Translations under genes and position numbers: made by a program
Virus record (IMG/VR): IMGVR_UViG_3300025671_000076
Location: 1 to 57,375 of that record
Strand: one strand, 5' to 3'
Origin: a virus
Lineage: Duplodnaviria; Caudoviricetes
DNA: 57,375 nucleotides
Notes under the pieces: generated by a model
Told to the model about the DNA's origin: nothing
Seen by the model: the letters and a program-made list of their open reading frames with translations, nothing else
Database searches by the model: none
Part shown: positions 1 through 57,375 of the stretch, in pieces
Position numbering within the stretch: the stretch's first letter is position 1
Layout: every line of letters starts with the position of its first letter

Positions 1-75
1 TTGCTCAATGTATGCTTTACAAACTTGTTTTTGCCCTTTGTCTAATTGAGGGACTTTTTTTGTTTGTGTCGTCAT
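1..75 (-). CDS. Early hypothetical protein, truncated by the window edge (MTTQTKKVPQLDKGQKQVCKAYIEQ...)
   Basis: Read manually: ATG at 75 preceded by AAAGGA; frame open to position 1. Confidence 0.6.
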   Translation of the reverse strand, partial: MTTQTKKVPQLDKGQKQVCKAYIEQ

Positions 76-372
76 TTGTTTTTTGTCCTTTGTTAAGTGT
101 TAATCTATAAAATATAGATTTAAAAAAGAGTTTAGTTATTTTTTAATTAATTGCAAATCTTTTATTTTTTTTATTTTTACTAAAAAAAATTCTTCCATAG
201 AGCCACGCACATTAAGATTTAGACCTCAATGCGACCTAGACATCATGGCAAATTTTTTAAATTTCCAACGAACTGAACTGGCGAAATTTTCCCAGCTGGA
301 ACTGGGTGCCAGTCCTTTACGATGGAATAACGAGGAATGCAAACGTAACGACAACGAGAACGAGGAACAGCA

Positions 373-726
373 TTAGAGATAAAACCCTCTCTTCAGTCTT
401 GTGACCTCAGCATGAATTTCTGTTAGCTTTCTTTCATCGCATCTATCGATGAACTGCTTGATCTCTTCTCTTTTCTTTTTGTTAGCTTCGTACTTTCTAG
501 CTTTGTTTTCATCTTGTACTTGGAAATGTGTTTCATTTTGCTCTGCCATTTTATTTTCCTCCTTTAAATAATAATTTAATTCATTGGCTGTTCGAAAAGT
601 TTTCCATTTAAAATTCCATCCTTTAGAATTTCTGATTACCGGAATCCATTCGTTGTTTTGATAGTCTTTGACTCTGTAGTCTCTGTTACTATAGTTTTCC
701 ATTTGTAATGTTGAGTATCTAGTCAT
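373..726 (-). CDS. Early hypothetical protein
   Basis: 117-aa ORF with AAAGGAG SD and an upstream sigma70-like promoter. Confidence 0.75.
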   Translation of the reverse strand: MTRYSTLQMENYSNRDYRVKDYQNNEWIPVIRNSKGWNFKWKTFRTANELNYYLKEENKMAEQNETHFQVQDENKARKYEANKKKREEIKQFIDRCDERKLTEIHAEVTRLKRGFYL

Positions 727-751
727 TTAATAGCTCCTTTGTTTTTTTAAA

Positions 752-779
752 TTAATATCACATCTGTCTCCTGCTGCAA
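752..779 (-). promoter_or_regulatory. Sigma70-like early promoter
   Basis: TTGCAG-N16-TATTAA with TG extension, upstream of the SD of 373..726. Confidence 0.55.
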
Positions 780-1085
780 GAAAAAAATTAAGAAAGGTAG
801 AACTTATGTACGCTGCCTTCAGGATCGCTGCTGGCCAGCTCTCTAGGAAAAGCACAGCAACCACGCCATTGTTCTTCAACGAGAAACGAGATTTGCTTTA
901 GAAACTCTACCTTCTCCTGAACTGGCGTCCCAGCCCCTAAGTCAAAGAAAGAAAGGAAAACCATTGACAACCAACGAGAAACGAGGAAAGGTAATGTGAA
1001 CTGCACCAGCTTCCGTTCCCAGCTGGTGTCTGGCGCCAGTCCCTGAACTGAAAAGTACGAAGGCTTCTACGAGAAACGAGAACGA

Positions 1086-1167
1086 GGATTAGGTGAGAGG
1101 TCTAAACAGGAGCTACTCTGACAAAAGACCTCTCGCCAAATCCTGTTGCCGTCGTTAGACGGCAACA
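1086..1167 (-). ncRNA. Candidate two-hairpin small RNA / 3' UTR element with an anti-SD loop
   Basis: 10-bp hairpin at 1144-1167 plus a long stem 1086-1103/1126-1143 enclosing AGUAGCUCCUGUUU. Confidence 0.5.
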
Positions 1168-1178
1168 AGTAAATTTAA

Positions 1179-1562
1179 TTACCAACTACAGTCGTAACCA
1201 ATCTCCTTACCATTCTGTAATTGTTCCTTACACCACTTGATAAATTCTTCATCTTGGGCTTTGTACTCTTTCACCTGTTCCTCTTGAAACTGTTGTCCCC
1301 AAAAGAAACCATCAGGTGCAAAGCAATCATAATAGCCACTCTTGACCTGTTCCTCTAGCCTCTTGACTATTTCCTCAGTGATTTTTACACCACCCTCGCC
1401 ACCGTTAAAACCAAGATCGAAAGAACCGTCGCCCTTTCTATCTTTCTGTTTTTCAAACTCACCTGCGAAGAACTGTTGTAGTCTTGCGTGTTTTCTCCAA
1501 TAAAAGTTTTCATGAACTTCGCCATTGCTATCACGAAAACCTGCGTATTGATCTAGTCCCAT
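1179..1562 (-). CDS. Conserved phage early hypothetical protein (MGLDQY...YWRKH family)
   Basis: Recognisable MGLDQY, YWRKH, GFFWG and terminal Y-x-x-SW motifs; strong SD AAAGGAG. Confidence 0.85.
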   Translation of the reverse strand: MGLDQYAGFRDSNGEVHENFYWRKHARLQQFFAGEFEKQKDRKGDGSFDLGFNGGEGGVKITEEIVKRLEEQVKSGYYDCFAPDGFFWGQQFQEEQVKEYKAQDEEFIKWCKEQLQNGKEIGYDCSW

Positions 1563-1595
1563 TTTTAACTCCTTTGTTATTTGTTAAACATCACA

Positions 1596-1623
1596 GTCTT
1601 ATCATACATGGGATAATTGTCAA
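1596..1623 (-). promoter_or_regulatory. Sigma70-like early promoter with TATCCCA box
   Basis: TTGACA-N16-TAAGAC with TG extension; TATCCCA next to the -35. Confidence 0.65.
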
Positions 1624-1802
1624 ACAAAAAAATTCACCGATCCATAAAGCATTTCCTGAACTGGTGCTGGCGCCAGGCCAGACAGGTAGTTCTCTGTATC
1701 CTGGAACATCATCACGAGAAAAACAACGAGGATCCAGAGAGCGTATCCAGTTAACTCAGGATAAAGAATGGCACAGAATATGAGGATAAAGATGGCAAAC
1801 AT
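1620..1802 (-). CDS. Small membrane protein (60 aa, starts MFAIFILIF)
   Basis: ATG at 1802 after CAGGAG SD; two hydrophobic stretches; overlaps repeat motifs. Confidence 0.5.
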   Translation of the reverse strand: MFAIFILIFCAILYPELTGYALWILVVFLVMMFQDTENYLSGLAPAPVQEMLYGSVNFFV

Positions 1803-1804
1803 AT

Positions 1805-2116
1805 CTACTCCTGCTTCGAACCAGCTGCCAGCTCCTGAGCTGCAGACTCTACGGCAAACCATGAGGTCCAATTCTTAAACGAGGCAGGCGAGAAAACGTC
1901 CTTGGGAAACAAGGACCCAACGCTAACTCCTGCAGCGTCAGCGGCTTCATCTAGATATTTCCAGATCTCTTCTTCATGTTCATTATAAAACGAGGTAGTG
2001 TCATCGTAATAAATTAAACCGGCGACTCCGCCTTCACATCCATGTTGAGCTATATCTGAAATGAGGAACTGCTCATGCAGTTCCCCTTCCTTTAACCATT
2101 CTTTTATCTTCCCCAT
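1805..2116 (-). CDS. Acidic early protein (HGCxGG...LIYYxDT family), possible DNA-mimic/anti-restriction protein
   Basis: Very D/E-rich 103-aa protein in the early region; motif recalled from phage early genes. Confidence 0.75.
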   Translation of the reverse strand: MGKIKEWLKEGELHEQFLISDIAQHGCEGGVAGLIYYDDTTSFYNEHEEEIWKYLDEAADAAGVSVGSLFPKDVFSPASFKNWTSWFAVESAAQELAAGSKQE

Positions 2117-2385
2117 GTGATTCCCTCCACATCTGTCTTAAACTTAACAATGTCACGTAGCTTTAAGTGTCGAAGTTTCTGTGGCTCGTTGTCGAGTAGC
2201 CCTTGACCCTTAAGTCGGCTGCCACTAGTAATGCGTACCCACATCTTTTCCGATTGCTTTTTGTCTTTAAACCATACGTAGACGTACTCACGCATCTTCG
2301 GCATTCGCTCTAGCTGTTTAATTTTGAAATATGTTTCTTTGCCGTGTTCGGGGCATGTGTACACAATGTTACTATCTTTTACCAT
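2104..2385 (-). CDS. DUF2314/YegJ-like hypothetical protein
   Basis: E-x-MWV...G-x-LDNEP...D-x-V-x-F pattern. Confidence 0.65.
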   Translation of the reverse strand: MVKDSNIVYTCPEHGKETYFKIKQLERMPKMREYVYVWFKDKKQSEKMWVRITSGSRLKGQGLLDNEPQKLRHLKLRDIVKFKTDVEGITWGR

Positions 2386-2471
2386 GATATCACCCCCGTT
2401 AAAGTTAGAATGACAAAGACCACCGAAAGCACTGTGGCTTCGGGTATTAAGTTGATTATTTTATTTTTCAT
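2379..2471 (-). CDS. 30-aa single-TM peptide (MKNKIINLIPEATVLSVVFVILTLTGVISW)
   Basis: Manual translation; AAAGGAG SD; stop overlaps the start of the next gene. Confidence 0.65.
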   Translation of the reverse strand: MKNKIINLIPEATVLSVVFVILTLTGVISW

Positions 2472-2489
2472 TTTTAACTCCTTTGTTGT

Positions 2490-2575
2490 TGCCGAGCAGT
2501 GAGAGAGAACATAACTAGCATACTAGTATATCGATAGCCCCTCATCTCACCCTAGGCTACGCTCGTTGCTCGACA
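2490..2575 (-). ncRNA. Structured 5' leader or small RNA
   Basis: Nested stems UGUCGAGCA/UGCUCGGCA, GUGAGA-GAG/CUCUCUCAC and ACUAG/CUAGU; G-U pairs favour the minus strand; starts just after a promoter. Confidence 0.5.
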
Positions 2576-2580
2576 TTACA

Positions 2581-2609
2581 TAGATAAGACCTCGTGGGAT
2601 AAATGTCAA
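2581..2609 (-). promoter_or_regulatory. Sigma70-like early promoter with TATCCCA box
   Basis: TTGACA-N17-TATCTA; TATCCCA next to the -35. Confidence 0.6.
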
Positions 2610-2904
2610 GAACTTTTTTTAAAAATTTTTTAGTAAGATCAGATGATCCTGAGCTGGCACGCCAGCTGGGGTCTGGTACCAGCTGCTACGCTGCAGGGGG
2701 GTTGGGCTAAACGAGAAACGAGAAAACGAGAAACGAGGATTTGAAACGAGAAAACGGCCACCGAAGATTAATCCGGTGGCCGACAAAGAGGCTAAAAATA
2801 CTAAGTGAGGTTTCGCGTACAATCTCCTCATCCGGATCGGGAGCGCCAGCTTTTTCTCACAAAGACTTCTTGCAGTTACGCTTCTATCACAACGAGGATC
2901 CGTG

Positions 2905-3321
2905 TCAAGAACTATTTTTCACCAGCTGCCTCCTGAGCTCTGGCCAGGCCAGGGACGGTACGGGGTCCGGTGTTTGGTAAACGAGAACGAGGGAACGAGA
3001 AAACGAGGATGGGGACGAGGGATCCACGCCACCGGACACTCTGTAAAGTTTCAATAGCCTCTGCAAGAGGGTCTGATGCAGAATAAATATATTACCACCA
3101 TGACGTTGATATTCATAAGCCCAAGCCATTTGGAATTTGGACAGTATCGGAAACTTGTCTTCTGTTGACTTCAATTCAATCCAAAAAGACTTAGAATCTA
3201 TACACCCATGAACATCTGGAATACCTTGTACTGTTGAGCTTTCTATCCTTGTAAAATGTGCGTTTTTTATATGTTGTTTAACTCTTTGAAAGAGTAAAGA
3301 TTCGCGTTTTTTTAAAGCCAT
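2905..3321 (-). CDS. VRR-NUC / Holliday-junction-resolvase-like PD-(D/E)XK nuclease
   Basis: RIES...GIPDV...WIELK...S-x-FQ-x-AW motifs. Confidence 0.85.
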   Translation of the reverse strand: MALKKRESLLFQRVKQHIKNAHFTRIESSTVQGIPDVHGCIDSKSFWIELKSTEDKFPILSKFQMAWAYEYQRHGGNIFILHQTLLQRLLKLYRVSGGVDPSSPSSFSRSLVLVYQTPDPVPSLAWPELRRQLVKNSS

Positions 3322-3325
3322 TTAT

Positions 3326-3493
3326 TTAAGACAAGGTACACCCAAAAAAGACACCCTGAACAGTAAGATTTTCACGTAAAACATCACACACTTCAAACAA
3401 ATCCATTCCTTTTTCTACAGGAAGTTCAGATAATAATTCTTTTGTTACAGGAATTAAATAATACATTTCGTTTAAGAAAACAATGTAGTTCAT
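3326..3493 (-). CDS. Hypothetical protein (55 aa, MNYIVFLNEMYYLIPVTKE...)
   Basis: Manual translation; TAATG coupling to the upstream gene; fills the gap. Confidence 0.6.
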   Translation of the reverse strand: MNYIVFLNEMYYLIPVTKELLSELPVEKGMDLFEVCDVLRENLTVQGVFFGCTLS

Positions 3494-3816
3494 TAATGAA
3501 TTACTTTTATGGACTGTATGACTGATGTTGGAATTATAGTTGTGTTACCAATATTCTCAAAAGTTTCATCTGTTTTAGATTTGATGTAATCAGTAAATAT
3601 TCTAGTCACTCCACCTTTCTGAGATACAAGATAACCTTTAGATACACAAGTAGGTAAGTTAGATTTCAATAGAGCTTTAGTGTCAGACCACCCTGCATCA
3701 CCTTCGATATCAAACCAATGTATTTCTACAAAAGGATAGTCAGCAATATTTTTACCGAGCTTTTTAGTATTTAAAGGAATTGTTTTTCTATAAATTTTTG
3801 GTTTTCTTTTTGCCAT
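3493..3816 (-). CDS. Conserved marine phage hypothetical protein
   Basis: VEI-x-W-x-DI-x-GD-x-GW...SKG-x-L...IP pattern; GAGG SD. Confidence 0.8.
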   Translation of the reverse strand: MAKRKPKIYRKTIPLNTKKLGKNIADYPFVEIHWFDIEGDAGWSDTKALLKSNLPTCVSKGYLVSQKGGVTRIFTDYIKSKTDETFENIGNTTIIPTSVIQSIKVIH

Positions 3817-3907
3817 TTTTAACCTCTACCTTTACAGTTCCAGTTGATACAAGCAGATGTGAGTTGTGTATTTGATTGAACACAGTAACCCATTGTCCAC
3901 TATTCAC
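3788..3907 (-). CDS. Possible small hypothetical protein (GTG start)
   Basis: Open frame bridging the terS stop and the next gene. Confidence 0.3.
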   Translation of the reverse strand: MNSGQWVTVFNQIHNSHLLVSTGTVKVEVKNGKKKTKNL

Positions 3908-4397
3908 TAACTTCTTCTGGTGTAACGTTAATGATATTCTTCGCTTCACCGATTTTTGATTCGAGTTCTGCAAAGCGTTTCTCAAGTTGTTCACGAGACA
4001 TACCCTCCAAAGAATTGTTAGTAATTTCTTTTTTATCAACGTACATTCCTGCTAGTTGTCCTGAACGATACTCAGCATTAATTGCTGATGCGTATTGTTT
4101 TGATTTAGCAGCATCGTCACCGAATTTCTCGAATCTTTTAAATGACCTCAACGGATTAGCATATTTGTTTTTAGCTTCCGCAATTTTCTTTTCTAGATAT
4201 CTTACAACATGTGGATTTCTATTTGGATTAGTTAATTTAGATGCAATCGTATGTGGATCTTTAGCTACATAGCCTGCTCTCTTAGCAGCTTCTGTTTTGC
4301 TGATTAGTCCATATTCAGCAACATAAATATCTACAAACTTCCTTTGTTTAGGAGTCAAATCGTGCATCGTTTTCAACACGTTAGGTTTTCCAGCCAT
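3900..4397 (-). CDS. terS: Terminase small subunit
   Basis: LTPKQRKFV...TEAAKRAGY...ASKL HTH signature and C-terminal G-x-Y-x-DKKEI; start moved to ATG 4397 after GAGGA. Confidence 0.85.
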   Translation of the reverse strand: MAGKPNVLKTMHDLTPKQRKFVDIYVAEYGLISKTEAAKRAGYVAKDPHTIASKLTNPNRNPHVVRYLEKKIAEAKNKYANPLRSFKRFEKFGDDAAKSKQYASAINAEYRSGQLAGMYVDKKEITNNSLEGMSREQLEKRFAELESKIGEAKNIINVTPEEVSE

Positions 4398-4473
4398 GTT
4401 CTCAAATCCTCTATAAGATATTTTTAACTTAATTAAGACTGTATCCGAATTTAGGTATCTTGTCCACAAGAGT

Positions 4474-4702
4474 GACTAGTGTCACAAATGTCAGTGTATG
4501 TCACAAAATAAAAGTGTTTGTGACATCAAATAAGTAAGTAATATCAATGTAAATAGATTAAAAACAGTGTAGTGTCACAAGTGTCAGACATTCTGGGAGT
4601 ATGATTAGTGGTAAAGAGGTAAAAATATCTTATATAGAATCGTTGAAAATAAAAAATACAGTAAAATCAACAAAAAGTAGTGTCACAAAATGTGACACTA
4701 CT
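4474..4702. repeat. TGTCACA iteron cluster with 12-bp palindrome; candidate replication origin or pac region
   Basis: TGTCACA/TGTGACA at 4480, 4499, 4519, 4573, 4681 and 4691; AT-rich core 4526-4565; AGTAGTGTCACA-aaa-TGTGACACTACT at 4676-4702; non-coding. Confidence 0.75.
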
Positions 4703-4714
4703 CTAATTTAGGCC

Positions 4715-5053
4715 TCATTGTGTCGGATAATACCGTTGGCCGTCGACATAATGATAATAATTACCTGTATTGTCATAATAGGTAATGTCTTCTGGCTCTA
4801 TGTAATTTCTAGGTTTTACATGCCACAGTTTCATGCAGTTTAGAACGGTTCTAGATCTAGAACCGCCTAGCATATTCAATAAATCACTAACACTTAACTG
4901 TTTTAGCTCATACAAATTTAAACTAGGTAAATTAGCTTCTAATGTATCTAGTATCGCATTGGATTGAGCCATATCAAAAAAATGTTTAGCATCACGCAGA
5001 AACACTTTTTCGTGCTGAAGATCAACTTCAGACTTTTCTATTTTTTTGTTCAT
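4715..5053 (-). CDS. Hypothetical protein
   Basis: ORF; likely ATG start at 5053. Confidence 0.6.
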   Translation of the reverse strand: MNKKIEKSEVDLQHEKVFLRDAKHFFDMAQSNAILDTLEANLPSLNLYELKQLSVSDLLNMLGGSRSRTVLNCMKLWHVKPRNYIEPEDITYYDNTGNYYHYVDGQRYYPTQ

Positions 5054-5153
5054 ATAAATTATCTCTAATTTCACCAGATAAGTTGTCAATAATATTGTTT
5101 ATAGGACAATCTTTCATTGACTTGTTTGTTTAAACCTATAAAAATAGATATAA

Positions 5154-5969
5154 ATGATTATCAGAGATGAAAAACCAGCATTAAGAATACTATCACTAGG
5201 TGCAGGCGTTCAATCTAGCACTATGGCTTTGATGGCAGACGCTGGAGAGTTTGGAGTAAAACCTGATGCAGCAATCTTCGCTGATACGGGTTGGGAACCT
5301 AAACCAGTTCTAGATCATTTACACTATTTAAAATCAAAATTAAGTTACCCTGTATACATTACTAAAAAAGGTGACCTGGACAAAGATATCTTGAAAGCTT
5401 TGGCTCCTGGAGGCAATCAGTTCGCTTCAGCTCCGTTTTATACTTTGAATGAAAAAGGTAAAAAAGGAATGGGCCGAAGACAGTGTACAAGAGAATACAA
5501 AATAACGCCTATTGCTAAAAAAATTAGAGAAATTATGGGCTATAAACCTAGACAGAAAATGAAACCAACTCAGTGGGTTGAAGTGTGGATTGGTATATCT
5601 ATGGATGAAGTTCAACGTATGAAACCGTCTAGATTTTGGTGGCAAGAAAATAAATGGCCTTTGTTAGATAAAAAAATGACAAGAGACGATTGTCTAAAAT
5701 GGTATGAAGGTAAAGGATTTAACGTACCAGTTAAGTCAGCTTGTATTGGTTGTCCGTTTCATGATGATAGATTTTGGATTGACATGAGAGATAATAGACC
5801 TGATGAATTTGCAGAGGCGGTGTATTTCGATAAAGAGATGAGAAAACATAATCCTAAAATTAAAAATTTCGTACATAGATCCTGTGTGCCTTTAGATGAA
5901 GTTAAATTTAAAAATGATGATCAGGGTGATTTATTTAACCAAGAGTGCGAAGGTATGTGTGGACTGTAG
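5154..5969 (+). CDS. PAPS-reductase/DndC-like PP-loop protein with Cys motifs (putative Fe-S)
   Basis: LSLGAGVQSS PP-loop, FADTGWE, RQCT...KI-x-PI, IGIS-x-DE-x-x-R, KSACIGCPFH and terminal CEGMC. Confidence 0.85.
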   Translation: MIIRDEKPALRILSLGAGVQSSTMALMADAGEFGVKPDAAIFADTGWEPKPVLDHLHYLKSKLSYPVYITKKGDLDKDILKALAPGGNQFASAPFYTLNEKGKKGMGRRQCTREYKITPIAKKIREIMGYKPRQKMKPTQWVEVWIGISMDEVQRMKPSRFWWQENKWPLLDKKMTRDDCLKWYEGKGFNVPVKSACIGCPFHDDRFWIDMRDNRPDEFAEAVYFDKEMRKHNPKIKNFVHRSCVPLDEVKFKNDDQGDLFNQECEGMCGL

Positions 5970-6110
5970 ACTGGTGTCCTGTGGCCGTTGTTCCTTATCC
6001 TTTTTCTTTTCTTCAGTATAATCTTTACATCGATCCGTTTCATAGTCCTTACGTTTTCTTAACTTCTCTAAATATTTTTCGAACCGAAGTATATCGTCAA
6101 GTGTCATCAT
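5931..6110 (-). CDS. Possible small leaderless hypothetical protein (59 aa)
   Basis: ATG at 6110, 7 nt below TTTACC-N17-TATTCT. Confidence 0.4.
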   Translation of the reverse strand: MMTLDDILRFEKYLEKLRKRKDYETDRCKDYTEEKKKDKEQRPQDTSLQSTHTFALLVK

Positions 6111-6175
6111 ATTAATTAGAATACTTTCTTTTTATCTTACGGTAAAGGTGTTTAAAAAATTTTCTATCTAAGGAT

Positions 6176-6607
6176 TTAATCGGTGCAGCTAAATATAGCT
6201 TGCCGCAGTTCATTAATAGTTTTCGTATGCTTCCTGCGTTCATCTCTATCTTTAGCTTTTCTAAGTTTTTCATATTCCTTAGTGTATTTTATATTCAAAT
6301 TTTGCTTTTTAGTAAAGAAAATATTTCCTCTCTCAAGAGCTTCTAAATACTTCATTCTTACGTATTTCGGATCCATTTCGGCCTGGAAACATACAAATTT
6401 AAAATCCTCACTGTTATTACAGAACCAGTCGTGAGCTTCACCTTTCAATACCGACTCCGTTCTATTCTGATTCGTAATCATAACATCTTCTAAGGCCATT
6501 GATATGACTGCTCGCCATATTCTAATTTCTGGATCTGGTGTGTTTTCAATTAGCTTTTCAGCTATTACTAAACCCATAACTTTTAAAACTTTTGTTGATA
6601 TATTCAT
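6176..6607 (-). CDS. Conserved phage hypothetical protein (possible transcription regulator)
   Basis: PE-x-R-x-WRAVI...A-x-x-WF...DF-x-x-VC-x-x-A-x-MDP pattern; GGAG SD. Confidence 0.75.
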   Translation of the reverse strand: MNISTKVLKVMGLVIAEKLIENTPDPEIRIWRAVISMALEDVMITNQNRTESVLKGEAHDWFCNNSEDFKFVCFQAEMDPKYVRMKYLEALERGNIFFTKKQNLNIKYTKEYEKLRKAKDRDERRKHTKTINELRQAIFSCTD

Positions 6608-6658
6608 GTAGCTCCATATCGCTACGAATATGTCTTTTTAATTTCAATGTCAAGAATA

Positions 6659-6691
6659 AGGGGTAGCGCTAGTCTCCCATGCCCTACCCCT
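6659..6691 (-). terminator. GC-rich hairpin, putative terminator
   Basis: AGGGGTAG-x-GC/GC-x-CTACCCCT stem followed by UAUUCUU on the minus strand. Confidence 0.5.
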
Positions 6692-6726
6692 AAGAAAGGA
6701 GTTGATTAATGAAAACAAAATTTCAA

Positions 6727-6975
6727 TCAACGTTTTAATTTTAAATTAATTACATTGCCCTGTAAAGTCTTTTTATACCGTTTTTTGCGGTGTTCTTTCT
6801 TAATTTTTATAGCTAAATTAACAAATTCAAAGCCGTCAGGAGACATCCCAAACTGGTGTCCTACAAATAATAAACTCATCACAGAGGTCACTTTAGAATA
6901 TTCTACAGGATCTAGATTTTCTGCTAATATTTCTAATGCGTTATCCAGTTGATTTTTTGTGGTTCTTTTGCTCAT
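6727..6975 (-). CDS. Hypothetical protein
   Basis: ORF with GGAG SD in a tightly packed operon. Confidence 0.7.
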   Translation of the reverse strand: MSKRTTKNQLDNALEILAENLDPVEYSKVTSVMSLLFVGHQFGMSPDGFEFVNLAIKIKKEHRKKRYKKTLQGNVINLKLKR

Positions 6976-7318
6976 AAGATCTCTCCATTTTTTTATCGAT
7001 TAGCTTATCTATTACTTGTCTCTTCCTCACTCTTAAATATCTTCGCTTAACATAGTTCAATATTTTCTGTGCCATTTCATATTGTCCATGTCTGGTAATT
7101 GTATTTTTCCAACTTGGTCTAACTTTAGCTCGGTTAAAACAAAATGCGTCTCGTTGAGAAGTTTGTTCTAATCGAAGTTCAATACCTTTACGTTCATTTG
7201 GATACATTACCCAAGGTGTTTCAAAATAAGTATCTCGTATTTCTGGATGAACGTTAGTACGATCTAACCACTTCGCTATTCTTTTTGCGTTTTGTATTTT
7301 TAAAAATTTTTTAATCAT
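6941..7318 (-). CDS. Basic hypothetical protein
   Basis: ORF; probable start ATG 7318 overlapping the previous stop. Confidence 0.65.
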   Translation of the reverse strand: MIKKFLKIQNAKRIAKWLDRTNVHPEIRDTYFETPWVMYPNERKGIELRLEQTSQRDAFCFNRAKVRPSWKNTITRHGQYEMAQKILNYVKRRYLRVRKRQVIDKLIDKKMERSYEQKNHKKSTG

Positions 7319-7823
7319 AACGTTTTGCTCTCTCTCGTTTATGCCTTTTTTCTCTTCGATAATCAATATAATTTTGTTGTCTTTTTATAACATGATCATT
7401 GATATATACGAACCAAGGCATTTCTTGTTTAAAAAATCCTTCGTAAACTGAAATATAACCTTTTATTTCTATATAGGATAATTCATACGGACAACTATCT
7501 CCATTAGCATTTACAGGTGGACTAAATTTTTTAATCCATCGTTTTTCATAATGTTGTCTAATTCTAAAATCTTTATCTTTAACTTGCATGATTCTCATGT
7601 ATGCAAATATAGGACCTATACCTTTAGGTCTTTTACCACTTTTTAAAAAAGCTTTATAATAATGATCCAAAACTCTACATAAAGGATTTATACTTTCACC
7701 AATGTAAAGTAATTTATAGTCCTTATCGAATAAAAAATATAAGCCAGGCAAGTTATGTTTAACAAAATTTACCTGGCTTACAGTATCAGAAAATGGGATT
7801 AGTTTAGATTTATTTACTACCAT
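7311..7823 (-). CDS. GIY-YIG nuclease-like protein
   Basis: PGLYFLF...LLYIGES...RV-x-x-H...E-x-x-WI...P-x-x-N. Confidence 0.75.
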   Translation of the reverse strand: MVVNKSKLIPFSDTVSQVNFVKHNLPGLYFLFDKDYKLLYIGESINPLCRVLDHYYKAFLKSGKRPKGIGPIFAYMRIMQVKDKDFRIRQHYEKRWIKKFSPPVNANGDSCPYELSYIEIKGYISVYEGFFKQEMPWFVYINDHVIKRQQNYIDYRREKRHKRERAKRYD

Positions 7824-8013
7824 TTTTCTTTAGCAATTGAGAAATATATTTTTCAGCAGGGATACCTTTCTTCTTAGCTTGATATCCTGCATAATCTTTT
7901 ACCAGTTTTGAAATCATTCTCGCTGGGTTTCTATCTTTCTCATCGCATAAAGCAGTTAGTAAAGTATGCGTTTCTTTTTTTACTGCAACTGATTTCCATT
8001 TATTTATATCCAT
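7810..8013 (-). CDS. Ribbon-helix-helix-like DNA-binding protein
   Basis: KWKSVAV strand followed by two helices; 67 aa. Confidence 0.65.
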   Translation of the reverse strand: MDINKWKSVAVKKETHTLLTALCDEKDRNPARMISKLVKDYAGYQAKKKGIPAEKYISQLLKKNGSK

Positions 8014-8197
8014 TTTTCTTTAACTCCTCTTTCATTTGTAATTTATTTTTAATTCTTGGATTAGGTAAAACAATATAGAATCTTTCAAAGTAAGGATTGT
8101 TGTCACTAAAATCCCAACCTCTTTTTTTACTTAATCTATGATGCGCTGCGTATTGTCTTTCCTTCCAATCCATTTCGCTTATTTTAATTATGCTCAT
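8000..8197 (-). CDS. Hypothetical protein
   Basis: ORF with GGAG SD, coupled to its neighbours. Confidence 0.7.
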   Translation of the reverse strand: MSIIKISEMDWKERQYAAHHRLSKKRGWDFSDNNPYFERFYIVLPNPRIKNKLQMKEELKKNGYK

Positions 8198-8310
8198 AAA
8201 GTTACTCCAAATATAAATGCAATTAACATACCGATTAATCCTAAAAATAATTTAGGAAAAAACAATACAAACAAAACTATTAAACCTAAAGTTATAGAAT
8301 TACCTACCAT
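8194..8310 (-). CDS. 38-aa hydrophobic membrane peptide
   Basis: Manual translation MVGNSITLGLIVLFVLFFPKLFLGLIGMLIAFIFGVTL; ATGA coupling. Confidence 0.6.
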   Translation of the reverse strand: MVGNSITLGLIVLFVLFFPKLFLGLIGMLIAFIFGVTL

Positions 8311-8584
8311 GATAACTCTTTTCTAGTTCAATATGTACTTCGTGTGGTTCTGGTCTAGAAGTTAACTCATCCATAATTAATTGTTCAGCCATAATCCAAT
8401 TAACTGGGTAAGTAAAATTATTTGGACTACCTACTTTAATTGCAATTAATCTGTCTCTAGCATCGTGCCAAGTTTGATCATTTGGTGTAATAGGCTCACC
8501 ACTTGGTGTAGTTGCATATAATTTAGACAATATTTCATCTATTTCTTTTACAAAAGTAAATAACAATCGACTCTTACTATTCAT
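8300..8584 (-). CDS. Hypothetical protein
   Basis: First ORF after the leftward promoter; AGGA SD. Confidence 0.7.
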   Translation of the reverse strand: MNSKSRLLFTFVKEIDEILSKLYATTPSGEPITPNDQTWHDARDRLIAIKVGSPNNFTYPVNWIMAEQLIMDELTSRPEPHEVHIELEKSYHGR

Positions 8585-8633
8585 ATTTGTTTCCTGTATA
8601 ATTGTTAATATTATAATTAATATTCATCTTATC

Positions 8634-8661
8634 TATATAGATGATAAATAAGATAGGTCAA
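8634..8661 (-). promoter_or_regulatory. Sigma70-like promoter
   Basis: TTGACC-N16-TATATA; TATCTTA next to the -35. Confidence 0.55.
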
Positions 8662-8668
8662 GACATAA

Positions 8669-8881
8669 ATGAAGTTTATTTTAGTTATTCAAATTTGCAG
8701 TGCAATAGTTAGCTCTTGTGGCCAACCTATGTCTAGCCCACCTCAGTTTAATTCTTTTAAAGAATGTGGAATTTTTGGCTATGAGTTAAGTGCAGAATAT
8801 TTAAAAAAAATGGACTCAGAAAAAATAAATTCGGAGCTAATTTATACAAAATTTTGGTGTAAACCAGTTGAGTCTACATAA
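8669..8881 (+). CDS. Small Cys-containing secreted/membrane protein
   Basis: MKFILVIQICS...C...F-x-S-x-x-EC...KFWC pattern. Confidence 0.7.
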   Translation: MKFILVIQICSAIVSSCGQPMSSPPQFNSFKECGIFGYELSAEYLKKMDSEKINSELIYTKFWCKPVEST

Positions 8882-8930
8882 AATCCTTATTTTACAACAC
8901 TTTTTGCACCTCTTGACAAACTTGAAATAG

Positions 8931-8959
8931 TTGCATTCTACGCATATCTTTGATAAGAT
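8931..8959 (+). promoter_or_regulatory. Sigma70-like promoter giving a leaderless transcript
   Basis: TTGCAT-N17-TAAGAT, ATG 6 nt downstream, no SD. Confidence 0.55.
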
Positions 8960-8965
8960 ACTCTT

Positions 8966-9229
8966 ATGAAACTTTATCGTATCCAAGCAAACTATAAAAA
9001 TGTTTATTTGGATCACACGGTGGAAGCCGAAGACGATAAAGCTGCTTTAGAATCTTTTAGTGCGAGTTATGATTTAGGGCAGTTAACCGAAAAAGAAGGT
9101 GCAGGATTTCATAATCCCGATTTTCTTTTTCTAACCTTTGAGGAGGTCAAAAGAGATGCTACAAAAGTTAATCTCGGAGAAACTTCAGTTGGAATCCAAG
9201 TGGGCCAACCAGGCGTTAGAGCAGGGTAG
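8966..9229 (+). CDS. Hypothetical protein
   Basis: ORF directly after a promoter. Confidence 0.7.
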   Translation: MKLYRIQANYKNVYLDHTVEAEDDKAALESFSASYDLGQLTEKEGAGFHNPDFLFLTFEEVKRDATKVNLGETSVGIQVGQPGVRAG

Positions 9230-9341
9230 AGTTACTACCGATATGAAGTGGATCGATATAAAGATCAAAGATCTTAAAGTTAAGATCGCTCAGCAATCTG
9301 TAGAGGATGCTAAAAAAGGTCTTTTCGATATAGCTAGTTAA
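9156..9341 (+). CDS. Small coiled-coil hypothetical protein
   Basis: ATG 9156 after GAGGAGG; overlaps the upstream gene by 74 nt. Confidence 0.7.
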   Translation: MLQKLISEKLQLESKWANQALEQGRVTTDMKWIDIKIKDLKVKIAQQSVEDAKKGLFDIAS

Positions 9342-9367
9342 AAAAGACTAGCATTTTTATTTTTTTC
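9333..9367 (+). terminator. Putative intrinsic terminator
   Basis: GCTAGT/ACTAGC stem followed by a T-rich tract. Confidence 0.45.
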
Positions 9368-9388
9368 ATTGTATATCCTAGGGCATCT

Positions 9389-9607
9389 ATGTCTCTAAAA
9401 AAAGTTAAAGGTGTTCAAATATATTTATCTGTTAAAGATGTAAAAATTATAGAAAAATTACTTGCATCTAAAGCTATGATGTTAGGTAGTTTTAGTAAAT
9501 TAAAAAAAAGTGAAAGAGAGCTTTGGCATATTTTTGATGACATATGTCAGGATTTAAAACTTAACAATTATAAATTTGAAAAGAAAATAGATAAGTCTTT
9601 ACACTAA
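9389..9607 (+). CDS. Hypothetical protein
   Basis: ORF, TAATG-coupled to the next gene. Confidence 0.6.
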   Translation: MSLKKVKGVQIYLSVKDVKIIEKLLASKAMMLGSFSKLKKSERELWHIFDDICQDLKLNNYKFEKKIDKSLH

Positions 9608-9780
9608 TGGCTAAAACAATTGTTATAAATAATTATAAAAAATATTGGATTACAGATACAGCTCAAGGACATTTAATTAAAATATGTCATGGAGAGAATG
9701 ATAAAGTTACTGAAATAGATTTAAGATGGGATTCTAGAAAAAGAGATAAACAAAATAGAGTTATAAATACTAAACCTTAA
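9607..9780 (+). CDS. Hypothetical protein (57 aa, MAKTIVINNYKKYWITDT...)
   Basis: Manual translation; TAATG coupling. Confidence 0.6.
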   Translation: MAKTIVINNYKKYWITDTAQGHLIKICHGENDKVTEIDLRWDSRKRDKQNRVINTKP

Positions 9781-9961
9781 ACACCTGGGCATCATTGTAT
9801 TTGTACCAATGAATTCTACCATTTTTGTATTGTCTAACTTTATCTTCACAAGCATCACATATAAAAATATCTTTTTTTCTTGTTGGAATAAATGTAACAA
9901 ACTCACTACAATGAGGGCATTTACCTAATGCAAGATCGGTTATTTGAATCCTCTTAACCAT
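9770..9961 (-). CDS. Small zinc-ribbon protein
   Basis: CPHC...CDAC. Confidence 0.65.
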   Translation of the reverse strand: MVKRIQITDLALGKCPHCSEFVTFIPTRKKDIFICDACEDKVRQYKNGRIHWYKYNDAQVFKV

Positions 9962-10036
9962 GTAAGATATTTATTATTATTGATAAAGACATCACAACTA
10001 ATAAAATAAAAACCGTATTAAACCAATTATGTCTCA

Positions 10037-11911
10037 TTATGTTGCTTCTCCCCAGTTGTCTCCTAATGCTATATCAACTTTACTAGGTACTTTCAATGGC
10101 ACATCATCTAGACAATGTTCCATTTGATGTTGTATTTCTTTTATATCTTTATCTCCATTAACATTAAAACATAGTTCATCATGTATTTGTAGGAGTGGCC
10201 GGTGGCCGTTGTTATAACAGTCTATCATCGCTTGTTTAGTCTGATCTGCTGCTGATCCTTGGATAAGTCTATTAAGAGCTTTATAGGTCATAGCTCTTTT
10301 AATCATACCTCTATCATATTTAGATTCTGCTTCTTCTCTAGTCATGGATTTATGTATACCAAAAGTTTTAGGTTCCCAACGATCAAATCTACAGTGTCTG
10401 CCTCTAATCGTTACTACACAACCTTTCTTATCTGCAGTAGCCATACATCTATTCGATAACATTTTAACAAAAGGCACTTTCTGGTTATATGCGTTTAAGA
10501 TAGCTTTAGCCTGTTCTGTATCAATTCCTAGTTCAGCTGCTAATTTAGCTTTACCCATACCATAAAACATACCTAAATTAATTGTTTTAGCCTGTGATCT
10601 AGGTATATCAGCCATTTCTGCTACAACCTGGTGAAAGTCTGCATTGTCGTCATTATAGGCCTTTATAAGCTCATAGGAGCCCTCAAAACCACCATCTGTA
10701 GAAGATGCGTAGTGTACCACCAGTCTAGGCTCTTGTTGGCTATAATCGAAACTTCCCCACTGTTTTCCCTCATCAGGTAAAAATAATGACCTAATCTGCT
10801 TACCAAACTCCTTATTTCTAGCTGGAATCTGTTGTAAATTAGGATTACTCATAGATAGTCTGCCGGTGGCCGTCCCTCCTGAGTCTGATTTTAATTGATT
10901 AATTTCTGAATGTATTCTCCCTTTGTGCGTATATCTTAATATCGAATCAATAAAGGTAGAGTGAAACTTATTCATTTCTCTAGTTTCTCTAATGAGTTTA
11001 GCTATCGGGTGAGGACAGTTATGTAACCAGTTCGTAGTAAATGATGGGGCTTTAGTCTTTGCAGTTCTTTCATAAGGAACCTTTAATGCATCAAAAGCTT
11101 TAGCTACACTAGCTGCAGCCCATATCTCTACATCAACATTTGTAAGTTTTTTAATCTCAGCAAGCATTTTGTTTTCTTCTTTTACAAAATCCTTTTTAAG
11201 TTGATCTGCTTTTTCTAAATCAACTCGAATACCATGTTCTCTCATTTCAATTAAAATAGGAGTTAAAGTAGTTTCTAAATTAAATATGTTAGATAAGTTT
11301 TGTTGTTGTATTTCTGTTTTAAATCTATTCCAAAGTTTTAAAGTTAATTCAGCATCTTGCTCAGCATAAGGACCCACATAACCTGCAGGTAATCTCCACA
11401 TATCTTGTTTAGCATCTAGTCCCCATTCTTCTGCTTTTTCTTTTAGTTGCGCTTCTGATTTAACTTCTCCTAAATAATCAAATGACAATGCGTTTAATGA
11501 ATAACTGAATCTATCTTCATTAATTAATGCACCTGCAATCATGGTATCGTAAATTGTTCCTGTTGGTTTAATTCCTAACGATCTTGTCCAACCAATATCG
11601 TATGATGCGTTATGACAAACTTTATCTACACCATTTTCCATTAATTTTTTAAACCATTTGAGTGTAATATTTTTATCCATATTACCTCCAGCTTCATGTC
11701 CAATAGGAAAGTATCCTTTAAAACCATCTGCAGCTACTGCAATACCTACAATCTCTCCATCTTTAGTAGCCCATCCAGGACCTTTAGTTTTAATGTTAGG
11801 ATCTCTTGTTTCTAAGTCGACTGCTATAATAGATCTATCGGATAGATCTGGGTAACTTTCGGGTTTCTTCCAATCCGATTCCGCTTGATTGAATACTAAT
11901 TCTGTTGTCAT
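10037..11911 (-). CDS. polA: Family A DNA polymerase with 3'-5' exonuclease domain
   Basis: ExoI DLET, ExoII HNASYD, ExoIII YAEQDA; TGRLS, motif A DYSQQEPR, motif B KTINLGMFYG, motif C IHDEL. Confidence 0.97.
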   Translation of the reverse strand: MTTELVFNQAESDWKKPESYPDLSDRSIIAVDLETRDPNIKTKGPGWATKDGEIVGIAVAADGFKGYFPIGHEAGGNMDKNITLKWFKKLMENGVDKVCHNASYDIGWTRSLGIKPTGTIYDTMIAGALINEDRFSYSLNALSFDYLGEVKSEAQLKEKAEEWGLDAKQDMWRLPAGYVGPYAEQDAELTLKLWNRFKTEIQQQNLSNIFNLETTLTPILIEMREHGIRVDLEKADQLKKDFVKEENKMLAEIKKLTNVDVEIWAAASVAKAFDALKVPYERTAKTKAPSFTTNWLHNCPHPIAKLIRETREMNKFHSTFIDSILRYTHKGRIHSEINQLKSDSGGTATGRLSMSNPNLQQIPARNKEFGKQIRSLFLPDEGKQWGSFDYSQQEPRLVVHYASSTDGGFEGSYELIKAYNDDNADFHQVVAEMADIPRSQAKTINLGMFYGMGKAKLAAELGIDTEQAKAILNAYNQKVPFVKMLSNRCMATADKKGCVVTIRGRHCRFDRWEPKTFGIHKSMTREEAESKYDRGMIKRAMTYKALNRLIQGSAADQTKQAMIDCYNNGHRPLLQIHDELCFNVNGDKDIKEIQHQMEHCLDDVPLKVPSKVDIALGDNWGEAT

Positions 11912-12026
11912 AAGATTTTATATTTTTTAGGTTGCAGTAACAGTCGCCACAGTAATACTTTTTATCTTCAATTACAACTGCTAATTTGTGTTTACAAAAT
12001 TCACAATTATTTTTTCTTTTTTCCAT
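11835..12026 (-). CDS. Small zinc-finger protein
   Basis: CEFC...YCGDCY. Confidence 0.55.
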   Translation of the reverse strand: MEKRKNNCEFCKHKLAVVIEDKKYYCGDCYCNLKNIKSYDNRISIQSSGIGLEETRKLPRSIR

Positions 12027-12255
12027 CTTTCAATTTAAGTATTTCTAAATCGCAATAATGTTTAATCTTCTCAAGATCTTCTATTCCATTTTTACCTAAA
12101 TATCTACAAACATATTTTATAACATTTCCTTGAAAAAATGAGAGGTTATTTTTTGATATAAATTCATATGGTTGTATATGAAAGTTTTTGTAATGATTTC
12201 CGCCTATCTGTTTATTTTGGGGAAATGCTTCATCAAACATATCTTTATCACTCAT
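12007..12255 (-). CDS. DUF3310 (T7 gp1.7/SaV-like) protein
   Basis: QIGGNHY...IQP...F-x-QGNVIKYVCR...KNG-x-EDLEK-x-x-HY. Confidence 0.9.
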   Translation of the reverse strand: MSDKDMFDEAFPQNKQIGGNHYKNFHIQPYEFISKNNLSFFQGNVIKYVCRYLGKNGIEDLEKIKHYCDLEILKLKDGKKKK

Positions 12256-13855
12256 CTATAGTTCTCCTGTTAAAATTAGATGCAAGACGCCCCAAAGGAA
12301 AAAAATATGTATGGTTAGTAGAGAGTATATGTAGGGATGTCTTAGAACGTGTAATGCCAGTATACCACACTCGCGCTTCAGCCATTTTCTCCTTGTTGGT
12401 TTTTGTTGAAAAATTAGATGGCCAATTAGCTTTCTCATATATTAGTACATTGTCTGCCTCCCCACCTTTAACTGAGTGGATTGTGTCAATTATTATTTTT
12501 GCCTTTTCGTTAAATTGAATATTTCTTTTTAACATACTTTCAAAATAATCCAAGTCTCGAGCAGTAAATTTTCTATTCAAGACCTTCCACCAATCGTTCT
12601 CACTAGTTTCCAAACCACAGTTTTGCTTTAAGTAATCTAGATCTAAAGGTTGATTTGGATGTATGTCAGACCAGGCTTTGTTGTCGATCTTTCTCCATCC
12701 TTTTTTAATTTGCTCAATAAAATCATATAAAATACCTACCTGTTCTTTAGTTATAGTCTCACCTTTTTGTAAGGCAATCCAATAATTTATGGCATTCCAC
12801 TTGTTTATATTGAACGATTTATTACCTCGCATATCTTGGAAGTATAGGCCTCTTTGTCTAGCAGCTTCTTTAAGCTCATCAACATTATCTCCTACTCTAC
12901 CAAGAACAAACCAAGTTCCTTCTAAATCATCAAAAGGAACCTCATTGAATCTACTATATGTTTTAATAGATCCTTCAGATTTATTGGTTGAAGTAAATTC
13001 TTTTGGTTGTCTCTCAGGTATAAATTTTAATATCTCTTTAGAAAAATTAAGTATTGTATCATTTAATCTATAAGATTTATTTAATATAAATACCTTACCT
13101 GGAAAATCTAAAAAACTTCTTACTCTTGCACCGTTCCATTCATATATAGCCTGGTCATCATCTCCAGCTAAATAAACTCTTTTAGCTTGAGCTGCTACTT
13201 TATCTACAAACTTCCATTGTAATGGTGTTAAGTCTTGAGCTTCATCAACTATAAATACTTTGTACGATGGTGGATCTACTTCATTTACATATTTTTCTAC
13301 CATGTCTGTAAAATCCATTTTATTATCTTTTTTAAATTTAATATAGTTTCTAATTATATCTGTAAATTGTTGTAGTCTTACCTTTTTAATAGGTTCTGCT
13401 TTATATAAACTAACAGGATCCACTAACATGTTCCTAGCTTTGTCGTATACTCTTAAGGACCAGTTGTTAAATACTTTTTGATTCGCATCATCTTCACTAA
13501 AGTTTGCATTTATAGTTCCCCAATCAGTATGAAACTTAAGCATATCTATTCTTGGATCTAATACAGGAATCGAAGATAATTCTTTTTTACAAAATGAGTG
13601 TATAGTTCTAAAGTTATTAAAATCATCTTCATCATATTGTTTAAATTTTTTTAAAACTCTATCTACTGCTTCATCAATAGCTTTATTTGTAAATGAAACA
13701 TATACCATTTCAAATGGCTGCACACCTAATCTCAAATGTTTTTCAACTATTTTAATTAATCTAGTAGTCTTACCTGTACCAGGAGGACCAAAGATCTTAA
13801 AAGTTTTGTTGTGTATCTGGGTCAAATGGCGATTGTTCTGTTTTAAATTCGACAT
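12248..13855 (-). CDS. UvrD/RecB-like superfamily 1 helicase
   Basis: GPPGTGKT, SFTNKA, DEAQD, GDDDQAIY, SYR, TIHSVKGGEAD, YTGITR. Confidence 0.95.
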   Translation of the reverse strand: MSNLKQNNRHLTQIHNKTFKIFGPPGTGKTTRLIKIVEKHLRLGVQPFEMVYVSFTNKAIDEAVDRVLKKFKQYDEDDFNNFRTIHSFCKKELSSIPVLDPRIDMLKFHTDWGTINANFSEDDANQKVFNNWSLRVYDKARNMLVDPVSLYKAEPIKKVRLQQFTDIIRNYIKFKKDNKMDFTDMVEKYVNEVDPPSYKVFIVDEAQDLTPLQWKFVDKVAAQAKRVYLAGDDDQAIYEWNGARVRSFLDFPGKVFILNKSYRLNDTILNFSKEILKFIPERQPKEFTSTNKSEGSIKTYSRFNEVPFDDLEGTWFVLGRVGDNVDELKEAARQRGLYFQDMRGNKSFNINKWNAINYWIALQKGETITKEQVGILYDFIEQIKKGWRKIDNKAWSDIHPNQPLDLDYLKQNCGLETSENDWWKVLNRKFTARDLDYFESMLKRNIQFNEKAKIIIDTIHSVKGGEADNVLIYEKANWPSNFSTKTNKEKMAEARVWYTGITRSKTSLHILSTNHTYFFPLGRLASNFNRRTIDE

Positions 13856-15353
13856 TACGTTCCTTAATGTTTTCTTTTTTAGGTTTAGGTATCTTCCACA
13901 ATCGCGCTTTGTAATCTTTATATTGTCTTATGTACTCAGCCCCATTGTCAATTAATAATTCTTTTACCTCAGATGGTTTCATATTGTTGCCATCCTTCTT
14001 TAAAAACTTTTTAAATACTTCTGCTCTAAAAAATAAATGACCATCATCTTGAAACACATAATCTGTTTGTGTTTGTGATATATCATCAGCTAATTGACTG
14101 TCATCTATAAAGTTTCTAAATAGATATTCAAACTCATCTTTGTCATCATCAGTAAAGTCATAACCTTCAACATCTGTTTGAATTGATTTAAGATAATTTA
14201 GCCATAAACCAAAGTCATCTGACTTCATTGTTTTCCATACTATATCTGCATCAAACAATTCTGTTTTTAATAATTGCTGCTGACACAATTGTTGACCAGT
14301 TAATCGAATAGGTTTTTTATCTATTGTTAAAATATATTTAGGTGGTTTAGTGCTAATCTTTTGAAACGAATCAACATTAAATGTATAATTCTTTTTACCA
14401 ATACCTAATTTTCTTTTTACACATGCTGCTTGATCACAAAACTTTTTAGCTATTGGAGAACTACATCTATAATTATAATCCTTATCTCCATTTAAACTTT
14501 TTATTACAGTAACTTTTAATTCTTTAGGATCTATTTGATCTGAACCCCAAGACTTGTTAACTTCATTTAATTCATTTTCCCATGCACCATCTTTACCGTG
14601 TTTCTTTAACATACAAACACCTACATTAAACAAAGCTTCGTTACGTCCTTCTCCAGGCTTAACTGCATTCTTTATAAAGTTTTGTACACATGGTGGATAT
14701 TCTTTAAAATCCTCGTCTTCATCTTCTAACTCTTCTAATTTTATTTTATAAAAATCTTCTGGTTTGACTAAATAAGGTTGTACTGCTTTTTCTAAATCTT
14801 CTATTGCAATGGATTGGCCGGTGTCGTTTATTGCGTGTCGAGTAGTTAATTCTGCATTCTGATAGGGTAAGTTTAACCAATTACCTATTGTACCTAACTC
14901 AACATTTATAGTTCTTTGTTTTGGAAATATTTCACAATCAGCTAAACCTAATCGACTAGCCAACTGAGTTAGCTTATCAATCATATCTGTTGCTGGTACA
15001 ACACCATCGATATGTAAAAATATATGTAGACCTCCAGATTTAGATCTGTAAGGAAACAGTGGTAAATTTAATTCTCTAATTTTTTTTATTATTTTAAGTG
15101 GATCGAAACCATCGTATTCATCAACATCAATACAACCCCACTTGCAGTTGTTATCTTTCATTATAGGTACGATACCTAATGACAATTCTCCTTTTAAGTG
15201 TTTGGCAAATAAATCTAATGTAACATCAGCCTTCTTTGTAAGCGCTCTACCTTCTGCTTTACCATCTGCCCTACGAGCTCCAGTGAGCTCGTAGGTACCG
15301 TATGCTGACGTTAAGCCACCAAAAAGTTTACTAAAAAATTCTAGTGAACTCAT
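13797..15353 (-). CDS. AEP-superfamily primase (primase-polymerase) with C-terminal extension
   Basis: WGCIDVD, RSKSGGLH, EIFPKQ, GNWLNLPY; PPC...GRNEALF PriCT-like region with Cys cluster. Confidence 0.85.
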   Translation of the reverse strand: MSSLEFFSKLFGGLTSAYGTYELTGARRADGKAEGRALTKKADVTLDLFAKHLKGELSLGIVPIMKDNNCKWGCIDVDEYDGFDPLKIIKKIRELNLPLFPYRSKSGGLHIFLHIDGVVPATDMIDKLTQLASRLGLADCEIFPKQRTINVELGTIGNWLNLPYQNAELTTRHAINDTGQSIAIEDLEKAVQPYLVKPEDFYKIKLEELEDEDEDFKEYPPCVQNFIKNAVKPGEGRNEALFNVGVCMLKKHGKDGAWENELNEVNKSWGSDQIDPKELKVTVIKSLNGDKDYNYRCSSPIAKKFCDQAACVKRKLGIGKKNYTFNVDSFQKISTKPPKYILTIDKKPIRLTGQQLCQQQLLKTELFDADIVWKTMKSDDFGLWLNYLKSIQTDVEGYDFTDDDKDEFEYLFRNFIDDSQLADDISQTQTDYVFQDDGHLFFRAEVFKKFLKKDGNNMKPSEVKELLIDNGAEYIRQYKDYKARLWKIPKPKKENIKERNVEFKTEQSPFDPDTQQNF

Positions 15354-16153
15354 TAAAATGGCGCGTCCGCAGTTCCAGTTTCTTGTTTTTGATCTTCAGA
15401 AAGATTTACTTTCGCATTACCTTTTTTACAAGTATCGTAGAATGCCATAGCTGCATCCATAAGAGTCTTGTTAGGTATATCTTTCTCATGTTCGATCTCC
15501 CAACCAAACCAAGAACCTAAACTATTTTTTTCTAGCACAGTTCTTAATTTGTAAATCTGAGACCAGGTAGGTGGTTGAAAGAAACCATTCTTACCTTTTC
15601 TTCTTTGAGAAAGCATCATTGAATTCCACTTCTTAGACTTCTTAGCCTGAGTAGCTTTCATAACAATGACTGCAGTTTCAGATGGTTGATCGTTCTCGTC
15701 TACCATCATCACATAGTGATAATGAGTAGGTTCGATATAATTACCATTTGGCAATCTATCTTTTCGATCATCACCCCTAGTTGTTTTAGACATTATATCC
15801 GAATCAGCAGGATATGAGTTAACAGGTGCAACAGAATTCTGTGTACCTCTGTCTGCCCACTCTACATATTCGAACTTAAAGAAACATGGTACGACACTAA
15901 AACCATCTTGACCATTATATAATTTGTTCAAGACAGAATTTATGACCATACCAGGTCTTGCCTCACTAACATACTTCGAATCACCTTGAGTGACTTGAGG
16001 AGAATTGTTAGTAAGTATTTTTAGGAACGGAAGTGATACATCTTTTGATGTAATGTTTTCCGCACCTGCACCTGCAAATTCTTCTAATGAAGAAAGCATA
16101 GGTGTAGAAGCAGTTTGTTTTTCAACAACTGCATTGGCTTGTGTTTTTGCCAT
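15353..16153 (-). CDS. Single-stranded DNA-binding protein (putative)
   Basis: Located next to the primase; LPFLKIL...YVEW...MKATQ-x-KKSKKWNS pattern; acidic tail ending APF. Confidence 0.7.
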   Translation of the reverse strand: MAKTQANAVVEKQTASTPMLSSLEEFAGAGAENITSKDVSLPFLKILTNNSPQVTQGDSKYVSEARPGMVINSVLNKLYNGQDGFSVVPCFFKFEYVEWADRGTQNSVAPVNSYPADSDIMSKTTRGDDRKDRLPNGNYIEPTHYHYVMMVDENDQPSETAVIVMKATQAKKSKKWNSMMLSQRRKGKNGFFQPPTWSQIYKLRTVLEKNSLGSWFGWEIEHEKDIPNKTLMDAAMAFYDTCKKGNAKVNLSEDQKQETGTADAPF

Positions 16154-16170
16154 GTGTTACTCCTTATGTG

Positions 16171-16713
16171 TTACTTTTTATTTGTTAATTTAGTCCTGTT
16201 AGCGACATACAATCCAAACAATTCAGATGGTATGTTTTTATTCTTCTCAATTTGTTCTCTAACAAATCCTCGAAGAGTTTGCCAATGGACGTCTTGTTTT
16301 TGGTCTACGACCAGACCTTGCTTCTCCAGTGATTCTTTTAGTTTCACTGCATCAGCATCTTCCCCCTTACCAAAAGAGACAGATAAATTATTTTTTATCA
16401 AATCTCCATGATTATTTTCACGCAGCCAACTGAAACATTCTTCTTTGTTAGCTTCAGATATTTTTGCGTAGTAGTAAGGTGAAACTTCTACAGAGGTTCC
16501 ATCATCCAGTGTAATAGATGATACTCCTGCTTGTTGCATTAATGTAGGAATGACCTCTTCTGATAATCGTCTCTGTTCTTCTTCAGCTTCTTTTTTAAGC
16601 TTTTCAAGATCTTCGACTTTTTTATTTTGAGAAGTAAGCTTTTTGCAAGCTTCAGATATTTCTTTTACTTCGTCAGTTTTTATATTTACACTTGTTAGTT
16701 GTTCTAGGTTCAT
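16171..16713 (-). CDS. Conserved replication-module hypothetical protein
   Basis: IP-x-LM...F-x-WLRENNHGDLIKN...VH-x-QTL pattern; true start ATG 16713 after AAAGGAGG. Confidence 0.85.
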   Translation of the reverse strand: MNLEQLTSVNIKTDEVKEISEACKKLTSQNKKVEDLEKLKKEAEEEQRRLSEEVIPTLMQQAGVSSITLDDGTSVEVSPYYYAKISEANKEECFSWLRENNHGDLIKNNLSVSFGKGEDADAVKLKESLEKQGLVVDQKQDVHWQTLRGFVREQIEKNKNIPSELFGLYVANRTKLTNKK

Positions 16714-16733
16714 AAATATGACCTCCTTTGTTG

Positions 16734-16766
16734 TTGACAATATAGTCATGGCTGATAGTATGTCAA
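16734..16766. promoter_or_regulatory. Symmetric overlapping divergent promoter pair
   Basis: TTGACA-N21-TGTCAA: plus strand TTGACA-N16-TAGTAT, minus strand TTGACA-N16-TATATT. Confidence 0.75.
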
Positions 16767-16771
16767 GCATT

Positions 16772-18205
16772 ATGTTGAACTTGTTTAACTTTAAAACAGA
16801 ACCATACGAACACCAAAAAACTTGCTTAAGCAAATCCTGGGATAAACCCACCTACGCTTTCTTTATGGAAATGGGTACAGGTAAAACAAAAGTTGCAATC
16901 GATAACATTGGATTATTAAGAGTCAATAAAAATATTACAGGTGTTTTAATACTTGCACCTAAATCAGTTTATACTGTTTGGGCATTTGATGAAATTTATA
17001 AACACATGTCTCCAGATGTAGACTATGAAATTTATTCTTGGAACATAGATAAACCAAAACAATTACAAAAATCTTTAGATAAAAAAGGTAAGCTAAAAAT
17101 ATTCTGTATGAATATAGAAGCTTTATCTACATCTAGAGGATTAAAAGGTGCTACAGAATTTTTATATTCTCATCCAAACAATTTAACTATTGTTGATGAG
17201 TCTACTACAATTAAAAATCATAAAGCGATAAGAACTAGAAATGTTCTTAAACTTGGAGACTATTCTAAATACAAAAGAATACTTACAGGTTCACCAGTTA
17301 CTAAGTCACCACTAGATTTATATACTCAATGTGATTTTTTAAATCCAGATCATTTAGGTTTTTCTTCTTATTATTCTTTTAGAAATAGATATTGTGTGAC
17401 ACATAAATTAGATTTAGGTAATGGTAAGTATACTGAGATACCTAAATACTATGTCCATTTAGAAGAACTAGAAGATAAACTATCTAAGTTCTCTTACAGA
17501 GTAACTAAAGACGAATGTTTAGATCTACCTAAAAAATTATATACTAAACGATATATAGATATGAATGATGAACAAAAAGACTTTTATGAAAGATTAAGAA
17601 TAGCTGCAATAGCAATTATAGAAGATGAAGCAGTATCTTATAATAATAAATTAACTGAAATTATCAAACTACACCAGGTATGTAACGGTTTTGTTAAAAC
17701 AAATGATGGTGTGTTAAAAGAATTTAAGAATCCTAAACTACATGCATTGTCAGATATAATAGAAGAATCAGATGGTAAAGTAATTATATGGGCCAACTAC
17801 ATTTATAACATAGAAAATATAATTAAATTTTTAAAAGAAAAATATGGAGTACATTCTGTTGTAGCTAATTATGGTGCAGTAGATAGTGCTAAAAGAACAG
17901 AAGCAGTTAATAGATTTCAAACAGATGATAGGTGTAGATTTTTTGTAGGTAATCCATCTACCGGTGGTTTTGGTTTAACATTAACTGAAGCTAAAAATGT
18001 TATTTATTTTTCTAATAGTTTTAATTTTGAAGTAAGAAGACAATCAGAAGATAGAGCTCATAGATCAGGTCTTAAACATCCTGTGTTGTATACTGATTTA
18101 ATATGTAAAGGCACTATTGATGAAAGAATTATTGCATCATTATCTAATAAAAATAAATTAGCTACTAAAACTTTAGGTGATGAATTTAAAGAATGGCTTA
18201 CTTAA
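16772..18205 (+). CDS. SNF2-family (SF2) helicase
   Basis: MEMGTGKT, DEST, LTGSP, GLTLT, QSEDRAHR-x-G; start moved to ATG 16772. Confidence 0.93.
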   Translation: MLNLFNFKTEPYEHQKTCLSKSWDKPTYAFFMEMGTGKTKVAIDNIGLLRVNKNITGVLILAPKSVYTVWAFDEIYKHMSPDVDYEIYSWNIDKPKQLQKSLDKKGKLKIFCMNIEALSTSRGLKGATEFLYSHPNNLTIVDESTTIKNHKAIRTRNVLKLGDYSKYKRILTGSPVTKSPLDLYTQCDFLNPDHLGFSSYYSFRNRYCVTHKLDLGNGKYTEIPKYYVHLEELEDKLSKFSYRVTKDECLDLPKKLYTKRYIDMNDEQKDFYERLRIAAIAIIEDEAVSYNNKLTEIIKLHQVCNGFVKTNDGVLKEFKNPKLHALSDIIEESDGKVIIWANYIYNIENIIKFLKEKYGVHSVVANYGAVDSAKRTEAVNRFQTDDRCRFFVGNPSTGGFGLTLTEAKNVIYFSNSFNFEVRRQSEDRAHRSGLKHPVLYTDLICKGTIDERIIASLSNKNKLATKTLGDEFKEWLT

Positions 18206-18923
18206 GAGTTTCTAAATACTTATTGTATCTTTCCCACCATTTTTCTTGATAGTCTTTTAATTCCTGGCCTTCAATTGTAAACTCTTGATAGTCAAAATTC
18301 CTTGAACACATACATATTTTAGCTTGTTCTATTGGTTGATACATAGCTTCGTGTGCTAAACTGTATGCTCCTAGTTGCATAAAATAATCTTGTACTGCAC
18401 TCCACTCTCTTTTCTTAGGTTTATTAGTTTGTTTCCAATCAAACAAAGTAACTTTACCATCCATAACTCCAATGCAATCTGTAGCTCCTGCGTATTTTTC
18501 TGGATATGCTAAACTAACTTCATTACCCCATACTTCTGTTAATGGATTTAAATTTTTTAATATAGTGTGTGCCATTCTTCTAGCTCTGTTACCTTTCTCT
18601 GTAAGATTAAGATAACCTTCTCCATTAATATATTTTTCTATAACTAAATGCATTTCAGTACCTATAGAAGATGCTTCGTTTTTTATTTTCTCTGCGCCTT
18701 CTTCTCCTACTTTTGCTCTCCATCTAGCTAATGCATCTATTGATTCCTGGTCTTTTGTCGCTCCTAATATCGTAGTTACACTTGGTAACTTAGTTCCATC
18801 TACAGAATACATACGTTTACCTGTTTCAGGATCAGCAGCTCTAGAGTATGTTTTGTAAGGATATTTTTCTACTAAAGAAAATTCTGTTAGCTTAAACGAA
18901 TTATCGTTTTCTATAAATTTCAT
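18198..18923 (-). CDS. PD-(D/E)XK exonuclease (Cas4/MGME1-like)
   Basis: LPSVTTIL, GT-x-MH, YAGATD, DWKQ, QL-x-AY-x-x-A. Confidence 0.9.
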   Translation of the reverse strand: MKFIENDNSFKLTEFSLVEKYPYKTYSRAADPETGKRMYSVDGTKLPSVTTILGATKDQESIDALARWRAKVGEEGAEKIKNEASSIGTEMHLVIEKYINGEGYLNLTEKGNRARRMAHTILKNLNPLTEVWGNEVSLAYPEKYAGATDCIGVMDGKVTLFDWKQTNKPKKREWSAVQDYFMQLGAYSLAHEAMYQPIEQAKICMCSRNFDYQEFTIEGQELKDYQEKWWERYNKYLETLK

Positions 18924-18935
18924 TCATTGTTTATA

Positions 18936-19112
18936 CTAAAAATGTTGAGAAAGTACAGCTAAAAGTATAGTTGCTAAACCACCTATAATCCATTTTTCTA
19001 TTCTTAATATTCTAGCTTCCATTTTCTCTATCTTTTCAAAAGTTTGTTTCTGCATAATTCGACAGATCTTCTCATGATATTCAATTCTGTCCATTGCAGT
19101 TTTTCTAGCCAT
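18936..19112 (-). CDS. Small coiled-coil protein with C-terminal TM segment
   Basis: HEKIC...RIEKWIIGG + hydrophobic tail; start ATG 19112. Confidence 0.7.
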   Translation of the reverse strand: MARKTAMDRIEYHEKICRIMQKQTFEKIEKMEARILRIEKWIIGGLATILLAVLSQHF

Positions 19113-22100
19113 TGAGCACCTCGTCAGCTTGTCTGTAAGCATCTTCTACTAATCCACCTTCATTAAATTGTCTAGCTGCAACAGCTTGACCTAATGTATC
19201 TTGTGGAAATAATGATGCATATTGTTGTGCTGTCTGCATCTGGGTGTTCTGTGGCATTTGTCCTGTGGCCATTGCAGTTGGTTCTGTTGCTTGTCCTCCT
19301 GGAGGCATCATCATTTGTGGTTGTGTTGATTGTGGTTCTGTGTTTGCAACTTCTTCAAATTGTTGTTCGTTCAATGCCATTAAATTAGAACCTTGTAAAA
19401 ATTCTTCACCAGCTCTAGCTGTAGCTGGATCCATGTTTTTAGCTGTTTCATACTCAGGATATATTCTATCTCTAGTAAACTTAGGCATAGTTCCAAAATC
19501 GTAACTAGATTGTAAAGGTATGTTAGGGTCTAGGCTATTAATTTTATCTCTTACTTCTTCAAAATCTATATTATCAGGATCAACTCTAAAGTCATCTCCT
19601 TCTGCTTCCATCAAACTATTTATAAATCTAGCAAATGTTCTAGATGCTCTTGGTACCATTTGTGGTTTTAAGGCATATACATTTGGATCATCAGACATAA
19701 ATCTCATATATTGATTCATATCCATTAAATCTTCTGCAACTTTAGGATTAGTAATAATGTTACCAAATAATCTACTTCCAATAATTAATTTTAAAGTATT
19801 ACCAAAACCAAATGCAGCACTTGTAGCTCCTGCAAGAATACCTCCAGAAGAACCAGCTCTTAGTGTTAATGATCTTTGTACGAACTTAGACGGATCTGTA
19901 AAGTCCACTGAATCTAATGATCGTTTCATTGTAATTAAATCTTGTATTCTAGTTAATGCTTTTTCTCCTTGAACTCCACCACCAAAAATTTCTCTAATTT
20001 TATCTCTCCCTTGAGCAGTATCAATACCAATATTTTTAACAAATTTTTCTATATCTAATTCACCAAAATCATGATTTCTAATAACACCTTCATTTAAATT
20101 TGCTACACCTTCTCCTTCAGTAAATATTCTTGCATCTACTGATTGAGGATTAATAGTTTCATTAGTTTTTGTTTTAGCTCTAACTCTTTGTTCAGTTGTA
20201 TCATCTAATTGAAACATTCTCTTTCTAGTAAATCCTTTTTTAGCGGCTTGTGCAGCAATAGCTTCAGCAGATATACTTCTAAAGTCTCTTAAAGGATTAG
20301 CTGTAGATTCATTCCATGCATCCCAAAACCATTGTCTAACATATCTGTCATACATTTCTTTTGATTCTGCGCTAGAAGGAATTTGAACTGTTCTTTTAAC
20401 CTTACCCGCTGAATCTAAAACTTCGTAACTAGATTTAGTAACACCTAATATTTGTTTTAATTGTTTAACTCCATCAGGTCCACCACCATCTAAAACTCTT
20501 CTAATAACTTTATCGAATACTTGATCTGGATATATTCCCGCAGGTCCTACCATTTCAATACCTTTATCAGCAAATAATTTACTATCAGCAGCTTTTAATT
20601 GTTTAGCAACCTTACTAGTGTTAAAAGGCCTTAACACCATTGAATAATATGCGTTTGCTTCTAATAGTTGTTGATAACCAGCTTTAGCTGCTCTGATATT
20701 TGATTCAATAAAATCTTCTGCTGCTTGTGGACCATCTTTCTGTAAGATAGCTTGATACTCATCTTTAAAGACATCATTTTTTAAATTAGTTTTTACTGTA
20801 GCTTCATTCATACTATTTAAATCTTTTTCTAAAGCATTTCTAATAACTAATATTTGTGGTTTAACATTGTTAAATCTAGTTCCCTCGTAGGCAGCTGTTT
20901 GCATTCTAGATAATCCAGCCCAGTCACTCATTCTAATATAGTTTTTGTTTTGAGTAATATTATTTAAAAATTGTACATATTGTATTAAAGAATCGTCAGC
21001 AGGAGTTAAGTCTCTTGCTCCTTTTTCATAAGAACTTGCTTGCATGAAATCACCATATCTTTCTGGATATTCTGTTTTTATTTGATCTAACAATCTTTGT
21101 GTTTCTTGTCTTACGGTGGCAGTTGGTATAAAAGTAGGGTTACCTATTTCTTCCCAATGTTTTCTTACCATTTTATATTCTGTGCTAATTGTATCTAATA
21201 CTTTAGCCCATTCATTTTTCATTTGATTTATTCCTGCATAATTCATAATACTTACATTACTTGCAGGAGCCATATTCAAATGATCTACAGTATTTAAAAA
21301 TTCCTCTTGAGTTAGTCTTTTGTTAAAGTCTCTATTAAATTTAGTTAAAGGACCACTAACAAGTGGGTATACTCCAATAGTTGTAAAGAATTTTTTAAAG
21401 AAGTTTTGAAAAGCGTTTTCTCCTGGTATCAATGCAGCAACAGTAGGTCTTTCACCCACTCTTTCAAATGATCTAGCAATTGTTTTAGATTGTTCTGAGT
21501 TTAATCCTAATGATTGTTTTAATCCTTCTCTACCTGCAAATCTAACTAGAGGTATAAGAGACATAGCACCACCAGCCCAAAGTAAATCATTGTATGCTTC
21601 GTTTATTCCATTGTATAAAAGTCTTTGTTCAAAAGGTAACTTTCTAATATCATTGTCAGTTAGGTTAGCCATGTCTTGTGAAGTAGCTCCTACAAAATCA
21701 GAACCTAAATTAGCCATATCATATAATGCAGAACCACCAAACGCACCACTAGCACCCATTAATAATGATTGTGCTTCAGTAGATAATGATGGAGTAGCTC
21801 CAAATTTTTTTAATTTTTTAAAAAAATCTACAGTGTTATCAGCCATACCTGCTAAAGATCCCAACATTCTAACTGGTAATCCAGCTCTTCCTCTAATCTG
21901 TGGTAATTTTTTTACAGCATCTCCTAATACAGTAAATCTTTTTTGATACATATCAGCCATAGTTGCAAATCTTGTATCTACACCATATCTATCTTTAAAA
22001 TTACTTCTAACAAAAGCATCCATGATTTGATCTCTGTTCATAAAATAAGGAACCATAGAAGCAGAGGCAGCACCCGCAAATACAAGATCTCCTCTATCTA

Positions 22101-22323
22101 ATCCCGTAGCTGTTTCAAAAGGTTTTAATCTTTTTTCTTTTTGACCTGCAACACTCATTGCACCTAAGTCAATTAATCTTTGATAATCTTCAACACCTTC
22201 ATATCCAGTAAGCTCACCTGTTTTAAAAGCAGTATCTAAAGCTGTTAGTTGCTCTTGATTTAACTTTCTTGTGTCGATGTTTCTTGTATCGATTGCAGAT
22301 TGTAGTTCTTTAATACTTGCCAC
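19105..22323 (-). CDS. Large internal virion / DNA ejection protein
   Basis: 1072 aa, helical, last gene of the structural operon; terminal SLFP-x-D...FNEGG. Confidence 0.7.
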   Translation of the reverse strand: MASIKELQSAIDTRNIDTRKLNQEQLTALDTAFKTGELTGYEGVEDYQRLIDLGAMSVAGQKEKRLKPFETATGLDRGDLVFAGAASASMVPYFMNRDQIMDAFVRSNFKDRYGVDTRFATMADMYQKRFTVLGDAVKKLPQIRGRAGLPVRMLGSLAGMADNTVDFFKKLKKFGATPSLSTEAQSLLMGASGAFGGSALYDMANLGSDFVGATSQDMANLTDNDIRKLPFEQRLLYNGINEAYNDLLWAGGAMSLIPLVRFAGREGLKQSLGLNSEQSKTIARSFERVGERPTVAALIPGENAFQNFFKKFFTTIGVYPLVSGPLTKFNRDFNKRLTQEEFLNTVDHLNMAPASNVSIMNYAGINQMKNEWAKVLDTISTEYKMVRKHWEEIGNPTFIPTATVRQETQRLLDQIKTEYPERYGDFMQASSYEKGARDLTPADDSLIQYVQFLNNITQNKNYIRMSDWAGLSRMQTAAYEGTRFNNVKPQILVIRNALEKDLNSMNEATVKTNLKNDVFKDEYQAILQKDGPQAAEDFIESNIRAAKAGYQQLLEANAYYSMVLRPFNTSKVAKQLKAADSKLFADKGIEMVGPAGIYPDQVFDKVIRRVLDGGGPDGVKQLKQILGVTKSSYEVLDSAGKVKRTVQIPSSAESKEMYDRYVRQWFWDAWNESTANPLRDFRSISAEAIAAQAAKKGFTRKRMFQLDDTTEQRVRAKTKTNETINPQSVDARIFTEGEGVANLNEGVIRNHDFGELDIEKFVKNIGIDTAQGRDKIREIFGGGVQGEKALTRIQDLITMKRSLDSVDFTDPSKFVQRSLTLRAGSSGGILAGATSAAFGFGNTLKLIIGSRLFGNIITNPKVAEDLMDMNQYMRFMSDDPNVYALKPQMVPRASRTFARFINSLMEAEGDDFRVDPDNIDFEEVRDKINSLDPNIPLQSSYDFGTMPKFTRDRIYPEYETAKNMDPATARAGEEFLQGSNLMALNEQQFEEVANTEPQSTQPQMMMPPGGQATEPTAMATGQMPQNTQMQTAQQYASLFPQDTLGQAVAARQFNEGGLVEDAYRQADEVLNG

Positions 22324-22325
22324 TA

Positions 22326-24605
22326 CTAACCTCCTATCGGTATGGTTGATAATATATCTGCTCTAGATTGTTGATTTGAAATAGCTTGTTGTCTCATAAA
22401 CTCTTTATTCTTTTGATTATAAGCAGCAGAAACTCCAGGAATATCCATAAAGTTTTCTTGAATAAATTGTTCATCCCCACCATTTAGTTTGTATTGGTTT
22501 AGATAACTACCAGCTTTTTCATTAAACTCTTCTCTTAACTGCTCGTAGTTTAATCTAATAGTTCTAGGTGAAGTAATGTATTTAATAATTTGCGTACGTT
22601 TAGCAGCGTTATCAATATCTTTTTGTGTTAATCTGTCTTCTGATTTGTTAGCGTTTGCAACAATGTATTTCATACGCTGTTCAATAAGTGCTAGTTTAGT
22701 GTAAGCTCTTAAGTCTTCTTCTGTAGGTCTGTAGTTTTTAGCAATAAGACCTGCTTTCTTCAATTGTTTCTCTACTTCTTTAGCTCCATTTTCTCTAGCT
22801 TCTTGTAAGTCATTATTAAATCTTTGTTTCATGTTATCGGCTTCTTTATTAAATAAATTTAATTTACCACCTTCAATATCTACAAACTCTCTACTAGTAT
22901 TATTTTCCATAGCATCAACTATTTGTTGATCAATAACAGAACTATCAGCACCTAAATTACCTCCAGCAAAGAAATCAAATGTACCAAGAGTGTCCTCAGC
23001 TAATAATCCTAATGCAGCTTTAGTACCACCTTTTTCAGCATTTTGAATTACAAAGTCAATCATCTTACCACCTCTTCTATTGTCTTCTAGACCCATAAGA
23101 GCTGCGTTAAGTTTATCATCATTTCTTTTTACGTCAGTACCTGTAAATAAAGCTTCTTCAAAATATTGTTGACCGTCTGGAGTTATCTTTCTTTCATAAT
23201 ATTTATTGTCTTTACCTAAAGATACTCTAACATTTCTAAAACCACCTGGTACACTTGGATCACTTACTCTAACAGTTTTATCTCCAGTGGTAAGCATTCC
23301 TGCACCTTTAGCTTTTTCTTGTTTCATTTTTAAAAAAGCTTGTGCTAAATCCATATCTGTTTTTTGTTGTTGTAATTTCATACCAATCATTGCATCTGCA
23401 GTAGAACCTAATGCTTGACCTGCAACATCTAAGAAACCTGCCATACCTTGTTGTGGTGACTTACCAGATAATAAAGTTCCAGCAGCTCTCATCATTAATA
23501 AATTATTTAAGTTCTCATTTGTAGTTCCTGTAATTTTATTTAACTCATCTTTAAATTGTTTGAATTGACCTGCTAGTGTTCCTGATATTTCTTTTCCACC
23601 TTGAAGATCTTTAGTTCTTTTATTTTTTAAATAAGCTATTTCTGCAGGGCCTTCGTTACCTGTCATTTTAGGTACAGGATTCATTGGCATTTGTCCGCCT
23701 TCTCCCCCTGTGTCTCCAGGACCCGCCATCTCTTGTGGCCCCATTTGTTTTTGACCTTTACCTAACATTTGTCTTACTGTAGTTTCGTCTACATTAGTTT
23801 CTATTGCTATTTGTTTTAATTGGTCATCACTAGCTTTAGTTAGATCTACACCTAACTCTTTAGCAGTAGTATCTATTTTGTTAATAGTTTTTAACTGATC
23901 ATTTAATAACTGTTCTTCTTCAGTTTTAGGATTTTTTATACCAATAGGTCTTGATTGAAACTCCTTAGACATTTCTCGGTATTCTTTTAAATTCTCTGTT
24001 ACTTTCTTTTTAGGATCTGGTTTGTATTCAGGTTTACTATAAATTAATCTGTCTTGTACATCTGCAAGATAATCTTCTTGTGTCATACCTTCAGGTGTTC
24101 CTGCAGGACTTAATAATGGTGATGCTGTTCCTGCACCAATAGCTGCTAGTGTAGTCTTACCTGGATTTCTAACAATCTTTTGTGCTAGATCTGTCATTCT
24201 AGGAGTTAAGTATTCTCCTGTTTCTCTTAATGCAGTAATACCTGCTCTTCTAGCTGAACCTGGTAAAAAGGCTGCTCCAGGCACTGCATAAGTTGCTCCT
24301 GATATAAATTTACCTGTGTCTCCTTCTTTAATTCCTTCTGCCATTTCTCTACTACCCACACCAATACCATAACCTTCTAATCCAACTAAACCTGTTTGTA
24401 CTCCAGGTCTTGCAAAGAAAGAAGACATCTTAGGTGCTAAATATCTATAAGCAGGTGCGGCTGCTGCTCTTGCAGCTTGCATTCCAGCTGATCCTAATGC
24501 TGCTAATCCACCTACAAAAAATTTAGGCACTTGTTTAGGATTTACATTTGCATGTATTTCTTGTGCTCTTTTTCTAAATAGAGGTCTGTTTAATGTTTTA
24601 TCCAT
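22326..24605 (-). CDS. Internal virion / ejection protein
   Basis: N-terminal LNRPLFR...FFVGG; Ala/Gly-rich helices; synteny. Confidence 0.7.
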   Translation of the reverse strand: MDKTLNRPLFRKRAQEIHANVNPKQVPKFFVGGLAALGSAGMQAARAAAAPAYRYLAPKMSSFFARPGVQTGLVGLEGYGIGVGSREMAEGIKEGDTGKFISGATYAVPGAAFLPGSARRAGITALRETGEYLTPRMTDLAQKIVRNPGKTTLAAIGAGTASPLLSPAGTPEGMTQEDYLADVQDRLIYSKPEYKPDPKKKVTENLKEYREMSKEFQSRPIGIKNPKTEEEQLLNDQLKTINKIDTTAKELGVDLTKASDDQLKQIAIETNVDETTVRQMLGKGQKQMGPQEMAGPGDTGGEGGQMPMNPVPKMTGNEGPAEIAYLKNKRTKDLQGGKEISGTLAGQFKQFKDELNKITGTTNENLNNLLMMRAAGTLLSGKSPQQGMAGFLDVAGQALGSTADAMIGMKLQQQKTDMDLAQAFLKMKQEKAKGAGMLTTGDKTVRVSDPSVPGGFRNVRVSLGKDNKYYERKITPDGQQYFEEALFTGTDVKRNDDKLNAALMGLEDNRRGGKMIDFVIQNAEKGGTKAALGLLAEDTLGTFDFFAGGNLGADSSVIDQQIVDAMENNTSREFVDIEGGKLNLFNKEADNMKQRFNNDLQEARENGAKEVEKQLKKAGLIAKNYRPTEEDLRAYTKLALIEQRMKYIVANANKSEDRLTQKDIDNAAKRTQIIKYITSPRTIRLNYEQLREEFNEKAGSYLNQYKLNGGDEQFIQENFMDIPGVSAAYNQKNKEFMRQQAISNQQSRADILSTIPIGG

Positions 24606-24611
24606 TAGACC

Positions 24612-25496
24612 TTACCTTGTTGCTAGTGCTGCTGCCGTTGGATTTTTATTTAACAGTGAGTATGTAGCATAAGCTCCTAATCCTGCTCCTGCAGCTTGTG
24701 CTAACGGACTTCCAGTGGACGTTGGCATACTACTCTGTGTTATTGTAGATTGAGATGTAGGGCCTGCAGCATAAATGTTTTTAACAAACTCTGCTCTTTG
24801 GAAAGGTTCATATGCTCTTTGTAGCTCAGTTTGTCTTTGTGCATCTAATGCTTGTTGTGCAAGTTGTCTTTGTAATCCACCAGCTGCCATCAATTGATTA
24901 ATATCTTGTTGAGCCATACCTTGTTGTTGCTGACCTAACTGACCTAATAACTGACTGCCTTGTAATCCTAATTGTTGTTGTCTTTGTGCTGCACCTAATG
25001 CAGTTTGAAATCCTGTTGCCATTGATTGACCAATGTTAGCAAGTCTAGCTCTTTCTTCTTCTGCAACTCTAACACCTTCTCTACCGCCACCAAATGCTCC
25101 AGCACCAACTGCTTGTGCAGCTAATTGGTTTTGTCTCATTTGTGATTGTCTAGTAATCTCATCTGTTACATAAGATTGATATGGATTTAAATATTGATTA
25201 ATTTCTGCTTGACCAACTGGAGCCATTGCTGTTTGTGCACCTGTTACTGCAGAACTTACTGCAGGTTGACCAACACCGGTTATACCTGATGCTGTAATAC
25301 CTTGTTGTTCTAAACCACCTAAACCTGCAACTTGCATAGCAGGAATGTTTACAGGAGTTTGACCTAGCTGTGCAGCTATGTCCATTAAACCAAGTTTTCT
25401 TTCTTCAATACCTGGTGCTTCTCTTAAATATTGTGTAGTAACTGACGGTGCTGAAGCTTGTTGAGCTGGAGCACTGCCTCCTCCAAATATACTCAT
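24612..25496 (-). CDS. Gln/Ala-rich DNA pilot / ejection protein
   Basis: YLNPYQ-x-x-V...AGAFGGGR-x-GV motif; Q-rich. Confidence 0.75.
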   Translation of the reverse strand: MSIFGGGSAPAQQASAPSVTTQYLREAPGIEERKLGLMDIAAQLGQTPVNIPAMQVAGLGGLEQQGITASGITGVGQPAVSSAVTGAQTAMAPVGQAEINQYLNPYQSYVTDEITRQSQMRQNQLAAQAVGAGAFGGGREGVRVAEEERARLANIGQSMATGFQTALGAAQRQQQLGLQGSQLLGQLGQQQQGMAQQDINQLMAAGGLQRQLAQQALDAQRQTELQRAYEPFQRAEFVKNIYAAGPTSQSTITQSSMPTSTGSPLAQAAGAGLGAYATYSLLNKNPTAAALATR

Positions 25497-25955
25497 TTAG
25501 TTTAACTCCTTTTGAAATTCATAATGTTTAATTTTCCAACCATATTTTCCCATAACTTTTTTATATCCCGGTCTCATTAAAGCTGTAATTCTTTTACAGT
25601 TGTTTATTTTAGCAAATTCCTCAAGGGTTTTCACTAGTTTGTCAGACCATAAATACATTTTTTTGCCCGTACAAATAAGACCTTGTAACTCTTTAAAATT
25701 AGGGTTATCAAAAAATCTACTAGTACAACATCCAAATACTTTGTTTTCTCCATCCTCATCTGTTCCGAACATAATCCATAAATGCATTACATTCTTTTTT
25801 ACTAATTCTTTTATATGTTTAGCATCAGCATACTGACCACTAAACTTTAAAGCTTCTGATACAAGAAATTCAACTAAAGGCCAAAAAGTATCTACTTCTT
25901 TTGGCTTAATGCATAACACATCTACATTAGCTTTAATTGTCTTTTCTGCTTGCAT
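25497..25955 (-). CDS. GNAT-like virion assembly protein (T7 gp13-like position)
   Basis: W...LEEFAK-x-x-x-C-x-x-I...R-x-G-x-x-K pattern, placed before the ejection genes. Confidence 0.65.
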   Translation of the reverse strand: MQAEKTIKANVDVLCIKPKEVDTFWPLVEFLVSEALKFSGQYADAKHIKELVKKNVMHLWIMFGTDEDGENKVFGCCTSRFFDNPNFKELQGLICTGKKMYLWSDKLVKTLEEFAKINNCKRITALMRPGYKKVMGKYGWKIKHYEFQKELN

Positions 25956-26874
25956 CTAATATATCCATTATTCTTTTAAAACGTTTTTGTTGTTCGTAAA
26001 AAAATTCAGCACCTTTTTTTCTTTGGTCTTCTTTACTATTAATATCAGCACCAGCAATAATTCCTGCACCTCTAACAGCTGCAGCTCTAGATACAAATTC
26101 ACCATCAGCTAATTGTGCTAACATAGTGTCTTCATCTTCATCACCCATGCCTGCTCCGTCTTTTACAAAACCTTGAGCTCTTACATAGTTATTCATGTCA
26201 TGTTCGCTGTGACTGTGTTTAGAAGGTAATGCTTGACCACCTTCATTAAATTTTGCTACACTAACTATTCCACCTTGATTATATTCAACAGCTTTAAATG
26301 TTTGTGTAGGTTCATCACCTAAAATTTCTTCAACAGTTCTGTAAGTATCTGCATTAGCGATAGGTGTATCTACACCTGCTTGATAATCTCTTACCATAAA
26401 TCCTGTAGGACTTCCTGGAGCTCCTGATTTAGCAAATTTAGAATAAGCTTTGTTAGGAGTTGGTAAGTATGCAGTTTGTGGTCCTTCATCTCCTTCAAAC
26501 AATCCTGATAATAAAGGTATACCAAATGCTGCTAAACCTATTTTACCTTCAGTTGTTTTAGGTATAAATCTTTGTAAGAATCCTGCATCTTTAGTTCCAC
26601 CTTCTCCTCCAGTATCTCCTGGACTTAAAGTTTGTCCACCCATAAAAGAAGCAGCACCTTTAGCAGCTCCTGTATTCATAAACTGTTGCTTTAAAGTATT
26701 TCCAGCTAAAGCTTGCCCTGTTTGTCCAAAAGCTGAAAAGCCAGGTACGTTTAACATACCGGCACCTTGTGTTAATGCACCTATTCCTAGAGCATCTCTT
26801 AATGATCTATTAGTTGATTTACCTCTAAGTTTTTGTACGCCAAATGTGGCTAATGCTAGTGTAAATGGATCCAT
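25933..26874 (-). CDS. Virion protein with C-terminal GG...D...L-x-DGEFV domain (as in tape-measure C-termini)
   Basis: YNQGG, FNEGG, GAG-x-G...DTMLAQLADGEFVSRAAAVRG. Confidence 0.7.
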   Translation of the reverse strand: MDPFTLALATFGVQKLRGKSTNRSLRDALGIGALTQGAGMLNVPGFSAFGQTGQALAGNTLKQQFMNTGAAKGAASFMGGQTLSPGDTGGEGGTKDAGFLQRFIPKTTEGKIGLAAFGIPLLSGLFEGDEGPQTAYLPTPNKAYSKFAKSGAPGSPTGFMVRDYQAGVDTPIANADTYRTVEEILGDEPTQTFKAVEYNQGGIVSVAKFNEGGQALPSKHSHSEHDMNNYVRAQGFVKDGAGMGDEDEDTMLAQLADGEFVSRAAAVRGAGIIAGADINSKEDQRKKGAEFFYEQQKRFKRIMDILDASRKDN

Positions 26875-26909
26875 AATTTATTCTTTTAATTATGGATAAT
26901 ATTACCATT

Positions 26910-27788
26910 TTACTTAGGTAATATCAACTCGTCGTAAAAGCTACCTTCATAGGTATGTTCTCCAACATGGACAATAGGATCCATAATATAGGCATAACAT
27001 TTACCGCCTATATCTTTCCATAATTTACAAAAAGAAAAGTCTTCTCCAAGGTATGTTTTAGTTACAGGATCATGTGTAGTATCAAAGAAATTCCACATGT
27101 GTGGTCTATCCACATACTCCCCATTAATTACTGTTTTTTGTACAATTTGTTTGTCAGGATAAGCTTTAATCATTTTATCAAACACACTTCTTTTTATCAT
27201 CATACATCCAGTTGGACTATGTGTTACCTCTATTACACCATCTATGACTTGTATGTTATGTGCATTCTCTACTTTCATTGGATAAGTATGCAATGATTTT
27301 CTTATATCTTCAGGTTCTTTTATTTTACCTTCTTGCATCTTTCTAAATGCTTTATCCCACATTAAAGTTTTAAGAGGATAAGGAATAGATATTACATCCT
27401 TATCTTTATCAAGCATTGTTATAATTGATTGAGCATTAAAATAAATATCTGAATCAATAAACAACATATGTGTCATGTTTGATTCTAAAAAACTACCTAC
27501 ACAAAGATTTCTCCCTTGTGTTACTAAAGAAGATTTCATTAGTTGAAAAGTTATTTGTATTCCTTTAGAAAAACAAAGTTTTTGTAATTCTAGTAAAGCT
27601 TGTGTATAGTGAATAGAACATTCACTATGAACTGGAGTTGCAACAAATATAGAATAAGGAGATTTTTTTAATACTGGTTGTCCGGTGTCCTGTTTCCATA
27701 AAGGAGTAATATTTTTTTTATAAGGTTGTGGAGAAACTTTTAGTTCCTTTAAAGTTTGATAAGTATCTTTATTTATTGTTTCTTTCAC
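26910..27788 (-). CDS. GT-A fold glycosyltransferase-like protein
   Basis: VATP...SLVTQGRN...LFIDSDI (DxD)...TGCMMIKR...GEDFSFC...HVG. Confidence 0.85.
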   Translation of the reverse strand: MKETINKDTYQTLKELKVSPQPYKKNITPLWKQDTGQPVLKKSPYSIFVATPVHSECSIHYTQALLELQKLCFSKGIQITFQLMKSSLVTQGRNLCVGSFLESNMTHMLFIDSDIYFNAQSIITMLDKDKDVISIPYPLKTLMWDKAFRKMQEGKIKEPEDIRKSLHTYPMKVENAHNIQVIDGVIEVTHSPTGCMMIKRSVFDKMIKAYPDKQIVQKTVINGEYVDRPHMWNFFDTTHDPVTKTYLGEDFSFCKLWKDIGGKCYAYIMDPIVHVGEHTYEGSFYDELILPK

Positions 27789-28704
27789 TTATTGCTCCTT
27801 TTAAAAAACTAGTCCATTCCATGCCTTTTTTATTCCAGCTATAAAAACGTTTATAAAATTTTTGTTGTTCATTTAAATGATCTTGTATAAAATCTTCATG
27901 TAAATAGTTAGCCGCTACTTGAATTGCAGCAGCAAAGTCTTTAGCCATTTGTTCATAGTTTGTAGAGTAATTAACGTACACAGGCCACTCAGCACATGTC
28001 TCATATAAAGCTCCAAAGTTATTTGTAATAACATGAACACCAGCTGCTAATGCTTCTAGAGCAGAAACGCAAGATGTTTCTTCAAATATGCTTGGATAAA
28101 CATATAAATCATAATCGGTCATGTGTTGTAAAATATACTCATTTGTTTCATATCCAATATAGTTTACATTTGGTAATTGTTTTGCTTGTTCATATAAAGG
28201 TTTAAACTGATCATCGTTTTGATTTTTAAAAGCTTCTCCATAAACTTGTGTAGATGAATATACATCTAATGTAATGTTAGGATTTTTTATTTCTTGCATA
28301 GCTCTTAACAATACATTCAATCCTCTCCATGGTGTATTATGGTGTAATATTTTTATTGGCTTACCTTTTTGATAAGGTCTTCTAGTAGGAAAATTATTAG
28401 TTCCGTTTTTAATTACAACAGATCTATCAGTTGGTATATCAAAGAAGTATCTAAACTTTTCATAATTCCAATGACTGTTAAATACATACCAATCGTATTC
28501 CTTATGCCTTTCTTTATTACCAAAAAATTCTTGTAAATTAGGTTGATCCCAAGAATTTTTTTGCCAAAGAATATTTACTTTATTAGGATCTAACGGTACT
28601 TTGCCGGGTATTGAGGTACATATCTGTACTTTGTCCAATAATTCTTTACTAACATGTTTTCCTAACAGCTCATGCTGTATTTCAGTTGCTCCTCTAGGAT
28701 TCAT
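27769..28704 (-). CDS. GT-B fold (GT4-like) glycosyltransferase
   Basis: GATE, VFNS-x-W, PWRGL, YPSIFEETSCVSALEALAAG (E-x7-E). Confidence 0.9.
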   Translation of the reverse strand: MNPRGATEIQHELLGKHVSKELLDKVQICTSIPGKVPLDPNKVNILWQKNSWDQPNLQEFFGNKERHKEYDWYVFNSHWNYEKFRYFFDIPTDRSVVIKNGTNNFPTRRPYQKGKPIKILHHNTPWRGLNVLLRAMQEIKNPNITLDVYSSTQVYGEAFKNQNDDQFKPLYEQAKQLPNVNYIGYETNEYILQHMTDYDLYVYPSIFEETSCVSALEALAAGVHVITNNFGALYETCAEWPVYVNYSTNYEQMAKDFAAAIQVAANYLHEDFIQDHLNEQQKFYKRFYSWNKKGMEWTSFLKGAISERNNK

Positions 28705-28902
28705 TTATTTTTTTGTTTTAGCACCCATTGAAACTCTAGTAACTTTTATTTCAAGATCTTGTCTAAAATCTTCTGCAGTAGTATCTGTATTTGGATCAGA
28801 AACATCCGCATCAAATTCAGCTTTGTCTGCATAAACTTTACCAGTTCTTTTATTTTTAACTATTTCTTTTGCTTCAGCAGGTATTTTAATTAAATCACTC
28901 AT
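28705..28902 (-). CDS. Conserved small hypothetical protein
   Basis: NKRTGKVY...D-x-x-DPNTDT pattern; GGGAG SD. Confidence 0.75.
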   Translation of the reverse strand: MSDLIKIPAEAKEIVKNKRTGKVYADKAEFDADVSDPNTDTTAEDFRQDLEIKVTRVSMGAKTKK

Positions 28903-28904
28903 AA

Positions 28905-29033
28905 TTATCTCCCTTGTTTATTATATTTCTTATAATCTCTTTTTTCACTTTTTGAAAGTCTTTTTTTATGACGTCCTGGACGTTTTTTAGGTTTTGGTCT
29001 AGGTACGAAGTGTGTAAATTTTTGTTTAGCCAT
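28905..29033 (-). CDS. 42-aa highly basic protein (MAKQKFTHFVPRPKPKKRPGRHKKR...)
   Basis: Manual translation; coupled to the upstream stop. Confidence 0.7.
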   Translation of the reverse strand: MAKQKFTHFVPRPKPKKRPGRHKKRLSKSEKRDYKKYNKQGR

Positions 29034-29595
29034 AATTTAACCCTATATTAAAAGAAATAGAAATTCTAGCTGTGTCTTCAAAATGAGGTTTTACCATATG
29101 ACATAAGGATGATGGAAATAAAAGAATCATGTGTTTTTTTGGTTTTATTTGATAATTATTATTAAATTCTTGAGATTCAATAAAATCATCAAGACCAATA
29201 AACGTCTTAGCTCCATCTTTAAAAAATAATATTTCTCCATTTTCTTTAGGGACATCTAAATAATAAACTCCAGAAAAATGTGAATCAGGATGTACGTGTG
29301 GTAAATTAAAATTATATTTTTTATTTTTATTTATCCACAAATTCTTTAAAGAAAAAATTGTATTCCTTTTAAGTTTGTAGTTACTTGTTATTAAAGTAAC
29401 ACATTTTTCTAAAATATTATTAACAATATTTTTATTATTTATAGAATCAGTTTGAAAACCCCCAAAATTAGATTTTACAACATTTTTATTATTTTTTTCT
29501 TTTAAAGATAAAATATTATATATTTCCTCATCAATGTTTAAATTATGAAAAGTATCAACTATTAAAGATTCGTTAAAAATTTTTACTTTAGCCAT
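29026..29595 (-). CDS. 2OG-Fe(II) oxygenase (TIGR02466-like)
   Basis: SN-x-GG-x-Q, W-x-N, H-x-HP-x-S-x-FSGVYY, FPS-x-L-x-H-x-V, RISISFN. Confidence 0.9.
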   Translation of the reverse strand: MAKVKIFNESLIVDTFHNLNIDEEIYNILSLKEKNNKNVVKSNFGGFQTDSINNKNIVNNILEKCVTLITSNYKLKRNTIFSLKNLWINKNKKYNFNLPHVHPDSHFSGVYYLDVPKENGEILFFKDGAKTFIGLDDFIESQEFNNNYQIKPKKHMILLFPSSLCHMVKPHFEDTARISISFNIGLNYG

Positions 29596-29926
29596 TTTGA
29601 TCTGATCTATTTATTTCAAGAATAGATACCACAGCTGAGACTGAATTGGTAGTGTTACATTCAATATTTAATGTGTCACTCTCTTCAAGTATAATTGGCC
29701 CTTTAGCTATATTACAAATAGTTGGACCAGAGATAGATGCATAAGCTATTTGTATTGTAGATGTAGATGAGCTATCTGTAATACTAGCTTTCAATACTTT
29801 AGATCCAGATTCGTTTGTAACTTGTATGTTTTGTATAATAGCACGTGAGTTAGACGGTGACGTATATACTGTCACTGCAGCTGTAGTATTAGGATCATAG
29901 AATGCATTTTTATAAATATTAGCCAT
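29588..29926 (-). CDS. Small beta-rich virion protein
   Basis: MAN-x-YKN...YT-x-P...ILEESD-x-L...SILEI pattern in the tail module. Confidence 0.7.
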   Translation of the reverse strand: MANIYKNAFYDPNTTAAVTVYTSPSNSRAIIQNIQVTNESGSKVLKASITDSSSTSTIQIAYASISGPTICNIAKGPIILEESDTLNIECNTTNSVSAVVSILEINRSDQNG

Positions 29927-31157
29927 TTGTCGTATCGTACCATTTTAATGAACCAATAACACCATCATTATTAGATGCACCTTTAGCACATAAAGTTAGT
30001 GTGTCAGATACACCTGCTATTGTTTGTCCAAGTTGATATTCAAAATTAAAACCATCTCCAAAGTTTTCAATAGAAACTCCTTTACCCGATAAATAAGTTC
30101 TATTTATAATCGTTCCTCCTGTTATGGTTTTAGTACCATCTAAATCATACTCTACATCATCAGAATAACTTGTATATGAAAACGCTGTTGAAGGAGTTGC
30201 GTTTTGTCTTAACTGTACTTCAAAGTCAGAATTAGCTACAGCAGAAGCTATAAAACCTTGAGGAATAATAAGTGCATAAGGTCTTCCTGATTTAATTCTA
30301 ATGGTTCCTAAATTATAAAATGTACCAGCTGTTGTTAAAGTAACTCCAGCTAATGAAGCAGTTCCAACTGATTGAATAATTCCTTGTGGAGAATAGCCAC
30401 CTTCAATCATACAAGAAGAACATACTTGTTGTAATACCGCTGCACCAGATATCGTTCCTGTCGTTTCTATTTCATACCTAATAGGTAGGTTTGCAGTTTG
30501 CATATAAACCGTATCTAAATTATTTGCATTTAAAAAAGTATGCGCTGTAATAAATTTACCATCTATTACAAAACCAACTCTAACAGCTCCCATTCCTAAC
30601 CATTCATAATCCGTAAATAAAATAGTTGCTTTAGTTGGGTTTAAATCATATCCACTTGCACCTGTACCATCTAATTTATCACCATTCCAAGCTGACTGTG
30701 CAATTGGATCATCAACACTTGAACCTGATGTATAACTTCTTCTTACAATTTGATAACCTGTGCCAGTGTCTTCAAAAAAGATTCCATTGTTTGCATCAAA
30801 ACTTCCAACACGTTGTTCTAATCCAGATTCTTGTGCATTCATGACAAATGTATTAAATATAAATAATGACTTACCTGGTTGATAAGACATAACTCTTTTG
30901 GATTGTCTAATCACTTTGTCACCACTAGCTGTAGTTACATTTAAATTAACCGTAGATTTATTTGCGGTATAAGTAACCGTTCCTGATCCAGTTAAGTCTT
31001 CATCAAAAAGATTATTTTTTGACATTACATTTGTACTATCAAAAATAGTAAATGGATTAGAAACTCTTAATCTTCCAAATGCATCATAAGCATTTGACCC
31101 GTCTCCACCACCGATTACGGTTGGTTCAACATTAACGTTGTTACATCCTTGGCTCAT
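29919..31157 (-). CDS. Virion structural / fibre-like protein
   Basis: DAFGRLRVSNP...YQPGKS...WLG-x-G-x-VR-x-GF...NLPIRYE; Thr/Ser/Gly-rich. Confidence 0.75.
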   Translation of the reverse strand: MSQGCNNVNVEPTVIGGGDGSNAYDAFGRLRVSNPFTIFDSTNVMSKNNLFDEDLTGSGTVTYTANKSTVNLNVTTASGDKVIRQSKRVMSYQPGKSLFIFNTFVMNAQESGLEQRVGSFDANNGIFFEDTGTGYQIVRRSYTSGSSVDDPIAQSAWNGDKLDGTGASGYDLNPTKATILFTDYEWLGMGAVRVGFVIDGKFITAHTFLNANNLDTVYMQTANLPIRYEIETTGTISGAAVLQQVCSSCMIEGGYSPQGIIQSVGTASLAGVTLTTAGTFYNLGTIRIKSGRPYALIIPQGFIASAVANSDFEVQLRQNATPSTAFSYTSYSDDVEYDLDGTKTITGGTIINRTYLSGKGVSIENFGDGFNFEYQLGQTIAGVSDTLTLCAKGASNNDGVIGSLKWYDTTNG

Positions 31158-31158
31158 A

Positions 31159-31326
31159 TTACCTCATTGTATACCAAGAAACTCTTTCGACTTCTTGTTT
31201 TAATTCTTCTTGATAAGAAGTGTTTAATTTATCTTTCATTGTTTGTAAAGATTGAGAGACCTGTCTTTGGTTTTCTTCAGTATAAACTGGTGTAGGTTCA
31301 GGTATTTGTATATCAATTCTAGCCAT
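31159..31326 (-). CDS. Small tail-associated protein (55 aa, MARIDIQIPEP...)
   Basis: Manual translation; TAATG coupling after the nozzle gene. Confidence 0.7.
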   Translation of the reverse strand: MARIDIQIPEPTPVYTEENQRQVSQSLQTMKDKLNTSYQEELKQEVERVSWYTMR

Positions 31327-33464
31327 TATCTTCTTCCATCAGGTTTTATATCAGCTCTAAAAGTTCCGTATCTCCAATTCTGATCGGTAGAAGTATTTGC
31401 TATTCTTAAACTAGCTGCTCTACCTCTTGCTCTAGTATCCACTTTATCTGTTGATGAATTGACTGTAAAAGGACCTAAGGGAGATGATGAAGAACTATCT
31501 GTAGAATAATTTCTAAGATTTATTGTGACTTCTGCATTTCCAGTTAATAATTTAAAGTCAGGTAAAAATCTTCTCATACTCATAAAGACTTCACCATCTG
31601 TTATATCAAAGTCACCTGATTGTATAAATGCAAGTATTGCTGTTTTATTACCATCAGAATCTACTTCGTTATTACCAACTTCATGCTCATAATAAATAGA
31701 AGCACCATTTACATTAGTTACTCCTTGTATAGTTGGAAAAGTTGGAGTGCCTGAAGAATTAAATTTAGTTGCATATGGATTATCATACAATGTAGCATCA
31801 TGCCAAGAAGTTCTAGCTAAAGATCCAGTTGTCCACGTACGTTCTGTATAATTAAATGTAACAACTCTATCTGGTTCTACTGAACCTGCTTTAGGATAGA
31901 ACCAAGATATTTCTTCATACAAATGATTTAATCCAGCATATACTTGTTCACCTGCATTGTAATTAATTCCTAAATTATTTCCTTTATCTGTAAATACAAA
32001 ATCTTCTACCAAACAAGGTACATTTTTAACTGTACCATCATAAACAAAAAATCCACCTGCTTGACCCATCCACCATACAGCTCCATTAACATATTTAATT
32101 GCATGTTGTCCGATTGCTCCACAGTTAGAACCTACCTGTCTAATAGAAAATGTAAATGGTGGACCAACAAACTGCATGACATATGCAGAGGTGTCGGTAA
32201 GAATTAAGATATAATCTTTACCTTTTACCGCTCCTATAATTTTTACACCAGAATCTAATCTAAAAGTTCCTGCAGTATTTGTAGAGGTAGGAGTATAATC
32301 AGCAATACTCTCTTGATCAGAAAATCTAATAAACATTTTATCTTGTGATGATTCACTACCTATAGTTGTTTCAGTTCCAAGAATAATTAAATGTCTATCT
32401 CTTTCAGATACAATAGACATTACTGATCGTGTTGGAGCTCCACTTATAACTGCTGCTCTTGTTTGTAATGCAGAAGAAGATGCTTGAAGTGGATCCCAAT
32501 AATAAGTTTTTCCATTTTTTACAGTTGCAATAAGTTTTTGTCCAAAATGATCTAGTGACCATGAAGCTGGATCTAGTAATACAGAAGAGCTTGTAGATGA
32601 TTCTCCCCATGCAGTATAAAATTCTACTGATGCTCCATCAGCATGAGCCGAACGTGTTCCTGCTACATCTCTCGTAATCCCTGTTAAATCATTACCAGAT
32701 ACTCCAGTATAAGAAATAAATTCTGCTCCAACTTTAATTGTGCCTGATGTTGGAAATCCAGTAACTGTATTTAGTGTAATATCAGTCCCAGTTCCTCCAG
32801 TTCCGTTAGTGTCATCTAACAATGCTCCGTTTAAAGTAGAAATAACTCCAGAGGCACCACCAAATGTTGAAGTGCCCCAACCGTAACCATAACTTTGTGT
32901 AAGTGGTCCTGGTTTAATATATGGATTAACGGTTGCAGCTCCACCTGCAGAAATAGTTGCTGTTGCAGCAGTTGCCATTGTAATTGTAAAAGTATCATTT
33001 GTTGGAACAGTCACTACTTCAAAAGTATTTGTTTCAAAGTCTGCTGCTACATATCCTGCGCCAGGTGTTGTAACTGATGTAAATGTAAATAAATCTCCTG
33101 CAAATAATCCATGGGCTACTTTGTTTACAGTAACTGTAGCCGATGTATCTGTAGTATCAAATGTAATTCCAGTAATGGCTGTATCTAATGGAGTAATATC
33201 ATAAAAGGCTCCTTCATAATAAATTGCTAATATTCTATTTGTTCCAAGAGCAGCGTATCTTCTACCGTCTAAATCTGCCCAAACAAGCTGTTCTCTTACA
33301 GCACCAACTAATGTATCTCCGTTAATTTGTTGCCAACCCCCTATTTTTTCTGGAAGTCCATATCTAAATCTAACAAAATCCCCATCAGTCCACTGTCCCT
33401 CAGCTCCTGTTGCAGTTACTTGTTTGTTAAATCCTGGCGCTATTTGTACGTTTGTTAAAGGCAT
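31326..33464 (-). CDS. Tail nozzle / stabilisation protein (P22 gp10- / T7 gp12-like)
   Basis: PG-x-NKQ...VRFRYGLPEKIGGW, beta-propeller-like repeats, RFSDQE, TRARGR, terminal PDGRR. Confidence 0.8.
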   Translation of the reverse strand: MPLTNVQIAPGFNKQVTATGAEGQWTDGDFVRFRYGLPEKIGGWQQINGDTLVGAVREQLVWADLDGRRYAALGTNRILAIYYEGAFYDITPLDTAITGITFDTTDTSATVTVNKVAHGLFAGDLFTFTSVTTPGAGYVAADFETNTFEVVTVPTNDTFTITMATAATATISAGGAATVNPYIKPGPLTQSYGYGWGTSTFGGASGVISTLNGALLDDTNGTGGTGTDITLNTVTGFPTSGTIKVGAEFISYTGVSGNDLTGITRDVAGTRSAHADGASVEFYTAWGESSTSSSVLLDPASWSLDHFGQKLIATVKNGKTYYWDPLQASSSALQTRAAVISGAPTRSVMSIVSERDRHLIILGTETTIGSESSQDKMFIRFSDQESIADYTPTSTNTAGTFRLDSGVKIIGAVKGKDYILILTDTSAYVMQFVGPPFTFSIRQVGSNCGAIGQHAIKYVNGAVWWMGQAGGFFVYDGTVKNVPCLVEDFVFTDKGNNLGINYNAGEQVYAGLNHLYEEISWFYPKAGSVEPDRVVTFNYTERTWTTGSLARTSWHDATLYDNPYATKFNSSGTPTFPTIQGVTNVNGASIYYEHEVGNNEVDSDGNKTAILAFIQSGDFDITDGEVFMSMRRFLPDFKLLTGNAEVTINLRNYSTDSSSSSPLGPFTVNSSTDKVDTRARGRAASLRIANTSTDQNWRYGTFRADIKPDGRR

Positions 33465-33508
33465 ATCGAATTATACCACGTTAGAATTATTAAATCTATT
33501 ATATATAT

Positions 33509-33733
33509 TTATTTAAGTTTTACTTCTGAATCATCAAATGAGATTTTGTCTTGAAATTTAGGGTCAAGTTTTAAATATTTTTGGTGTATTTCAGCTACAA
33601 TTCTAGCAAGACCATTAACAAAATGTCTTCCATCATCATAATTAATTGTGACCTTACCTTTGTCGTTTATTAACTTTGCTTCTTCTTTAGTAAATACAAT
33701 TTTACAATTATCTTCTTCCCAAATAAATTTCAT
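33509..33733 (-). CDS. Hypothetical protein
   Basis: ORF ending the oxygenase cassette. Confidence 0.65.
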   Translation of the reverse strand: MKFIWEEDNCKIVFTKEEAKLINDKGKVTINYDDGRHFVNGLARIVAEIHQKYLKLDPKFQDKISFDDSEVKLK

Positions 33734-33734
33734 A

Positions 33735-34271
33735 TCAATTTTTAGGTATCCCTAAAGTTTGTCTACCATCCCATTTAAGATTTTTAAATTCACCATTTTT
33801 TAAAACATAATGAAAAAAAATTTGAAAAGAATAATCTCCATTATATTCTTCTCTCCAATGTTCTAACTTTCCACCAAAATACAAAACACCATCTCCTGGT
33901 TTAATTATTATTTTTTCTCCATCTATGAAAAGAGGCCACTCATTATCTGCCTTAACATTTACACTAATAGTTACTTCACAAGAAGGTCTGTCTGTGTGTT
34001 TTTTTAAACTAGAAAATTTTTTATACAATCTCCAAAAACTGTAAGTTTCAATTAATTCAAAGTTACTTGCTTTTTCAAATATTTGTTTTTTAGACTCCAA
34101 CAAAGAATCCGTAACAGGATCTCCGTATCTAATCGTTTCATTTAAAGGTGTTTGTTGGCAAAAAGTAGTTTGATTGCTAAGGTTATATAATTTTGCATAA
34201 TTAAATAATAGTTCTCTTTCATCATTAGAAAGTATATTTTTAATATAAATATATTTATTTAAATCATCCAT
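33735..34271 (-). CDS. 2OG-Fe(II) oxygenase-like protein
   Basis: YS-x-x-R-x-Y...HTDRPSCE...PGD-x-x-x-Y-x-G...HWRE...Q-x-F-x-HY. Confidence 0.85.
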   Translation of the reverse strand: MDDLNKYIYIKNILSNDERELLFNYAKLYNLSNQTTFCQQTPLNETIRYGDPVTDSLLESKKQIFEKASNFELIETYSFWRLYKKFSSLKKHTDRPSCEVTISVNVKADNEWPLFIDGEKIIIKPGDGVLYFGGKLEHWREEYNGDYSFQIFFHYVLKNGEFKNLKWDGRQTLGIPKN

Positions 34272-34828
34272 GATACAATAGTAAATCTTGTTCCTTCAAT
34301 TACTGGTGTTGCTTGATGTGGGTATAAAAAGTTACTTGGCCATAAAACAATTTTTCCAGGTTGTGGTTTTATTTCTAAAATTAAATTTTTTTGATTAGGT
34401 TCAAAAAACTGTAAATAACCTCCTTCATAATCATTATTTAAAAAAATAATAGCAGAAAGTTCTCTATGAGTTTTAAGACCACTATCATTATGTGTTTTAT
34501 AAAAACCACCCTTATTATATTTTAATAAAGTTATACCTTCAATTACTGATATTCGATAATCTATTTCTCTTTCATTAAAATATTTTTCAGAAGTATTTAC
34601 TAAACCTGCACAAATTAAATTAAACCAATGTGCTTCAGTAATTCCCTTAAACTTTGACAGACCATAATTTTTTACATCTCTGATATTTTTATTAATTTTA
34701 GAAGATCCATCATTTGATATAATAGATGCTTCTTCAAACTCTTCTATATTACCAAACGTTTTTAAAAAAGCTGAAACATGTTCTGGAGTAAAAAAATTAT
34801 AAACTCCAATAAAATTTTTTATCTCCAT
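34259..34828 (-). CDS. Prolyl-4-hydroxylase-like 2OG-Fe(II) oxygenase
   Basis: H-x-D...R-x-LS...LNNDYEGG-x-L-x-F...PSNFLYPH-x-A-x-PV-x-x-GTR. Confidence 0.9.
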   Translation of the reverse strand: MEIKNFIGVYNFFTPEHVSAFLKTFGNIEEFEEASIISNDGSSKINKNIRDVKNYGLSKFKGITEAHWFNLICAGLVNTSEKYFNEREIDYRISVIEGITLLKYNKGGFYKTHNDSGLKTHRELSAIIFLNNDYEGGYLQFFEPNQKNLILEIKPQPGKIVLWPSNFLYPHQATPVIEGTRFTIVSWMI

Positions 34829-35565
34829 TTTTGTTTATTCCAAAGAGTTTTTTCATACCACTTCATTAAAAAAGTAGTCATTTGAAAAAGAATAGAATCC
34901 ATTTTTTTTTCGTCCCATTCTTCAATTTTCATTTTCCAACTTTCTTTTTTAAACGGAAAGACACTAGCAATAGGAGTTCCTTTTTCTAAAACCCAAGTAC
35001 CTTCTTTTTTAATTACACAGGGAAAATTTGTAGGTAAAGCACAAGGCCCGTCTACAATTCCTGAAAAAATTTCAAATCTTTTTTCAGCTCTATTAATAGG
35101 TTGCATATAAAAAACTGAATAACCTTTTGGAACAAGGATAGTCCAAGGATTTAAAATCTTAAATATAGGAAAATTTTTATTTTCTTTGACAAAGGGGCAT
35201 TTTTTTCCTCCTACTTGATCTATATTATGTACTTCTCCATGTGTACCCATGTTTACACCTATATATTGTTTTTTATCTCTAAAAAAACCCATAGAGTTTG
35301 CATACTCCAACCAAGCATTTAACTTGTCGTCTGGACCTTTTACGTTAAAATTAATTTTTTGGTCAATAGGATTTTTTAAAATATAGCCCGCAGTAAGACT
35401 ATCTAAAAAAGGTTTACAAGCTTTGATAGTACGTTCTGTATGGATATCAGGATTTGGTACATCTTTGTACCACTGTGGTATATTAAGTATTGCAGGTTCT
35501 GGATGAATGGATTTGTCTTTTACAATATTTGGATGAGCTGCAAAAGTAATTATTCTTTCATTCAT
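34819..35565 (-). CDS. Conserved hypothetical protein found with oxygenase clusters
   Basis: P-x-WYK...TIKAC-x-PFLD-x-L-x-x-GY...NPW...GIVD...KGTP...PFK-x-E-x-W. Confidence 0.75.
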   Translation of the reverse strand: MNERIITFAAHPNIVKDKSIHPEPAILNIPQWYKDVPNPDIHTERTIKACKPFLDSLTAGYILKNPIDQKINFNVKGPDDKLNAWLEYANSMGFFRDKKQYIGVNMGTHGEVHNIDQVGGKKCPFVKENKNFPIFKILNPWTILVPKGYSVFYMQPINRAEKRFEIFSGIVDGPCALPTNFPCVIKKEGTWVLEKGTPIASVFPFKKESWKMKIEEWDEKKMDSILFQMTTFLMKWYEKTLWNKQKWR

Positions 35566-36002
35566 TAGAGTTCCATCGAAGACGGAACCTGTATATCATT
35601 TTTTATTAAACAATCAACCCAATTATAACCTGTGATAGGATAGGTCAAAGAATCTATATTAATAGCTTTTAAAGTATTTAAATTAGTAGTCCAAATCGCA
35701 GGAGGATTTGTTGCAAATTGAATTGCTGTTTCGAGATTTTTTATAAGCTTATTCAGTTCTGATCTTATATCCTCTACACTAAAAGAATCTTGAACTCCCT
35801 GGTTATCAATCAAGGAAATATTTAAAGGCTGGCGTGAAGTAAAAACTTTATTTCCTGATTGAAGTAAAGAATAATCTGCATCTGAAATTTCTTCATAAGA
35901 AGAAATATCGACAAAATTATTTATCCAAAAATCTCTGGATTCTATATCTTCACAAATTCTTATATAATGATTATCTGTATTTTTTAAAACAAACTTTGCC
36001 AT
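35565..36002 (-). CDS. Putative tail-fibre assembly/accessory protein
   Basis: Directly follows the fibre gene. Confidence 0.55.
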   Translation of the reverse strand: MAKFVLKNTDNHYIRICEDIESRDFWINNFVDISSYEEISDADYSLLQSGNKVFTSRQPLNISLIDNQGVQDSFSVEDIRSELNKLIKNLETAIQFATNPPAIWTTNLNTLKAINIDSLTYPITGYNWVDCLIKNDIQVPSSMEL

Positions 36003-36004
36003 AA

Positions 36005-37225
36005 TTATGTTCCTGAGTTGTCATAAAGTAAGAAAAATCCTGGAGTGCCAGGAGTTGAATTATTAGTAGCTCTTGCGGCTCCGGCACCACCTGTTCCTTT
36101 GTTATAGTAAATAGTTTCTGAACCCGTTAAACCGGTTTGAGCTCCTGGAGAACTTCCTGGATTACCGGGTTGACTTAAAACACCACCGTTTCCACCATTA
36201 GCAGTTCCAATACTTGTAACATTTGTAGCCCCTCCTGGAGATCCAGCATCAAAACCATTACCTTTGCCTCCACCATTTCCTACTGAGTATGGATAACCTG
36301 TACCGCCTGTAATTGGAGCAAAATAAAAACCAAATCCTCCATCACCGCCAGCACCACCACTAGCCTGATTATTAGGGTTTCCACCACCAGATCCTCCACC
36401 GCCACCGCCTTTTATAAAAGCTGACGCATTGTTTGCGGCTGGGTTAGCTGTGTATGTTCCTGTAGCACCACCATTAAAAGCATGAGATCTAACAACGTCT
36501 TGAGCACCTGATGCCCCACTTGATGCAGCAGTAATTCTTCCATCAGCATCTACAGTAATTGTAGCTGAAGTATATTCTGCAGCAGTAACGCCAGTTGAAA
36601 TTAATTGATCTGGACCAACTGAGTCAGTAGCAAGTTTTGCTTGTGTAATTGTAGATTGAGCAATTTTATCAGCAGTAACTGCTGATGCAGCAAGTTTTGC
36701 TTCTGTAACATTTAAGTTTGAAATTTTTGCAGTAGTCACCGCATTGTCAGAAAGTTTTGCAGTAGAAATTGCAGCATCATCAATTTGTGCTGTAGCAATT
36801 GTTCCACCCAAAGTGTTTAATGCAATCTCGTTTAAATTTGTTCCATCAGAATAAGCAGCAACGATTGCAGCTTCACCTGCAGTAAAACCAGTTCCACTTA
36901 CAGTTTTAATTGTTAAATTTGTTACACCTGTTACAGCAGATAAATCAAAGATATAAAATTTTTCAATTGAGTCTGGAATAGTTACAGTTGATGCAGTTGT
37001 TAAAGTTCCAGTAAACTTTAAAACCATGTTTCTTGCATTTGAGATAGCTTTATCTGTCATTGCAAGAGCAACAGTTCCACCATCAGAAAGTGCTACTGAT
37101 TCAAAACCTGCAATTGCTTGTTGAATTAAGTTTAAGTTATTATTTGTATTTTCACCCCATGTACCAGCGTTTTCGCCAGTTTGCATTAATTCGAGTTTTA
37201 GATCTGTTGAATAACTAGATGCCAT
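36005..37225 (-). CDS. Tail fibre protein
   Basis: MASSYS-x-x-LKLELM-x-TGENAGTWG anchor, VT-x-AKI/L repeats, TVDADGRITAA, Gly-rich C-terminus. Confidence 0.85.
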   Translation of the reverse strand: MASSYSTDLKLELMQTGENAGTWGENTNNNLNLIQQAIAGFESVALSDGGTVALAMTDKAISNARNMVLKFTGTLTTASTVTIPDSIEKFYIFDLSAVTGVTNLTIKTVSGTGFTAGEAAIVAAYSDGTNLNEIALNTLGGTIATAQIDDAAISTAKLSDNAVTTAKISNLNVTEAKLAASAVTADKIAQSTITQAKLATDSVGPDQLISTGVTAAEYTSATITVDADGRITAASSGASGAQDVVRSHAFNGGATGTYTANPAANNASAFIKGGGGGGSGGGNPNNQASGGAGGDGGFGFYFAPITGGTGYPYSVGNGGGKGNGFDAGSPGGATNVTSIGTANGGNGGVLSQPGNPGSSPGAQTGLTGSETIYYNKGTGGAGAARATNNSTPGTPGFFLLYDNSGT

Positions 37226-37262
37226 AAATTTTGTCTCCTAAATAATTATAATTTTACCTTAA

Positions 37263-38417
37263 TCATGCAGCTAAATCAACCTCTGTCCATACATTACTTA
37301 CGCCAGGATCAATCTCTTGCCATGCTGTGATATTAGTACTTCCTATTGAACTAGTCAATTCTATGCCTGTAACATCAACATCTGCGTTAGCAACAATACC
37401 TTCTTCACCTAAGAATAAGGTCATTTCAATGCCTGTTACGTCATATATAGTGTTTTGCTCTACCTGTCCTATAGAGCTTGTTAATTCAATACCTGTTATT
37501 GTTACATTCGCGTCTGCAGTAACTGTCTCTTCTCCAATAGAGCTTGTTAATTCAATACCTGTAACAGACACATTTCCATCAGCTACAACTGTTTCATTTC
37601 CAATAGAACTTGTAAGCTCTTGTCCTGTTATATCTACATTTGCAGTACCTGTGACTGTTTCATCACCAATGGATGAAGTAAGCTCTAATCCAGTAACGGA
37701 TACTGTAACTCCTATATCAAATGTTACTTGTCCAATTTCTGTATCTAAATTATCATCAATAACATTTACAGTTACATTACCCCCTGCCTCAATATCTACA
37801 GGTCTAATAGAGATAGTCATTTCACTACCAACAACAGATAGTGCTTGTACCTCTCCTACAGATAAGGTTGCTTGTATTCCTGTAACGTCAATATTGGCAT
37901 CTCCAGTCATTGTGATTTGACCTGGAGTAGCTGTTAACTCTTGTCCAGTTGGACTTGCGCTAGCACCTGCCGTAATTTCAGCAACTGCACCTACAGATAT
38001 TGTAGCTGACACGGATCCTGTTTGAGCAGAATAAGCATCTCCCCATACCATTGATCCCCAAGAATCTCTTCCCCATCCTGCACCAATTAAAAACTGATCA
38101 TCAATAGTGACAGCACCTGGTGTTGTAGTTAATTGTGAGCCAGTTACATCTTGTTGAATACCTCTTGCAATATCTTCCTCTCCCATAGAAAGATTTGCTT
38201 GAATACCTGTAACTGATACATCTGCTGACGCACCTGAAACAGCTCCTGCATTAGTAAATGTGAGTTGTGATCCTGTTACATCAACATTTGCGTTAGCTTG
38301 AGTTGTTGATTGCTCTGTAGATGTGGTTAATGATACGCCACTGACTGAGACGGTTTCGTCAGATAGGTCTCCCCAATCTGATGCTCCCCATGTTTTATTA
38401 CCCCATCCAGTGGCCAT
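37263..38417 (-). CDS. Repetitive acidic beta-strand virion protein
   Basis: GWG-x3-WG-x3-WG motifs and about 21-aa tandem repeats (V-x-VTG-x-ELTSSIG-x-ETV-x-A). Confidence 0.75.
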   Translation of the reverse strand: MATGWGNKTWGASDWGDLSDETVSVSGVSLTTSTEQSTTQANANVDVTGSQLTFTNAGAVSGASADVSVTGIQANLSMGEEDIARGIQQDVTGSQLTTTPGAVTIDDQFLIGAGWGRDSWGSMVWGDAYSAQTGSVSATISVGAVAEITAGASASPTGQELTATPGQITMTGDANIDVTGIQATLSVGEVQALSVVGSEMTISIRPVDIEAGGNVTVNVIDDNLDTEIGQVTFDIGVTVSVTGLELTSSIGDETVTGTANVDITGQELTSSIGNETVVADGNVSVTGIELTSSIGEETVTADANVTITGIELTSSIGQVEQNTIYDVTGIEMTLFLGEEGIVANADVDVTGIELTSSIGSTNITAWQEIDPGVSNVWTEVDLAA

Positions 38418-38436
38418 ATCATTTTATTTCCTTTAA

Positions 38437-38883
38437 TTAAGCAATTCTTAAAATCGCAGCAGAAGTTGTGAATGCAGGGAACTGGATTGTAAATGTTCCA
38501 GATGTTGCAGTCTTGTCTCCACCGAAATCTAATACAGCAACCGCTTCAGTAGTACCTGTACCACCGTCAGTAGTTGTATTGTAAATTAAAGCACCTCTTG
38601 CTGTTAGTGTAACACCAGTAAAAGATAAGTTAGCGAAGCTAGTAATAGCGACACCAGATGATACCTTAACACCTTGGTTAACTAAAGCTTTACCACCTGC
38701 AGTGTAACCTGCCGGTGAAGATACTTCAGAAGTTGATGAATAGTTAGTAGTTGATGCACCGATAGCTGCAGCAGAAGTATACATTGCTAAATTAAATGTA
38801 TCTCCACCACTATCGAAATCATGCTCACCACCCATCAATTGTTTTTTGAATGAATTGCAAATTGCATTAGTTGTAATAGCCAT
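38437..38883 (-). CDS. Conserved tail/virion protein
   Basis: AICNSFK...H-x-F...ARGALIYN...VLDFGGDKT...FTIQFP. Confidence 0.8.
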   Translation of the reverse strand: MAITTNAICNSFKKQLMGGEHDFDSGGDTFNLAMYTSAAAIGASTTNYSSTSEVSSPAGYTAGGKALVNQGVKVSSGVAITSFANLSFTGVTLTARGALIYNTTTDGGTGTTEAVAVLDFGGDKTATSGTFTIQFPAFTTSAAILRIA

Positions 38884-38901
38884 AATTATTCTCCTTTAAT
38901 T

Positions 38902-39552
38902 TTATGGTGATGGTGATGGAACCTTTATTCTAGGCACACCACTATCATATTCTCCTCGTCTTCTTCTACCCATTTGTTGTAGAGCAAAAGCTTGTACTTC
39001 TTCATCATACTTGCTTTTATAAAGTGTGTAAAGATCTTGAGGACCTTTAAGATAAGAAAAAGCTTCAGTTAAGACACCATGTAATAACATTGTCTCTTGA
39101 TAAGTTGACAAATATGTATTTGTTGAACTATCGAAATGTGGTGGATCTTTAATGAAGTTGATTTGAATAGTGTAAGCTGAATCTGGTGTAGGTGCTACTA
39201 ATATATTAAAATCATCCCAATTAGCATAAAACTTAGGCTCACCTGTAGTGCCTCCACTGTTATATTCAGATATAAAACTTGTATCTCTTCGTTCTAAAAA
39301 AGTTCTATCAGAACCATTTATCATTTGTACTGATCTAATAATCATACAATCAGCAGGTAAACTGACATATCTATTTCCAGATGTAAAAGTAGATGTAGAA
39401 TATTTTCTTAAATCATCATAGTCTACTTGACCTGCTACATTAAGTTCTGTAGCTCTAATAAATTTATCAATAATAGAATCAGTTAATACATTAGAATCTA
39501 CTTCTGTATAATCTCTAACCTGTGTTAAAAAATCTGCATGTGTAATAGCCAT
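38902..39552 (-). CDS. Tail adaptor protein
   Basis: DYTE...P-x-x-YA-x-W...APTPD...YLKGP...RRR-x-EY-x-x-G. Confidence 0.75.
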   Translation of the reverse strand: MAITHADFLTQVRDYTEVDSNVLTDSIIDKFIRATELNVAGQVDYDDLRKYSTSTFTSGNRYVSLPADCMIIRSVQMINGSDRTFLERRDTSFISEYNSGGTTGEPKFYANWDDFNILVAPTPDSAYTIQINFIKDPPHFDSSTNTYLSTYQETMLLHGVLTEAFSYLKGPQDLYTLYKSKYDEEVQAFALQQMGRRRRGEYDSGVPRIKVPSPSP

Positions 39553-39911
39553 TATGATATCTCCACTGTTGTTTTACCAACTATTGAAATAAGTTGTCTT
39601 TTTCTATTTTGTTCTGCACCATTATCAGGCTGCATTCCAGAAGAATCAAAAGCAAATTCTCCAGGTAAGGATAAATCAGTTGTAGTAAATCTAGATCCTC
39701 CAGAGTTAAAAGTAAAATCTTGAGGTCTTGCATTTCTTAATGCAATCGCATCTGCCTTAACTGTTTTTCTTCTTATTTGTGGATGTTTAGGCTCAAATTC
39801 AGATATATGTACTAATGCACCTGTCCATTCTCTAACCATTTCTTGATATGGAAAAGCCATTCCAGAACGATCAGATATTGCATGTGATTTTTTACCTGTT
39901 GCGTATGCCAT
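39552..39911 (-). CDS. Conserved virion-associated hypothetical protein
   Basis: YATGK...ISDRSG-x-x-FPY-x-EM-x-x-EW-x-G-x-x-VH-x-x-E-x-E-x-KHPQ. Confidence 0.75.
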   Translation of the reverse strand: MAYATGKKSHAISDRSGMAFPYQEMVREWTGALVHISEFEPKHPQIRRKTVKADAIALRNARPQDFTFNSGGSRFTTTDLSLPGEFAFDSSGMQPDNGAEQNRKRQLISIVGKTTVEIS

Positions 39912-40600
39912 TATACTCCATCTCCAAAGTAAGTTTGTGGTGAAATATATAAAGAAGTTCTAGAACCATCTTCATCTAAAGCTCTTTTCATTTCATCTTC
40001 ATAAGCTAATTTTAACATTTGTGTTCTATCTGCAGCTTTTAAAAACGATAGATAATAAGCTAGACCTGCTACCATACAAGGTAAAAATCTATAAGGTGCA
40101 TCAGGAGTATTTGTATATCCTCCAGCATCTTCAATTCTAGCAATATAATAATATTTTAAATAAGTGTAAGTAGATGCATCAGGTGTTTGATACAAATATA
40201 TTTGTGGATTAATTTGTCTATCTACATAATACTGTGACGGTTGTCCTGTGGCACCTTTATTTGGTAAAGCTGCATAGTTAGATCTATCTGTTTTAGTTAA
40301 AGATACATCCGTTATCGACGGCCCCGTGCCAGCTCCTGTAGATATGTAAGCTTCTAATACATCACTACAATCACTTGGAGTTGCGTATTGTTCTGTTCCT
40401 GATGTTAATACTTGTTCATAATTTTTTACCTTCCATAAATGTAATCCTCTGTTACCCCATTCAGATAACAATAAATTTAAATTTCTTCTAGCTCTTTTTA
40501 AATCATAACCTGAGTCTGTAGATAAACCACATCTTTCATATGCTTCATCTATAATTTCATCTATATTTAAATTAAATGATGTAGTTCCTGAGCTAGCCAT
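39911..40600 (-). CDS. Head-tail adaptor / tail tubular protein A-like
   Basis: SGT-x-x-F-x-L...EAYERCG...W-x-NRG-x-x-LW...RFLPC-x-x-AGLAYY. Confidence 0.8.
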   Translation of the reverse strand: MASSGTTSFNLNIDEIIDEAYERCGLSTDSGYDLKRARRNLNLLLSEWGNRGLHLWKVKNYEQVLTSGTEQYATPSDCSDVLEAYISTGAGTGPSITDVSLTKTDRSNYAALPNKGATGQPSQYYVDRQINPQIYLYQTPDASTYTYLKYYYIARIEDAGGYTNTPDAPYRFLPCMVAGLAYYLSFLKAADRTQMLKLAYEDEMKRALDEDGSRTSLYISPQTYFGDGV

Positions 40601-40824
40601 TATAACATTCCTTTATAATAATCTTTCATGTTTATAAAACCACCTGTAGAGTTTTTAGAAATACCTCCACCAGCTGTGCTTTTAGTTTGTTGTTGCATTT
40701 GTCTTAATCCTTCACTAACAGCAGATTCTAAAGACATATCAATTCTTAAATCGCTAACTAATGAATTAAACTTCTTTTTATTAGCTGGACTTGCATTCTT
40801 GTAATATTTAGCTGCGTAATCCAT
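40600..40824 (-). CDS. Small basic putative core protein
   Basis: NSTGGF and terminal DYYKGML. Confidence 0.7.
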   Translation of the reverse strand: MDYAAKYYKNASPANKKKFNSLVSDLRIDMSLESAVSEGLRQMQQQTKSTAGGGISKNSTGGFINMKDYYKGML

Positions 40825-41051
40825 TATAAAATATCTTTATAATAATCCTCGTAAGATTTATTAGAAACCATTTGTTCTCCAACTTCTGATTTAATATGAG
40901 AACCAATGTATTCACCCATTTTAGGAGATCCTGAACTTCTTTTTTTCATTGGAACACAGTTAGGTACTTTTTTACCATTCTTCATCTTAGTTCCAACCAT
41001 TTCATAACCTTCCCAACAAGGACCTTTTCCTTTTTTCATTTTTTTTGCCAT
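40824..41051 (-). CDS. Small basic protein with CW-x-GY...K-x-VPNCVP motif
   Basis: Motif seen directly; terminal DYYKDIL; GGAGG SD. Confidence 0.75.
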   Translation of the reverse strand: MAKKMKKGKGPCWEGYEMVGTKMKNGKKVPNCVPMKKRSSGSPKMGEYIGSHIKSEVGEQMVSNKSYEDYYKDIL

Positions 41052-41230
41052 TATTCCTCCATTTTAGCGGCCGCATTGTAAGTTTTATACTTATCCTTTT
41101 TGCGGTTGTACAACTTCTTTGATTGTACCACTTTTGGCTTAAACAGTAAATGTCCTTGAAAGAGCGTTTTTGCGATTAGGTTTCTTAGCTTGAAGCTTCT
41201 TCTTTTTATCTTTTTCTTTTTTTTCGCCAC
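41051..41230 (-). CDS. 59-aa basic protein (GTG start; ...NLIAK...FKPKVVQSKKLYNRKK...)
   Basis: Manual translation; TAATG coupling to the next gene. Confidence 0.55.
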   Translation of the reverse strand: MAKKKKKIKRRSFKLRNLIAKTLFQGHLLFKPKVVQSKKLYNRKKDKYKTYNAAAKMEE

Positions 41231-41279
41231 TTAATTGACCTTCTACTTGTTTTGTTATTTGTGATCTTCCTATTGGCAT
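41139..41279 (-). CDS. 46-aa basic protein (MPIGRSQITKQVEGQL...)
   Basis: Manual translation; ATG just below GGTAAAAT. Confidence 0.55.
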   Translation of the reverse strand: MPIGRSQITKQVEGQLSGEKKEKDKKKKLQAKKPNRKNALSRTFTV

Positions 41280-41326
41280 ATAATATTTTACCTTTTTTTG
41301 TTTAATTAATCTAGACTTAAATCTCC

Positions 41327-41923
41327 TTATTCTAAAATTAATGTTTGGTTTTTATTTGAGGTTATTTCTTTTTTTACTGAGGAAACATTCAAATTCCAAG
41401 ATATTATAATTTTTGTTTCTTCTTTTTGTAAAGCTGGTGCTCTGTGAATTAAATGTGAAGGAAAAAATATAATATCACCTTCTTTTACTTTTATTCTAAA
41501 AGATACATCAAAATTGTTTGGACTTAAAAACTCAGTATAGTTACTTATGTCATCTTCAGGTAATTTTAAATAATAAACTCCTGAAAAATTATCATGATGT
41601 ATGTGCCAGTTATGTGTATTATTTTTTTTATATACTTGATACCAAATTTTATTGATTATAATATCAGTGTAACCTAAAGAATCAGAAAATTTACTTAATT
41701 GGCTATACAAATCATTAATTAAATATTTTATCCAAGGTCTTTCTGTATTATCTGCCAAAGGCCAATCTAATTTAAAAATTTTGTCATTAAAATTACCTTT
41801 ATTATTATGCCAACCTTTATCCTTAGAGTTTAAAATTAAATCTGTTAAATGTGTCTTTAATTTTGAATGACTATTAAATTGATCTTTTAGAATAAAATTA
41901 ATTATTTCAAATTTTTTAATCAT
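41327..41923 (-). CDS. 2OG-Fe(II) oxygenase
   Basis: WYQ-x-Y...H-x-WH-x-H...FSGVYY...EGD-x-x-x-FPS-x-x-x-H...K-x-IIS-x-N. Confidence 0.85.
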   Translation of the reverse strand: MIKKFEIINFILKDQFNSHSKLKTHLTDLILNSKDKGWHNNKGNFNDKIFKLDWPLADNTERPWIKYLINDLYSQLSKFSDSLGYTDIIINKIWYQVYKKNNTHNWHIHHDNFSGVYYLKLPEDDISNYTEFLSPNNFDVSFRIKVKEGDIIFFPSHLIHRAPALQKEETKIIISWNLNVSSVKKEITSNKNQTLILE

Positions 41924-41925
41924 TA

Positions 41926-42405
41926 TTATAAAACCAAATCTTTAGCTTTTCCTATTATTGGTTTATATTTTGTTTTACCTTCTGATTTATAGGCTAACAT
42001 AAATTGTTCTCTTCTATTTTCGGGTACCCAACTGCAATGAATCCATCCTGAGTTTGGCTCACCAGGAGTATAATACTCCAAAATCAATTGATCTGTTTCA
42101 AGATTTTTTTTAATCCAATCTGCAACTTCTGCATTATCTACACCTACGCATTCGAAATCTGCGGCTTCAGCTTTAGCATGCTGTGAGTTAGCTGAACTAC
42201 CTATAGCAAGACATAATTCAACACTACGAAATCCGCTAGTCACTTTAACTCTACCGAAGTGGTCTCGAACGGGTTGAAGAATATTTTCGCACAACGCTTT
42301 TAGTTTTTCTATTTGACCTGCATTAGGATTATTATTAATTCCTTTTCTGACAGCAGTATCAGATTTGATGAGTTCTAAAAGAGTAAAATTTCTACTAAGA
42401 TTCAT
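41926..42405 (-). CDS. Endolysin, peptidase M15 family
   Basis: LSRNFTL-x-E...SGFRS...SQH-x-x-x-EAAD...WIH-x-S. Confidence 0.9.
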   Translation of the reverse strand: MNLSRNFTLLELIKSDTAVRKGINNNPNAGQIEKLKALCENILQPVRDHFGRVKVTSGFRSVELCLAIGSSANSQHAKAEAADFECVGVDNAEVADWIKKNLETDQLILEYYTPGEPNSGWIHCSWVPENRREQFMLAYKSEGKTKYKPIIGKAKDLVL

Positions 42406-42426
42406 TTTTTTTTATTTAATATTTTA

Positions 42427-43053
42427 CTATAAAGGTTGTATTTCACAATAGCTATCTGCCGTAGGTCTTCCTATTTTTCCAACAGGTATAAAATTAAATG
42501 CCAATGATATTCTTTCTTCATGAGACTTATTTATATTTATCTTATGAAAAACTTCTGAAGGAAATATTACTATGTCTCCAGGCAACGTATCAATTAAAAA
42601 TTCGCAGTTGTTTAACATATTGTACTTTTTAGGAATTAATAAAAATCTTTTAGTTTCATAATTTACAAAAGTTATTTTTGCTTTTTCTTTTGGTGTTTTT
42701 AAATATAAAACTCCACTGTACATACAATTATTATGATTATGATAATTTGCTCTCTGGTTATTAAGTGTTTTAGTTAACCACGATGTTGTTATTTTAAATT
42801 CTTGATCCCATTCTAATATATTAGAAACATAATTATTAAAATGTTCCTCAACATGTTTTCTTATTTCTTCATACGGTTTTTTATCTAAAATTTTTTTATC
42901 TAAAGACGAGTACGAAAATTGTTCGTTTGAATCAACCTCTATATATTTCCATTTAATTTTCTCTAATTCAGGATATATTTTACTAATTTCATAATCTATA
43001 CTATTTAAATAGATAGGCTTAGAAAAAATTGGAAATACTTTTGCATCTTTCAT
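42427..43053 (-). CDS. 2OG-Fe(II) oxygenase (TIGR02466-like)
   Basis: TSW-x-T...H-x-H-x-N-x-x-x-SGV-x-Y...FPS-x-x-x-H...RISLAFN. Confidence 0.88.
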   Translation of the reverse strand: MKDAKVFPIFSKPIYLNSIDYEISKIYPELEKIKWKYIEVDSNEQFSYSSLDKKILDKKPYEEIRKHVEEHFNNYVSNILEWDQEFKITTSWLTKTLNNQRANYHNHNNCMYSGVLYLKTPKEKAKITFVNYETKRFLLIPKKYNMLNNCEFLIDTLPGDIVIFPSEVFHKININKSHEERISLAFNFIPVGKIGRPTADSYCEIQPL

Positions 43054-43277
43054 TATTTTGGTTTTATAATTCTTTTTATACTTATACTGCCATCTATATT
43101 TTTTTCAAGCTCTGCATCTACAGTCCCGCACATGTACTGAATATTAACATTTACATCACGTTCCGCCAGGCGTTTTCCCTTCAAACAATCTGACATAGAT
43201 TCTTTTATTCTATGTTCTTTAAGCTCTCCTGCTATAAACATACAAAGAGCAACAACACTACTAATGACCGTTTCCAT
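43053..43277 (-). CDS. Small Cys-containing protein, possible outer spanin component
   Basis: Hydrophobic N-terminus with Cys; lies between a TM/coiled-coil gene and the endolysin. Confidence 0.55.
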   Translation of the reverse strand: METVISSVVALCMFIAGELKEHRIKESMSDCLKGKRLAERDVNVNIQYMCGTVDAELEKNIDGSISIKRIIKPK

Positions 43278-43680
43278 TAGCAAACTCCCGTTGTTTGTCT
43301 TTTAATTTTTCTATATCTTTTTGAGCTTTATCTAATTGTTTCATTAAGAATTCTATATTAACTTTATTAGTCATATTCATCTCTTGAGTCTGTTGCATTT
43401 TTTCTACTTGTTTATATAGATCTTCGATAAGCATGAACTGCTCAGAATCAGCGGGCAACGAACCCATTAAACCTCTTGGCCATTTTATTCTAAACTCTGT
43501 GTTATCTTCAACATCTGCTTCCATTAATTGTAATCGAGTATGATGTTGGTTTTGTGTTTCAATCAAACCAAAATAAGCCCAGGTGCCGATTGCGACAAGA
43601 CCGATCAAACTGGCAACCGTCTTCATAGGCATCTGCACGGAAGCCTCCTCAGAGATAGTGAGTGGTTTCTTTATTGACAT
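43261..43680 (-). CDS. TM + coiled-coil protein, possible inner spanin (Rz-like)
   Basis: One N-terminal TM segment, then coiled coil; lysis context. Confidence 0.6.
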   Translation of the reverse strand: MSIKKPLTISEEASVQMPMKTVASLIGLVAIGTWAYFGLIETQNQHHTRLQLMEADVEDNTEFRIKWPRGLMGSLPADSEQFMLIEDLYKQVEKMQQTQEMNMTNKVNIEFLMKQLDKAQKDIEKLKDKQREFANGNGH

Positions 43681-43805
43681 GAAAGGCACTCATCTGAACC
43701 AGAATCTAATTCAGCTAAGGCCTCCTCTTTACAATCCTGACTACAAAATTGATCTAATTCATCTTTTGGTTGAAACTCTTTTTCACACTGTTTACAATTT
43801 TTCAT
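43671..43805 (-). CDS. 44-aa Cys-rich acidic protein (CKQC...FCSQDC...DECLSCQ)
   Basis: Manual translation; overlaps both neighbours. Confidence 0.65.
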   Translation of the reverse strand: MKNCKQCEKEFQPKDELDQFCSQDCKEEALAELDSGSDECLSCQ

Positions 43806-43862
43806 TATCAAAATCCTTAAATAACCACTCGACGTATTTTTTCCATAACTTTTTTAGATATT

Positions 43863-44003
43863 TCATTTTCTACCTCTTTTTTTTCTTAGAAGTTTTATTC
43901 TAAAGTGCCATAACCAAGATGTAAACTTGACAGTATAAGTTTCTATAAAAGAAAAAAACTTATCAATACTAGCAAAAAAAGTATACAACCATTTATCTAT
44001 CAT
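43863..44003 (-). CDS. 46-aa amphipathic peptide (MIDKWLYTFFASIDKFF...)
   Basis: Manual translation; ATGA coupling at both ends. Confidence 0.55.
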   Translation of the reverse strand: MIDKWLYTFFASIDKFFSFIETYTVKFTSWLWHFRIKLLRKKRGRK

Positions 44004-44167
44004 GTGCTTGCAACTTTACCTTTATTTACACCTTCTTTAATTACATACTTTTGTGTTCCGTTTGCACCTGTCTCAACTTCTTTTTTTAAATTTTTGAATA
44101 ATATTTTTTCTTTTTCTGTTTTATCTTTTTGTTTTAAAAAAGATTCAATTGTTTTACTATCTCTCAT
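44000..44167 (-). CDS. 55-aa basic protein (MRDSK...KKEVETGANGTQ-x-Y-x-IK-x-G-x-NKGK)
   Basis: Manual translation; GAGGAG SD. Confidence 0.7.
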   Translation of the reverse strand: MRDSKTIESFLKQKDKTEKEKILFKNLKKEVETGANGTQKYVIKEGVNKGKVAST

Positions 44168-44169
44168 AA

Positions 44170-44817
44170 CTACTCCTCTATTTTTTCTTCCATTTGGTAG
44201 AACATTTTATCACTATCTTCTGTAACCATGCTAGTATCTTCTGCATCCCAGTATGTAGTTTGTACTTTATAGTCAGGCCAGCTGTTATCAGTAGTGTAGC
44301 TATTAACATGCCACAGAATGCGATTGTTAGGCTGAGCAGCAAAATTGCCGTTAGTAAGTTCCAATATATGTGCACACTTATGTTCTTGAGGAATTTCAGA
44401 ATGTTCGGTATCCAAAATATTAGTCTCTGGATGAGCCCAATCAACTGTGAATAAATATTTGCCATGATAAAATTTTTTATCTAGTCCTAAATATTTACCG
44501 TTTATACCATCCAACCAATCAAAGCAATGCACGCTAGGCCAATAACTAAAACAATTCCACAATTCCAATTCGTGCGTCTGCATATCCGGCACATCGGCTC
44601 GGTCATACGATTTTTGGAAAAACGCTGAGATAGGCAAACGCCAATAGCACGCACCATTAGGAAGCATGATGTTAAATAAAATTGCAAGCCCTGATATTGA
44701 TGTGAGACCAAAGATAACACAGTCTTCGCTTTCTCCATGATGTTCTTTAAGGTCATAAAGATACTCCTTTCTGATCTTACAATAGATCGGTGGTATGTTT
44801 GCATTGAGATAGGCCAT
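44170..44817 (-). CDS. Conserved phage hypothetical protein (MAYLNANIPP family)
   Basis: RLPISAF, LWNCFSY, YLFT-x-DW, EHKCAH, AQPNNR. Confidence 0.85.
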   Translation of the reverse strand: MAYLNANIPPIYCKIRKEYLYDLKEHHGESEDCVIFGLTSISGLAILFNIMLPNGACYWRLPISAFFQKSYDRADVPDMQTHELELWNCFSYWPSVHCFDWLDGINGKYLGLDKKFYHGKYLFTVDWAHPETNILDTEHSEIPQEHKCAHILELTNGNFAAQPNNRILWHVNSYTTDNSWPDYKVQTTYWDAEDTSMVTEDSDKMFYQMEEKIEE

Positions 44818-45138
44818 TTAACATTTCCACCTTCTCCTTGCAGCGCAAATTCTTTTATCTGGAGTTTTGCTACAATTTACATTATGCATTCTCATTTGTC
44901 CTGCAGATCTTGCACAATAAGATTTTCTTCTTTTTGCTGCTTTACTTCCTTTTTTAACTTTACCTGTTACTGCTGTTTTAAGTTTAGATCCAGGATTCAT
45001 TCTTCGATAAGCTGCCACACCTGCACGAGTCATTCCCGCTCCACTTTTAGTAGAACGATAATTTTTTTTATTTCGCGCAGGCATACCACCTTTTGCAAAG
45101 CTGTCTATTTCTAAACCTAGATCAGCATAGTAATCCAT
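44818..45138 (-). CDS. Small basic putative core protein (RKSYCARS...ARRRWKC)
   Basis: FAKGG then G-x-T-x-AG...NPGSKLK...RRKSYCAR...RRWKC. Confidence 0.8.
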   Translation of the reverse strand: MDYYADLGLEIDSFAKGGMPARNKKNYRSTKSGAGMTRAGVAAYRRMNPGSKLKTAVTGKVKKGSKAAKRRKSYCARSAGQMRMHNVNCSKTPDKRICAARRRWKC

Positions 45139-45143
45139 AATAA

Positions 45144-45473
45144 CTATCCGTTTTGACCAGTAAGATTAGGTCCTGAATATTTATCTGTTAATAAAGTATA
45201 AGCAGTAATATTTTGTTTTGTTTTACAATAAATACCTTGAGGAAATAAAATACCATCCTCTGGAAATGAAAAATTAACTACATCTCCACTAGGCACATCA
45301 CCAACAAACAAAGTATCACCAGCATTAGAGGTTGTCGTTAATTCTAACAAACCATCCCCACCACCGCTAGAGGCAATTATAATTCCTTTTAATCTAATTG
45401 GATTAGGAATTATAGCTGTAGCTCCTGCAGCTGCTGCAGATCTAGTCGCTTGTATATCACTTTTAGCTGCCAT
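45144..45473 (-). CDS. Small beta-sandwich virion (head) protein
   Basis: R-x-KG...P-x-DGILF-x-x-G pattern; AAGGAG SD. Confidence 0.7.
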   Translation of the reverse strand: MAAKSDIQATRSAAAAGATAIIPNPIRLKGIIIASSGGGDGLLELTTTSNAGDTLFVGDVPSGDVVNFSFPEDGILFPQGIYCKTKQNITAYTLLTDKYSGPNLTGQNG

Positions 45474-45488
45474 GTGTTCTCCTTAGTT

Positions 45489-45508
45489 GTGGCTCCCGAA
45501 GGAGCCAC
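45489..45508 (-). promoter_or_regulatory. C(UUCG)G tetraloop hairpin directly upstream of an SD
   Basis: GUGGCUCC-UUCG-GGAGCCAC, no U-tract, 4 nt before AAGGAG. Confidence 0.65.
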
Positions 45509-45524
45509 GATTAATTATTGATTA

Positions 45525-46139
45525 CTACGCAGAATAACCGTAAACTTCAAGTAAGAATTTACCTGCAGTATATGTTCCTGTAGTACTTCCTGCTTGAACG
45601 AAATATAAATATTTACCAACAGTTGGTAAAGTAATTATGTCGATGTCCCCTGCAGCTACACCACCAGAATTTAATAAAGATGATGCAGTTAAAGTACTGA
45701 TTGCAGTTGAGTAAACACCTGTTGCTTCATCTGCTTGATAAATATCAATATCAGTATCTCCTGTTGCTGGAGTTTCTAAAGTTAATAGCCTTGCAGAAAA
45801 CAAAGTTCCGTTGTTTGCCGCTGTAAGTGCAGCAAAATAAGCTGGACTTGAGTTATCGACTCCGATAATATCATTTGTAGTTCCAGATGAAGTTATACCT
45901 GTTAAATCAATCATAATAGTTGTTTTAATAATTGATCCAACTTTTTCTAATGAAGTTGCATAAACTCCAGTTGCAGATATACCTGCTCCTGCTGTAGCAT
46001 TTGTGTTAGCAGTTGCTGAAACAAATCCTGTAGAATCTACAGAAAAGTTAGTTGTAAGGGCACCAGTAGATGAGTTTTTAGTTACTCCTAAAAAACCATT
46101 TTCCGATCGGACTGGTCCTGTAAATGTAGTGTTTGCCAT
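45525..46139 (-). CDS. Head decoration / head-fibre protein
   Basis: MANTTFTGPVRSENGF N-terminus; Thr/Ala-rich; follows the capsid gene. Confidence 0.75.
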   Translation of the reverse strand: MANTTFTGPVRSENGFLGVTKNSSTGALTTNFSVDSTGFVSATANTNATAGAGISATGVYATSLEKVGSIIKTTIMIDLTGITSSGTTNDIIGVDNSSPAYFAALTAANNGTLFSARLLTLETPATGDTDIDIYQADEATGVYSTAISTLTASSLLNSGGVAAGDIDIITLPTVGKYLYFVQAGSTTGTYTAGKFLLEVYGYSA

Positions 46140-46146
46140 AATAGTC

Positions 46147-46223
46147 TCCTTTGTATAGCGTTCGTTATGTAGTCTCTATACCGTCTGCCTAGTCAGTCTA
46201 CACAACAAATTAATTGTTCTAGG
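46147..46223 (-). ncRNA. Pseudoknotted RNA downstream of the capsid gene, probably the Mu-gpT-DE motif
   Basis: 10-bp stem 46198-46207/46163-46172; CCUAG/CUAGG and GUAUAG/CUAUAC cross-pairings; located just after a gpT-like capsid gene. Confidence 0.6.
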
Positions 46224-46239
46224 TGTTTTAATTATACAT

Positions 46240-46272
46240 AAAAAAAGGGGCAGAGTAAACTCCGCCCCTTTT
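46240..46272 (-). terminator. Intrinsic terminator after the major capsid gene, overlapping a promoter (TTTACT-N17-TATAAT, 46259-46231)
   Basis: GGGGCGGAG-UUUA-CUCUGCCCC followed by U7. Confidence 0.85.
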
Positions 46273-46299
46273 CAATAATACAATTAAGTATTAAAGCTA

Positions 46300-47217
46300 T
46301 TATGTTGGTAAGTTTCCGTTACCAAATACACATCTTGGATCAGAGAATCCAAAAGAGTATCTTTCTCTAGCTTTAAATCTAACATTTCCTGTATCGAAAT
46401 CACCTTCCATAGCAGTTTTAATTGGACTTCTAATGAAGTGTTTAAAACCGTTTGGAGCATCAGTCAAGATGAAGTATGAATCAGTGTCAGTTAAGAAGTT
46501 ATTAACTCTGTAACCTTCAGGAATCATTCCCATGTTTGCGATAGCATTGATGTCGTTATCAGCTGTGCCAACTCTTTGAGGAGACTTCATTAGTCTTTCA
46601 GCAGTAAATTGTAATTCTTTTGGAATTATCATTTTTCTGCCCATAAGAGCTATTTTTAAGCCTCTTTCATCAACGAAACCAGAGATATCGATTAACGATT
46701 GCTCTAAAGATGTTTCGTTAAGGTCAGCAGCAGTTGCTAAAACGTTCGAGAAAGTTCCACCAGTTGCAAGTGGGTGATTGTTCGCAATTAATGGAACACC
46801 GTCACCGCCATTGAAACCAGTAGCTCTTTGAGCGTTGTTAAGCACTGATGCAGCTTTAACTTGTTTAGTGTTAGACATAGATCTTGCAAGAGCTCTTGTG
46901 TATCTTGCAGCTAATCTATCATACAGATTATCTTCAATAGCTTCTTCAGTAATTGAGAATGCTAATGCGATAGTTTCGTGTGAGTATCTAGCAGTGAAAG
47001 TTTCAGTTGCTTGATCAAACACTACTCCAGCACCTTCTTGTTTAACTGGTGCAGAAGCGAAACCACTTAACATTACTTCTTCTTCAAAAGCTCTGTCAGA
47101 TGTTTCAGCTGGGAAAATTTCCGCGTGCTGATTTTCGTATCTGTTATATTCCAGGCCGAATAAAGCATTCAAACCCGGCTCTAGTTCTTTAACTAGTTGT
47201 GATCGTGATATTGCCAT
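46300..47217 (-). CDS. Major capsid protein (HK97 fold, Mu gpT-like family)
   Basis: MAISRSQLVKELEPGLNALFGLEY...EEAIEDNLY...GDFDTGNVRFKARERYSFG; follows scaffold, precedes terminator. Confidence 0.92.
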   Translation of the reverse strand: MAISRSQLVKELEPGLNALFGLEYNRYENQHAEIFPAETSDRAFEEEVMLSGFASAPVKQEGAGVVFDQATETFTARYSHETIALAFSITEEAIEDNLYDRLAARYTRALARSMSNTKQVKAASVLNNAQRATGFNGGDGVPLIANNHPLATGGTFSNVLATAADLNETSLEQSLIDISGFVDERGLKIALMGRKMIIPKELQFTAERLMKSPQRVGTADNDINAIANMGMIPEGYRVNNFLTDTDSYFILTDAPNGFKHFIRSPIKTAMEGDFDTGNVRFKARERYSFGFSDPRCVFGNGNLPT

Positions 47218-47232
47218 AGTTTATCTCCTTTA

Positions 47233-47823
47233 TTACGCTATACCTGTACCACTTCTAAAGAAGTGATTGTTGATTCTAACAAGAATGTTTCCGTTAGTCG
47301 CTGTAGTGTCAGAGTTATCTGGATCTTGCGAAATATCAATCGCTTGAACTACGAAAGTAGTTGCAGTTCCAGAAGTTCCTTGATCTAATTGCGCTTTCGA
47401 AATACCTGTTTGTGTAACTCCAGTAGTATTTGTTATACCGTAGTTTTTAAACAAGCCACTTCTTGCAAATATCCCACTTGAGTCTGCCAAAAATACTGCA
47501 TCTGGATCGTCAACAACGAAAGCAGTGATATTGCCTTCAGTTGGTGTAACTGAACCAGGGTAGTAGTTTTTGTAAGTAGGCTTCTGAGTTGTTGGGTCGT
47601 TATAGAACACCCCGTTGAATACTCCAATAACAGCAGTTTCAGGTGCTCCAGAAGGGTCATACTTTTCAATATTACCGTTAGAAGTTGGTACAACCAAATC
47701 TCCTTGGTAAATTGCAGTAGTGTCTCCGGCCTTAACTGTATATCTGTTTTGAGCTCCAACAAGTGGTGTACCGTCTAGTTTTCTGTACGGTCTAAGACCG
47801 AACTGTTCCGCTACGTTTGCCAT
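47233..47823 (-). CDS. Capsid-associated structural (cement/decoration) protein
   Basis: MAN...FGLRP...I-x-x-GD-x-V...GVF-x-G...V-x-DDP...V-x-INNH. Confidence 0.8.
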   Translation of the reverse strand: MANVAEQFGLRPYRKLDGTPLVGAQNRYTVKAGDTTAIYQGDLVVPTSNGNIEKYDPSGAPETAVIGVFNGVFYNDPTTQKPTYKNYYPGSVTPTEGNITAFVVDDPDAVFLADSSGIFARSGLFKNYGITNTTGVTQTGISKAQLDQGTSGTATTFVVQAIDISQDPDNSDTTATNGNILVRINNHFFRSGTGIA

Positions 47824-47893
47824 ATGTTTTTTCTCCTATTTAAACATTTATTACAATTAAGAGTTCCGATCGTAGGTAGTTATTACTAAAAAA

Positions 47894-48364
47894 TTAGTTT
47901 TTATTTCTACCACCAAAGGTAACTCTACTTTGCCTATCAATATTGATCGGCATTTCAGGTCGTTGTTCCTTCATTAGATCATTATCAACCGCGGTCATTT
48001 GATCTTGAGTAATTCTATTGAAATACTCGGCACGGCTTTTTAATATCTCTTCAGGTATCCTTGCCAACACAAGGCCTCCAATTCCAATACATCCTGCATA
48101 TTGTCCCTGCGAAATTGTCGGATATTTGTGAATATCAGCTGAGTTTTTAATCTCCTCTGCTCTTACAAATTCCCAACCTTCTCTGAATTTTTTAGTTACA
48201 TTAGCTGTATCCTCAAATCCAGCCACACTCGTTCTTATCCAACGATGGGCATAACCCTGTGGTGCAGGTGGTGCATCCAAACTGGATGGTGGAGCCCAGG
48301 CACTAGGTTTCTTTTCAGTATTTCTAGTTTCTGACTCGCGTGAGGTTCTTTTTATATTATCCAT
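47894..48364 (-). CDS. Conserved head-module protein
   Basis: W-x-PPSSLDAPP-x-P-x-G-x-x-HRWIR...REGWE-x-V...GGL-x-LARIP. Confidence 0.8.
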   Translation of the reverse strand: MDNIKRTSRESETRNTEKKPSAWAPPSSLDAPPAPQGYAHRWIRTSVAGFEDTANVTKKFREGWEFVRAEEIKNSADIHKYPTISQGQYAGCIGIGGLVLARIPEEILKSRAEYFNRITQDQMTAVDNDLMKEQRPEMPINIDRQSRVTFGGRNKN

Positions 48365-49331
48365 TTGCATTCTCCTTCACGTATTTTGCGTATTCCTCTA
48401 GTGGCACCCCTAGTTTTTTAGCGATAACTATTTGTGACTTGGTGAGTTTCACTGATCGGCGTCCGCTTTGGTTTCTTTGTGCAGAAGCAACAGTCTGGAC
48501 GGGTTTCTTTTGCTCCTGTGGTTGACTAAATTTATGAGGAAAGTTTTCCTTCATAACTTTATCAATTTCATTATAATACTCATCACTCTCTGCGTCAAAC
48601 CCCTGCTCGACAAGATCTTGGTGAGCTTGAAACGCTGCACTCGTCATGATTCTATCTGAACCAAACCATTCATTCTTCTCAGCCCAGCTTTTTGCTTTGC
48701 TAGAAGGTTGTGCGTAAGTAGGATTTTGAGGTTGTTGAGTTTGTTCAGCTGCTTGAGATTTTGCTTTTTCTTCTTTAGCTTCCTCTTCTGCAGCAGTTAT
48801 TTTAACTTTTTCAGCTTCAACAGCTAATTGAGCAATTCTTGAGTTAGCTTCAGCTATTTTATCTGCATCTTGTTCAGCAATAGCATCTCTCAATACAGCT
48901 TTAGCTTTCTCCTGTTCAGCAGATACTCTTGCTGAAAATTGTTCAATATAACTTTTGCTTGTTTTAGAGAATCTAGTATTAGTGTTATCTAATTCTTTTT
49001 TAATGCTTTGTGCATAATCGATAGCAGCTTTTTCTCTTCTTTCAGCTTCTCTAACTTTAAAAGTTAACTTATCAATTCTTCGTTTTACTTTTTCTGAGAC
49101 ATCAGATAAATCATCAACCTTTAATTCTGATTTAGATTCTTCTGTTTGTTCAACTGTGATTCCTTCAATACCTTCTTTTTTAGGTTCTGTGTAACCTAAA
49201 TCAACTTCTTCGTTAGGTAATTGAGGTTCAGTAGATTCTGTTTTTTGTTCTTCAACTTCTACTGATTGTTCGTTTACACCGTCAGTGTCTAATTCCACCT
49301 GTGGTGATTTTTTAGTTTCTTCTAGTTCCAT
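48357..49331 (-). CDS. Capsid scaffolding protein
   Basis: Acidic coiled coil; W-x-x-KN-x-WFG; C-terminal IAKKLGVPLEEYAK. Confidence 0.8.
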   Translation of the reverse strand: MELEETKKSPQVELDTDGVNEQSVEVEEQKTESTEPQLPNEEVDLGYTEPKKEGIEGITVEQTEESKSELKVDDLSDVSEKVKRRIDKLTFKVREAERREKAAIDYAQSIKKELDNTNTRFSKTSKSYIEQFSARVSAEQEKAKAVLRDAIAEQDADKIAEANSRIAQLAVEAEKVKITAAEEEAKEEKAKSQAAEQTQQPQNPTYAQPSSKAKSWAEKNEWFGSDRIMTSAAFQAHQDLVEQGFDAESDEYYNEIDKVMKENFPHKFSQPQEQKKPVQTVASAQRNQSGRRSVKLTKSQIVIAKKLGVPLEEYAKYVKENANG

Positions 49332-49358
49332 AGTAGCTCCTGTTTTAATTGCGTATGT

Positions 49359-49826
49359 TTAGTATGCGTGCAAGATATCCTCCGGATTGTTAATCTTAGC
49401 GATTATCTCGTCATCGTTTAGAATACGAACTTCTCCGCCTTCTATTTTAAATCTAGATCCAGCGTACCTTCCAAAGATAACCCAATCTCCTTTTTGACAC
49501 CAAGGTCCGTTAGGAAATTTTTCTTTGTCTTTGTAGCATAGATCCCCCATCTTCAATACGTATGCACATACGGTTGTCATCTGTATTGTTTCTTGAGTTG
49601 TATCAGCAAGATATAGACCGCCTTTAGTTTTTTTAGGACCAGCATATGGTAAAACTAAAATACGATAACCTGTAGGAGATGGAAGCCTGTCAAGAAGATT
49701 TTTATCCTTCTCTACATTCTTTGCATCTAATACGGTATTTTCTATTTCGTCTCGTGATTTGTAAGCATTAAGTAATGCTTCTGTTTTTTTAGGTACTTCC
49801 TTTGAAGTCTCTAAGTTCTTTGTCAT
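49359..49826 (-). CDS. groES: GroES-like co-chaperonin
   Basis: P-x-GYRILV...KTKGG-x-x-L...GDWVIFGRYAG...RILNDDEIIA. Confidence 0.88.
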   Translation of the reverse strand: MTKNLETSKEVPKKTEALLNAYKSRDEIENTVLDAKNVEKDKNLLDRLPSPTGYRILVLPYAGPKKTKGGLYLADTTQETIQMTTVCAYVLKMGDLCYKDKEKFPNGPWCQKGDWVIFGRYAGSRFKIEGGEVRILNDDEIIAKINNPEDILHAY

Positions 49827-50007
49827 TTAGTTGCTCCTGTTTTTTCTGCAGGTCATTAAGATCCTGAAGCAAAGACTCTAGGCCTTTGATTTGTCCTCTA
49901 ATATAATGAAGTTGCTCTAATTTGTCAACAGAGTACACAAGAGTATCTTTAAGAGAATCTATTCTCTTATCAACTAGTCTTTTTATTAATTGATAGTCTA
50001 ATTCCAT
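49789..50007 (-). CDS. Small conserved head-module protein
   Basis: Y-x-x-GQI-x-GL pattern upstream of GroES. Confidence 0.75.
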   Translation of the reverse strand: MELDYQLIKRLVDKRIDSLKDTLVYSVDKLEQLHYIRGQIKGLESLLQDLNDLQKKQEQLNDKELRDFKGST

Positions 50008-50585
50008 TAATTTCTTTTAAGTGCTATTTTATTTTTACCTTGTTTTAGTAACATAAAACCATATTCATTTACAATTATTTTTAAAATTGTATCCATATCA
50101 TACTTAGGATAATCATCAAAGACGAACACCGTACCAGCATGAGATCGTTCAGCAAAAAATACAGATTCTTTAATCACATCAAAAGACTTATGGGGTCCAT
50201 CAAAATGAACTAAATCATATTTGTTAATTATCTCTTTTTCATTTCTATAAATAGGAACACCATCTGGAAAACGTTTCATAAATTCATCATCACCCATAGG
50301 AAACAATGTAAAATTTTCATAATCAATATCTTTTATTAATTGTAGCTTCATACTGTTGGTATAATCACAAGTATAAGATCCTGAATTATCGTAATGTTCA
50401 TAATTTAAATTACCGTATGGATCTATTCCAATATGCCAATGATTTTTATTTTTAAGAGCATCTAAAATTAATTTAGTTCCAGCTCCTTGTCTAACACCTA
50501 TTTCACAAGTAAATAGTTTTTCATTTTCTAAACTATCACAAGCTTGTTTTAGAATTTCGTATTCAACACTATCACCTTGAATCAT
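50007..50585 (-). CDS. Class I SAM-dependent methyltransferase (Methyltransf_24-like)
   Basis: EIGVRQG, GIDPY, HFDGPH, VFDDY. Confidence 0.85.
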   Translation of the reverse strand: MIQGDSVEYEILKQACDSLENEKLFTCEIGVRQGAGTKLILDALKNKNHWHIGIDPYGNLNYEHYDNSGSYTCDYTNSMKLQLIKDIDYENFTLFPMGDDEFMKRFPDGVPIYRNEKEIINKYDLVHFDGPHKSFDVIKESVFFAERSHAGTVFVFDDYPKYDMDTILKIIVNEYGFMLLKQGKNKIALKRN

Positions 50586-50599
50586 GCAAGGGTTATATA

Positions 50600-50749
50600 C
50601 TAATTGTAGGGTTTGTAAATAGACTTAATTTTTCCTTGAGCTACTAATTTTTTACGATCGCCTTTAGTTAATTTAGAATAATCTATTTCAACTTCTTTGT
50701 TTAAAACTAAAGGTTTTTTCTTAAATAAATTTTTAATCCACTTAAACAT
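50600..50749 (-). CDS. 49-aa basic peptide (MFKWIKNLFKKKP...)
   Basis: Manual translation; TAATG coupling. Confidence 0.55.
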   Translation of the reverse strand: MFKWIKNLFKKKPLVLNKEVEIDYSKLTKGDRKKLVAQGKIKSIYKPYN

Positions 50750-51126
50750 TACTTTCTTTTTATTAAATCAGTTGCTTTAAGTCCGTAAACGCTCGCTATG
50801 ACGCCCACAAAAATTGTTTGATACCAAAATGGTAACTGTGAAAAGTATTCAAAAAACAATTGCATTTTTTCCATAGCTGCTGGGTCATCTGAAAATACTG
50901 CCCACGCTAAAAGTACAATGGGTGCTGAAAGTAATAATAAAATAAATTCGTCTTTCCAGTCCGATTGCCTTGCTTCTAATAATTTGCCTTGATACTCGGC
51001 TTCACCATTTGCCATTTTTTCTGCATGACGCATTTGTGCATCCGCCATTAACATTTTAGTTTTTTGACGATTTTTAAATATATGAGAGCCAGCTTGAACG
51101 GCTAATTTAATAGCACCGAACCACAT
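50749..51126 (-). CDS. Holin-like membrane protein
   Basis: WKDEF followed by two TM helices, LP-x-WY, ASVYG and a basic tail. Confidence 0.65.
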   Translation of the reverse strand: MWFGAIKLAVQAGSHIFKNRQKTKMLMADAQMRHAEKMANGEAEYQGKLLEARQSDWKDEFILLLLSAPIVLLAWAVFSDDPAAMEKMQLFFEYFSQLPFWYQTIFVGVIASVYGLKATDLIKRK

Positions 51127-51752
51127 TAGAATACTCCCTTAAATCCTGTTCCTCTTATTGCTGCTTTGGTTCCTCTAACTCTTATAGACTTACCATTACT
51201 TGCTTGCACTACTGAACAAGGTGGATTAGATCCATCTGGACATAATCCTCCTCCACTGTCTCCACCTAATTGAGTAAAGGTAGGTCTAGCAGGTGAATAA
51301 TCATTTAAATTTTTTCGATTGTTTATTCCTAATGAATCTAATTTATTAGACACAGTTCCTGTAAGAGGTTCAATAATATTTTTGGCTACCCTCATTGCAC
51401 CTAAAGGTATATCTAAAGCTTTACTAACTCCAAATGTTGCAACATTTTTTAAAACTCCAGCTCCTTTAATCGCTGTATCTAAAGGACTTGGTCTATCAAT
51501 TAATTTTTCTGCAGCTCTAACGTTACCTGCTCTTACTTGAGCTCTTTGATTTGCATTTTGTTGTGGACTTCCTTTATCTTGAGCAGGGCCTACACTTCCG
51601 TAACCTCTACTAGCTCTTTCCTGTGCTCTTTCAGGAGCACCCATATCAGCCCCACCACCATATCTCATTTTGATTGGTGGTACGTTGGGGTTTGGGCCTC
51701 TTAGTGGTGGAGGCCCTGATCTTTTGCCAGAAATTTTATGCTTTTTTGACAT
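51126..51752 (-). CDS. Basic Gly-rich putative internal virion protein
   Basis: SGKRSGPPP-x-x-GPNP, MRYGG, terminal RG-x-x-AA-x-RG-x-x-FKGVF. Confidence 0.7.
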   Translation of the reverse strand: MSKKHKISGKRSGPPPLRGPNPNVPPIKMRYGGGADMGAPERAQERASRGYGSVGPAQDKGSPQQNANQRAQVRAGNVRAAEKLIDRPSPLDTAIKGAGVLKNVATFGVSKALDIPLGAMRVAKNIIEPLTGTVSNKLDSLGINNRKNLNDYSPARPTFTQLGGDSGGGLCPDGSNPPCSVVQASNGKSIRVRGTKAAIRGTGFKGVF

Positions 51753-52203
51753 TTTTATTTTTCTTTAATGCTGCAAAGTCCGCACCTGTAATTTTATTTG
51801 GTGGTGGAGCTGCCGCTGCAATCTTTTGTTGTTTAGGTGATAACTTAGTTTCGCCACCTGTAGATTTTTTATCTGTTTTAAATTTATTTTTAGCTGTTTC
51901 GTATCCAATACCAATTCCAGAACCAACTTTAATTGTTAGATCAGCTATTCTTCCAATTGGAGATCTTTTAAAAGCAGTTTTAAATATGTTTTTAGTTGCT
52001 GATTTTAATTTTTTTCTTCTATTTGTAAATGTATCTTCTTTTGCAGGTTTATTTGAAGATAGCGTCATTCTTCTATTAGTAAATTCATCAGTTGAAGATA
52101 ATTTTAATCTTCTATTTATAAATTCAGTACTTGGACTGTTTTTATTTACTGTTGTGTATAAATTTTTATAAAGGTTATCTAGCCCCAGTTTTTTTCCCGA
52201 CAT
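51736..52203 (-). CDS. Basic putative internal virion protein
   Basis: Internal FTNRR repeats; KSTGG...LSPKQ-x-KIA...KITGADF-x-x-L. Confidence 0.7.
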   Translation of the reverse strand: MSGKKLGLDNLYKNLYTTVNKNSPSTEFINRRLKLSSTDEFTNRRMTLSSNKPAKEDTFTNRRKKLKSATKNIFKTAFKRSPIGRIADLTIKVGSGIGIGYETAKNKFKTDKKSTGGETKLSPKQQKIAAAAPPPNKITGADFAALKKNKNVKKA

Positions 52204-54514
52204 TTGTTTTCTCCATTTTTTCTCGAGCAACTTCTAATCTCTTATCAGATTGCTCATCTTGTGTTTCTAATTTTAATTTATCAAAATCTAATTTCTCATC
52301 AAACTGATCCTGATTCTGTTCTATTTTCATTGTACCCTCTTGAGCACGTCTTTGTAAATCCATAGCTCTTAAGTCTAATTCTCTTTGTTTCAACATGATT
52401 ACAGGGTCGCTTTTTTGAGCATCCATCATAGTTTCGTTCTGTGCTAGCTCTGCAGTTATCTGTGCAATCCTTTTTGCTACTTCAGAATTGTACATAGATT
52501 GAAATGCTTGTGGATTTTGTTGTGCCATAGCCATTAAATTAGGATCTTGTTGCATCATAGCCATAACTTCAGCAGATGCTTTCATAGAAACGTGTTGAGA
52601 GATGTGTCCTTGTAGATTTGCATACACCATAGGGTTAATTTGCACCATTCTAGTTCTCATAAACGCAGAATGGGCTGCAATATGTGCGTCATGGTCTTGA
52701 TCTGGATATGCAGTCATCGGTAACATCTGTAAAGCTTCCATATTTTCAATTGCAGGGTCTTTTGGAAACGGTTTTTGCTCTGGTTTTAGGATTTGAGGTA
52801 TTTCTTTAGTGCCTAAAGCCTCATAAACACGTCTATAAGCTTCATGTAGGTTGTGAAGTTGTGGATTTGACTGCGCAATTTGTAATTGTGTTTGTGCTAA
52901 TGTCACTCTTTGCGACATTGAGAAGATATTTGGGTCTGCAACCGGTAAAATATCTACTCGGTCGTCAAAATCTACCACTTTAATGACTCTCTCAGCCCCG
53001 TAGACAGCGTATGGATACTCAGGTGGTAGGTATTCAGCTATAATTTGACCTAAAAGCTTAAATTCTTGCTTCATTGCATAGTAACAACGCTTGTGAATAG
53101 CGCTCATTACCCTAGAACCTCTCTCTAAAAGAGCAATTGTAGTCCCAACAGCTGCCGCTTGGTTACCATCACCGACTTGATTGTCAGCAATTGATGCAAA
53201 TCTTCTTCCTGCATCTACACAAAAACCTAAAAGATTAAATAAAGTTGTGCTTGGTTCTTTAAAAGGTAGTAATTGAAACTGATCTCTGATGTTTCCACCT
53301 GGTGCATCAACGTCTCTGAACTCTCCAGGTTGAATTGGTTGGTCATCATCTCTAATTCTCATGCCTCTAGACTTAAATCCAGCAGGTAAGTTTGATAATG
53401 TACCCGCATCAAGTAGCTGTCTTAGAGCAGTAGTTGCTGTTCGAGACAGGCCACCGATCATGTGAATTAAACCAAAACCATAAAATCCTAAACCAGGTAA
53501 GAATTTGTAATGTGAAAAATATTCTTTTCTAATAAATTTGTTATCACCTTCTCTGTAATTTCTATAAATAGATAAAATTTGTCTTGTACCTTCTTCAATA
53601 GTTACGACATAAGGTATTTTAATATTAATTTTGTCTTCGTCATTCTCTGCAATGTAGTCAGATAAGTCTAAATCCACATGCATTTCTAAAACATTGTATA
53701 TATAATCTTTTGATTCAACAGGTTTAATACCTTCTAGTTCATTGTACTTATCTTGAATTTTGTTTTCTTTTTTTTGAGGTTTCATTAGATCTACTTGTCT
53801 ATAAAAACCTGCTGCCATTTTCTTTAATAAATCATTTTCAGATTGTTTTAATACATGTGTAATTCTTGGTGCATCTTTTAAGTCGGTTGCATAATACGGT
53901 ACGACTAAATCTTCTGCAGGTATAAATTTAGATACTGCTCTTTCTAATACTGAATCGTAATATATTTTTTTAAATGCAGAACCTGCAAGTGGTAAATAAA
54001 ATAACAACTGATCAAACTCTGGAGTATACTCTTCCATCTTCTCCATGATTTGAAAGTTCATGAAATCTTTTACTCTTTGTGCTTGAGCTTCAGTTTGTTC
54101 GTTTTGTAATCCAACAATTTTAGTTTTTACTGGACCATCACTGGGTAATAATTCTTTGTAAGCTTGTGCTTGAAATTGTGTAACGGCTTCCGATAACAAA
54201 GGATGAGTAACATTACTTGCACCTTTGAAAGGTTGTGTAGTCGATTTATATTTAAACCCTAAAAGGTCTAAACCATTTCTGTACGTATCTTCCCAATCTT
54301 TTCTTGATTCTCTATCGCTATCATATTCAGAAATTAAATCTGAAGCTAATTGTGATAAAGCTTTGTCATCAATATCTTCTGCAATGTTTGCATAGAAGTC
54401 CTGTTCAGATTCTTCTGTTACTTCTTCTTCACCTTCTTCAGGTGGCAAAGTTACAACAGCTTCTTCTTCAACATCAACTTCTTCGTTGATTGGATTATCG
54501 GATTCAATAGCCAT
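52175..54514 (-). CDS. Portal protein
   Basis: SR-x-DWE...HPLLSEAV-x-QFQA...LPL-x-GS-x-FKK...GFYG-x-GL...RQL-x-DAGTL-x-NLP. Confidence 0.92.
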   Translation of the reverse strand: MAIESDNPINEEVDVEEEAVVTLPPEEGEEEVTEESEQDFYANIAEDIDDKALSQLASDLISEYDSDRESRKDWEDTYRNGLDLLGFKYKSTTQPFKGASNVTHPLLSEAVTQFQAQAYKELLPSDGPVKTKIVGLQNEQTEAQAQRVKDFMNFQIMEKMEEYTPEFDQLLFYLPLAGSAFKKIYYDSVLERAVSKFIPAEDLVVPYYATDLKDAPRITHVLKQSENDLLKKMAAGFYRQVDLMKPQKKENKIQDKYNELEGIKPVESKDYIYNVLEMHVDLDLSDYIAENDEDKINIKIPYVVTIEEGTRQILSIYRNYREGDNKFIRKEYFSHYKFLPGLGFYGFGLIHMIGGLSRTATTALRQLLDAGTLSNLPAGFKSRGMRIRDDDQPIQPGEFRDVDAPGGNIRDQFQLLPFKEPSTTLFNLLGFCVDAGRRFASIADNQVGDGNQAAAVGTTIALLERGSRVMSAIHKRCYYAMKQEFKLLGQIIAEYLPPEYPYAVYGAERVIKVVDFDDRVDILPVADPNIFSMSQRVTLAQTQLQIAQSNPQLHNLHEAYRRVYEALGTKEIPQILKPEQKPFPKDPAIENMEALQMLPMTAYPDQDHDAHIAAHSAFMRTRMVQINPMVYANLQGHISQHVSMKASAEVMAMMQQDPNLMAMAQQNPQAFQSMYNSEVAKRIAQITAELAQNETMMDAQKSDPVIMLKQRELDLRAMDLQRRAQEGTMKIEQNQDQFDEKLDFDKLKLETQDEQSDKRLEVAREKMEKTNVGKKTGAR

Positions 54515-54930
54515 TATGTAATTTTAGTTTTTTTATTCTTTCCCATTTTGCATTTAGCCATGACGTATTTTCCATTTTTAGCATACATCATTCCGCCAGC
54601 TTTAGCGCCACCCATGCCAAATTCAAAAGCATCATCAGTATCACCAAAATATCTTGTTTTTTGTCCGCCTGTTGTATTAGCAACAGGACTAGTTAAGAAA
54701 TTTTTGATTTTATCCATCATACCAATCTTGCCTTGTTTAACGCCTTTGCCACCCTTCATAATTGGGTCGTCGTATCTTTTTCTGTATATGTTGCTTAATG
54801 CACTTCCTCTGCCTTTATCAATATTGATTCCGGTATCTTTACCACCAAGCATTTTAGACGCTCCGTAAGCTGCAGCTCCAATGGCCGCTGCCTTACCAGC
54901 TTTCTTCAACATTTTTTTTAACTTAGCCAT
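54514..54930 (-). CDS. Basic Lys/Gly-rich putative core protein
   Basis: AKAGG and AKNGK motifs; AGGAG SD. Confidence 0.7.
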   Translation of the reverse strand: MAKLKKMLKKAGKAAAIGAAAYGASKMLGGKDTGINIDKGRGSALSNIYRKRYDDPIMKGGKGVKQGKIGMMDKIKNFLTSPVANTTGGQKTRYFGDTDDAFEFGMGGAKAGGMMYAKNGKYVMAKCKMGKNKKTKIT

Positions 54931-54983
54931 AATTGTCTCCTATAGGTTTATTACAGCAGTGTAAAGCATTTTATGCCAAAAAT

Positions 54984-57362
54984 CTATAATAGCGAAGTAA
55001 AAATGTTCCTCTGATCTACAAATCCACCTTCGTACATATAAGCTTTCATTGGTAACAAGAACTTTTTAAGTGTTGCACTATCTGCAATCAGAGTAGGCAC
55101 CATTTCATAGACATCAGGATTATTAGGCCCCAATTCTTTAATAATTAATTGACCAGAATTAGCTTCTGATTTTCTCATCTTCAATAAGTTTTCCGCTTCC
55201 TCTAAAGTATCTGCTGCAGCTAAATGATCTTCATAAATATACTCATCTCCAATTTTTTTATTGTAGTGCGCTTTACCTGCCTCTACCGATCTTCTATAGT
55301 TAGTAGAATCTTTTGATGAAATTACTTGAATAACTTTAAATGGTTTTTCTGGATTACTTTTAGGCATTGGGAACATTTCAAATTTAGCTCCATACTGTTT
55401 AGCTATTCTTTGTAAAGGTTCTACCATCAATGCAAACTTTTTAGTTTTTTCAAACTTACCATCCTTATTTTTAATTAAAGCCCTGCCATCCATTAAACCA
55501 TAATTAATCTCATCTCCAGTTTTACTAATGCTAGGCATCTTAACACCTTTGTTCATTGAACTTGGTACAATAGAGATTGCATTAATATCTCTTTCTGCCA
55601 TGGTACGTAATAAATTTTTAACTGCATAATCTGGCCAAGCTTTCGCTAAAGGTCCTGCAGTAGTTTCATCAACCATACCTTGATTCATTAGTTTACCCAT
55701 GCCTGATTTTTCTAATTGACCAATCTCATAATTTACTCTTGCAAGTTCTTGTTGTTGCTTTCTAGTCAATCCTGCAACTCCTCTACCAAGTTCTTGGTAA
55801 GGTGCAATCTTATCCATTAATTCTTGTCTTTGTTTTTTTAAAATATTTAATGGTGCATCTATGTTAAATGTATTTATTTTGTTTCTAAAATAACTATCTC
55901 TTGTACTTGCTTCAGCTGCAAACTGTGGTGAGTGTAAATCTGATTGTACTTCTGAAACTCTAATATGTCTTTTACCTGGACCTAATTTAGGATTCGGTAA
56001 ATCATCGTATCGAATAAATCCAATCTCATTATCAATGTAATGAGGTGAGTCTAGTTCTTTAAATTGTCCGCTTGTTGTATTTGGAACTCTTTTTGAATAA
56101 TACACAACATCTTCAGTAAAGTTTTCTCCTGCATCTAGCTTGTAATTATAACCCGAACCTGTTTTATATTCTGGATAAAAAGTATCTTCTTTAGATCTTC
56201 TTAATTTAAATCCTTCAGGTTTAGGAATTCGTTTACTGTAGTTATTATAGTTCCCTGTAAGTCTATTAAATTTAACTAATAGATCTGCAAACGGTTTAGG
56301 GTCATTTGCTCCTGCACCTAATTGTTGTAGATTTTTTTGTACTTTTTGAATCACAGTTGTATTAAGAGGATTTCTTTGTCCGAACATAATTGTAGCAATT
56401 GAATCTAAAGTATCATTAATGTAATTGCCTTCAGGAATTCCATCCATTCCAGAAGCTCTTACTGCATCATTAACCTCTTTTTTAAAAGTTACCATTTCTC
56501 CATCAGGATTGCCTCTAACACCTAAACGAATTGTTTTTAAATCATTTATTGGAGAGTTTCTAACCATCGTTAGTAAAGTATCTCTATCGATAGGTATATT
56601 GTTATCTTTAGCTGCTTTTAAAAAACCACCAGTTGGTTCCATAACTTCTTCATACTTTTGTCTTCCTGGTTTTTGTCCTGGAACCTCTCTTACCGGTTTA
56701 GGTTTTAATGTTTTCTTTAATGTAACGATATTTAATTCTTCTAACTCATCAGGTGCTACTCTACGAGAGACCCCTGTTAACGGACCAGTATTAACTCTTA
56801 ACTGAGGATCCATTCCTTTAGACAACCAACTAATCCATTCATCTGCAGGTGCTTTATCAAATGGTGCTTCCATGATTCTATCGTAAGTCGATGAACCTAC
56901 AATTGGATTTAAATTCATTCCTGTTCTTGTAGAAGAACTATAACCTTTACCTTGTGTGAAAGGTATATTAATGACTTCACCAAATTTTGATTTAGTTAAT
57001 GCAGGCACTGGAGTTGTAGTAATTAACTCTTTGGATTGTCCGGTGGCCGTTGGTATGTTACCTATCTCATTTGGTTTAGTTGATGAGACAGGAATGTTTT
57101 CTACTCTTGATTTAGAAGGTAATGAAAACTTTGTGTATACTTCTTTTTCTTTTGGTCTTTTTAAAAATTGTCTAACTCCAGGTATTCGTCTTGCTAGAAT
57201 GCCTGTTCCTACTATACTAGCACCGAGTGCTGCTAACCCGCCAATCGACGACGGCTCCGTGTCATCAACAATGATAGACGAATCCTGTTTGACCAGTGGC
57301 GTTGAGCCTCGTTTAATTTGACTAACAAAAGATTCAAACGGATCATTGAATGGGTCGGCCAT
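54984..57362 (-). CDS. Large putative internal virion protein with E-x-QSD motif
   Basis: 792 aa; HY...GFIRYDD...SEVQSDLH...W-x-x-x-A-x-K; terminal MYEGGFV. Confidence 0.6.
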   Translation of the reverse strand: MADPFNDPFESFVSQIKRGSTPLVKQDSSIIVDDTEPSSIGGLAALGASIVGTGILARRIPGVRQFLKRPKEKEVYTKFSLPSKSRVENIPVSSTKPNEIGNIPTATGQSKELITTTPVPALTKSKFGEVINIPFTQGKGYSSSTRTGMNLNPIVGSSTYDRIMEAPFDKAPADEWISWLSKGMDPQLRVNTGPLTGVSRRVAPDELEELNIVTLKKTLKPKPVREVPGQKPGRQKYEEVMEPTGGFLKAAKDNNIPIDRDTLLTMVRNSPINDLKTIRLGVRGNPDGEMVTFKKEVNDAVRASGMDGIPEGNYINDTLDSIATIMFGQRNPLNTTVIQKVQKNLQQLGAGANDPKPFADLLVKFNRLTGNYNNYSKRIPKPEGFKLRRSKEDTFYPEYKTGSGYNYKLDAGENFTEDVVYYSKRVPNTTSGQFKELDSPHYIDNEIGFIRYDDLPNPKLGPGKRHIRVSEVQSDLHSPQFAAEASTRDSYFRNKINTFNIDAPLNILKKQRQELMDKIAPYQELGRGVAGLTRKQQQELARVNYEIGQLEKSGMGKLMNQGMVDETTAGPLAKAWPDYAVKNLLRTMAERDINAISIVPSSMNKGVKMPSISKTGDEINYGLMDGRALIKNKDGKFEKTKKFALMVEPLQRIAKQYGAKFEMFPMPKSNPEKPFKVIQVISSKDSTNYRRSVEAGKAHYNKKIGDEYIYEDHLAAADTLEEAENLLKMRKSEANSGQLIIKELGPNNPDVYEMVPTLIADSATLKKFLLPMKAYMYEGGFVDQRNIFTSLL

Positions 57363-57375
57363 TATTTTACTCCAT

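Follow-up and report, generated by a model that had tools for sequence, protein, structure and literature searches.

The morons of lambdoid phages are independent promoter-gene-terminator units of deviant base composition that lie between core genes. REP/BIME elements are chromosomal GC-rich palindromes and linker motifs arranged in tandem after gene ends, and are linked to RAYT transposases. The GAG/UAG repeats of TRAP, the UAG repeats of HutP and the loading sites of Rho are RNA words read by ring proteins. Among words associated with DNA processing, the P1 pac site consists of hexamer clusters, T7 carries heptamer arrays beside its terminal repeats and Chi is active in one orientation only. 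Stoperator sites are 13 bp long. In temperate mycobacteriophages, the immunity repressor binds stoperators, which are asymmetric and distributed genome-wide (PMC9283540). In the PeSLs of T4-type phages, a strong sigma-70-like promoter with an A/T-rich upstream part is joined to a stem-loop terminator; PeSLs flank small non-essential genes and mediate their exchange by recombination (PMC2839356, PMC4122927).

The locus analyzed here is a 2.7-kb zone of a 57,375-nt phage contig (IMG/VR record IMGVR_UViG_3300025671_000076, hereafter the window), in which GC-rich, hairpin-prone blocks alternate with arrays of the word AACGAG in units of about 90 nt (Table 1). Like PeSLs as these sources describe them, it presents repeated intergenic promoter and stem-loop cassettes, here predicted, among small, uncharacterized genes of a variable region, together with homology for exchange. 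In the same descriptions, PeSLs belong to T4-type myoviruses and contain neither tandem hexamer arrays nor 90-nt alternating units, whereas the predicted stem-loops of the present zone derive from AGCTGG/CCAGCT words and the zone separates terS from terL in an HTVC023P-related phage. We read the oriented short-word array as a new ingredient with respect to PeSL-type cassettes. The deviant composition of the zone (41-43% GC versus ~32%) resembles that of lambdoid morons, which are not known to have a shared oriented repeat code at their borders. With stoperators, as characterized in the cited work, the zone shares many asymmetric sites linked to transcription; unlike them, its sites are tandem 6-nt words confined to one zone, and neither a repressor nor a tyrosine integrase was found in the window. 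The alternation of GC-rich palindromic units and linkers, outside genes and past gene ends, recalls REP/BIME elements, but the window contains no Y1 transposase, and searching 596 Gb of cellular genomes with the bipartite pattern gave single matches only (49 stretches, close to a rough chance estimate). As at TRAP, HutP and Rho sites, a short word recurs with flexible spacers on an unstructured single strand beside hairpins of the kind that decide termination; CUCGUU/AACGAG, however, matches none of their words, and the arrays follow genes instead of occupying 5' leaders. Chi, P1 pac and the T7 heptamers are likewise short, asymmetric, clustered words in one orientation near packaging genes, whereas the units described here are tied to promoter-like sites and hairpins.

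AACGAG is strongly enriched within the zone. The word occurs 29 times on the two strands of the window (22 on + and 7 on -), as compared with a mean of 13.2 (sd 3.7) in 100 dinucleotide shuffles of the whole window, none of which reached 29. All 22 + strand copies are confined to positions 329-3007, as are 2 of the 7 on the - strand, and the interval 3101-57375 contains no + strand copy versus 2.5-2.8 expected under Markov models, an avoidance that is not significant. CCTGARCT has eight matches, all on the + strand and six of them within 916-2939 (shuffle mean 2.4, with 2 of 100 shuffles reaching 8); the remaining two, at 40587 and 40930, have no adjoining arrays. GC content is 44-45% in positions 1001-3000 and 25-41% in the other 1-kb bins of the window. 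The originally described pattern, with its tandem runs of one to five words, is confirmed.

Table 1. Coordinates of blocks, arrays, predicted hairpins, promoter-like sites and genes of the zone in the window.
Feature	Position	Strand	Remarks
GC block 1	270..315	+	contains CTGAACTGG, CCAGCTGG, CTGGGTGCCAG
Array 1	329..366	+	AACGAG at 329, 353, 359; directly past stop of ORF 373-726 (sense-strand reading)
GC block 2	820..845	+	
Array 2	878..891	+	AACGAG A AACGAG
GC block 3	914..937	+	CCTGAACTGG...
Array 3	973..988	+	
GC block 4	1000..1052	+	hairpin CACCAGCT...AGCTGGTG; also CTGGCGCCAG, CCTGAACTG
Array 4	1069..1088	+	units 2-4 tandem, 95 and 95 nt apart
Two hairpins	arms 1085-1103/1126-1144, and 1141-1165	-	just past stop of ORF 1179-1562; array 4 next on sense strand
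GC block 5	1653..1685	+	CCTGAACTGGTGCTGGCGCCAGG
Array 5	1714..1732	+	
GC block 6	1808..1846	+	within 3' end of DUF7222 ORF
Array 6	1878..1897	+	AACGAG, GCGAG
GC block 7	2646..2706	+	CCTGAGCTGG CACG CCAGCTGG, then CTGGTACCAG
Array 7	2710..2755	+	AACGAG x5
11-bp GC-rich hairpin	2755..2782	-	then GTTTTCTCGTT on sense strand; intrinsic-terminator-like
GC block 8 (weak)	2836..2850	+	
Single word AACGAGGA	2891..2898	+	inside -35/-10 spacer of sense promoter-like P1
GC block 9	2920..2975	+	
Array 9	2980..3021	+	near-invariant in 11 relatives; overlaps VRR-NUC ORF tail; flanked by inverted repeat GTCCGGTG...CACCGGAC
Promoter-like site	752..779	-	TTGCAG-N16-TATTAA; upstream of ORF 373-726
Promoter-like site	1590..1623	-	TTGACA-att-ATCCCAT-...-TAAGAC; upstream of ORF 1179-1562
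Promoter-like site P2	2575..2609	-	TTGACA-ttt-ATCCCAC-gaggtct-TATCTA; identity 0.78 in relatives; consensus match only
Promoter-like site P1	2878..2908	-	TTGACA-N16-TAGAAG; ~125 nt upstream of hairpin 2782-2755
Cassette gene, 117 aa	373..726	-	no family; in 5/6 complete zones
Cassette gene, 127 aa	1179..1562	-	no family; in 68/86 array-bearing contigs
Cassette genes	1805..2385	-	DUF2314-like (2104-2385; in 4/6 complete zones), DUF7222 (1805-2116)
Hydrophobic ORF, 30 aa	2382-2471	-	precedes DUF2314-like and DUF7222 genes
VRR-NUC-like gene	2905..3321	-	array zone begins directly past conserved domain
Terminase small subunit	3900..4469	-	upstream flank of zone

Across 55 non-redundant zones, the coupling of array and GC block is non-random: ACGAG words lie 40-90 nt past the start of CCTGARCT, with none at 0-20 or 100-110 nt, and the autocorrelation of word positions has maxima around 90, 180 and 270 nt and minima at 40-65 and 125-145 nt. 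The units first described are real, but they number nine instead of about ten, and what had been taken for a spacer of 40-60 nt is the GC block itself, with arrays adjoining both of its sides, so that the pattern is an unbroken alternation of array and GC block. Neighboring words are spaced by 5 nt (51 cases), 6 nt (219), 7 nt (111), 8 nt (55) or 9 nt (12), a range more in keeping with reading word by word or on a single strand than with a phased double-strand operator. The strand rule is close to absolute, with 916 words on one strand versus 26 on the other in the 55 zones (110 kb) and 18-23 sense words versus 0-2 on the other strand in each of six complete zones; combined with the 5-9 nt spacing, it makes reading of single words on one strand by a tracking agent most likely. 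Since the genes of the zone all lie on the - strand, the word on the mRNA strand is CTCGTT, and the sense-strand arrays are 83% pyrimidine, nearly A-free and unstructured, with a C/G ratio of 2.2. A plain Rho-loading role does not suit every lineage: the sense word of the AACGTG class, CACGTT(G), has no pyrimidine-C step and a C/G ratio of ~1.

The pattern had been placed near the genome end and related to packaging termination or DNA ejection. Comparison with relatives indicates that position 1 of the window is an assembly break: the contig is broken across terL, and relatives link window position 1 to position 57364 through the missing ~2.3 kb, which hold two small genes and terL. A DNA contig from a public run extends 564 nt past position 1. 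In one DNA run, unitig depth was 530 for positions 1284-3262 and 276 for 3386-5297, a twofold difference. The zone is internal in relatives, between terS/VRR-NUC and terL, and lies 7.4 kb from the record ends in a relative classed as 100% complete (ends overlapping by 77 nt). It immediately precedes terL and the structural genes in the same strand orientation and lies 0.9-1.4 kb downstream of terS, within the packaging module. As their genome-end premise fails, the packaging-termination and ejection readings are unsupported; a Chi-like reading likewise finds no support in the present data, and a pac-type role is possible, given the proximity to terS. The words could still be read by a translocase at or near a DNA end, as terminase-loading or pac-type sites, as marks of ejection speed or as Chi-like stops for RecBCD/AddAB coming from the terS side. 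Their strict orientation, free spacing and multiplicity would suit a tracking enzyme with a recognition probability per word, the location in the packaging module is favorable, and the P1 pac hexamer clusters, the T7 heptamer arrays and one-way Chi offer parallels; for words on the + strand, a Chi-like function would presumably need nuclease entry from the right, which is the terS side. We nevertheless regard this explanation as improbable: the end of the window is an assembly break, pac needs a single locus instead of nine that are scattered across 2.7 kb and keep register with promoters and hairpins, neither the 90-nt alternation with GC hairpins nor the tie to cassette borders is explained, and significant avoidance of the word elsewhere in the window was not seen. 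The arrays look like part of a promoter-terminator border cassette rather than a genome-end signal.

All nine units of the window lie between the end of a cassette, where a hairpin is often present, and the sigma-70-like promoter site that follows, and none between a promoter-like site and its own gene; a unit is found immediately upstream of each of the four promoter-like sites. This placement, antisense to all genes, ties the units to the borders of transcription units. The sequence downstream of promoter-like P2 varies among relatives. As originally described, ORF 2905-3321 traverses array 9 and GC block 9 (tail ...DPSSPSSFSRSLVLV...); its family matches are limited to residues 4-83 (PHROG) and 29-82 (Pfam VRR_NUC, which at E 0.0084 falls short of the curated threshold).

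Folding of the hairpin region 1085..1165 against shuffles gives z of -3.5 to -5.9. The T-rich tail GTTTTCTCGTT of the hairpin at 2782-2755 is at the same time the first word of array 7, and orthologous hairpins in relatives lead directly into arrays. A scan for - strand terminator-like sites in the region identified only two adjoining arrays (2782-2755, and 1916-1898 by array 6), a T-run being absent from most units. Inter-array segments form slightly more stable folds than shuffles do (mean z -1.1 to -1.2, 154 segments), with helices adjoining arrays on both sides, and whole units show no folding advantage over shuffles on either strand. Relatives carry an in-unit hairpin with the conserved loop AACAAAGAGG and compensatory stem changes (22 distinct versions); no hairpin of this form was found in the window. 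The sense strand gives the better fold in 19 of the 22 versions, a count biased by the U-rich loop. The loop is nearly identical to the ribosome-binding site AACAAAGGAG of the sense genes, as would also suit an antisense (+ strand) sponge RNA in which the loop and purine-rich words such as AACGAGGA titrate 30S subunits or an RNA-binding regulator. The words resemble ribosome-binding or GGA-type protein sites (8 of the 25 in the window read ACGAGGA, and 383 of the 916 in the 55 zones have G as the next letter), and the hairpin-linker-hairpin layout is like that of sponge RNAs. GGA is, however, absent from most words, a search for a + strand promoter found none and an Rfam search returned no family even at E up to 5, making such an RNA very improbable.

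The carriers of arrays are uncultured phages related to Pelagibacter phages, with about twenty same-strand words each; 86 of 95 viral contigs matching the pattern have at least nine AACGAG on one strand. By mean pairwise identity, conservation of non-coding DNA is highest in the arrays: array 9 (0.89) exceeds the adjacent VRR-NUC coding part (0.84) and the GC blocks (0.50-0.71), and arrays 9 and 7 (0.68) exceed neighboring non-coding DNA (0.48-0.54). Together with the one-strand rule and the stable number of words per zone, these identities favor the earlier proposal that selection acts on the DNA words and not on the overlapping ORFs. Sister lineages show the same layout with AACGTG, GCGTGG or AACGGG as the word; AACGTG arrays contain AACGAG as well, which may mean no more than that the fifth position is unconstrained. 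Arrays are absent from 49 of 80 TerS relatives and from the cultured HTVC023P, and are thus dispensable for the basic life cycle. The ATCCCAT-type promoter, the arrays and the higher GC content co-occur, and are jointly absent in array-less relatives.

No partner protein of the arrays was found, and no gene of the zone is common to all array-bearing genomes. Genes 2104-2385, 3326-3493, 8000-8197 and 5154-5969 are present in 3/3 array-bearing and 0/2 array-less genomes, but many array-bearing contigs are without them (10, 6 and 2 of 86 for the first three), a weak observation given that the contigs are short. The RHH protein, previously proposed as a binder, is an unlikely one: 28 of the 49 array-less TerS loci also encode it, and the KWKSVAV/I motif of its N-terminal strand hardly varies between word classes.

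These data bear on whether the arrays are double-strand operators, on which a phage or host regulator would bind AACGAG upstream of ATCCCAT-type promoters and switch cassettes off or on. The unit upstream of each promoter-like site, the word inside the P1 spacer, the lineage-specific variants, the strong conservation of the words and the joint presence or absence of promoter type, arrays and higher GC would all be expected of operators, and stoperators, as described, are a precedent for asymmetric sites whose orientation to transcription is fixed (PMC9283540). Words set 5-9 nt apart within a single array are, however, unphased with the helix, and up to five tandem units share a single promoter at their end. 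The RHH candidate is invariant with word class and frequent in array-less loci, the genes exclusive to array-bearing genomes are missing from many (short) contigs, and the mixed AACGTG arrays suggest a free fifth position. On balance, we consider operators unlikely.

Another explanation is a functionless repeat family, non-autonomous or slippage-prone in the manner of REP/BIME and homogenized by recombination, that would at most provide homology for cassette exchange. Restriction to a zone whose small genes are non-essential, amplification in tandem (the 95-nt repeats of the window and five units of ~83 nt in L056), extension of copies into ORF ends, lineage-specific word families and absence from 49 of 80 TerS relatives are all compatible with it, and the doubled depth of 1284-3262 fits a module common to two genotypes. 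A family of this kind is hard to reconcile with orthologous arrays that surpass flanking non-coding DNA, and in array 9 neighboring coding DNA, in identity, with 18-23 words in all six complete zones, with near-absolute orientation, with the lack of a tyrosine integrase or Y1 transposase in the window and with single, chance-like cellular matches; we deem it rather improbable.

The explanation we favor, with a probability of roughly 0.4, is that the units are composite terminator/insulator-promoter border modules, similar to PeSLs, to which a new oriented array read on a single strand has been added. They would constitute the borders of small, separately promoted gene cassettes, or morons, with which one clade of HTVC023P-related phages fills the space from terS/VRR-NUC to terL. 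On the sense strand, a border proceeds from a gene stop through a hairpin and a pyrimidine-rich array (CTCGTT[T])n to a GC-rich block of AGCTGG/CCAGCT-type inverted words able to form hairpins, and from there through an A/T tract and a sigma-70-like promoter to the ribosome-binding site of the next gene. The sequences establish the anatomy, strand rule, periodicity, conservation, synteny and lineage variants. We infer that promoters and hairpins of the zone are functional, and that RNA or single-stranded DNA is the form in which the words are read; on the nascent sense RNA or the non-template strand, the first candidate for the inferred reader would be the transcription complex or else a termination/antitermination factor, and the GC hairpins would act as pause or release sites. 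Several observations count against the border reading: few terminator-like sites adjoin arrays, whole units fold no better than shuffles, no partner protein was found, plain Rho loading does not suit every lineage, many relatives do without arrays, and the words are more strictly conserved than composition-based signals require. If the border reading is correct, some twenty serial words would gate transcription arriving from the replication/terS side ahead of terL and the structural genes, the units would insulate cassettes from one another, and the repeated borders may provide the homology for cassette exchange.

The zone between the terS/VRR-NUC genes and terL is built of units, each a GC-rich, hairpin-prone block with an adjoining tandem array of the word AACGAG; units, arrays and blocks are numbered 1 to 9 along the plus strand of the window. 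The original prediction of repeat arrays confined to the early region was borne out, since all 22 plus-strand copies of this 6-nt word lie within 329-3007, a span of 2.7 kb, and so was their density above chance, with 29 copies on both strands against 13.2 +/- 3.7 in shuffled sequences (29 or more in 0 of 100 shuffles). CCTGARCT has eight matches, all on the plus strand and six of them in 916-2939, and GC content reaches 44-45% in 1001-3000 versus 25-41% in the remaining 1-kb bins of the window. Avoidance of AACGAG elsewhere in the genome was not significant. The repeats stand, but about ten units had been proposed and nine were counted; likewise, the expected coupling of the two parts holds, the two alternating with a repeat length of about 90 nt, but the supposed spacer does not, since the GC block itself occupies the whole interval and borders on an array at either end. 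Inter-unit distances of 95 and 95 nt were measured in the window, and the autocorrelation of words across 55 non-redundant zones has maxima near 90, 180 and 270 nt that are separated by troughs. Within arrays, words are spaced by 5 nt (51 cases), 6 nt (219), 7 nt (111), 8 nt (55) or 9 nt (12).

The arrays had also been placed near a genome end, which did not hold. IMG/VR classes the 57,375-nt record as linear with an estimated completeness of 95%. In relatives, window position 1 joins position 57364 through about 2.3 kb missing from the window, represented in one related contig by L102:11931-14285, which encodes a 137-aa gene, a 99-aa gene and the terL that the window lacks (488 aa; Terminase_6C, E 3e-14). 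The window record hence broke across that piece. In addition, a DNA contig from one public run extends 564 nt past position 1, and in a relative classed as 100% complete, whose record ends overlap by 77 nt, 7.4 kb separate the zone from the ends. Taken together, the assembly break, the terL continuation, the extension and the internal position rule out a genome-terminal repeat array. The minus-strand gene order runs from replication genes (AEP primase, UvrD-like helicase, family A DNA polymerase) through small genes, terS, two small genes and the VRR-NUC-like gene to the repeat zone, terL and large ORFs that are presumably structural. Roles for the words in packaging, ejection or end protection draw on their orientation and multiplicity and on the nearness to terS. 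Chi sites are short asymmetric words that act only when oriented towards a DNA end and that show excess and skew in the host chromosome; the words here agree with them in orientation and multiplicity, and the location near terS agrees with a pac site, where terminase cuts and sets the virion DNA ends. With the genome-end premise lost, the register of the words with promoters and hairpins left unexplained, and nine dispersed arrays atypical of a pac site, such roles appear improbable. DNA run X1 covers 1-3262 at a unitig depth of about 530-570 (372 over 748-1311) but 3233-6000 at 240-290, and a unitig break falls within the VRR-NUC gene, at 3233-3262. This break implies a branch in the graph, which fits a module common to two genotypes better than a terminal repeat; the zone may therefore be common to two co-occurring genotypes through module exchange, a long terminal repeat being less likely.

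The bipartite pattern was found in 95 stretches of IMG/VR contigs, 86 of which carry at least nine AACGAG words on one strand. Because most of these 86 have a VRR-NUC homologue (81), TerS (70) and a 127-aa cassette protein (68) in common, they are attributed to a single phage group with one syntenic zone. Cellular genomes (596 Gb) gave 49 scattered single matches to the pattern, near a rough chance estimate and none in a multi-unit context; three tandem words are uninformative there, as they occur in at least 120 stretches scattered over unrelated taxa. REP/BIME elements are chromosomal repeats that come with their own Y1 (RAYT) transposase; membership was ruled out, as cellular matches are single only and the window has no PF01797 match. 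Of 50,697 phage records, only three, all from Pelagibacter phages, match the window at the DNA level, and they do so around terS and the adjacent gene. Fourteen DNA runs among the public sequencing runs X1-X20 contain at least 90% of the words sampled from 200-4600, and all are labelled freshwater metagenome, in contrast with the nearest cultured relatives, which are marine Pelagibacter phages.

Across 80 TerS relatives, arrays of AACGAG (17), GCGTGG (10), AACGTG (3) or AACGGG (1) were identified, always opposite the terS strand and beginning 0.9-1.4 kb downstream of terS, whereas 49 relatives carry none. The core common to the word classes is RCGNG, and position weights return AACGAG with 0.70-0.81 per flanking position. 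As AACGTG arrays also hold AACGAG words, the fifth position may be free. Three related contigs, L149 (opposite strand, 2800-5530), L165 (2317-4150) and L113, display a like architecture with other words ((C/G)AACGTG x4, GCGTGG x4, AACGGG). In several sister-lineage cases a word-complementary sequence lies beside the array, so that a hairpin arm can pair with any tandem copy. The cultured type phage HTVC023P (L180) has no AACGAG-type arrays; three tandem 36-nt repeats adjoin its terS, and three TTTCGTTGTTATTCTCAA... copies lie in its terS-terL interval, these other repeats being located at 7295-7487 and 4556-4972. Six complete zones (2427-2963 nt) hold 18-23 sense words and 0-2 in the opposite orientation. 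Aligned across 11 non-redundant orthologous regions, array 9 has a mean pairwise identity of 0.89 and array 7 of 0.68, compared with 0.84 for the adjacent VRR-NUC coding part, 0.50-0.71 for GC blocks and 0.48-0.54 for neighbouring non-coding DNA. This conservation of arrays and the constant number of words do not fit a repeat family without dedicated function, which seems rather unlikely even though tandem amplification and the dispensability of arrays in 49 of 80 relatives agree with it.

All genes of the zone lie on the minus strand, and AACGAG therefore reads CTCGTT on the mRNA (sense) strand. Each unit of the window sits between a cassette's end and the promoter-like site that follows, an arrangement set out below with the neighbouring genes.

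Features of the repeat zone and its surroundings in the window; borders are given in sense order, and "array-bearing genomes only" refers to a comparison of three array-bearing with two array-less whole genomes
Feature	Position	Strand	Description
terS	3900-4469	minus	
VRR-NUC-like gene	2905-3321	minus	
Promoter-like site P1	2878-2908	minus	TTGACA-N16/17-TAnnnT consensus match; upstream A/T tract
Promoter-like site P2	2575-2609	minus	TTGACA-N16/17-TAnnnT consensus match; upstream A/T tract
Promoter-like site	1590-1623	minus	TTGACA-N16/17-TAnnnT consensus match; upstream A/T tract
Promoter-like site	779	minus	TTGCAG...TATTAA consensus match; upstream A/T tract
Border 1			VRR-NUC, unit 9, P1
Border 2			P1 and about 125 nt, hairpin 2782-2755, unit 7, P2
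Border 3			operon 2471-1805, units 6 and 5, promoter at 1623
Border 4			ORF 1179-1562, two hairpins, units 4, 3 and 2, promoter at 779
Border 5			ORF 373-726, unit 1
DUF2314-like gene	2104-2385	minus	66-76% identity, above TerS; array-bearing genomes only
55-aa acidic ORF	3326-3493	minus	array-bearing genomes only
Basic 65-aa ORF	8000-8197	minus	overlaps RHH gene start; array-bearing genomes only
PAPS-reductase-like gene	5154-5969	plus (opposite strand)	75-89% identity; array-bearing genomes only

Three of the promoter-like sites have the common form TTGACA-N3-ATCC(C/T)... and make up a class, TTGACA-N3-ATCCCAT-N7-TATCTA, whose spacer is conserved and which within the window occurs only at these three sites of the repeat zone. 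The same class is present in array-bearing relatives (L100-L110, L149, L165) and was not found in the three array-less relatives examined; array-less relatives also lack the raised GC content. P2 is kept in relatives at 0.78 identity. The link of units to promoters, together with a word inside the P1 spacer, agrees with a double-strand operator for a phage regulator, but the unphased spacing of the words fits poorly. The original prediction named as possible binder the RHH protein (7810..8013), which is rejected because it shows no link to arrays in the TerS loci and word classes compared: it is encoded in 28 of 49 array-less loci, and the same strand motif recurs across all word classes. An operator is considered doubtful. 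Stoperators are single asymmetric immunity-repressor sites spread over the genomes of temperate phages, and sites of this type were ruled out by the confined tandem words, the failure to find an integrase and the RHH protein unlinked to arrays. The gene adjoining that of the RHH protein (7311-7823, minus) encodes a GIY-YIG domain protein (E 5.8e-6) that may be a homing endonuclease.

Hairpins run into the arrays on the sense strand. The GC-rich hairpin at 2782-2755 (minus) resembles a terminator and has a tail, GTTTTCTCGTT, that forms the first word of array 7. Stable hairpins are predicted there and at 1165-1085, but the intrinsic-terminator form of hairpin plus T-run abuts arrays only at 2782-2755 and, more weakly, at 1916-1898; most of the nine units have no T-run, and GCGTGG-class arrays contain no T whatever on the sense strand. 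The 154 inter-array segments show moderately more stable folding than shuffled sequences, whichever strand is taken (mean z -1.1 to -1.2), whole units yield no consistent structure (z -2.9 to +2.1 on either strand), and helices are equally near arrays on both sides, so that the terminator phase is not distinguished. The GC blocks consist of oriented words, led by CCAGCT (262 vs 55) and followed by CTCCTG, TCCTGA and AGCTCC, which make inverted pairs of the type GAGCTGG...CCAGCTC. Many units of relatives (e.g. L016:600-670, L033:3580-3640) contain a hairpin with the conserved loop (T)AACAAAGAGG(A/G/T)AAA, in which compensatory stem changes were found among 22 distinct versions (stem variants GGCCACCGT/ACGGTGGCC, GGCTACATT/AATGTAGCC, GACCCAGCT/ACTGGGTC). 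Its G-U pairs favour the sense strand by 24 vs 5, but most are loop-proximal, beside a U-rich loop, and they give no more than a hint of the strand. The sense genes use AACAAAGGAG as their ribosome-binding site, which the loop AACAAAGAGG nearly matches on the opposite strand; likeness to ribosome-binding or GGA sites is the one point in favour of a plus-strand sponge RNA, which we consider very improbable.

Between P1 and the strong terminator-like hairpin (2755-2908, minus) lie about 125 nt without a convincing ORF (fold z -1.66), the body of which carries motifs kept in relatives (CCGTCCATGGAGAG, GCGAAACCTC). This stretch, which recalls a late-promoter/short-transcript/terminator arrangement, may be a small RNA or a short leader. 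Directly after P2, the window encodes a 30-aa hydrophobic ORF (MKNKIINLIPEATVLSVVFVILTLTGVISW; 2382-2471, minus), and most relatives a different, very small hydrophobic ORF of 24 aa. Three RNA-library runs yielded contigs over 390-725, 1201-1667, 1840-2560, 2871-3021 and 3149-4410 and none over 801-1200 or 2601-2800; with low depth, no strand or end information and possible DNA carry-over, these gaps are not interpreted.

Candidate partner genes were sought by co-occurrence in genome fragments and in five whole genomes, three with arrays and two without. No gene of the zone was universal among the array-bearing genomes in this search, and the four genes present in 3/3 array-bearing and 0/2 array-less whole genomes (DUF2314-like, 55-aa acidic, basic 65-aa and PAPS-reductase-like) returned no function in family and Atlas look-ups. 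An attP-type recombination site, with core and arm sites and a tyrosine integrase encoded by the element, was ruled out, the window having no tyrosine integrase match (PF00589, E up to 0.1). Rfam gave no match at gathering score across the window, the four matches in 1-3600 (E 0.98-4.8) being to eukaryotic snoRNA or Listeria sRNA models and far under cut-offs, and no tRNA was detected in the window. CRISPR arrays have identical 28-37 nt repeats with unique spacers, whereas the repeats here are word arrays of variable length; a known structured RNA, tRNA or CRISPR array was thus ruled out.

The closest described counterpart of these units is the PeSL of T4-type phages, and we regard the oriented word array as the new feature. 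PeSLs combine a strong sigma-70-like promoter, an A/T-rich upstream part and a stem-loop terminator, flank small non-essential genes and mediate exchange (PMC2839356, PMC4122927). The window offers, by consensus match, a sigma-70-like promoter with an A/T-rich tract upstream of the -35 element; predicted folds at 2782-2755 and 1165-1085 are candidates for the stem-loop terminator or attenuator; and the variable flanking genes may have their counterpart in the sequence downstream of P2, which differs among relatives, and in cassette families present in 4-6 of 6 zones. PeSLs reside in T4-type myovirus genomes, however, whereas the window belongs to a relative of Pelagibacter phage HTVC023P and encodes a family A DNA polymerase, an AEP primase and a UvrD-like helicase, and for this reason the units would work like PeSLs without being members of that family.

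Cassette-border position, absolute orientation, hairpins running into arrays, conserved words with free spacing, co-occurrence with one promoter class and location upstream of terL and the late genes are together best fitted by composite border modules. Judging from these sequence features, the units may be terminator/insulator-plus-promoter modules, preferably with a factor acting on nascent sense RNA or on the non-template strand, to which we assign a probability of roughly 0.4. Free spacing combined with strict strandedness suggests a tracking machine that reads the words on one strand only; the GC hairpins would be pause sites. Rho-dependent terminators require a loading site of unstructured RNA, rich in C, poor in G and containing pyrimidine-C steps, with a pause site after it. 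AACGAG-class sense arrays, which are 83% pyrimidine with a C/G ratio of 2.2 and almost no A, might be such a loading site and are followed by GC hairpins. Several points count against a simple version of the border module: just two terminator-like sites abut arrays, the AACGTG class, with sense words CACGTT(G), offers Rho no pyrimidine-C step, and no partner protein emerged from co-occurrence. TRAP, HutP and Rho are ring-type RNA-binding terminators or antiterminators. More speculatively, and with considerable doubt, the arrays could be multivalent sites for a single-strand word reader, either a ring of this kind or a host helicase-nuclease responding to Chi-like words, with about 20 words forming a switchable gate or shield before the late genes and the RCGNG variants tracking reader specificity.

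The repeats were not found described in the literature searched on HTVC023P and on pelagiphage intergenic repeats and promoters, nor by looking up terms in PMC9599517 and PMC12753301. The arrays explain why gene prediction yields spurious ORFs and unusual C-terminal tails in the zone, and provide a simple sequence marker for it in metagenomes. To our knowledge, next to nothing has been described of how HTVC023P-type pelagiphages regulate their genes, and streamlined marine and freshwater bacteria have few classical regulators. At the boundary between the replication/terS genes and the terL/structural genes, the repeats single out a conserved regulatory zone that has a promoter class to itself. 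If a termination or antitermination factor does read the words, they would open a direct way to study how such phages switch from early to late expression; if the repeats mainly serve exchange, the PeSL principle of regulatory cassettes as recombination linkers would extend beyond T4-type phages to an unrelated group.

Follow-up and report, generated by a model that had tools for sequence, protein, structure and literature searches.

A conserved phage hairpin with a fixed loop complementary to the start sites of two predicted head genes: a candidate antisense RNA

Directly downstream of a small gene near one end of a tailed-phage genome, a hairpin exposes in its loop a segment complementary to the start site of a gene lying beside the major capsid gene. 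The question raised by this locus is whether the hairpin acts as an RNA and, if so, whether its loop is aimed at the head-assembly genes. An earlier note, based on the DNA letters, had proposed a phage-encoded small RNA that acts on these genes; here the hairpin, its relatives, its predicted targets and the competing readings are considered in turn.

Gene layout and the hairpin

The window, i.e., the whole stretch of DNA that was analysed, is an entire viral record of 57,375 bases, linear and with a completeness estimate of 95%. Nearly all its long open reading frames (ORFs) lie on the minus strand, in the order 792-aa gene, portal, GroES-like gene, 324-aa gene, major capsid, tail and replication genes, and small genes (Table 1). 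The encoded portal protein shares 64% identity with its counterpart in Pelagibacter phage HTVC023P, in which an annotated large terminase (495 aa) occupies the slot of the 792-aa ORF, and relatives match this ORF at 41–53% identity. The last 4 kb of the minus-strand order have a higher G+C content, and hairpins, palindromes and CUCGUU(U)CUCGUU repeats abound there. The cut of the linear record falls between the small-gene region and the 792-aa gene (ends 1 and 57375). Relatives G006, G007 and G009 are contiguous across this point and G007 adds about 2.6 kb of small genes, which fits the completeness estimate. The 48 kb that the earlier note placed between hairpin and head genes is an artefact of this cut, and in the contiguous relatives the element and the GroES-like gene share a strand, the element being 9.4–10.9 kb further upstream. 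In two further relatives (G004 and G005) the homologue of gene 1179..1562 is opposite in strand to the head genes, so that the early region is inverted with respect to the window.

The gene following the GroES-like gene had been labelled scaffold. Its position next to the capsid gene agrees with this label, but the other leads are weak, namely phrog_28737 (unknown function) and Atlas scaffolding-cluster leads of 0.86–0.87, with no Pfam family. The name is therefore a positional guess, and the gene is called scaffold-like here. Gene 1179..1562, behind which the hairpin is found, has 487 relatives in the viral collection, and the element accompanies it in only eight of 80 fetched loci.

Table 1. 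Features of the window and forms of the hairpin element in related loci
Feature	Position	Strand	Remarks
CUCGUU(U)CUCGUU repeat tract	1064..1088	minus	directly 3' of the hairpin
Conserved RNA hairpin (very probable)	1085..1144	minus	arms 1126-1144 (5') and 1085-1103 (3'); 22-nt loop 1104-1125
Invariant 11-nt loop core UAGCUCCUGUU	1105..1115	minus	part of the 14 nt (1104-1117) complementary to the start sites
Separate 9-bp hairpin (GUUGCCGUC uaac GACGGCAAC)	1145..1166	minus	immediately behind the stop codon of gene 1179..1562
127-aa gene of unknown function	1179..1562	minus	no family; element within its 3' untranslated region here
TTGACA of a sigma-70-like promoter	1618..1623	minus	read by eye; upstream of gene 1179..1562
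Small genes	~8000 down to 373	minus	end of the minus-strand gene order
Major capsid gene	46300..47217	minus
Scaffold-like gene, 324 aa, predicted target	48357..49331	minus	between the GroES-like and major capsid genes
Scaffold-like start site, AAACAGGAGCUACU + AUG	49329..49345	minus	14/14 to loop; rank 1 of 81, -16.3 kcal/mol
GroES-like co-chaperonin gene, 155 aa, predicted target	49359..49826	minus	Pfam Cpn10, E 3.4e-11; PHROG co-chaperonin GroES, E 5e-17
GroES-like start site, AAACAGGAGCAACU AA AUG	49824..49842	minus	13/14 to loop; rank 2 of 81, -16.0 kcal/mol
792-aa ORF	54984-57362		matches neither a Pfam nor a PHROG family; immediately precedes the portal gene
Form V1			loop ends ..GUUAU; L258-261
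Form V2			5' loop half changed; L262, L264, L269, L270, L272, L274, L278, L373
Form V3			quite different stem GUGUGAAUC/GGGUUCACAC, 17-nt loop; L212-214, L331, L337, L349, L350
Forms V4-V6			stem GGUAGCUC(A/G)A(C/U)/GUUGGGCUACC, loops of 31-37 nt; L006, L012, L069, L072, L287-294, L298, L303, L304, L352

The minus-strand stem-loop is present as described beforehand, its two arms (1085-1103 and 1126-1144) closing the 22-nt loop. The folding energy of a 126-nt stretch is -50.8 kcal/mol for the minus strand (z -6.8, with none of 200 shuffles as good) and -52.5 kcal/mol for the plus strand, both strands folding well in the window genome. The interval first assigned to the hairpin, 1086-1167, covers the element but also takes in the second, separate hairpin at 1145-1166, which shows compensatory changes in locus L005 and is confined to the closest lineage; in other lineages a different hairpin stands in front of the element. 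The core UAGCUCCUGUU appears in the loop of the window copy as GAGUAGCUCCUGUUU, part of the loop may fold on itself (CAG/CUG), and opening the complementary segment costs 4.1 kcal/mol. On the 3' side the repeat tract trails the element in most relatives, and it also trails terminator-like hairpins at 2782-2755 and 1916-1898; the copy at 1064..1088 could serve as the U-rich tail of a terminator or as a rut-like stretch. The element itself was considered as an intrinsic (Rho-independent) terminator and rejected as such, given a 22-nt loop in place of the usual 3–8 nt, a tail (UCGUUCUCGUUUCUCGU) interrupted by C and G, and a terminator scan that made no call at the hairpin; the scan lists two other minus-strand hairpins, followed by UUUUCUCG. 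Searches for known RNAs returned no Rfam 15 match over the whole window at gathering scores, four weak snoRNA/sRNA matches over 1-3200 at E up to 5 (none at the hairpin), and no tRNA or tmRNA gene in the window with ARAGORN.

The surrounding early region holds further elements of its own. Pyrimidine-rich repeats with a period of 6–7 nt, located in minus-strand RNA at 353-366, 874-891, 969-986, 1064-1088, 2706-2769 and 2980-3026, trail early hairpins, three of the copies in the window being 95 nt apart. The repeat unit varies by lineage, CUCGUU in the window and CCCAUUU, CCACAAG or GAUCCCU in relatives (L006-L013, L069, L287-L294), and these repeats could extend terminator U-tracts or act as Rho or protein sites. 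In loci L007-L013, which belong to lineages without the element, the 0–450 nt following the homologue of gene 1179..1562 contain runs of long hairpins whose stems (GAUCCCUGGUCCAUUG ... CAAUGGACCUGGGAUCAG) hardly vary and whose loops differ widely. A separate 16-nt complementarity joins 283-298, a palindromic element downstream of gene 373..726, to 47106-47121, at about codons 33–38 of the major capsid gene; both sides are partly conserved in relatives, and with nine inverted 16-mer pairs in the window chance is a possible source.

Conservation of the element in related phages

The exact 23-mer of stem and loop has no match in the viral collection, because close relatives carry one extra T in the loop. 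A 17-mer of the loop is found in 48 stretches of this collection, 40 of which have the same inner hairpin (GGUCU-loop-AGACC, in 25 distinct versions) on different outer stems, and pattern scans and look-ups recovered the further forms listed in Table 1. The core UAGCUCCUGUU, which also lies within a 14-nt segment GAGUAGCUCCUGUU (1105-1118) common to the canonical form and V1-V3, is unchanged on at least six stem scaffolds and in phages whose portal identity falls as low as about 61%, while the remaining loop and the whole stem differ between forms. Each genome has a single copy. The exact 22-nt loop has no match in the genomes of 185,579 species and therefore gives no host or prophage clue, and among GenBank phages neither megablast of two window regions nor blastn of the hairpin region gave a relevant match.

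The inner stem varies as a base-paired structure would. In an alignment of 59 matches (21 distinct sequences) fitted to the covariance model itself, two-sided changes occur in four of its ten pairs. Of 210 cells over the 21 distinct sequences, 96.2% pair, a level that none of 500 shuffles attains and that compares with 28–50% in slid controls. Pairs were also counted by script, since a MAFFT alignment had misplaced a T-run. This count shows double changes in the ten inner pairs (A-U/U-A and A-U/C-G/G-C) and 26 G.U pairs that fit the gene-sense strand only, versus two that favour the other strand, these two being the window copy and its nearest relative. This bias argues for a structure that acts as RNA of the minus, gene-sense strand, and the alternative that a plus-strand copy is a decoy for a translational repressor finds no support in it. 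On the window, covariance model R1 scores 66.3 bits on the minus strand (E 1.7e-18) and 24.7 bits on the plus strand. We hold with high confidence that the hairpin is a structured, conserved RNA element.

How this RNA would be made appears to differ between lineages. In V4/V5 (8/8 loci) and V6 (3/3 shown) the hairpin is preceded by a sigma-70-like promoter whose end is 7 nt away from the first stem base. This promoter consists of an A-rich tract and TTGACA/TTGACT-N17-18-TATATA/TATAGA/TATGCA/TATATC, and a pyrimidine-rich repeat stands 3' of the stem; to judge by this arrangement, the element in V4-V6 is a stand-alone, promoter-driven candidate small-RNA gene. In the window and the other canonical copies it is found 3' of another hairpin or of the stop codon of the 127-aa family, and thus looks like part of a 3' untranslated region. 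Neither a dedicated promoter nor a canonical terminator can be recognised for the window copy. The putative promoter at 1618..1623 is the probable source of a hairpin-carrying transcript; a promoter scan of 1-3400 gave no minus-strand promoter, and the TTGACA-type promoters of that region were found by eye. Four RNA-library runs were mapped to 1-4000, where cover of the hairpin bin is 0–3.6 (few unstranded contigs, with DNA carry-over possible) and that of the neighbouring gene is 3.6–17.6 in three runs and 1.0–3.3 in run X10. A single contig spans the hairpin (run X5, from a variant), these contigs carrying neither strand nor ends. The runs found contain 20–37% of sampled words, and low cover of the hairpin is not counted against it.

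Predicted targets and the start-site motif

The complementarity that first drew attention to the loop is as the earlier note gave it. The segment AAACAGGAGCTACT is exact at 1104-1117 (plus strand) and 49332-49345 (minus strand), matching 14/14 before the scaffold-like AUG and 16/17 when the UG of that codon is included. At the GroES-like start site (49829-49842, minus strand) 13/14 match, with one mismatch to AAACAGGAGCTACT, and 8-nt overlaps exist with the start sites of 373..726 (AGGAGCTA) and 6176..6607 (GGAGCTAC). The concern that equally long matches are common proves justified for length alone, the window containing 58 inverted (and 125 direct) pairs of exact 14-mers, but such matches are rare against the 81 start-site-like places. 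No free shuffle of the loop in 2000 reaches 14 nt there, and 2/2000 do so with CTCCT held, compared with 9/2000 shuffled loops that reach at least 14 nt somewhere in the sense transcriptome. Allowing up to two mismatches, AAACAGGAGCTACT has seven matches in the window against a mean of 0.67 in 100 shuffles. The 14-nt match is non-trivial because of its context, that is, the conserved hairpin, the fixed core, the promoters, the target ranks and the co-absence described below.

By duplex energy, the two head-gene start sites rank first and second among 19,115 sense-strand sliding windows. When duplex energy is combined with the opening costs of both partners, their values of -16.3 and -16.0 kcal/mol compare with a median of -0.7 kcal/mol among the 81 places, and the third-ranked start site is that of the gene just downstream, 373..726 (-13.0 kcal/mol). 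RNAcofold of hairpin and start site together was tried and found uninformative, as its nested model has no way of retaining the stem once the loop is paired. Among the start sites of the window, the word ACAGGAGC is present at only these two. It also appears in frame, followed by AAACCCGUCCA, at 48512-48519 in the 3' part of the scaffold-like ORF, where it is conserved, and around 36597 of genome G009 the ACAGGAGC-AAACCCGUCCA word matches the loop complement at 13/14; the in-frame word may be a further pairing site or simply coding.

The same two genes are preferred in relatives. All 12 loci ranked place the GroES-like gene and the next gene (320–342 aa) in the top three, ten of them at ranks 1–2, counts that are not independent since these related loci represent about seven lineages with both element and head genes. 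GroES takes third place in the V6 lineage when opening costs are included. A plain duplex scan also finds coding sites at -21 to -24 kcal/mol, and in the genome-wide duplex ranking the GroES site is 9th in G007 and 3rd in G009, the scaffold site 2nd and 8th, respectively. Both sites keep 9–14 contiguous nt in all element-bearing loci examined, each lineage has at least 12 contiguous nt at one or both, and one relative has 14/14 at both. The core UAGCUCCUGUU is the complement of AACAGGAGCUA, a word that recurs at the scaffold-like start site of every element-bearing genome, and the invariant part of the loop coincides with the part that is complementary to the start sites.

Covariation of loop and target was looked for in these relatives and proved thin. 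A single compensatory difference was found, G:C to U:A between lineages: V4/V6 loops have U for the canonical G, and their GroES start site (AAACAGGAGCUAA-AUG) has A for the canonical C or U, the pairing there running over 13 contiguous nt, a mismatch and then the U of AUG, and in V4 also its G. The core never varies, and start-site positions 11–14 drift (12/14 in several lineages) with the loop unchanged. Since the short intergenic stretches around the start sites are conserved in their entirety, no RNA partner is needed to account for the conservation of these sites. Two early genes carry an identical 17-nt start-site cassette (TTTTTAACTCCTTTGTT, plus strand, at 1562-1578 and 2471-2487); as they share it without a known partner RNA, shared start sites can also arise by duplication.

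A second line of comparison comes from phages that lack the element. In the complete genomes G004 and G005 and those of the cultured phages HTVC023P and HTVC027P there is neither a core in a hairpin nor an ACAGGAGC start site, the start sites of GroES and the next gene being of other types, and a search of G004 and G005 for an analogous anti-start-site sequence gave only AT-rich background matches of 9–13 nt. Four loci with 9.5–10 kb upstream of the portal gene on record are likewise without the element. For one of them, L255, both start sites are on record, of another type and without ACAGGAGC, as are the start sites of its clade mates L250, L325, L343, L362 and L368 (a comparison of start sites only, apart from their upstream region). 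Thus, element and motif are present together and absent together among the relatives examined, in agreement with the earlier proposal. A quick portal tree, built from 33 sources hand-picked from about 160 portal loci with at least 600 aligned residues in every row, places the element-less clade and HTVC023P between the V4/V6 clade and the canonical/V2/V3 clade. It follows from this placement, in a small sample and a single gene tree, that there were two or more joint changes of element state and start-site type, or that modules were exchanged.

Readings of the element and known systems

The reading that we favour, with moderate confidence, is that of a c4-like antisense RNA masking the start sites of the GroES-like and scaffold-like genes. 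Host-type promoters of the small-gene region would produce the RNA, in the window as the untranslated 3' end of the gene 1179..1562 mRNA and in other lineages from a promoter of its own. At the GroES-like gene and at the scaffold-like gene beside it, 9–11 kb downstream on the same strand, the loop would pair over 12–16 nt that take in the Shine-Dalgarno sequence, the spacer and the start codon. With the ribosome landing site covered, translation would be lowered or delayed until late mRNA outnumbers the RNA. The element would probably be a regulatory small RNA that sets the timing or the strength of head-gene translation, and holding back head assembly early in infection is its proposed purpose; we infer accumulation of the RNA, its pairing in the cell, the direction of repression and the timing. 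The original proposal of a small RNA acting on the head genes is partly supported, namely by an RNA structure on the minus strand, by a loop conserved exactly over the anti-start-site segment, and by a promoter of its own in some lineages. The claim that the head genes are its targets is strengthened by their standing as the best predicted ones in seven lineages and by a start-site motif that comes and goes with the element. The same-strand position fits action within one long read-through transcript as well as action in trans. A more specific version, a small-RNA timer in which a hairpin RNA made early by the host polymerase titrates the ribosome sites of co-chaperonin and scaffold until late transcripts exceed it, and which was kept in several lineages and lost together with the target motif in others, is put forward tentatively.

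A fixed loop may instead bind a protein or another host factor, or serve as an element of processing, stability or termination, its complementarity then arising incidentally from an anti-Shine-Dalgarno-like CUCCU. A constant loop on a changing stem also marks protein-bound hairpins, the element is located at 3' ends of early genes with U/C-rich repeats behind it, as behind terminator-like hairpins, and the drift of start-site positions 11–14, to which the loop does not respond, suits such a site. This reading is nonetheless unlikely: complementarity and invariant core stop at almost the same point, relatives that lack the element also lack the start-site motif, shuffles with CTCCT held seldom reproduce the match, and for a terminator the loops of 22–34 nt are atypical and drew no call in the scan. 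A small RNA aimed at host transcripts (or rRNA/tRNA), which the phage start sites merely resemble, would explain why the core is conserved beyond either phage start site, and phage small RNAs acting on host mRNAs are known, according to a 2025 review (PMC12197685). The two phage sites are, however, the best ones per phage locus and their motif co-occurs with the element, which renders a host target improbable. The idea of a DNA-level element, either a protein that recognises one 14-bp duplex word wherever it occurs, at three positions, or a single-stranded DNA hairpin used in replication or packaging, draws on the threefold occurrence of the word in duplex DNA and on the equally good folding of either strand in the window genome. 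It is highly improbable in view of the G.U pairs, which favour one strand by 26 to 2, of the V4-V6 promoter, which is placed for a transcription start at the base of the hairpin, and of the word itself, which takes the Shine-Dalgarno position of both genes, a place that points to translation and not to a promoter. That a functionless repeated-element hairpin matches by chance, for which the frequency of exact 14-mers in an AT-rich genome (the 58 inverted pairs) and the 10–13-nt background matches to start sites in relatives could be cited, is very hard to credit beside a core kept over at least six scaffolds and portal identities to about 61%, the covariation and the shuffle controls.

If the antisense reading is true, the element would be a conserved RNA regulator of virion morphogenesis in an ecologically dominant and very abundant aquatic phage lineage, and in its timer version it would represent a post-transcriptional early-to-late switch in lytic phages. 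Term searches of the main texts of papers on HTVC023P-type phages gave no mention of noncoding or small RNA, intergenic elements or promoters, and the available part of a 2025 review of phage small RNAs lists none acting in trans on head-assembly genes of lytic phages (PMC12197685). Being a compact promoter-hairpin module with a defined seed of 11–14 nt and two defined targets, the proposed regulator is directly testable.

Among known systems, the PeSL modules of T4-type phages combine a promoter and a stem-loop between small early genes and act as recombination and regulatory cassettes. The early region of the window likewise contains repeated modules of promoter-like, palindromic and short-repeat character, whereas PeSL are not known to carry a conserved loop word for late-gene start sites and the present element is single-copy in each genome. 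RNA-OUT of IS10, Sar of P22 and OOP of lambda are cis-antisense RNAs, transcribed opposite their targets and fully complementary to them. They resemble the element in being short stem-loops whose loop initiates pairing at the translation start region of the target, and differ from it in that the element is encoded 9–11 kb away, on the same strand and with partial complementarity. In the Staphylococcus RNAs RNAIII and RsaE, a pyrimidine-rich hairpin loop pairs with the Shine-Dalgarno region of several mRNAs, and the C-rich, anti-Shine-Dalgarno word in the loop is a shared trait. These RNAs are cellular, unrelated in sequence and have a shorter seed (UCCC), the predicted pairing of the element spanning 12–16 nt that begin ahead of the Shine-Dalgarno sequence and reach into the start codon; the comparison here covered Rfam, which gave no match at the hairpin.

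The closest parallel is the c4 RNA of phages P1 and P7, which the review describes as phage-encoded and pairing around a ribosome binding site to block translation (PMC12197685). The c4 RNA serves antirepressor control and the immunity of temperate phages, whereas the element has two predicted targets in head assembly, in phages related to the lytic HTVC023P type; it also has one loop, c4 two. The two differ in sequence and model as well, since Rfam, which includes a C4 antisense RNA family, gave nothing at the hairpin. What they have in common is a position on the same strand as the downstream target and complementary segments displayed in hairpin loops.

Follow-up and report, generated by a model that had tools for sequence, protein, structure and literature searches.

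The closest described counterparts of the sequence element reported here are the nick sites of phages such as tf, phiKMV and T5. As set out in the passages of PMC3517423 that deal with these sites, tf has the consensus TACTRTGMC, all 14 of its sites falling on the same strand, and sequences close to the consensus are rare; known nick sites number 4 to 14 per genome and lie inside genes, and among relatives the positions are similar whilst the site numbers differ (PMC3517423). A further comparison is offered by initiation signals: the relevant sections of two other papers report that the primase-polymerase of NrS-1 uses the template words TTTGGTTA and GTGG/GTGA (PMC8718748), and that RepB′ of RSF1010 initiates within oriV at ssiA and ssiB, a pair of inverted repeats (PMC8567376).

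The DNA analysed (hereafter the window) is the whole stretch of 57,375 nucleotides in IMG/VR record IMGVR_UViG_3300025671_000076. It comes from an HTVC023P-type phage, whose genome it covers incompletely, and, with the relative L072 as reference, is without ∼2.3 kb between its two ends. The stretch was present in 20 of the 21 sequencing runs listed (Logan contigs), and no positions at which molecules start or stop emerged from these. An initial annotation had pointed to GC-rich tandem heptamers on the plus strand of its AT-rich genes, and at seven of the ten places cited (5971, 10192, 14811, ∼19241-19275, 27675, 40238 and 57033) we found an exact 12-mer; of the remaining three, 10863 carries the 8-mer core only, 4733 is a weak look-alike and 2755-2782 is an inverted repeat (Table 1). 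On the gene-sense (minus) strand the word has the form GMCACMGGMCAM, usually with AACG 5′ of the 12-mer and thus 12-16 bases in total, with A/C degeneracy at four positions. Its phasing is heptameric (AACAACG-GCCACCG-GACAAYC, about three heptamers), the word with its AACG amounting to some two and a half tandem units.

The strand asymmetry that had been described was confirmed. The heptamer originally proposed, CCGKTGK, occurs 15 times on the plus strand and twice on the minus strand, the 8-mer CCKGTGKC (the same signal read in its plus-strand form) 11 times versus once, and the exact 12-mer seven times on the minus strand, in gene sense, versus once on the plus strand. The raw bias is partly a coding bias, as codon-preserving shuffles (500 shuffles of 59 genes, 15,885 codons) by themselves give 6.2 versus 2.4 for CCGKTGK. 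The counts nevertheless lie above the shuffled expectation for CCGKTGK (15 observed, 6.19 ± 1.68 shuffled), for the 8-mer (11 against 3.49 ± 1.13), for the 12-mer (7 against 1.10 ± 0.32) and for two adjoining heptamers with ≤ 1 mismatch (7 against 2.19 ± 0.44), the observed number being reached in 0/500 shuffles in each case. Allowing one mismatch across the window added only two sense-strand sites, both of them neighbouring tandem units.

Table 1. Copies of the word and associated repeat features in the window
Feature	Position	Strand	Context
Exact 12-mer GCCACCGGACAA	57036-57047	-	AACG 5′; 792-aa gene, peptide TATGQ, codon ∼110
Exact 12-mer GCCACAGGACAA	40241-40252	-	229-aa gene, over conserved ATGQ peptide
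Exact 12-mer GACACCGGACAA with one heptamer unit upstream	27678-27696	-	292-aa gene, hypervariable stretch after P(L/M)WK
Exact 12-mer GCCACAGGACAA plus second unit 14 bases on	19244-19269	-	Q-rich C-terminus of 1072-aa gene
Exact 12-mer GACACCGGCCAA	14814-14825	-	AEP-type primase gene, peptide DTGQ, codon ∼190
Exact 12-mer GCCACCGGCCAC	10195-10206	-	polA, other frame (GGC CAC CGG CCA = GHRP), 160 bases before stop
Exact 12-mer GCCACAGGACAC	5974-5985	-	Effectively intergenic, downstream of gene 6176-6607
Inverted exact copy GCCACCGGACAC	3028-3039	+	Directly after conserved end of VRR-NUC gene
8-mer core GCCACCGG	10863-10870	-	polA, T-x-TGRLS peptide; not counted as full site
AACGAG heptamer arrays (two)	2710-2750 and 2980-3007	+	Downstream of terS and VRR-NUC gene
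Further AACGAG arrays	329-364, 878-890, 973-985, 1075-1086	+	
Hairpin, stem GGCCACCG / CGGTGGCC, then TTTTCTCGTT	2755-2782	-	Scored as intrinsic-terminator-like

Several genes of this AT-rich phage and its relatives preserve the GC-rich word without a change of letter and on the same strand, and it is therefore a real embedded signal; it is strand-specific and selected at the nucleotide level. Five of the seven sense-strand copies lie well inside long ORFs. As had been noted from the window alone, the codons employed are atypical, GCC accounting for 5 % of Ala, ACG for 4.6 % of Thr and CGG for 0.6 % of Arg codons in the proteome, and the proposed check of synonymous sites showed synonymous positions of the word to be invariant across relatives in both polA and the 792-aa gene. 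Among 47 unique sequences the polA copy reads GGC in 46, CAC in 47, CGG in 28 or AGG in 19, and CCA in 47, and it is the fourth lowest-entropy 12-base window of 1861. In the 792-aa protein, for which no family or PDB match was obtained, the copy sits in a variable linker 320 bases into the gene, where ACG GCC AC(C/T) GG(A/C) CAA is retained in 15/15 aligned relatives at 45-81 % protein identity. The primase site is kept in all 12 of the polA-set loci listing this context, the window apart (10 DTGQ and 2 DTGH, the latter arising via CAA to CAC). GAC ACC GGA CAA appears at the site in the 292-aa gene in 12/81 aligned relatives, with differing flanks, and L021 and L036 have tandem copies related to those in the 1072-aa gene within their homologues of that ORF. 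Outside genes, the copy at 5974-5985 lies at a convergent junction with a plus-strand PAPS-reductase-like gene, and copies between the homologue of gene 6176-6607 and terS recur in several sub-lineages, including the most distant. The word is maintained by purifying selection on its nucleotides, inside coding sequence as well as within one intergenic region.

A recurrent peptide (xTGQx) or codon usage, with no function at the nucleic acid level, is a very improbable source of this pattern. It is true that five of the six copies within genes share one frame, encoding [AD]TGQ, and that the 229-aa protein keeps ATGQ without the motif codons. However, all five [AD]TG[QH] peptides in the proteome are encoded by the motif, a peptide-preserving shuffle yields 1.1 copies against 7 observed, and the peptides are missing from HTVC023P at three of four places. 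Nor did we find the single frame and free synonymous codons that mark a peptide motif: polA reads its copy in another frame, intergenic copies exist (that at 5974-5985 and the terS-proximal ones of relatives), and rare codons are fixed at synonymous sites. A peptide motif or rare-codon cluster was therefore rejected for most copies, and stays likely only for that in the 229-aa gene. There the motif codons occur in only 6 of 81 aligned sequences (window included), the rest having xTGQPS with common codons and HTVC023P having GCA ACT GGA CAA, and this copy is probably a recent or chance one laid over the conserved ATGQ peptide.

The same strand preference was seen beyond the window. Related viral loci totalling 1,734,378 bases contain 124 sense-strand copies and two in the opposite orientation, both of which represent the same inverted locus, and in five long relatives the sense strand bears 13/13 copies. 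Each relative of 41-56 kb has 2-4 copies and the window has 8; across this range of 2-8 per genome, sites are gained and lost between sub-lineages and also among close relatives. In the 60,878 bases of HTVC023P, a cultured relative, there are no copies: three of the motif places read GGT CAT TTA CCT, ENNTP (the primase site) and DSDKK, and the site in the 292-aa gene is one of those at which the motif is absent. When low-GC viral loci were scanned with the 16-base pattern, all of the matches among those listed (49) lay in contexts of this lineage, as judged by reading their flanks; synteny was confirmed by tblastx for 9/9 loci tested out of these 49. As far as these comparisons go, the word is thus a cis-acting element specific to one branch of the HTVC023P-type phages.

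The one inverted copy stands in heptamer register with an AACGAG array, and an inverted CACCGG core is found at the same place in L003/L072, L011 and L021 as well as in 4/4 distant relatives examined. AACGAG itself occurs 22 times on the plus strand and 7 times on the minus strand of the window, and its arrays are kept in 14 of the 69 polA-set loci (those reaching the region) and in distant relatives. The heptamer had been thought to flip orientation here, with a minus-strand majority to the left of 3.05 kb. The exact inverted copy at 3028-3039 bears out the flip in part; the majority does not exist, since the proposed pattern CCGKTGK gives two plus-strand and one minus-strand occurrences within 1-3050. 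Beyond the locus, the copy in the 792-aa gene is back in the usual orientation, so that the inversion is confined to a few kb and represents a local domain, not a replichore-like switch. The repeat at 2755-2782, which had been taken for an inverted pair of motif copies, is indeed an inverted repeat; we read it, however, as a structural, terminator-like hairpin, because in L262 the stem is altered on both arms and yet still pairs (equivalent hairpins are present in L310 and L283). Between the promoter and terS, arrays vary by lineage (GGTGTCCCT, GGTGTATCT, TCTGACA/TGTGACAC) and the word is constant, for which reason the word and the terS-promoter iterons probably have different readers.

Considering the word as the site of a strand-specific DNA enzyme, acting either by nicking or at a primer start, we put the odds at about even. 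Within this class our main reading, held tentatively and by analogy (probability of roughly 0.3), is that of a strand-specific nickase site, as in T5, phiKMV-like phages and tf. The word would be recognised by a protein reading a single DNA strand, and would serve as the target of a phage-encoded, site-specific nickase, which would leave localized single-strand interruptions in virion DNA. Likenesses to the tf sites, so far as the corresponding passages describe them, include a short exact consensus with an A/C-degenerate (M) position and few near-consensus sites, and, for tf, phiKMV and T5 together, copies inside genes at positions common to relatives and in varying numbers (PMC3517423). Near-consensus sites are also few here, and three positions (polA, primase and 792-aa gene) are conserved; 7/8 copies in the window and 124/126 in the relatives are on one strand, the exceptions being the conserved inverted locus. 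That locus is also a point of difference, as the tf sites described in that paper are all on one strand. Furthermore, the word is unrelated in sequence to the nick consensuses TACTRTGMC, CGACNNNNNCCTACTCCGG and RGCGCRGG, its build from overlapping tandem heptamers and its association with heptamer arrays are unlike reported nick sites, and the HTVC023P-type lineage differs from T5, phiKMV and tf. Among the phage genes we could identify no nickase. A GIY-YIG ORF at 7311-7823 had matches in 33/69 close loci; among the more distant relatives with the motif, two (L288 and L304) have loci reaching from polA to the homologue of 6176-6607, and in neither was the ORF found at E ≤ 1 × 10−3; the VRR-NUC gene is shared with the motif-less HTVC023P.

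The other member of this class, a start site on one template strand for the AEP-type primase or another initiator, we consider unlikely. The inverted copy by the arrays would then form, with the forward copy, an origin with two opposed starts comparable to ssiA and ssiB of RSF1010. The phage does encode a primase of AEP type (PF22548, E-value 1.6 × 10−12), the word is strand-specific, the complement of every unit holds KTG (GTG, often, or TTG), and forward and inverted copies bracket the terS-VRR-NUC segment beside repeat arrays, much as RepB′ starts on inverted ssiA and ssiB within oriV (sections of PMC8567376); AEP primase-polymerases can also need specific template words, as sections of PMC8718748 state for NrS-1. 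On the other hand, known template words of AEP primases (such as those of NrS-1 and pRN1) are of 3-8 bases, unlike the 12-16 bases dispersed inside genes here, and the RSF1010 ssi signals are 40-base hairpins, whereas a search for a conserved hairpin around the intergenic copies gave no supported structure (consensus fold of nine copies, -5.12 kcal/mol; covariation term, +0.04; 1/10 pairs compensatory). Two to four copies per genome would not suffice for lagging-strand priming yet exceed the needs of an origin, gain and loss of sites between close relatives is unusual for origins, and HTVC023P, whose primase is homologous (30 % identity), has no word of this kind. That the word, its inverted partner and the AACGAG-family arrays make up one system setting the polarity of genome replication or packaging is more doubtful still; an example would be sequence-specific AEP primase starts written into the coding sequence of replication and structural genes. 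In the literature searched, no tailed phage was described as having a strand-specific initiation code spread genome-wide inside its genes.

Since all genes but a few are on one strand, 'one DNA strand' is inseparable from 'the transcript', and the same strand facts fit an RNA or non-template-strand signal. The reading might accordingly take place on the non-template strand or at the mRNA level, with the word serving in pausing, antitermination, termination or processing, although we would not expect this to be the case. The ops element, read by RfaH-type factors on the non-template strand, is likewise of 12 bases and follows a comparable strand rule, with few copies, all in sense. Every dispersed copy of the word is in the sense orientation of its local transcription unit, several are found close to the ends of operons or, in the intergenic region near terS, a short way upstream of a TATATA box resembling a promoter, and that at 5974-5985 is at a convergent gene junction. 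Against this, local genes run antisense to the conserved inverted copy, base pairing does not tolerate the A/C choice at four positions, the distance to the promoter-like box varies from 15 to 93 bases, and no operon boundary corresponds to the copies in mid-primase and 320 bases into the 792-aa gene. In sequence the word and ops are unrelated, copies lie deep in ORFs (polA, primase and structural genes) rather than in operon leaders, and PHROGs and Pfam scans of 59 ORFs revealed no NusG-like (KOW) or RNA polymerase gene; Rfam gave no match. T7-like phage RNA polymerase promoters were also considered and discarded, there being no RNA polymerase family among the 59 ORFs and 5/7 copies lying inside long ORFs. 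It is rather improbable that the word is a double-strand binding site of a regulator or the small terminase, with its main site in the terS control and packaging region and the dispersed copies secondary, in which case the same protein would also bind the AACGAG-type arrays. The most widely spread positions, upstream of terS (intergenic) and after VRR-NUC (the inverted copy), are both beside arrays, the inverted copy is in register with its array, and extra tandem units are mostly found in intergenic copies. A 7-base repeat spacing, however, means that neighbouring units face different sides of the double helix, the promoter-terS arrays differ among lineages when the word does not, and simple binding has no need of a strict single orientation at secondary sites. 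The original suggestion of a Chi/KOPS-like polarity signal, read by a host translocase or nuclease and oriented by replication or packaging direction, did not hold up and is now highly improbable. The strong strand bias, the inverted domain at the terS and array locus, and the G/T-rich plus-strand form CCGGTGG, which resembles the Escherichia coli Chi word, all speak for it; yet the word is exact and 12-16 rather than 5-8 bases long, is present in only 2-4 copies per relative with near-misses nearly absent, shows no genome-wide, replichore-like switch, and is apparently lineage-specific, all the listed 16-base low-GC matches (49) being, by our reading of their flanks, in contexts of this lineage, and no copy being present in the SAR11 phage HTVC023P, which is also of this type.

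To our knowledge, almost nothing is known of replication, packaging or DNA regulation in this phage group. A word of 12-16 bases that overrides codon choice in a polymerase, a primase and a large gene of the virion region is the mark of a specific interaction of a protein with DNA (or RNA), and also provides a simple metagenome marker for this sub-lineage. If the sites are nicks, the range of programmed nicking, which is still unexplained, would come to include an ecologically dominant lineage of aquatic phages besides T5, phiKMV and LUZ24-like phages.

Gene identities in the window, a single contig of 57,375 bases that makes up the whole record for this virus, were assigned by protein family scans (PHROGs, Pfam). 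The GC content is 28-40 % and the long ORFs lie nearly all on the minus strand. As tblastn against HTVC023P, a cultured Pelagibacter phage, gave matches for 39 of the 59 window proteins with their order preserved (capsid 89 %, portal 64 % and polA 57 % identity), we assign the window phage to the HTVC023P type. Of 21 freshwater or marsh metagenome runs, 20 contained the stretch. From sequence comparison, the contig is incomplete; ∼2.3 kb of the related viral locus L072 (L072:3659-5999), between the small-ORF region and the gene for a 792-aa protein, is absent at the window ends (1/57375), and this segment includes a 488-aa ORF placed where HTVC023P has its large terminase, a gene that was not found in the window. 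The 792-aa protein had no match in PHROGs, Pfam, PDB sequences or named ESM-Atlas entries and did not resemble the large terminase of HTVC023P. No tRNAs were found, and Rfam gave no matches at gathering score in the whole window or at E ≤ 1 in 1-6300. The structural region also carries ferrochelatase-like and glycosyltransferase/radical-SAM-like genes, which, like the 2OG-Fe(II) oxygenase-like genes, are shared with HTVC023P. Depth summed over the contigs of three metatranscriptome runs, weak evidence as it comes from contigs only, peaks within 15342-16675, over the Pam3 gp34/gp33-like ORFs that open the replication block.

Coordinates of the features in the window
Feature	Position	Strand	Basis
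Exact 12-mer	57036-57047	-	window scan
Exact 12-mer	40241-40252	-	window scan
Exact 12-mer	27678-27689	-	window scan
Exact 12-mer	19258-19269	-	window scan
Exact 12-mer	14814-14825	-	window scan
Exact 12-mer	10195-10206	-	window scan
Exact 12-mer	5974-5985	-	window scan
Exact 12-mer, inverted copy	3028-3039	+	window scan
AAACGAG heptamer arrays (six)	329-364, 878-890, 973-985, 1075-1086, 2710-2750, 2980-3007	+	
Terminator-like hairpin	2755-2782	-	
VRR-NUC protein	about 3070-3321		family scan
Small terminase (terS)	3900-4469		family scan
PAPS-reductase-like gene (phrog_424)	5154-5969	+	
GIY-YIG nuclease domain ORF (170 aa)	7311-7823	-	Pfam, E 5.8e-6
Sigma-70-like promoter	8631-8661	-	
Family-A DNA polymerase (polA)	10037-11911		family scan
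Helicase	12248-13855		family scan
AEP-type primase	13797-15353		family scan
Pam3 gp34/gp33-like ORFs	15353-16153, 16171-16851		
Q-rich C-terminus of 1072-aa protein	19105-19300	-	
2OG-Fe(II) oxygenase-like genes (four)	29026-29595, 34259-34828, 41327-41923, 42427-43053	-	family scan
Portal	52175-54514		family scan
Exonuclease, major head protein, tail proteins, endolysin			family scan

The initial annotation had described a strand-polarized tandem heptamer (CCGKTGK-like). All ten places that it cited were read, and the aligned copies on the sense strand (the minus strand of the window) converged on a 12-mer, G-M-C-A-C-M-G-G-M-C-A-M, usually directly preceded by AACG and phased approximately as three heptamers (AACAACG-GCCACCG-GACAAYC). 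Exact copies numbered seven on the minus strand and one on the plus strand. Permitting one mismatch added two minus-strand matches, each the tandem neighbour of an exact copy, and three plus-strand matches of unrelated appearance; with so few sites gained, the word is sharply defined. When synonymous codons were permuted within 59 curated genes, keeping proteins and per-gene codon usage, none of 500 shuffles reached the observed count for CCGKTGK (15 observed versus 6.19 ± 1.68), the 8-mer core (11 versus 3.49 ± 1.13), the 12-mer (7 versus 1.10 ± 0.32) or two adjacent heptamers with at most one mismatch (7 versus 2.19 ± 0.44), and a separate shuffle with a cruder automatic gene list had the same outcome. 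The excess thus withstood the codon-preserving shuffle that had been proposed for it and is not coding bias; the raw strand bias is partly so, since the shuffles alone give 6.2 versus 2.4 for the heptamer. The gaps between sense copies in the window (16795, 12563, 8420, 4444, 4619 and 4221 bases) resemble multiples of ∼4.2 kb, a regularity that we treat as coincidence because those in relatives (13079, 5295, 5947, 4813, 13605, 14452 and 15891) do not fit it.

Four protein-seeded scans of viral contigs yielded 255 related loci (1,734,378 bases), which gave 124 gene-sense matches to the strict 12-mer and two on the opposite strand, a ratio that reflects shared descent as well as selection, as metagenome loci are not independent samples; distinct contexts, of which there are 18 in the set found via polA alone, are the fairer measure. 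Both antisense occurrences are homologues of the inverted copy in the window. Five long relatives (41-56 kb) carry two to four copies per record, 13 of 13 on the sense strand. A pattern scan for a 16-base form of the word found at least 116 stretches; among the matches listed, 67 lay in higher-GC loci and 49 in loci under 42 % GC, and all of these 49, with flanks read by eye, show lineage contexts (polA, the 792-aa gene, the terS-proximal intergenic region). Intergenic examples compared with the window by tblastx were syntenic in nine of nine cases. HTVC023P contains no copy on either strand of its 60,878 bases, and a search there for a matching word of its own returned only Gly-repeat codons as over-represented strand-specific words. 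Nothing relevant was found in the literature on GGCCACCGG with phage, and a word search of HTVC023P-type papers, in their main texts, did not turn up this kind of word, nicks, repeats or promoters.

Judged from the alignments, it is the nucleotides, not the peptide, that are conserved. Five of the six in-gene copies share one frame, encoding [AD]TGQ; the polA copy lies in another, GGC CAC CGG CCA (GHRP), and the 5974-5985 copy and its counterparts upstream of terS in relatives are intergenic or within tiny, doubtful ORFs. The motif codons are rare in the window (GCC 5.0 % of Ala; ACG 4.6 % and ACC 5.6 % of Thr; GGC 8.6 % of Gly; CGG 0.6 % and AGG 4.8 % of Arg), and despite this all five [AD]TG[QH] peptides in the proteome use them. 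Conservation at synonymous sites in relatives, as had been suggested, was borne out by the fixation of such codons in polA and the 792-aa gene. Among unique polA sequences down to 75 % identity (47-48), the site reads GGC in 46/47, CAC in 47/47 and CCA in 47/47, with Arg as CGG (28) or AGG (19) and never the common AGA; the entropy of this 12-base window ranks fourth lowest of 1861, and the three lower windows consist of common codons. In the 792-aa gene, ACG GCC AC(C/T) GG(A/C) CAA is present in 15 of 15 sequences of 45-81 % protein identity, within a linker that otherwise varies and is rich in indels; ACT stands in five of the 15, so the sixth position of the word tolerates T. The 292-aa gene has GAC ACC GGA CAA in 12 of 81 aligned relatives, in a hypervariable stretch with differing flanks. 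At the corresponding places of HTVC023P, polA reads GGT CAT TTA CCT (GHLP), the primase ENNTP and the 292-aa protein DSDKK; in a lineage that bears the motif but is more remote (polA 63-65 %), polA reads GGT TAT AAA CC(C/A). The 229-aa protein is a contrary case, its xTGQPS peptide being kept with ordinary codons and the motif codons occurring in only 6 of 81, and therefore the copy at 40241-40252 is probably recent or accidental. Separately, the C-terminus of the 1072-aa protein contains a loose 7-residue repeat (ATGQMPQ-like), whose 21-base unit equals three DNA heptamers; similar repeats occur in the homologues from the related loci L021 and L036.

Positions are kept within sub-lineages, in the primase gene, polA and the 792-aa gene and in the intergenic stretch from the 6176-6607 homologue to terS. 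That in polA is conserved only in the clade with polA identity of 75 % or more. The terS-proximal position is filled in the window, in several close sub-lineages, often as two overlapping units, and even in the most remote relatives detected; it is not universal, the copy being lacking in the related loci L003 and L011. In the most distant relatives the word is followed by a TATATA promoter-like box, lineage-specific iterons and then terS. We rejected a constant word-to-promoter distance, the range being 15-93 bases, and a hairpin around the intergenic copies was weak and essentially without covariation. The sigma-70-like promoter of the window (TTGACC, 16 bases, TATATA) includes the palindrome ATCTATATAGAT, and its TATATAGAT box recurs in distant relatives (L288, L310, L338 and L021), where it lies downstream of the motif near terS, in the intergenic region. 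Between the TATATA box and terS, the iterons vary by lineage (GGTGTCCCT, GGTGTATCT, TCTGACA/TGTGACAC; L288, L310, L346, L338, L021); they are candidate pac or operator repeats that change while the 12-mer stays constant. The PAPS-reductase-like gene, on the opposite strand and present in only four of the 69 polA loci, resembles an inserted gene, with the intergenic copy on one side and the terS region on the other.

The window, L003/L072, L011, L021 and all four distant relatives examined have, directly after the conserved end of the VRR-NUC gene, an inverted CACCGG core followed by CTCGTT (= AACGAG) arrays; in the window the inverted copy keeps the heptamer phase of the array. AACGAG occurs 22 times on the plus strand and seven times on the minus strand. 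The AAACGAG arrays, which read CTCGTTT on the sense strand, occupy gaps between small ORFs, often after a hairpin, each adjoining a GC-rich segment in which CCAGCTGG- or CCTGAGCT-type words occur, and their conservation extends to the most remote relatives detected. The arrays and the lone inverted copy make up a local domain, oriented the opposite way, that lies between VRR-NUC and the (missing) large terminase. Of the orientation flip that the initial annotation placed near terS, the inverted copy and the plus-strand arrays stand; with CCGKTGK at two plus-strand and one minus-strand site in 1-3050, there is no replichore-like switch. The 2755-2782 segment is an inverted repeat as described but, rather than an inverted motif, scores as a terminator-like hairpin; distant relatives have a hairpin at the equivalent position and, in our own reading, both stem arms differ in the related locus L262 with pairing retained.

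Across HTVC023P, the 69 polA loci, L288 and L304, the word has no clean co-occurrence with any candidate enzyme. The GIY-YIG ORF matches 33 of the 69 polA loci (45-83 % identity, close clade) and was undetected in HTVC023P and in L288 and L304, which are the two relatives farther off that both carry the motif and have loci spanning this region; it was rejected on the latter absence. VRR-NUC, terS and the primase were rejected as all are also present in motif-less HTVC023P, and the PAPS-reductase-like gene for its 4/69 occurrence.

Any function has to accommodate a long, exact and strand-specific word with few copies, gained and lost between relatives and persistent at some positions, and one conserved inverted copy next to repeat arrays. 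A pure peptide or codon artefact is highly improbable, as is the KOPS/Chi-like polarity suggested at the outset, given two to four copies in relatives of 41-56 kb and the missing replichore-like switch. The A/C variable positions suit protein contacts more than base pairing; not being wobble-compatible, they also lead us to rank RNA-RNA pairing of the inverted with the sense copies low. Binding by a regulator or the small terminase seems unlikely. A transcription or RNA signal is somewhat less doubtful, since sense strand and genome strand coincide in this phage; the A/C degeneracy and the existence of an inverted copy weigh against such a signal. Equally tentative, and next best after a nickase target, is a primase or origin start site: the window primase is of the AEP type, KTG appears in the complement of every word unit, and AEP-type enzymes are reported to require particular words in the template, GTGG among them (PMC8718748).

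Among described phenomena, the localized nick sites of tf, phiKMV-like phages and T5 come closest. Those of tf, as described in PMC3517423, have a 9-base consensus with an M position and comprise 14 sites on a single strand, with few near-consensus sites; positions are alike among relatives and site numbers differ. Assembled contigs of three RNA runs and one DNA run showed no contig breaks at motif sites in 1-20000. On the likeness to tf-type sites we chose as our committed reading, at a probability of roughly 0.3, that the word would be the target of a site-specific nickase in these phages.
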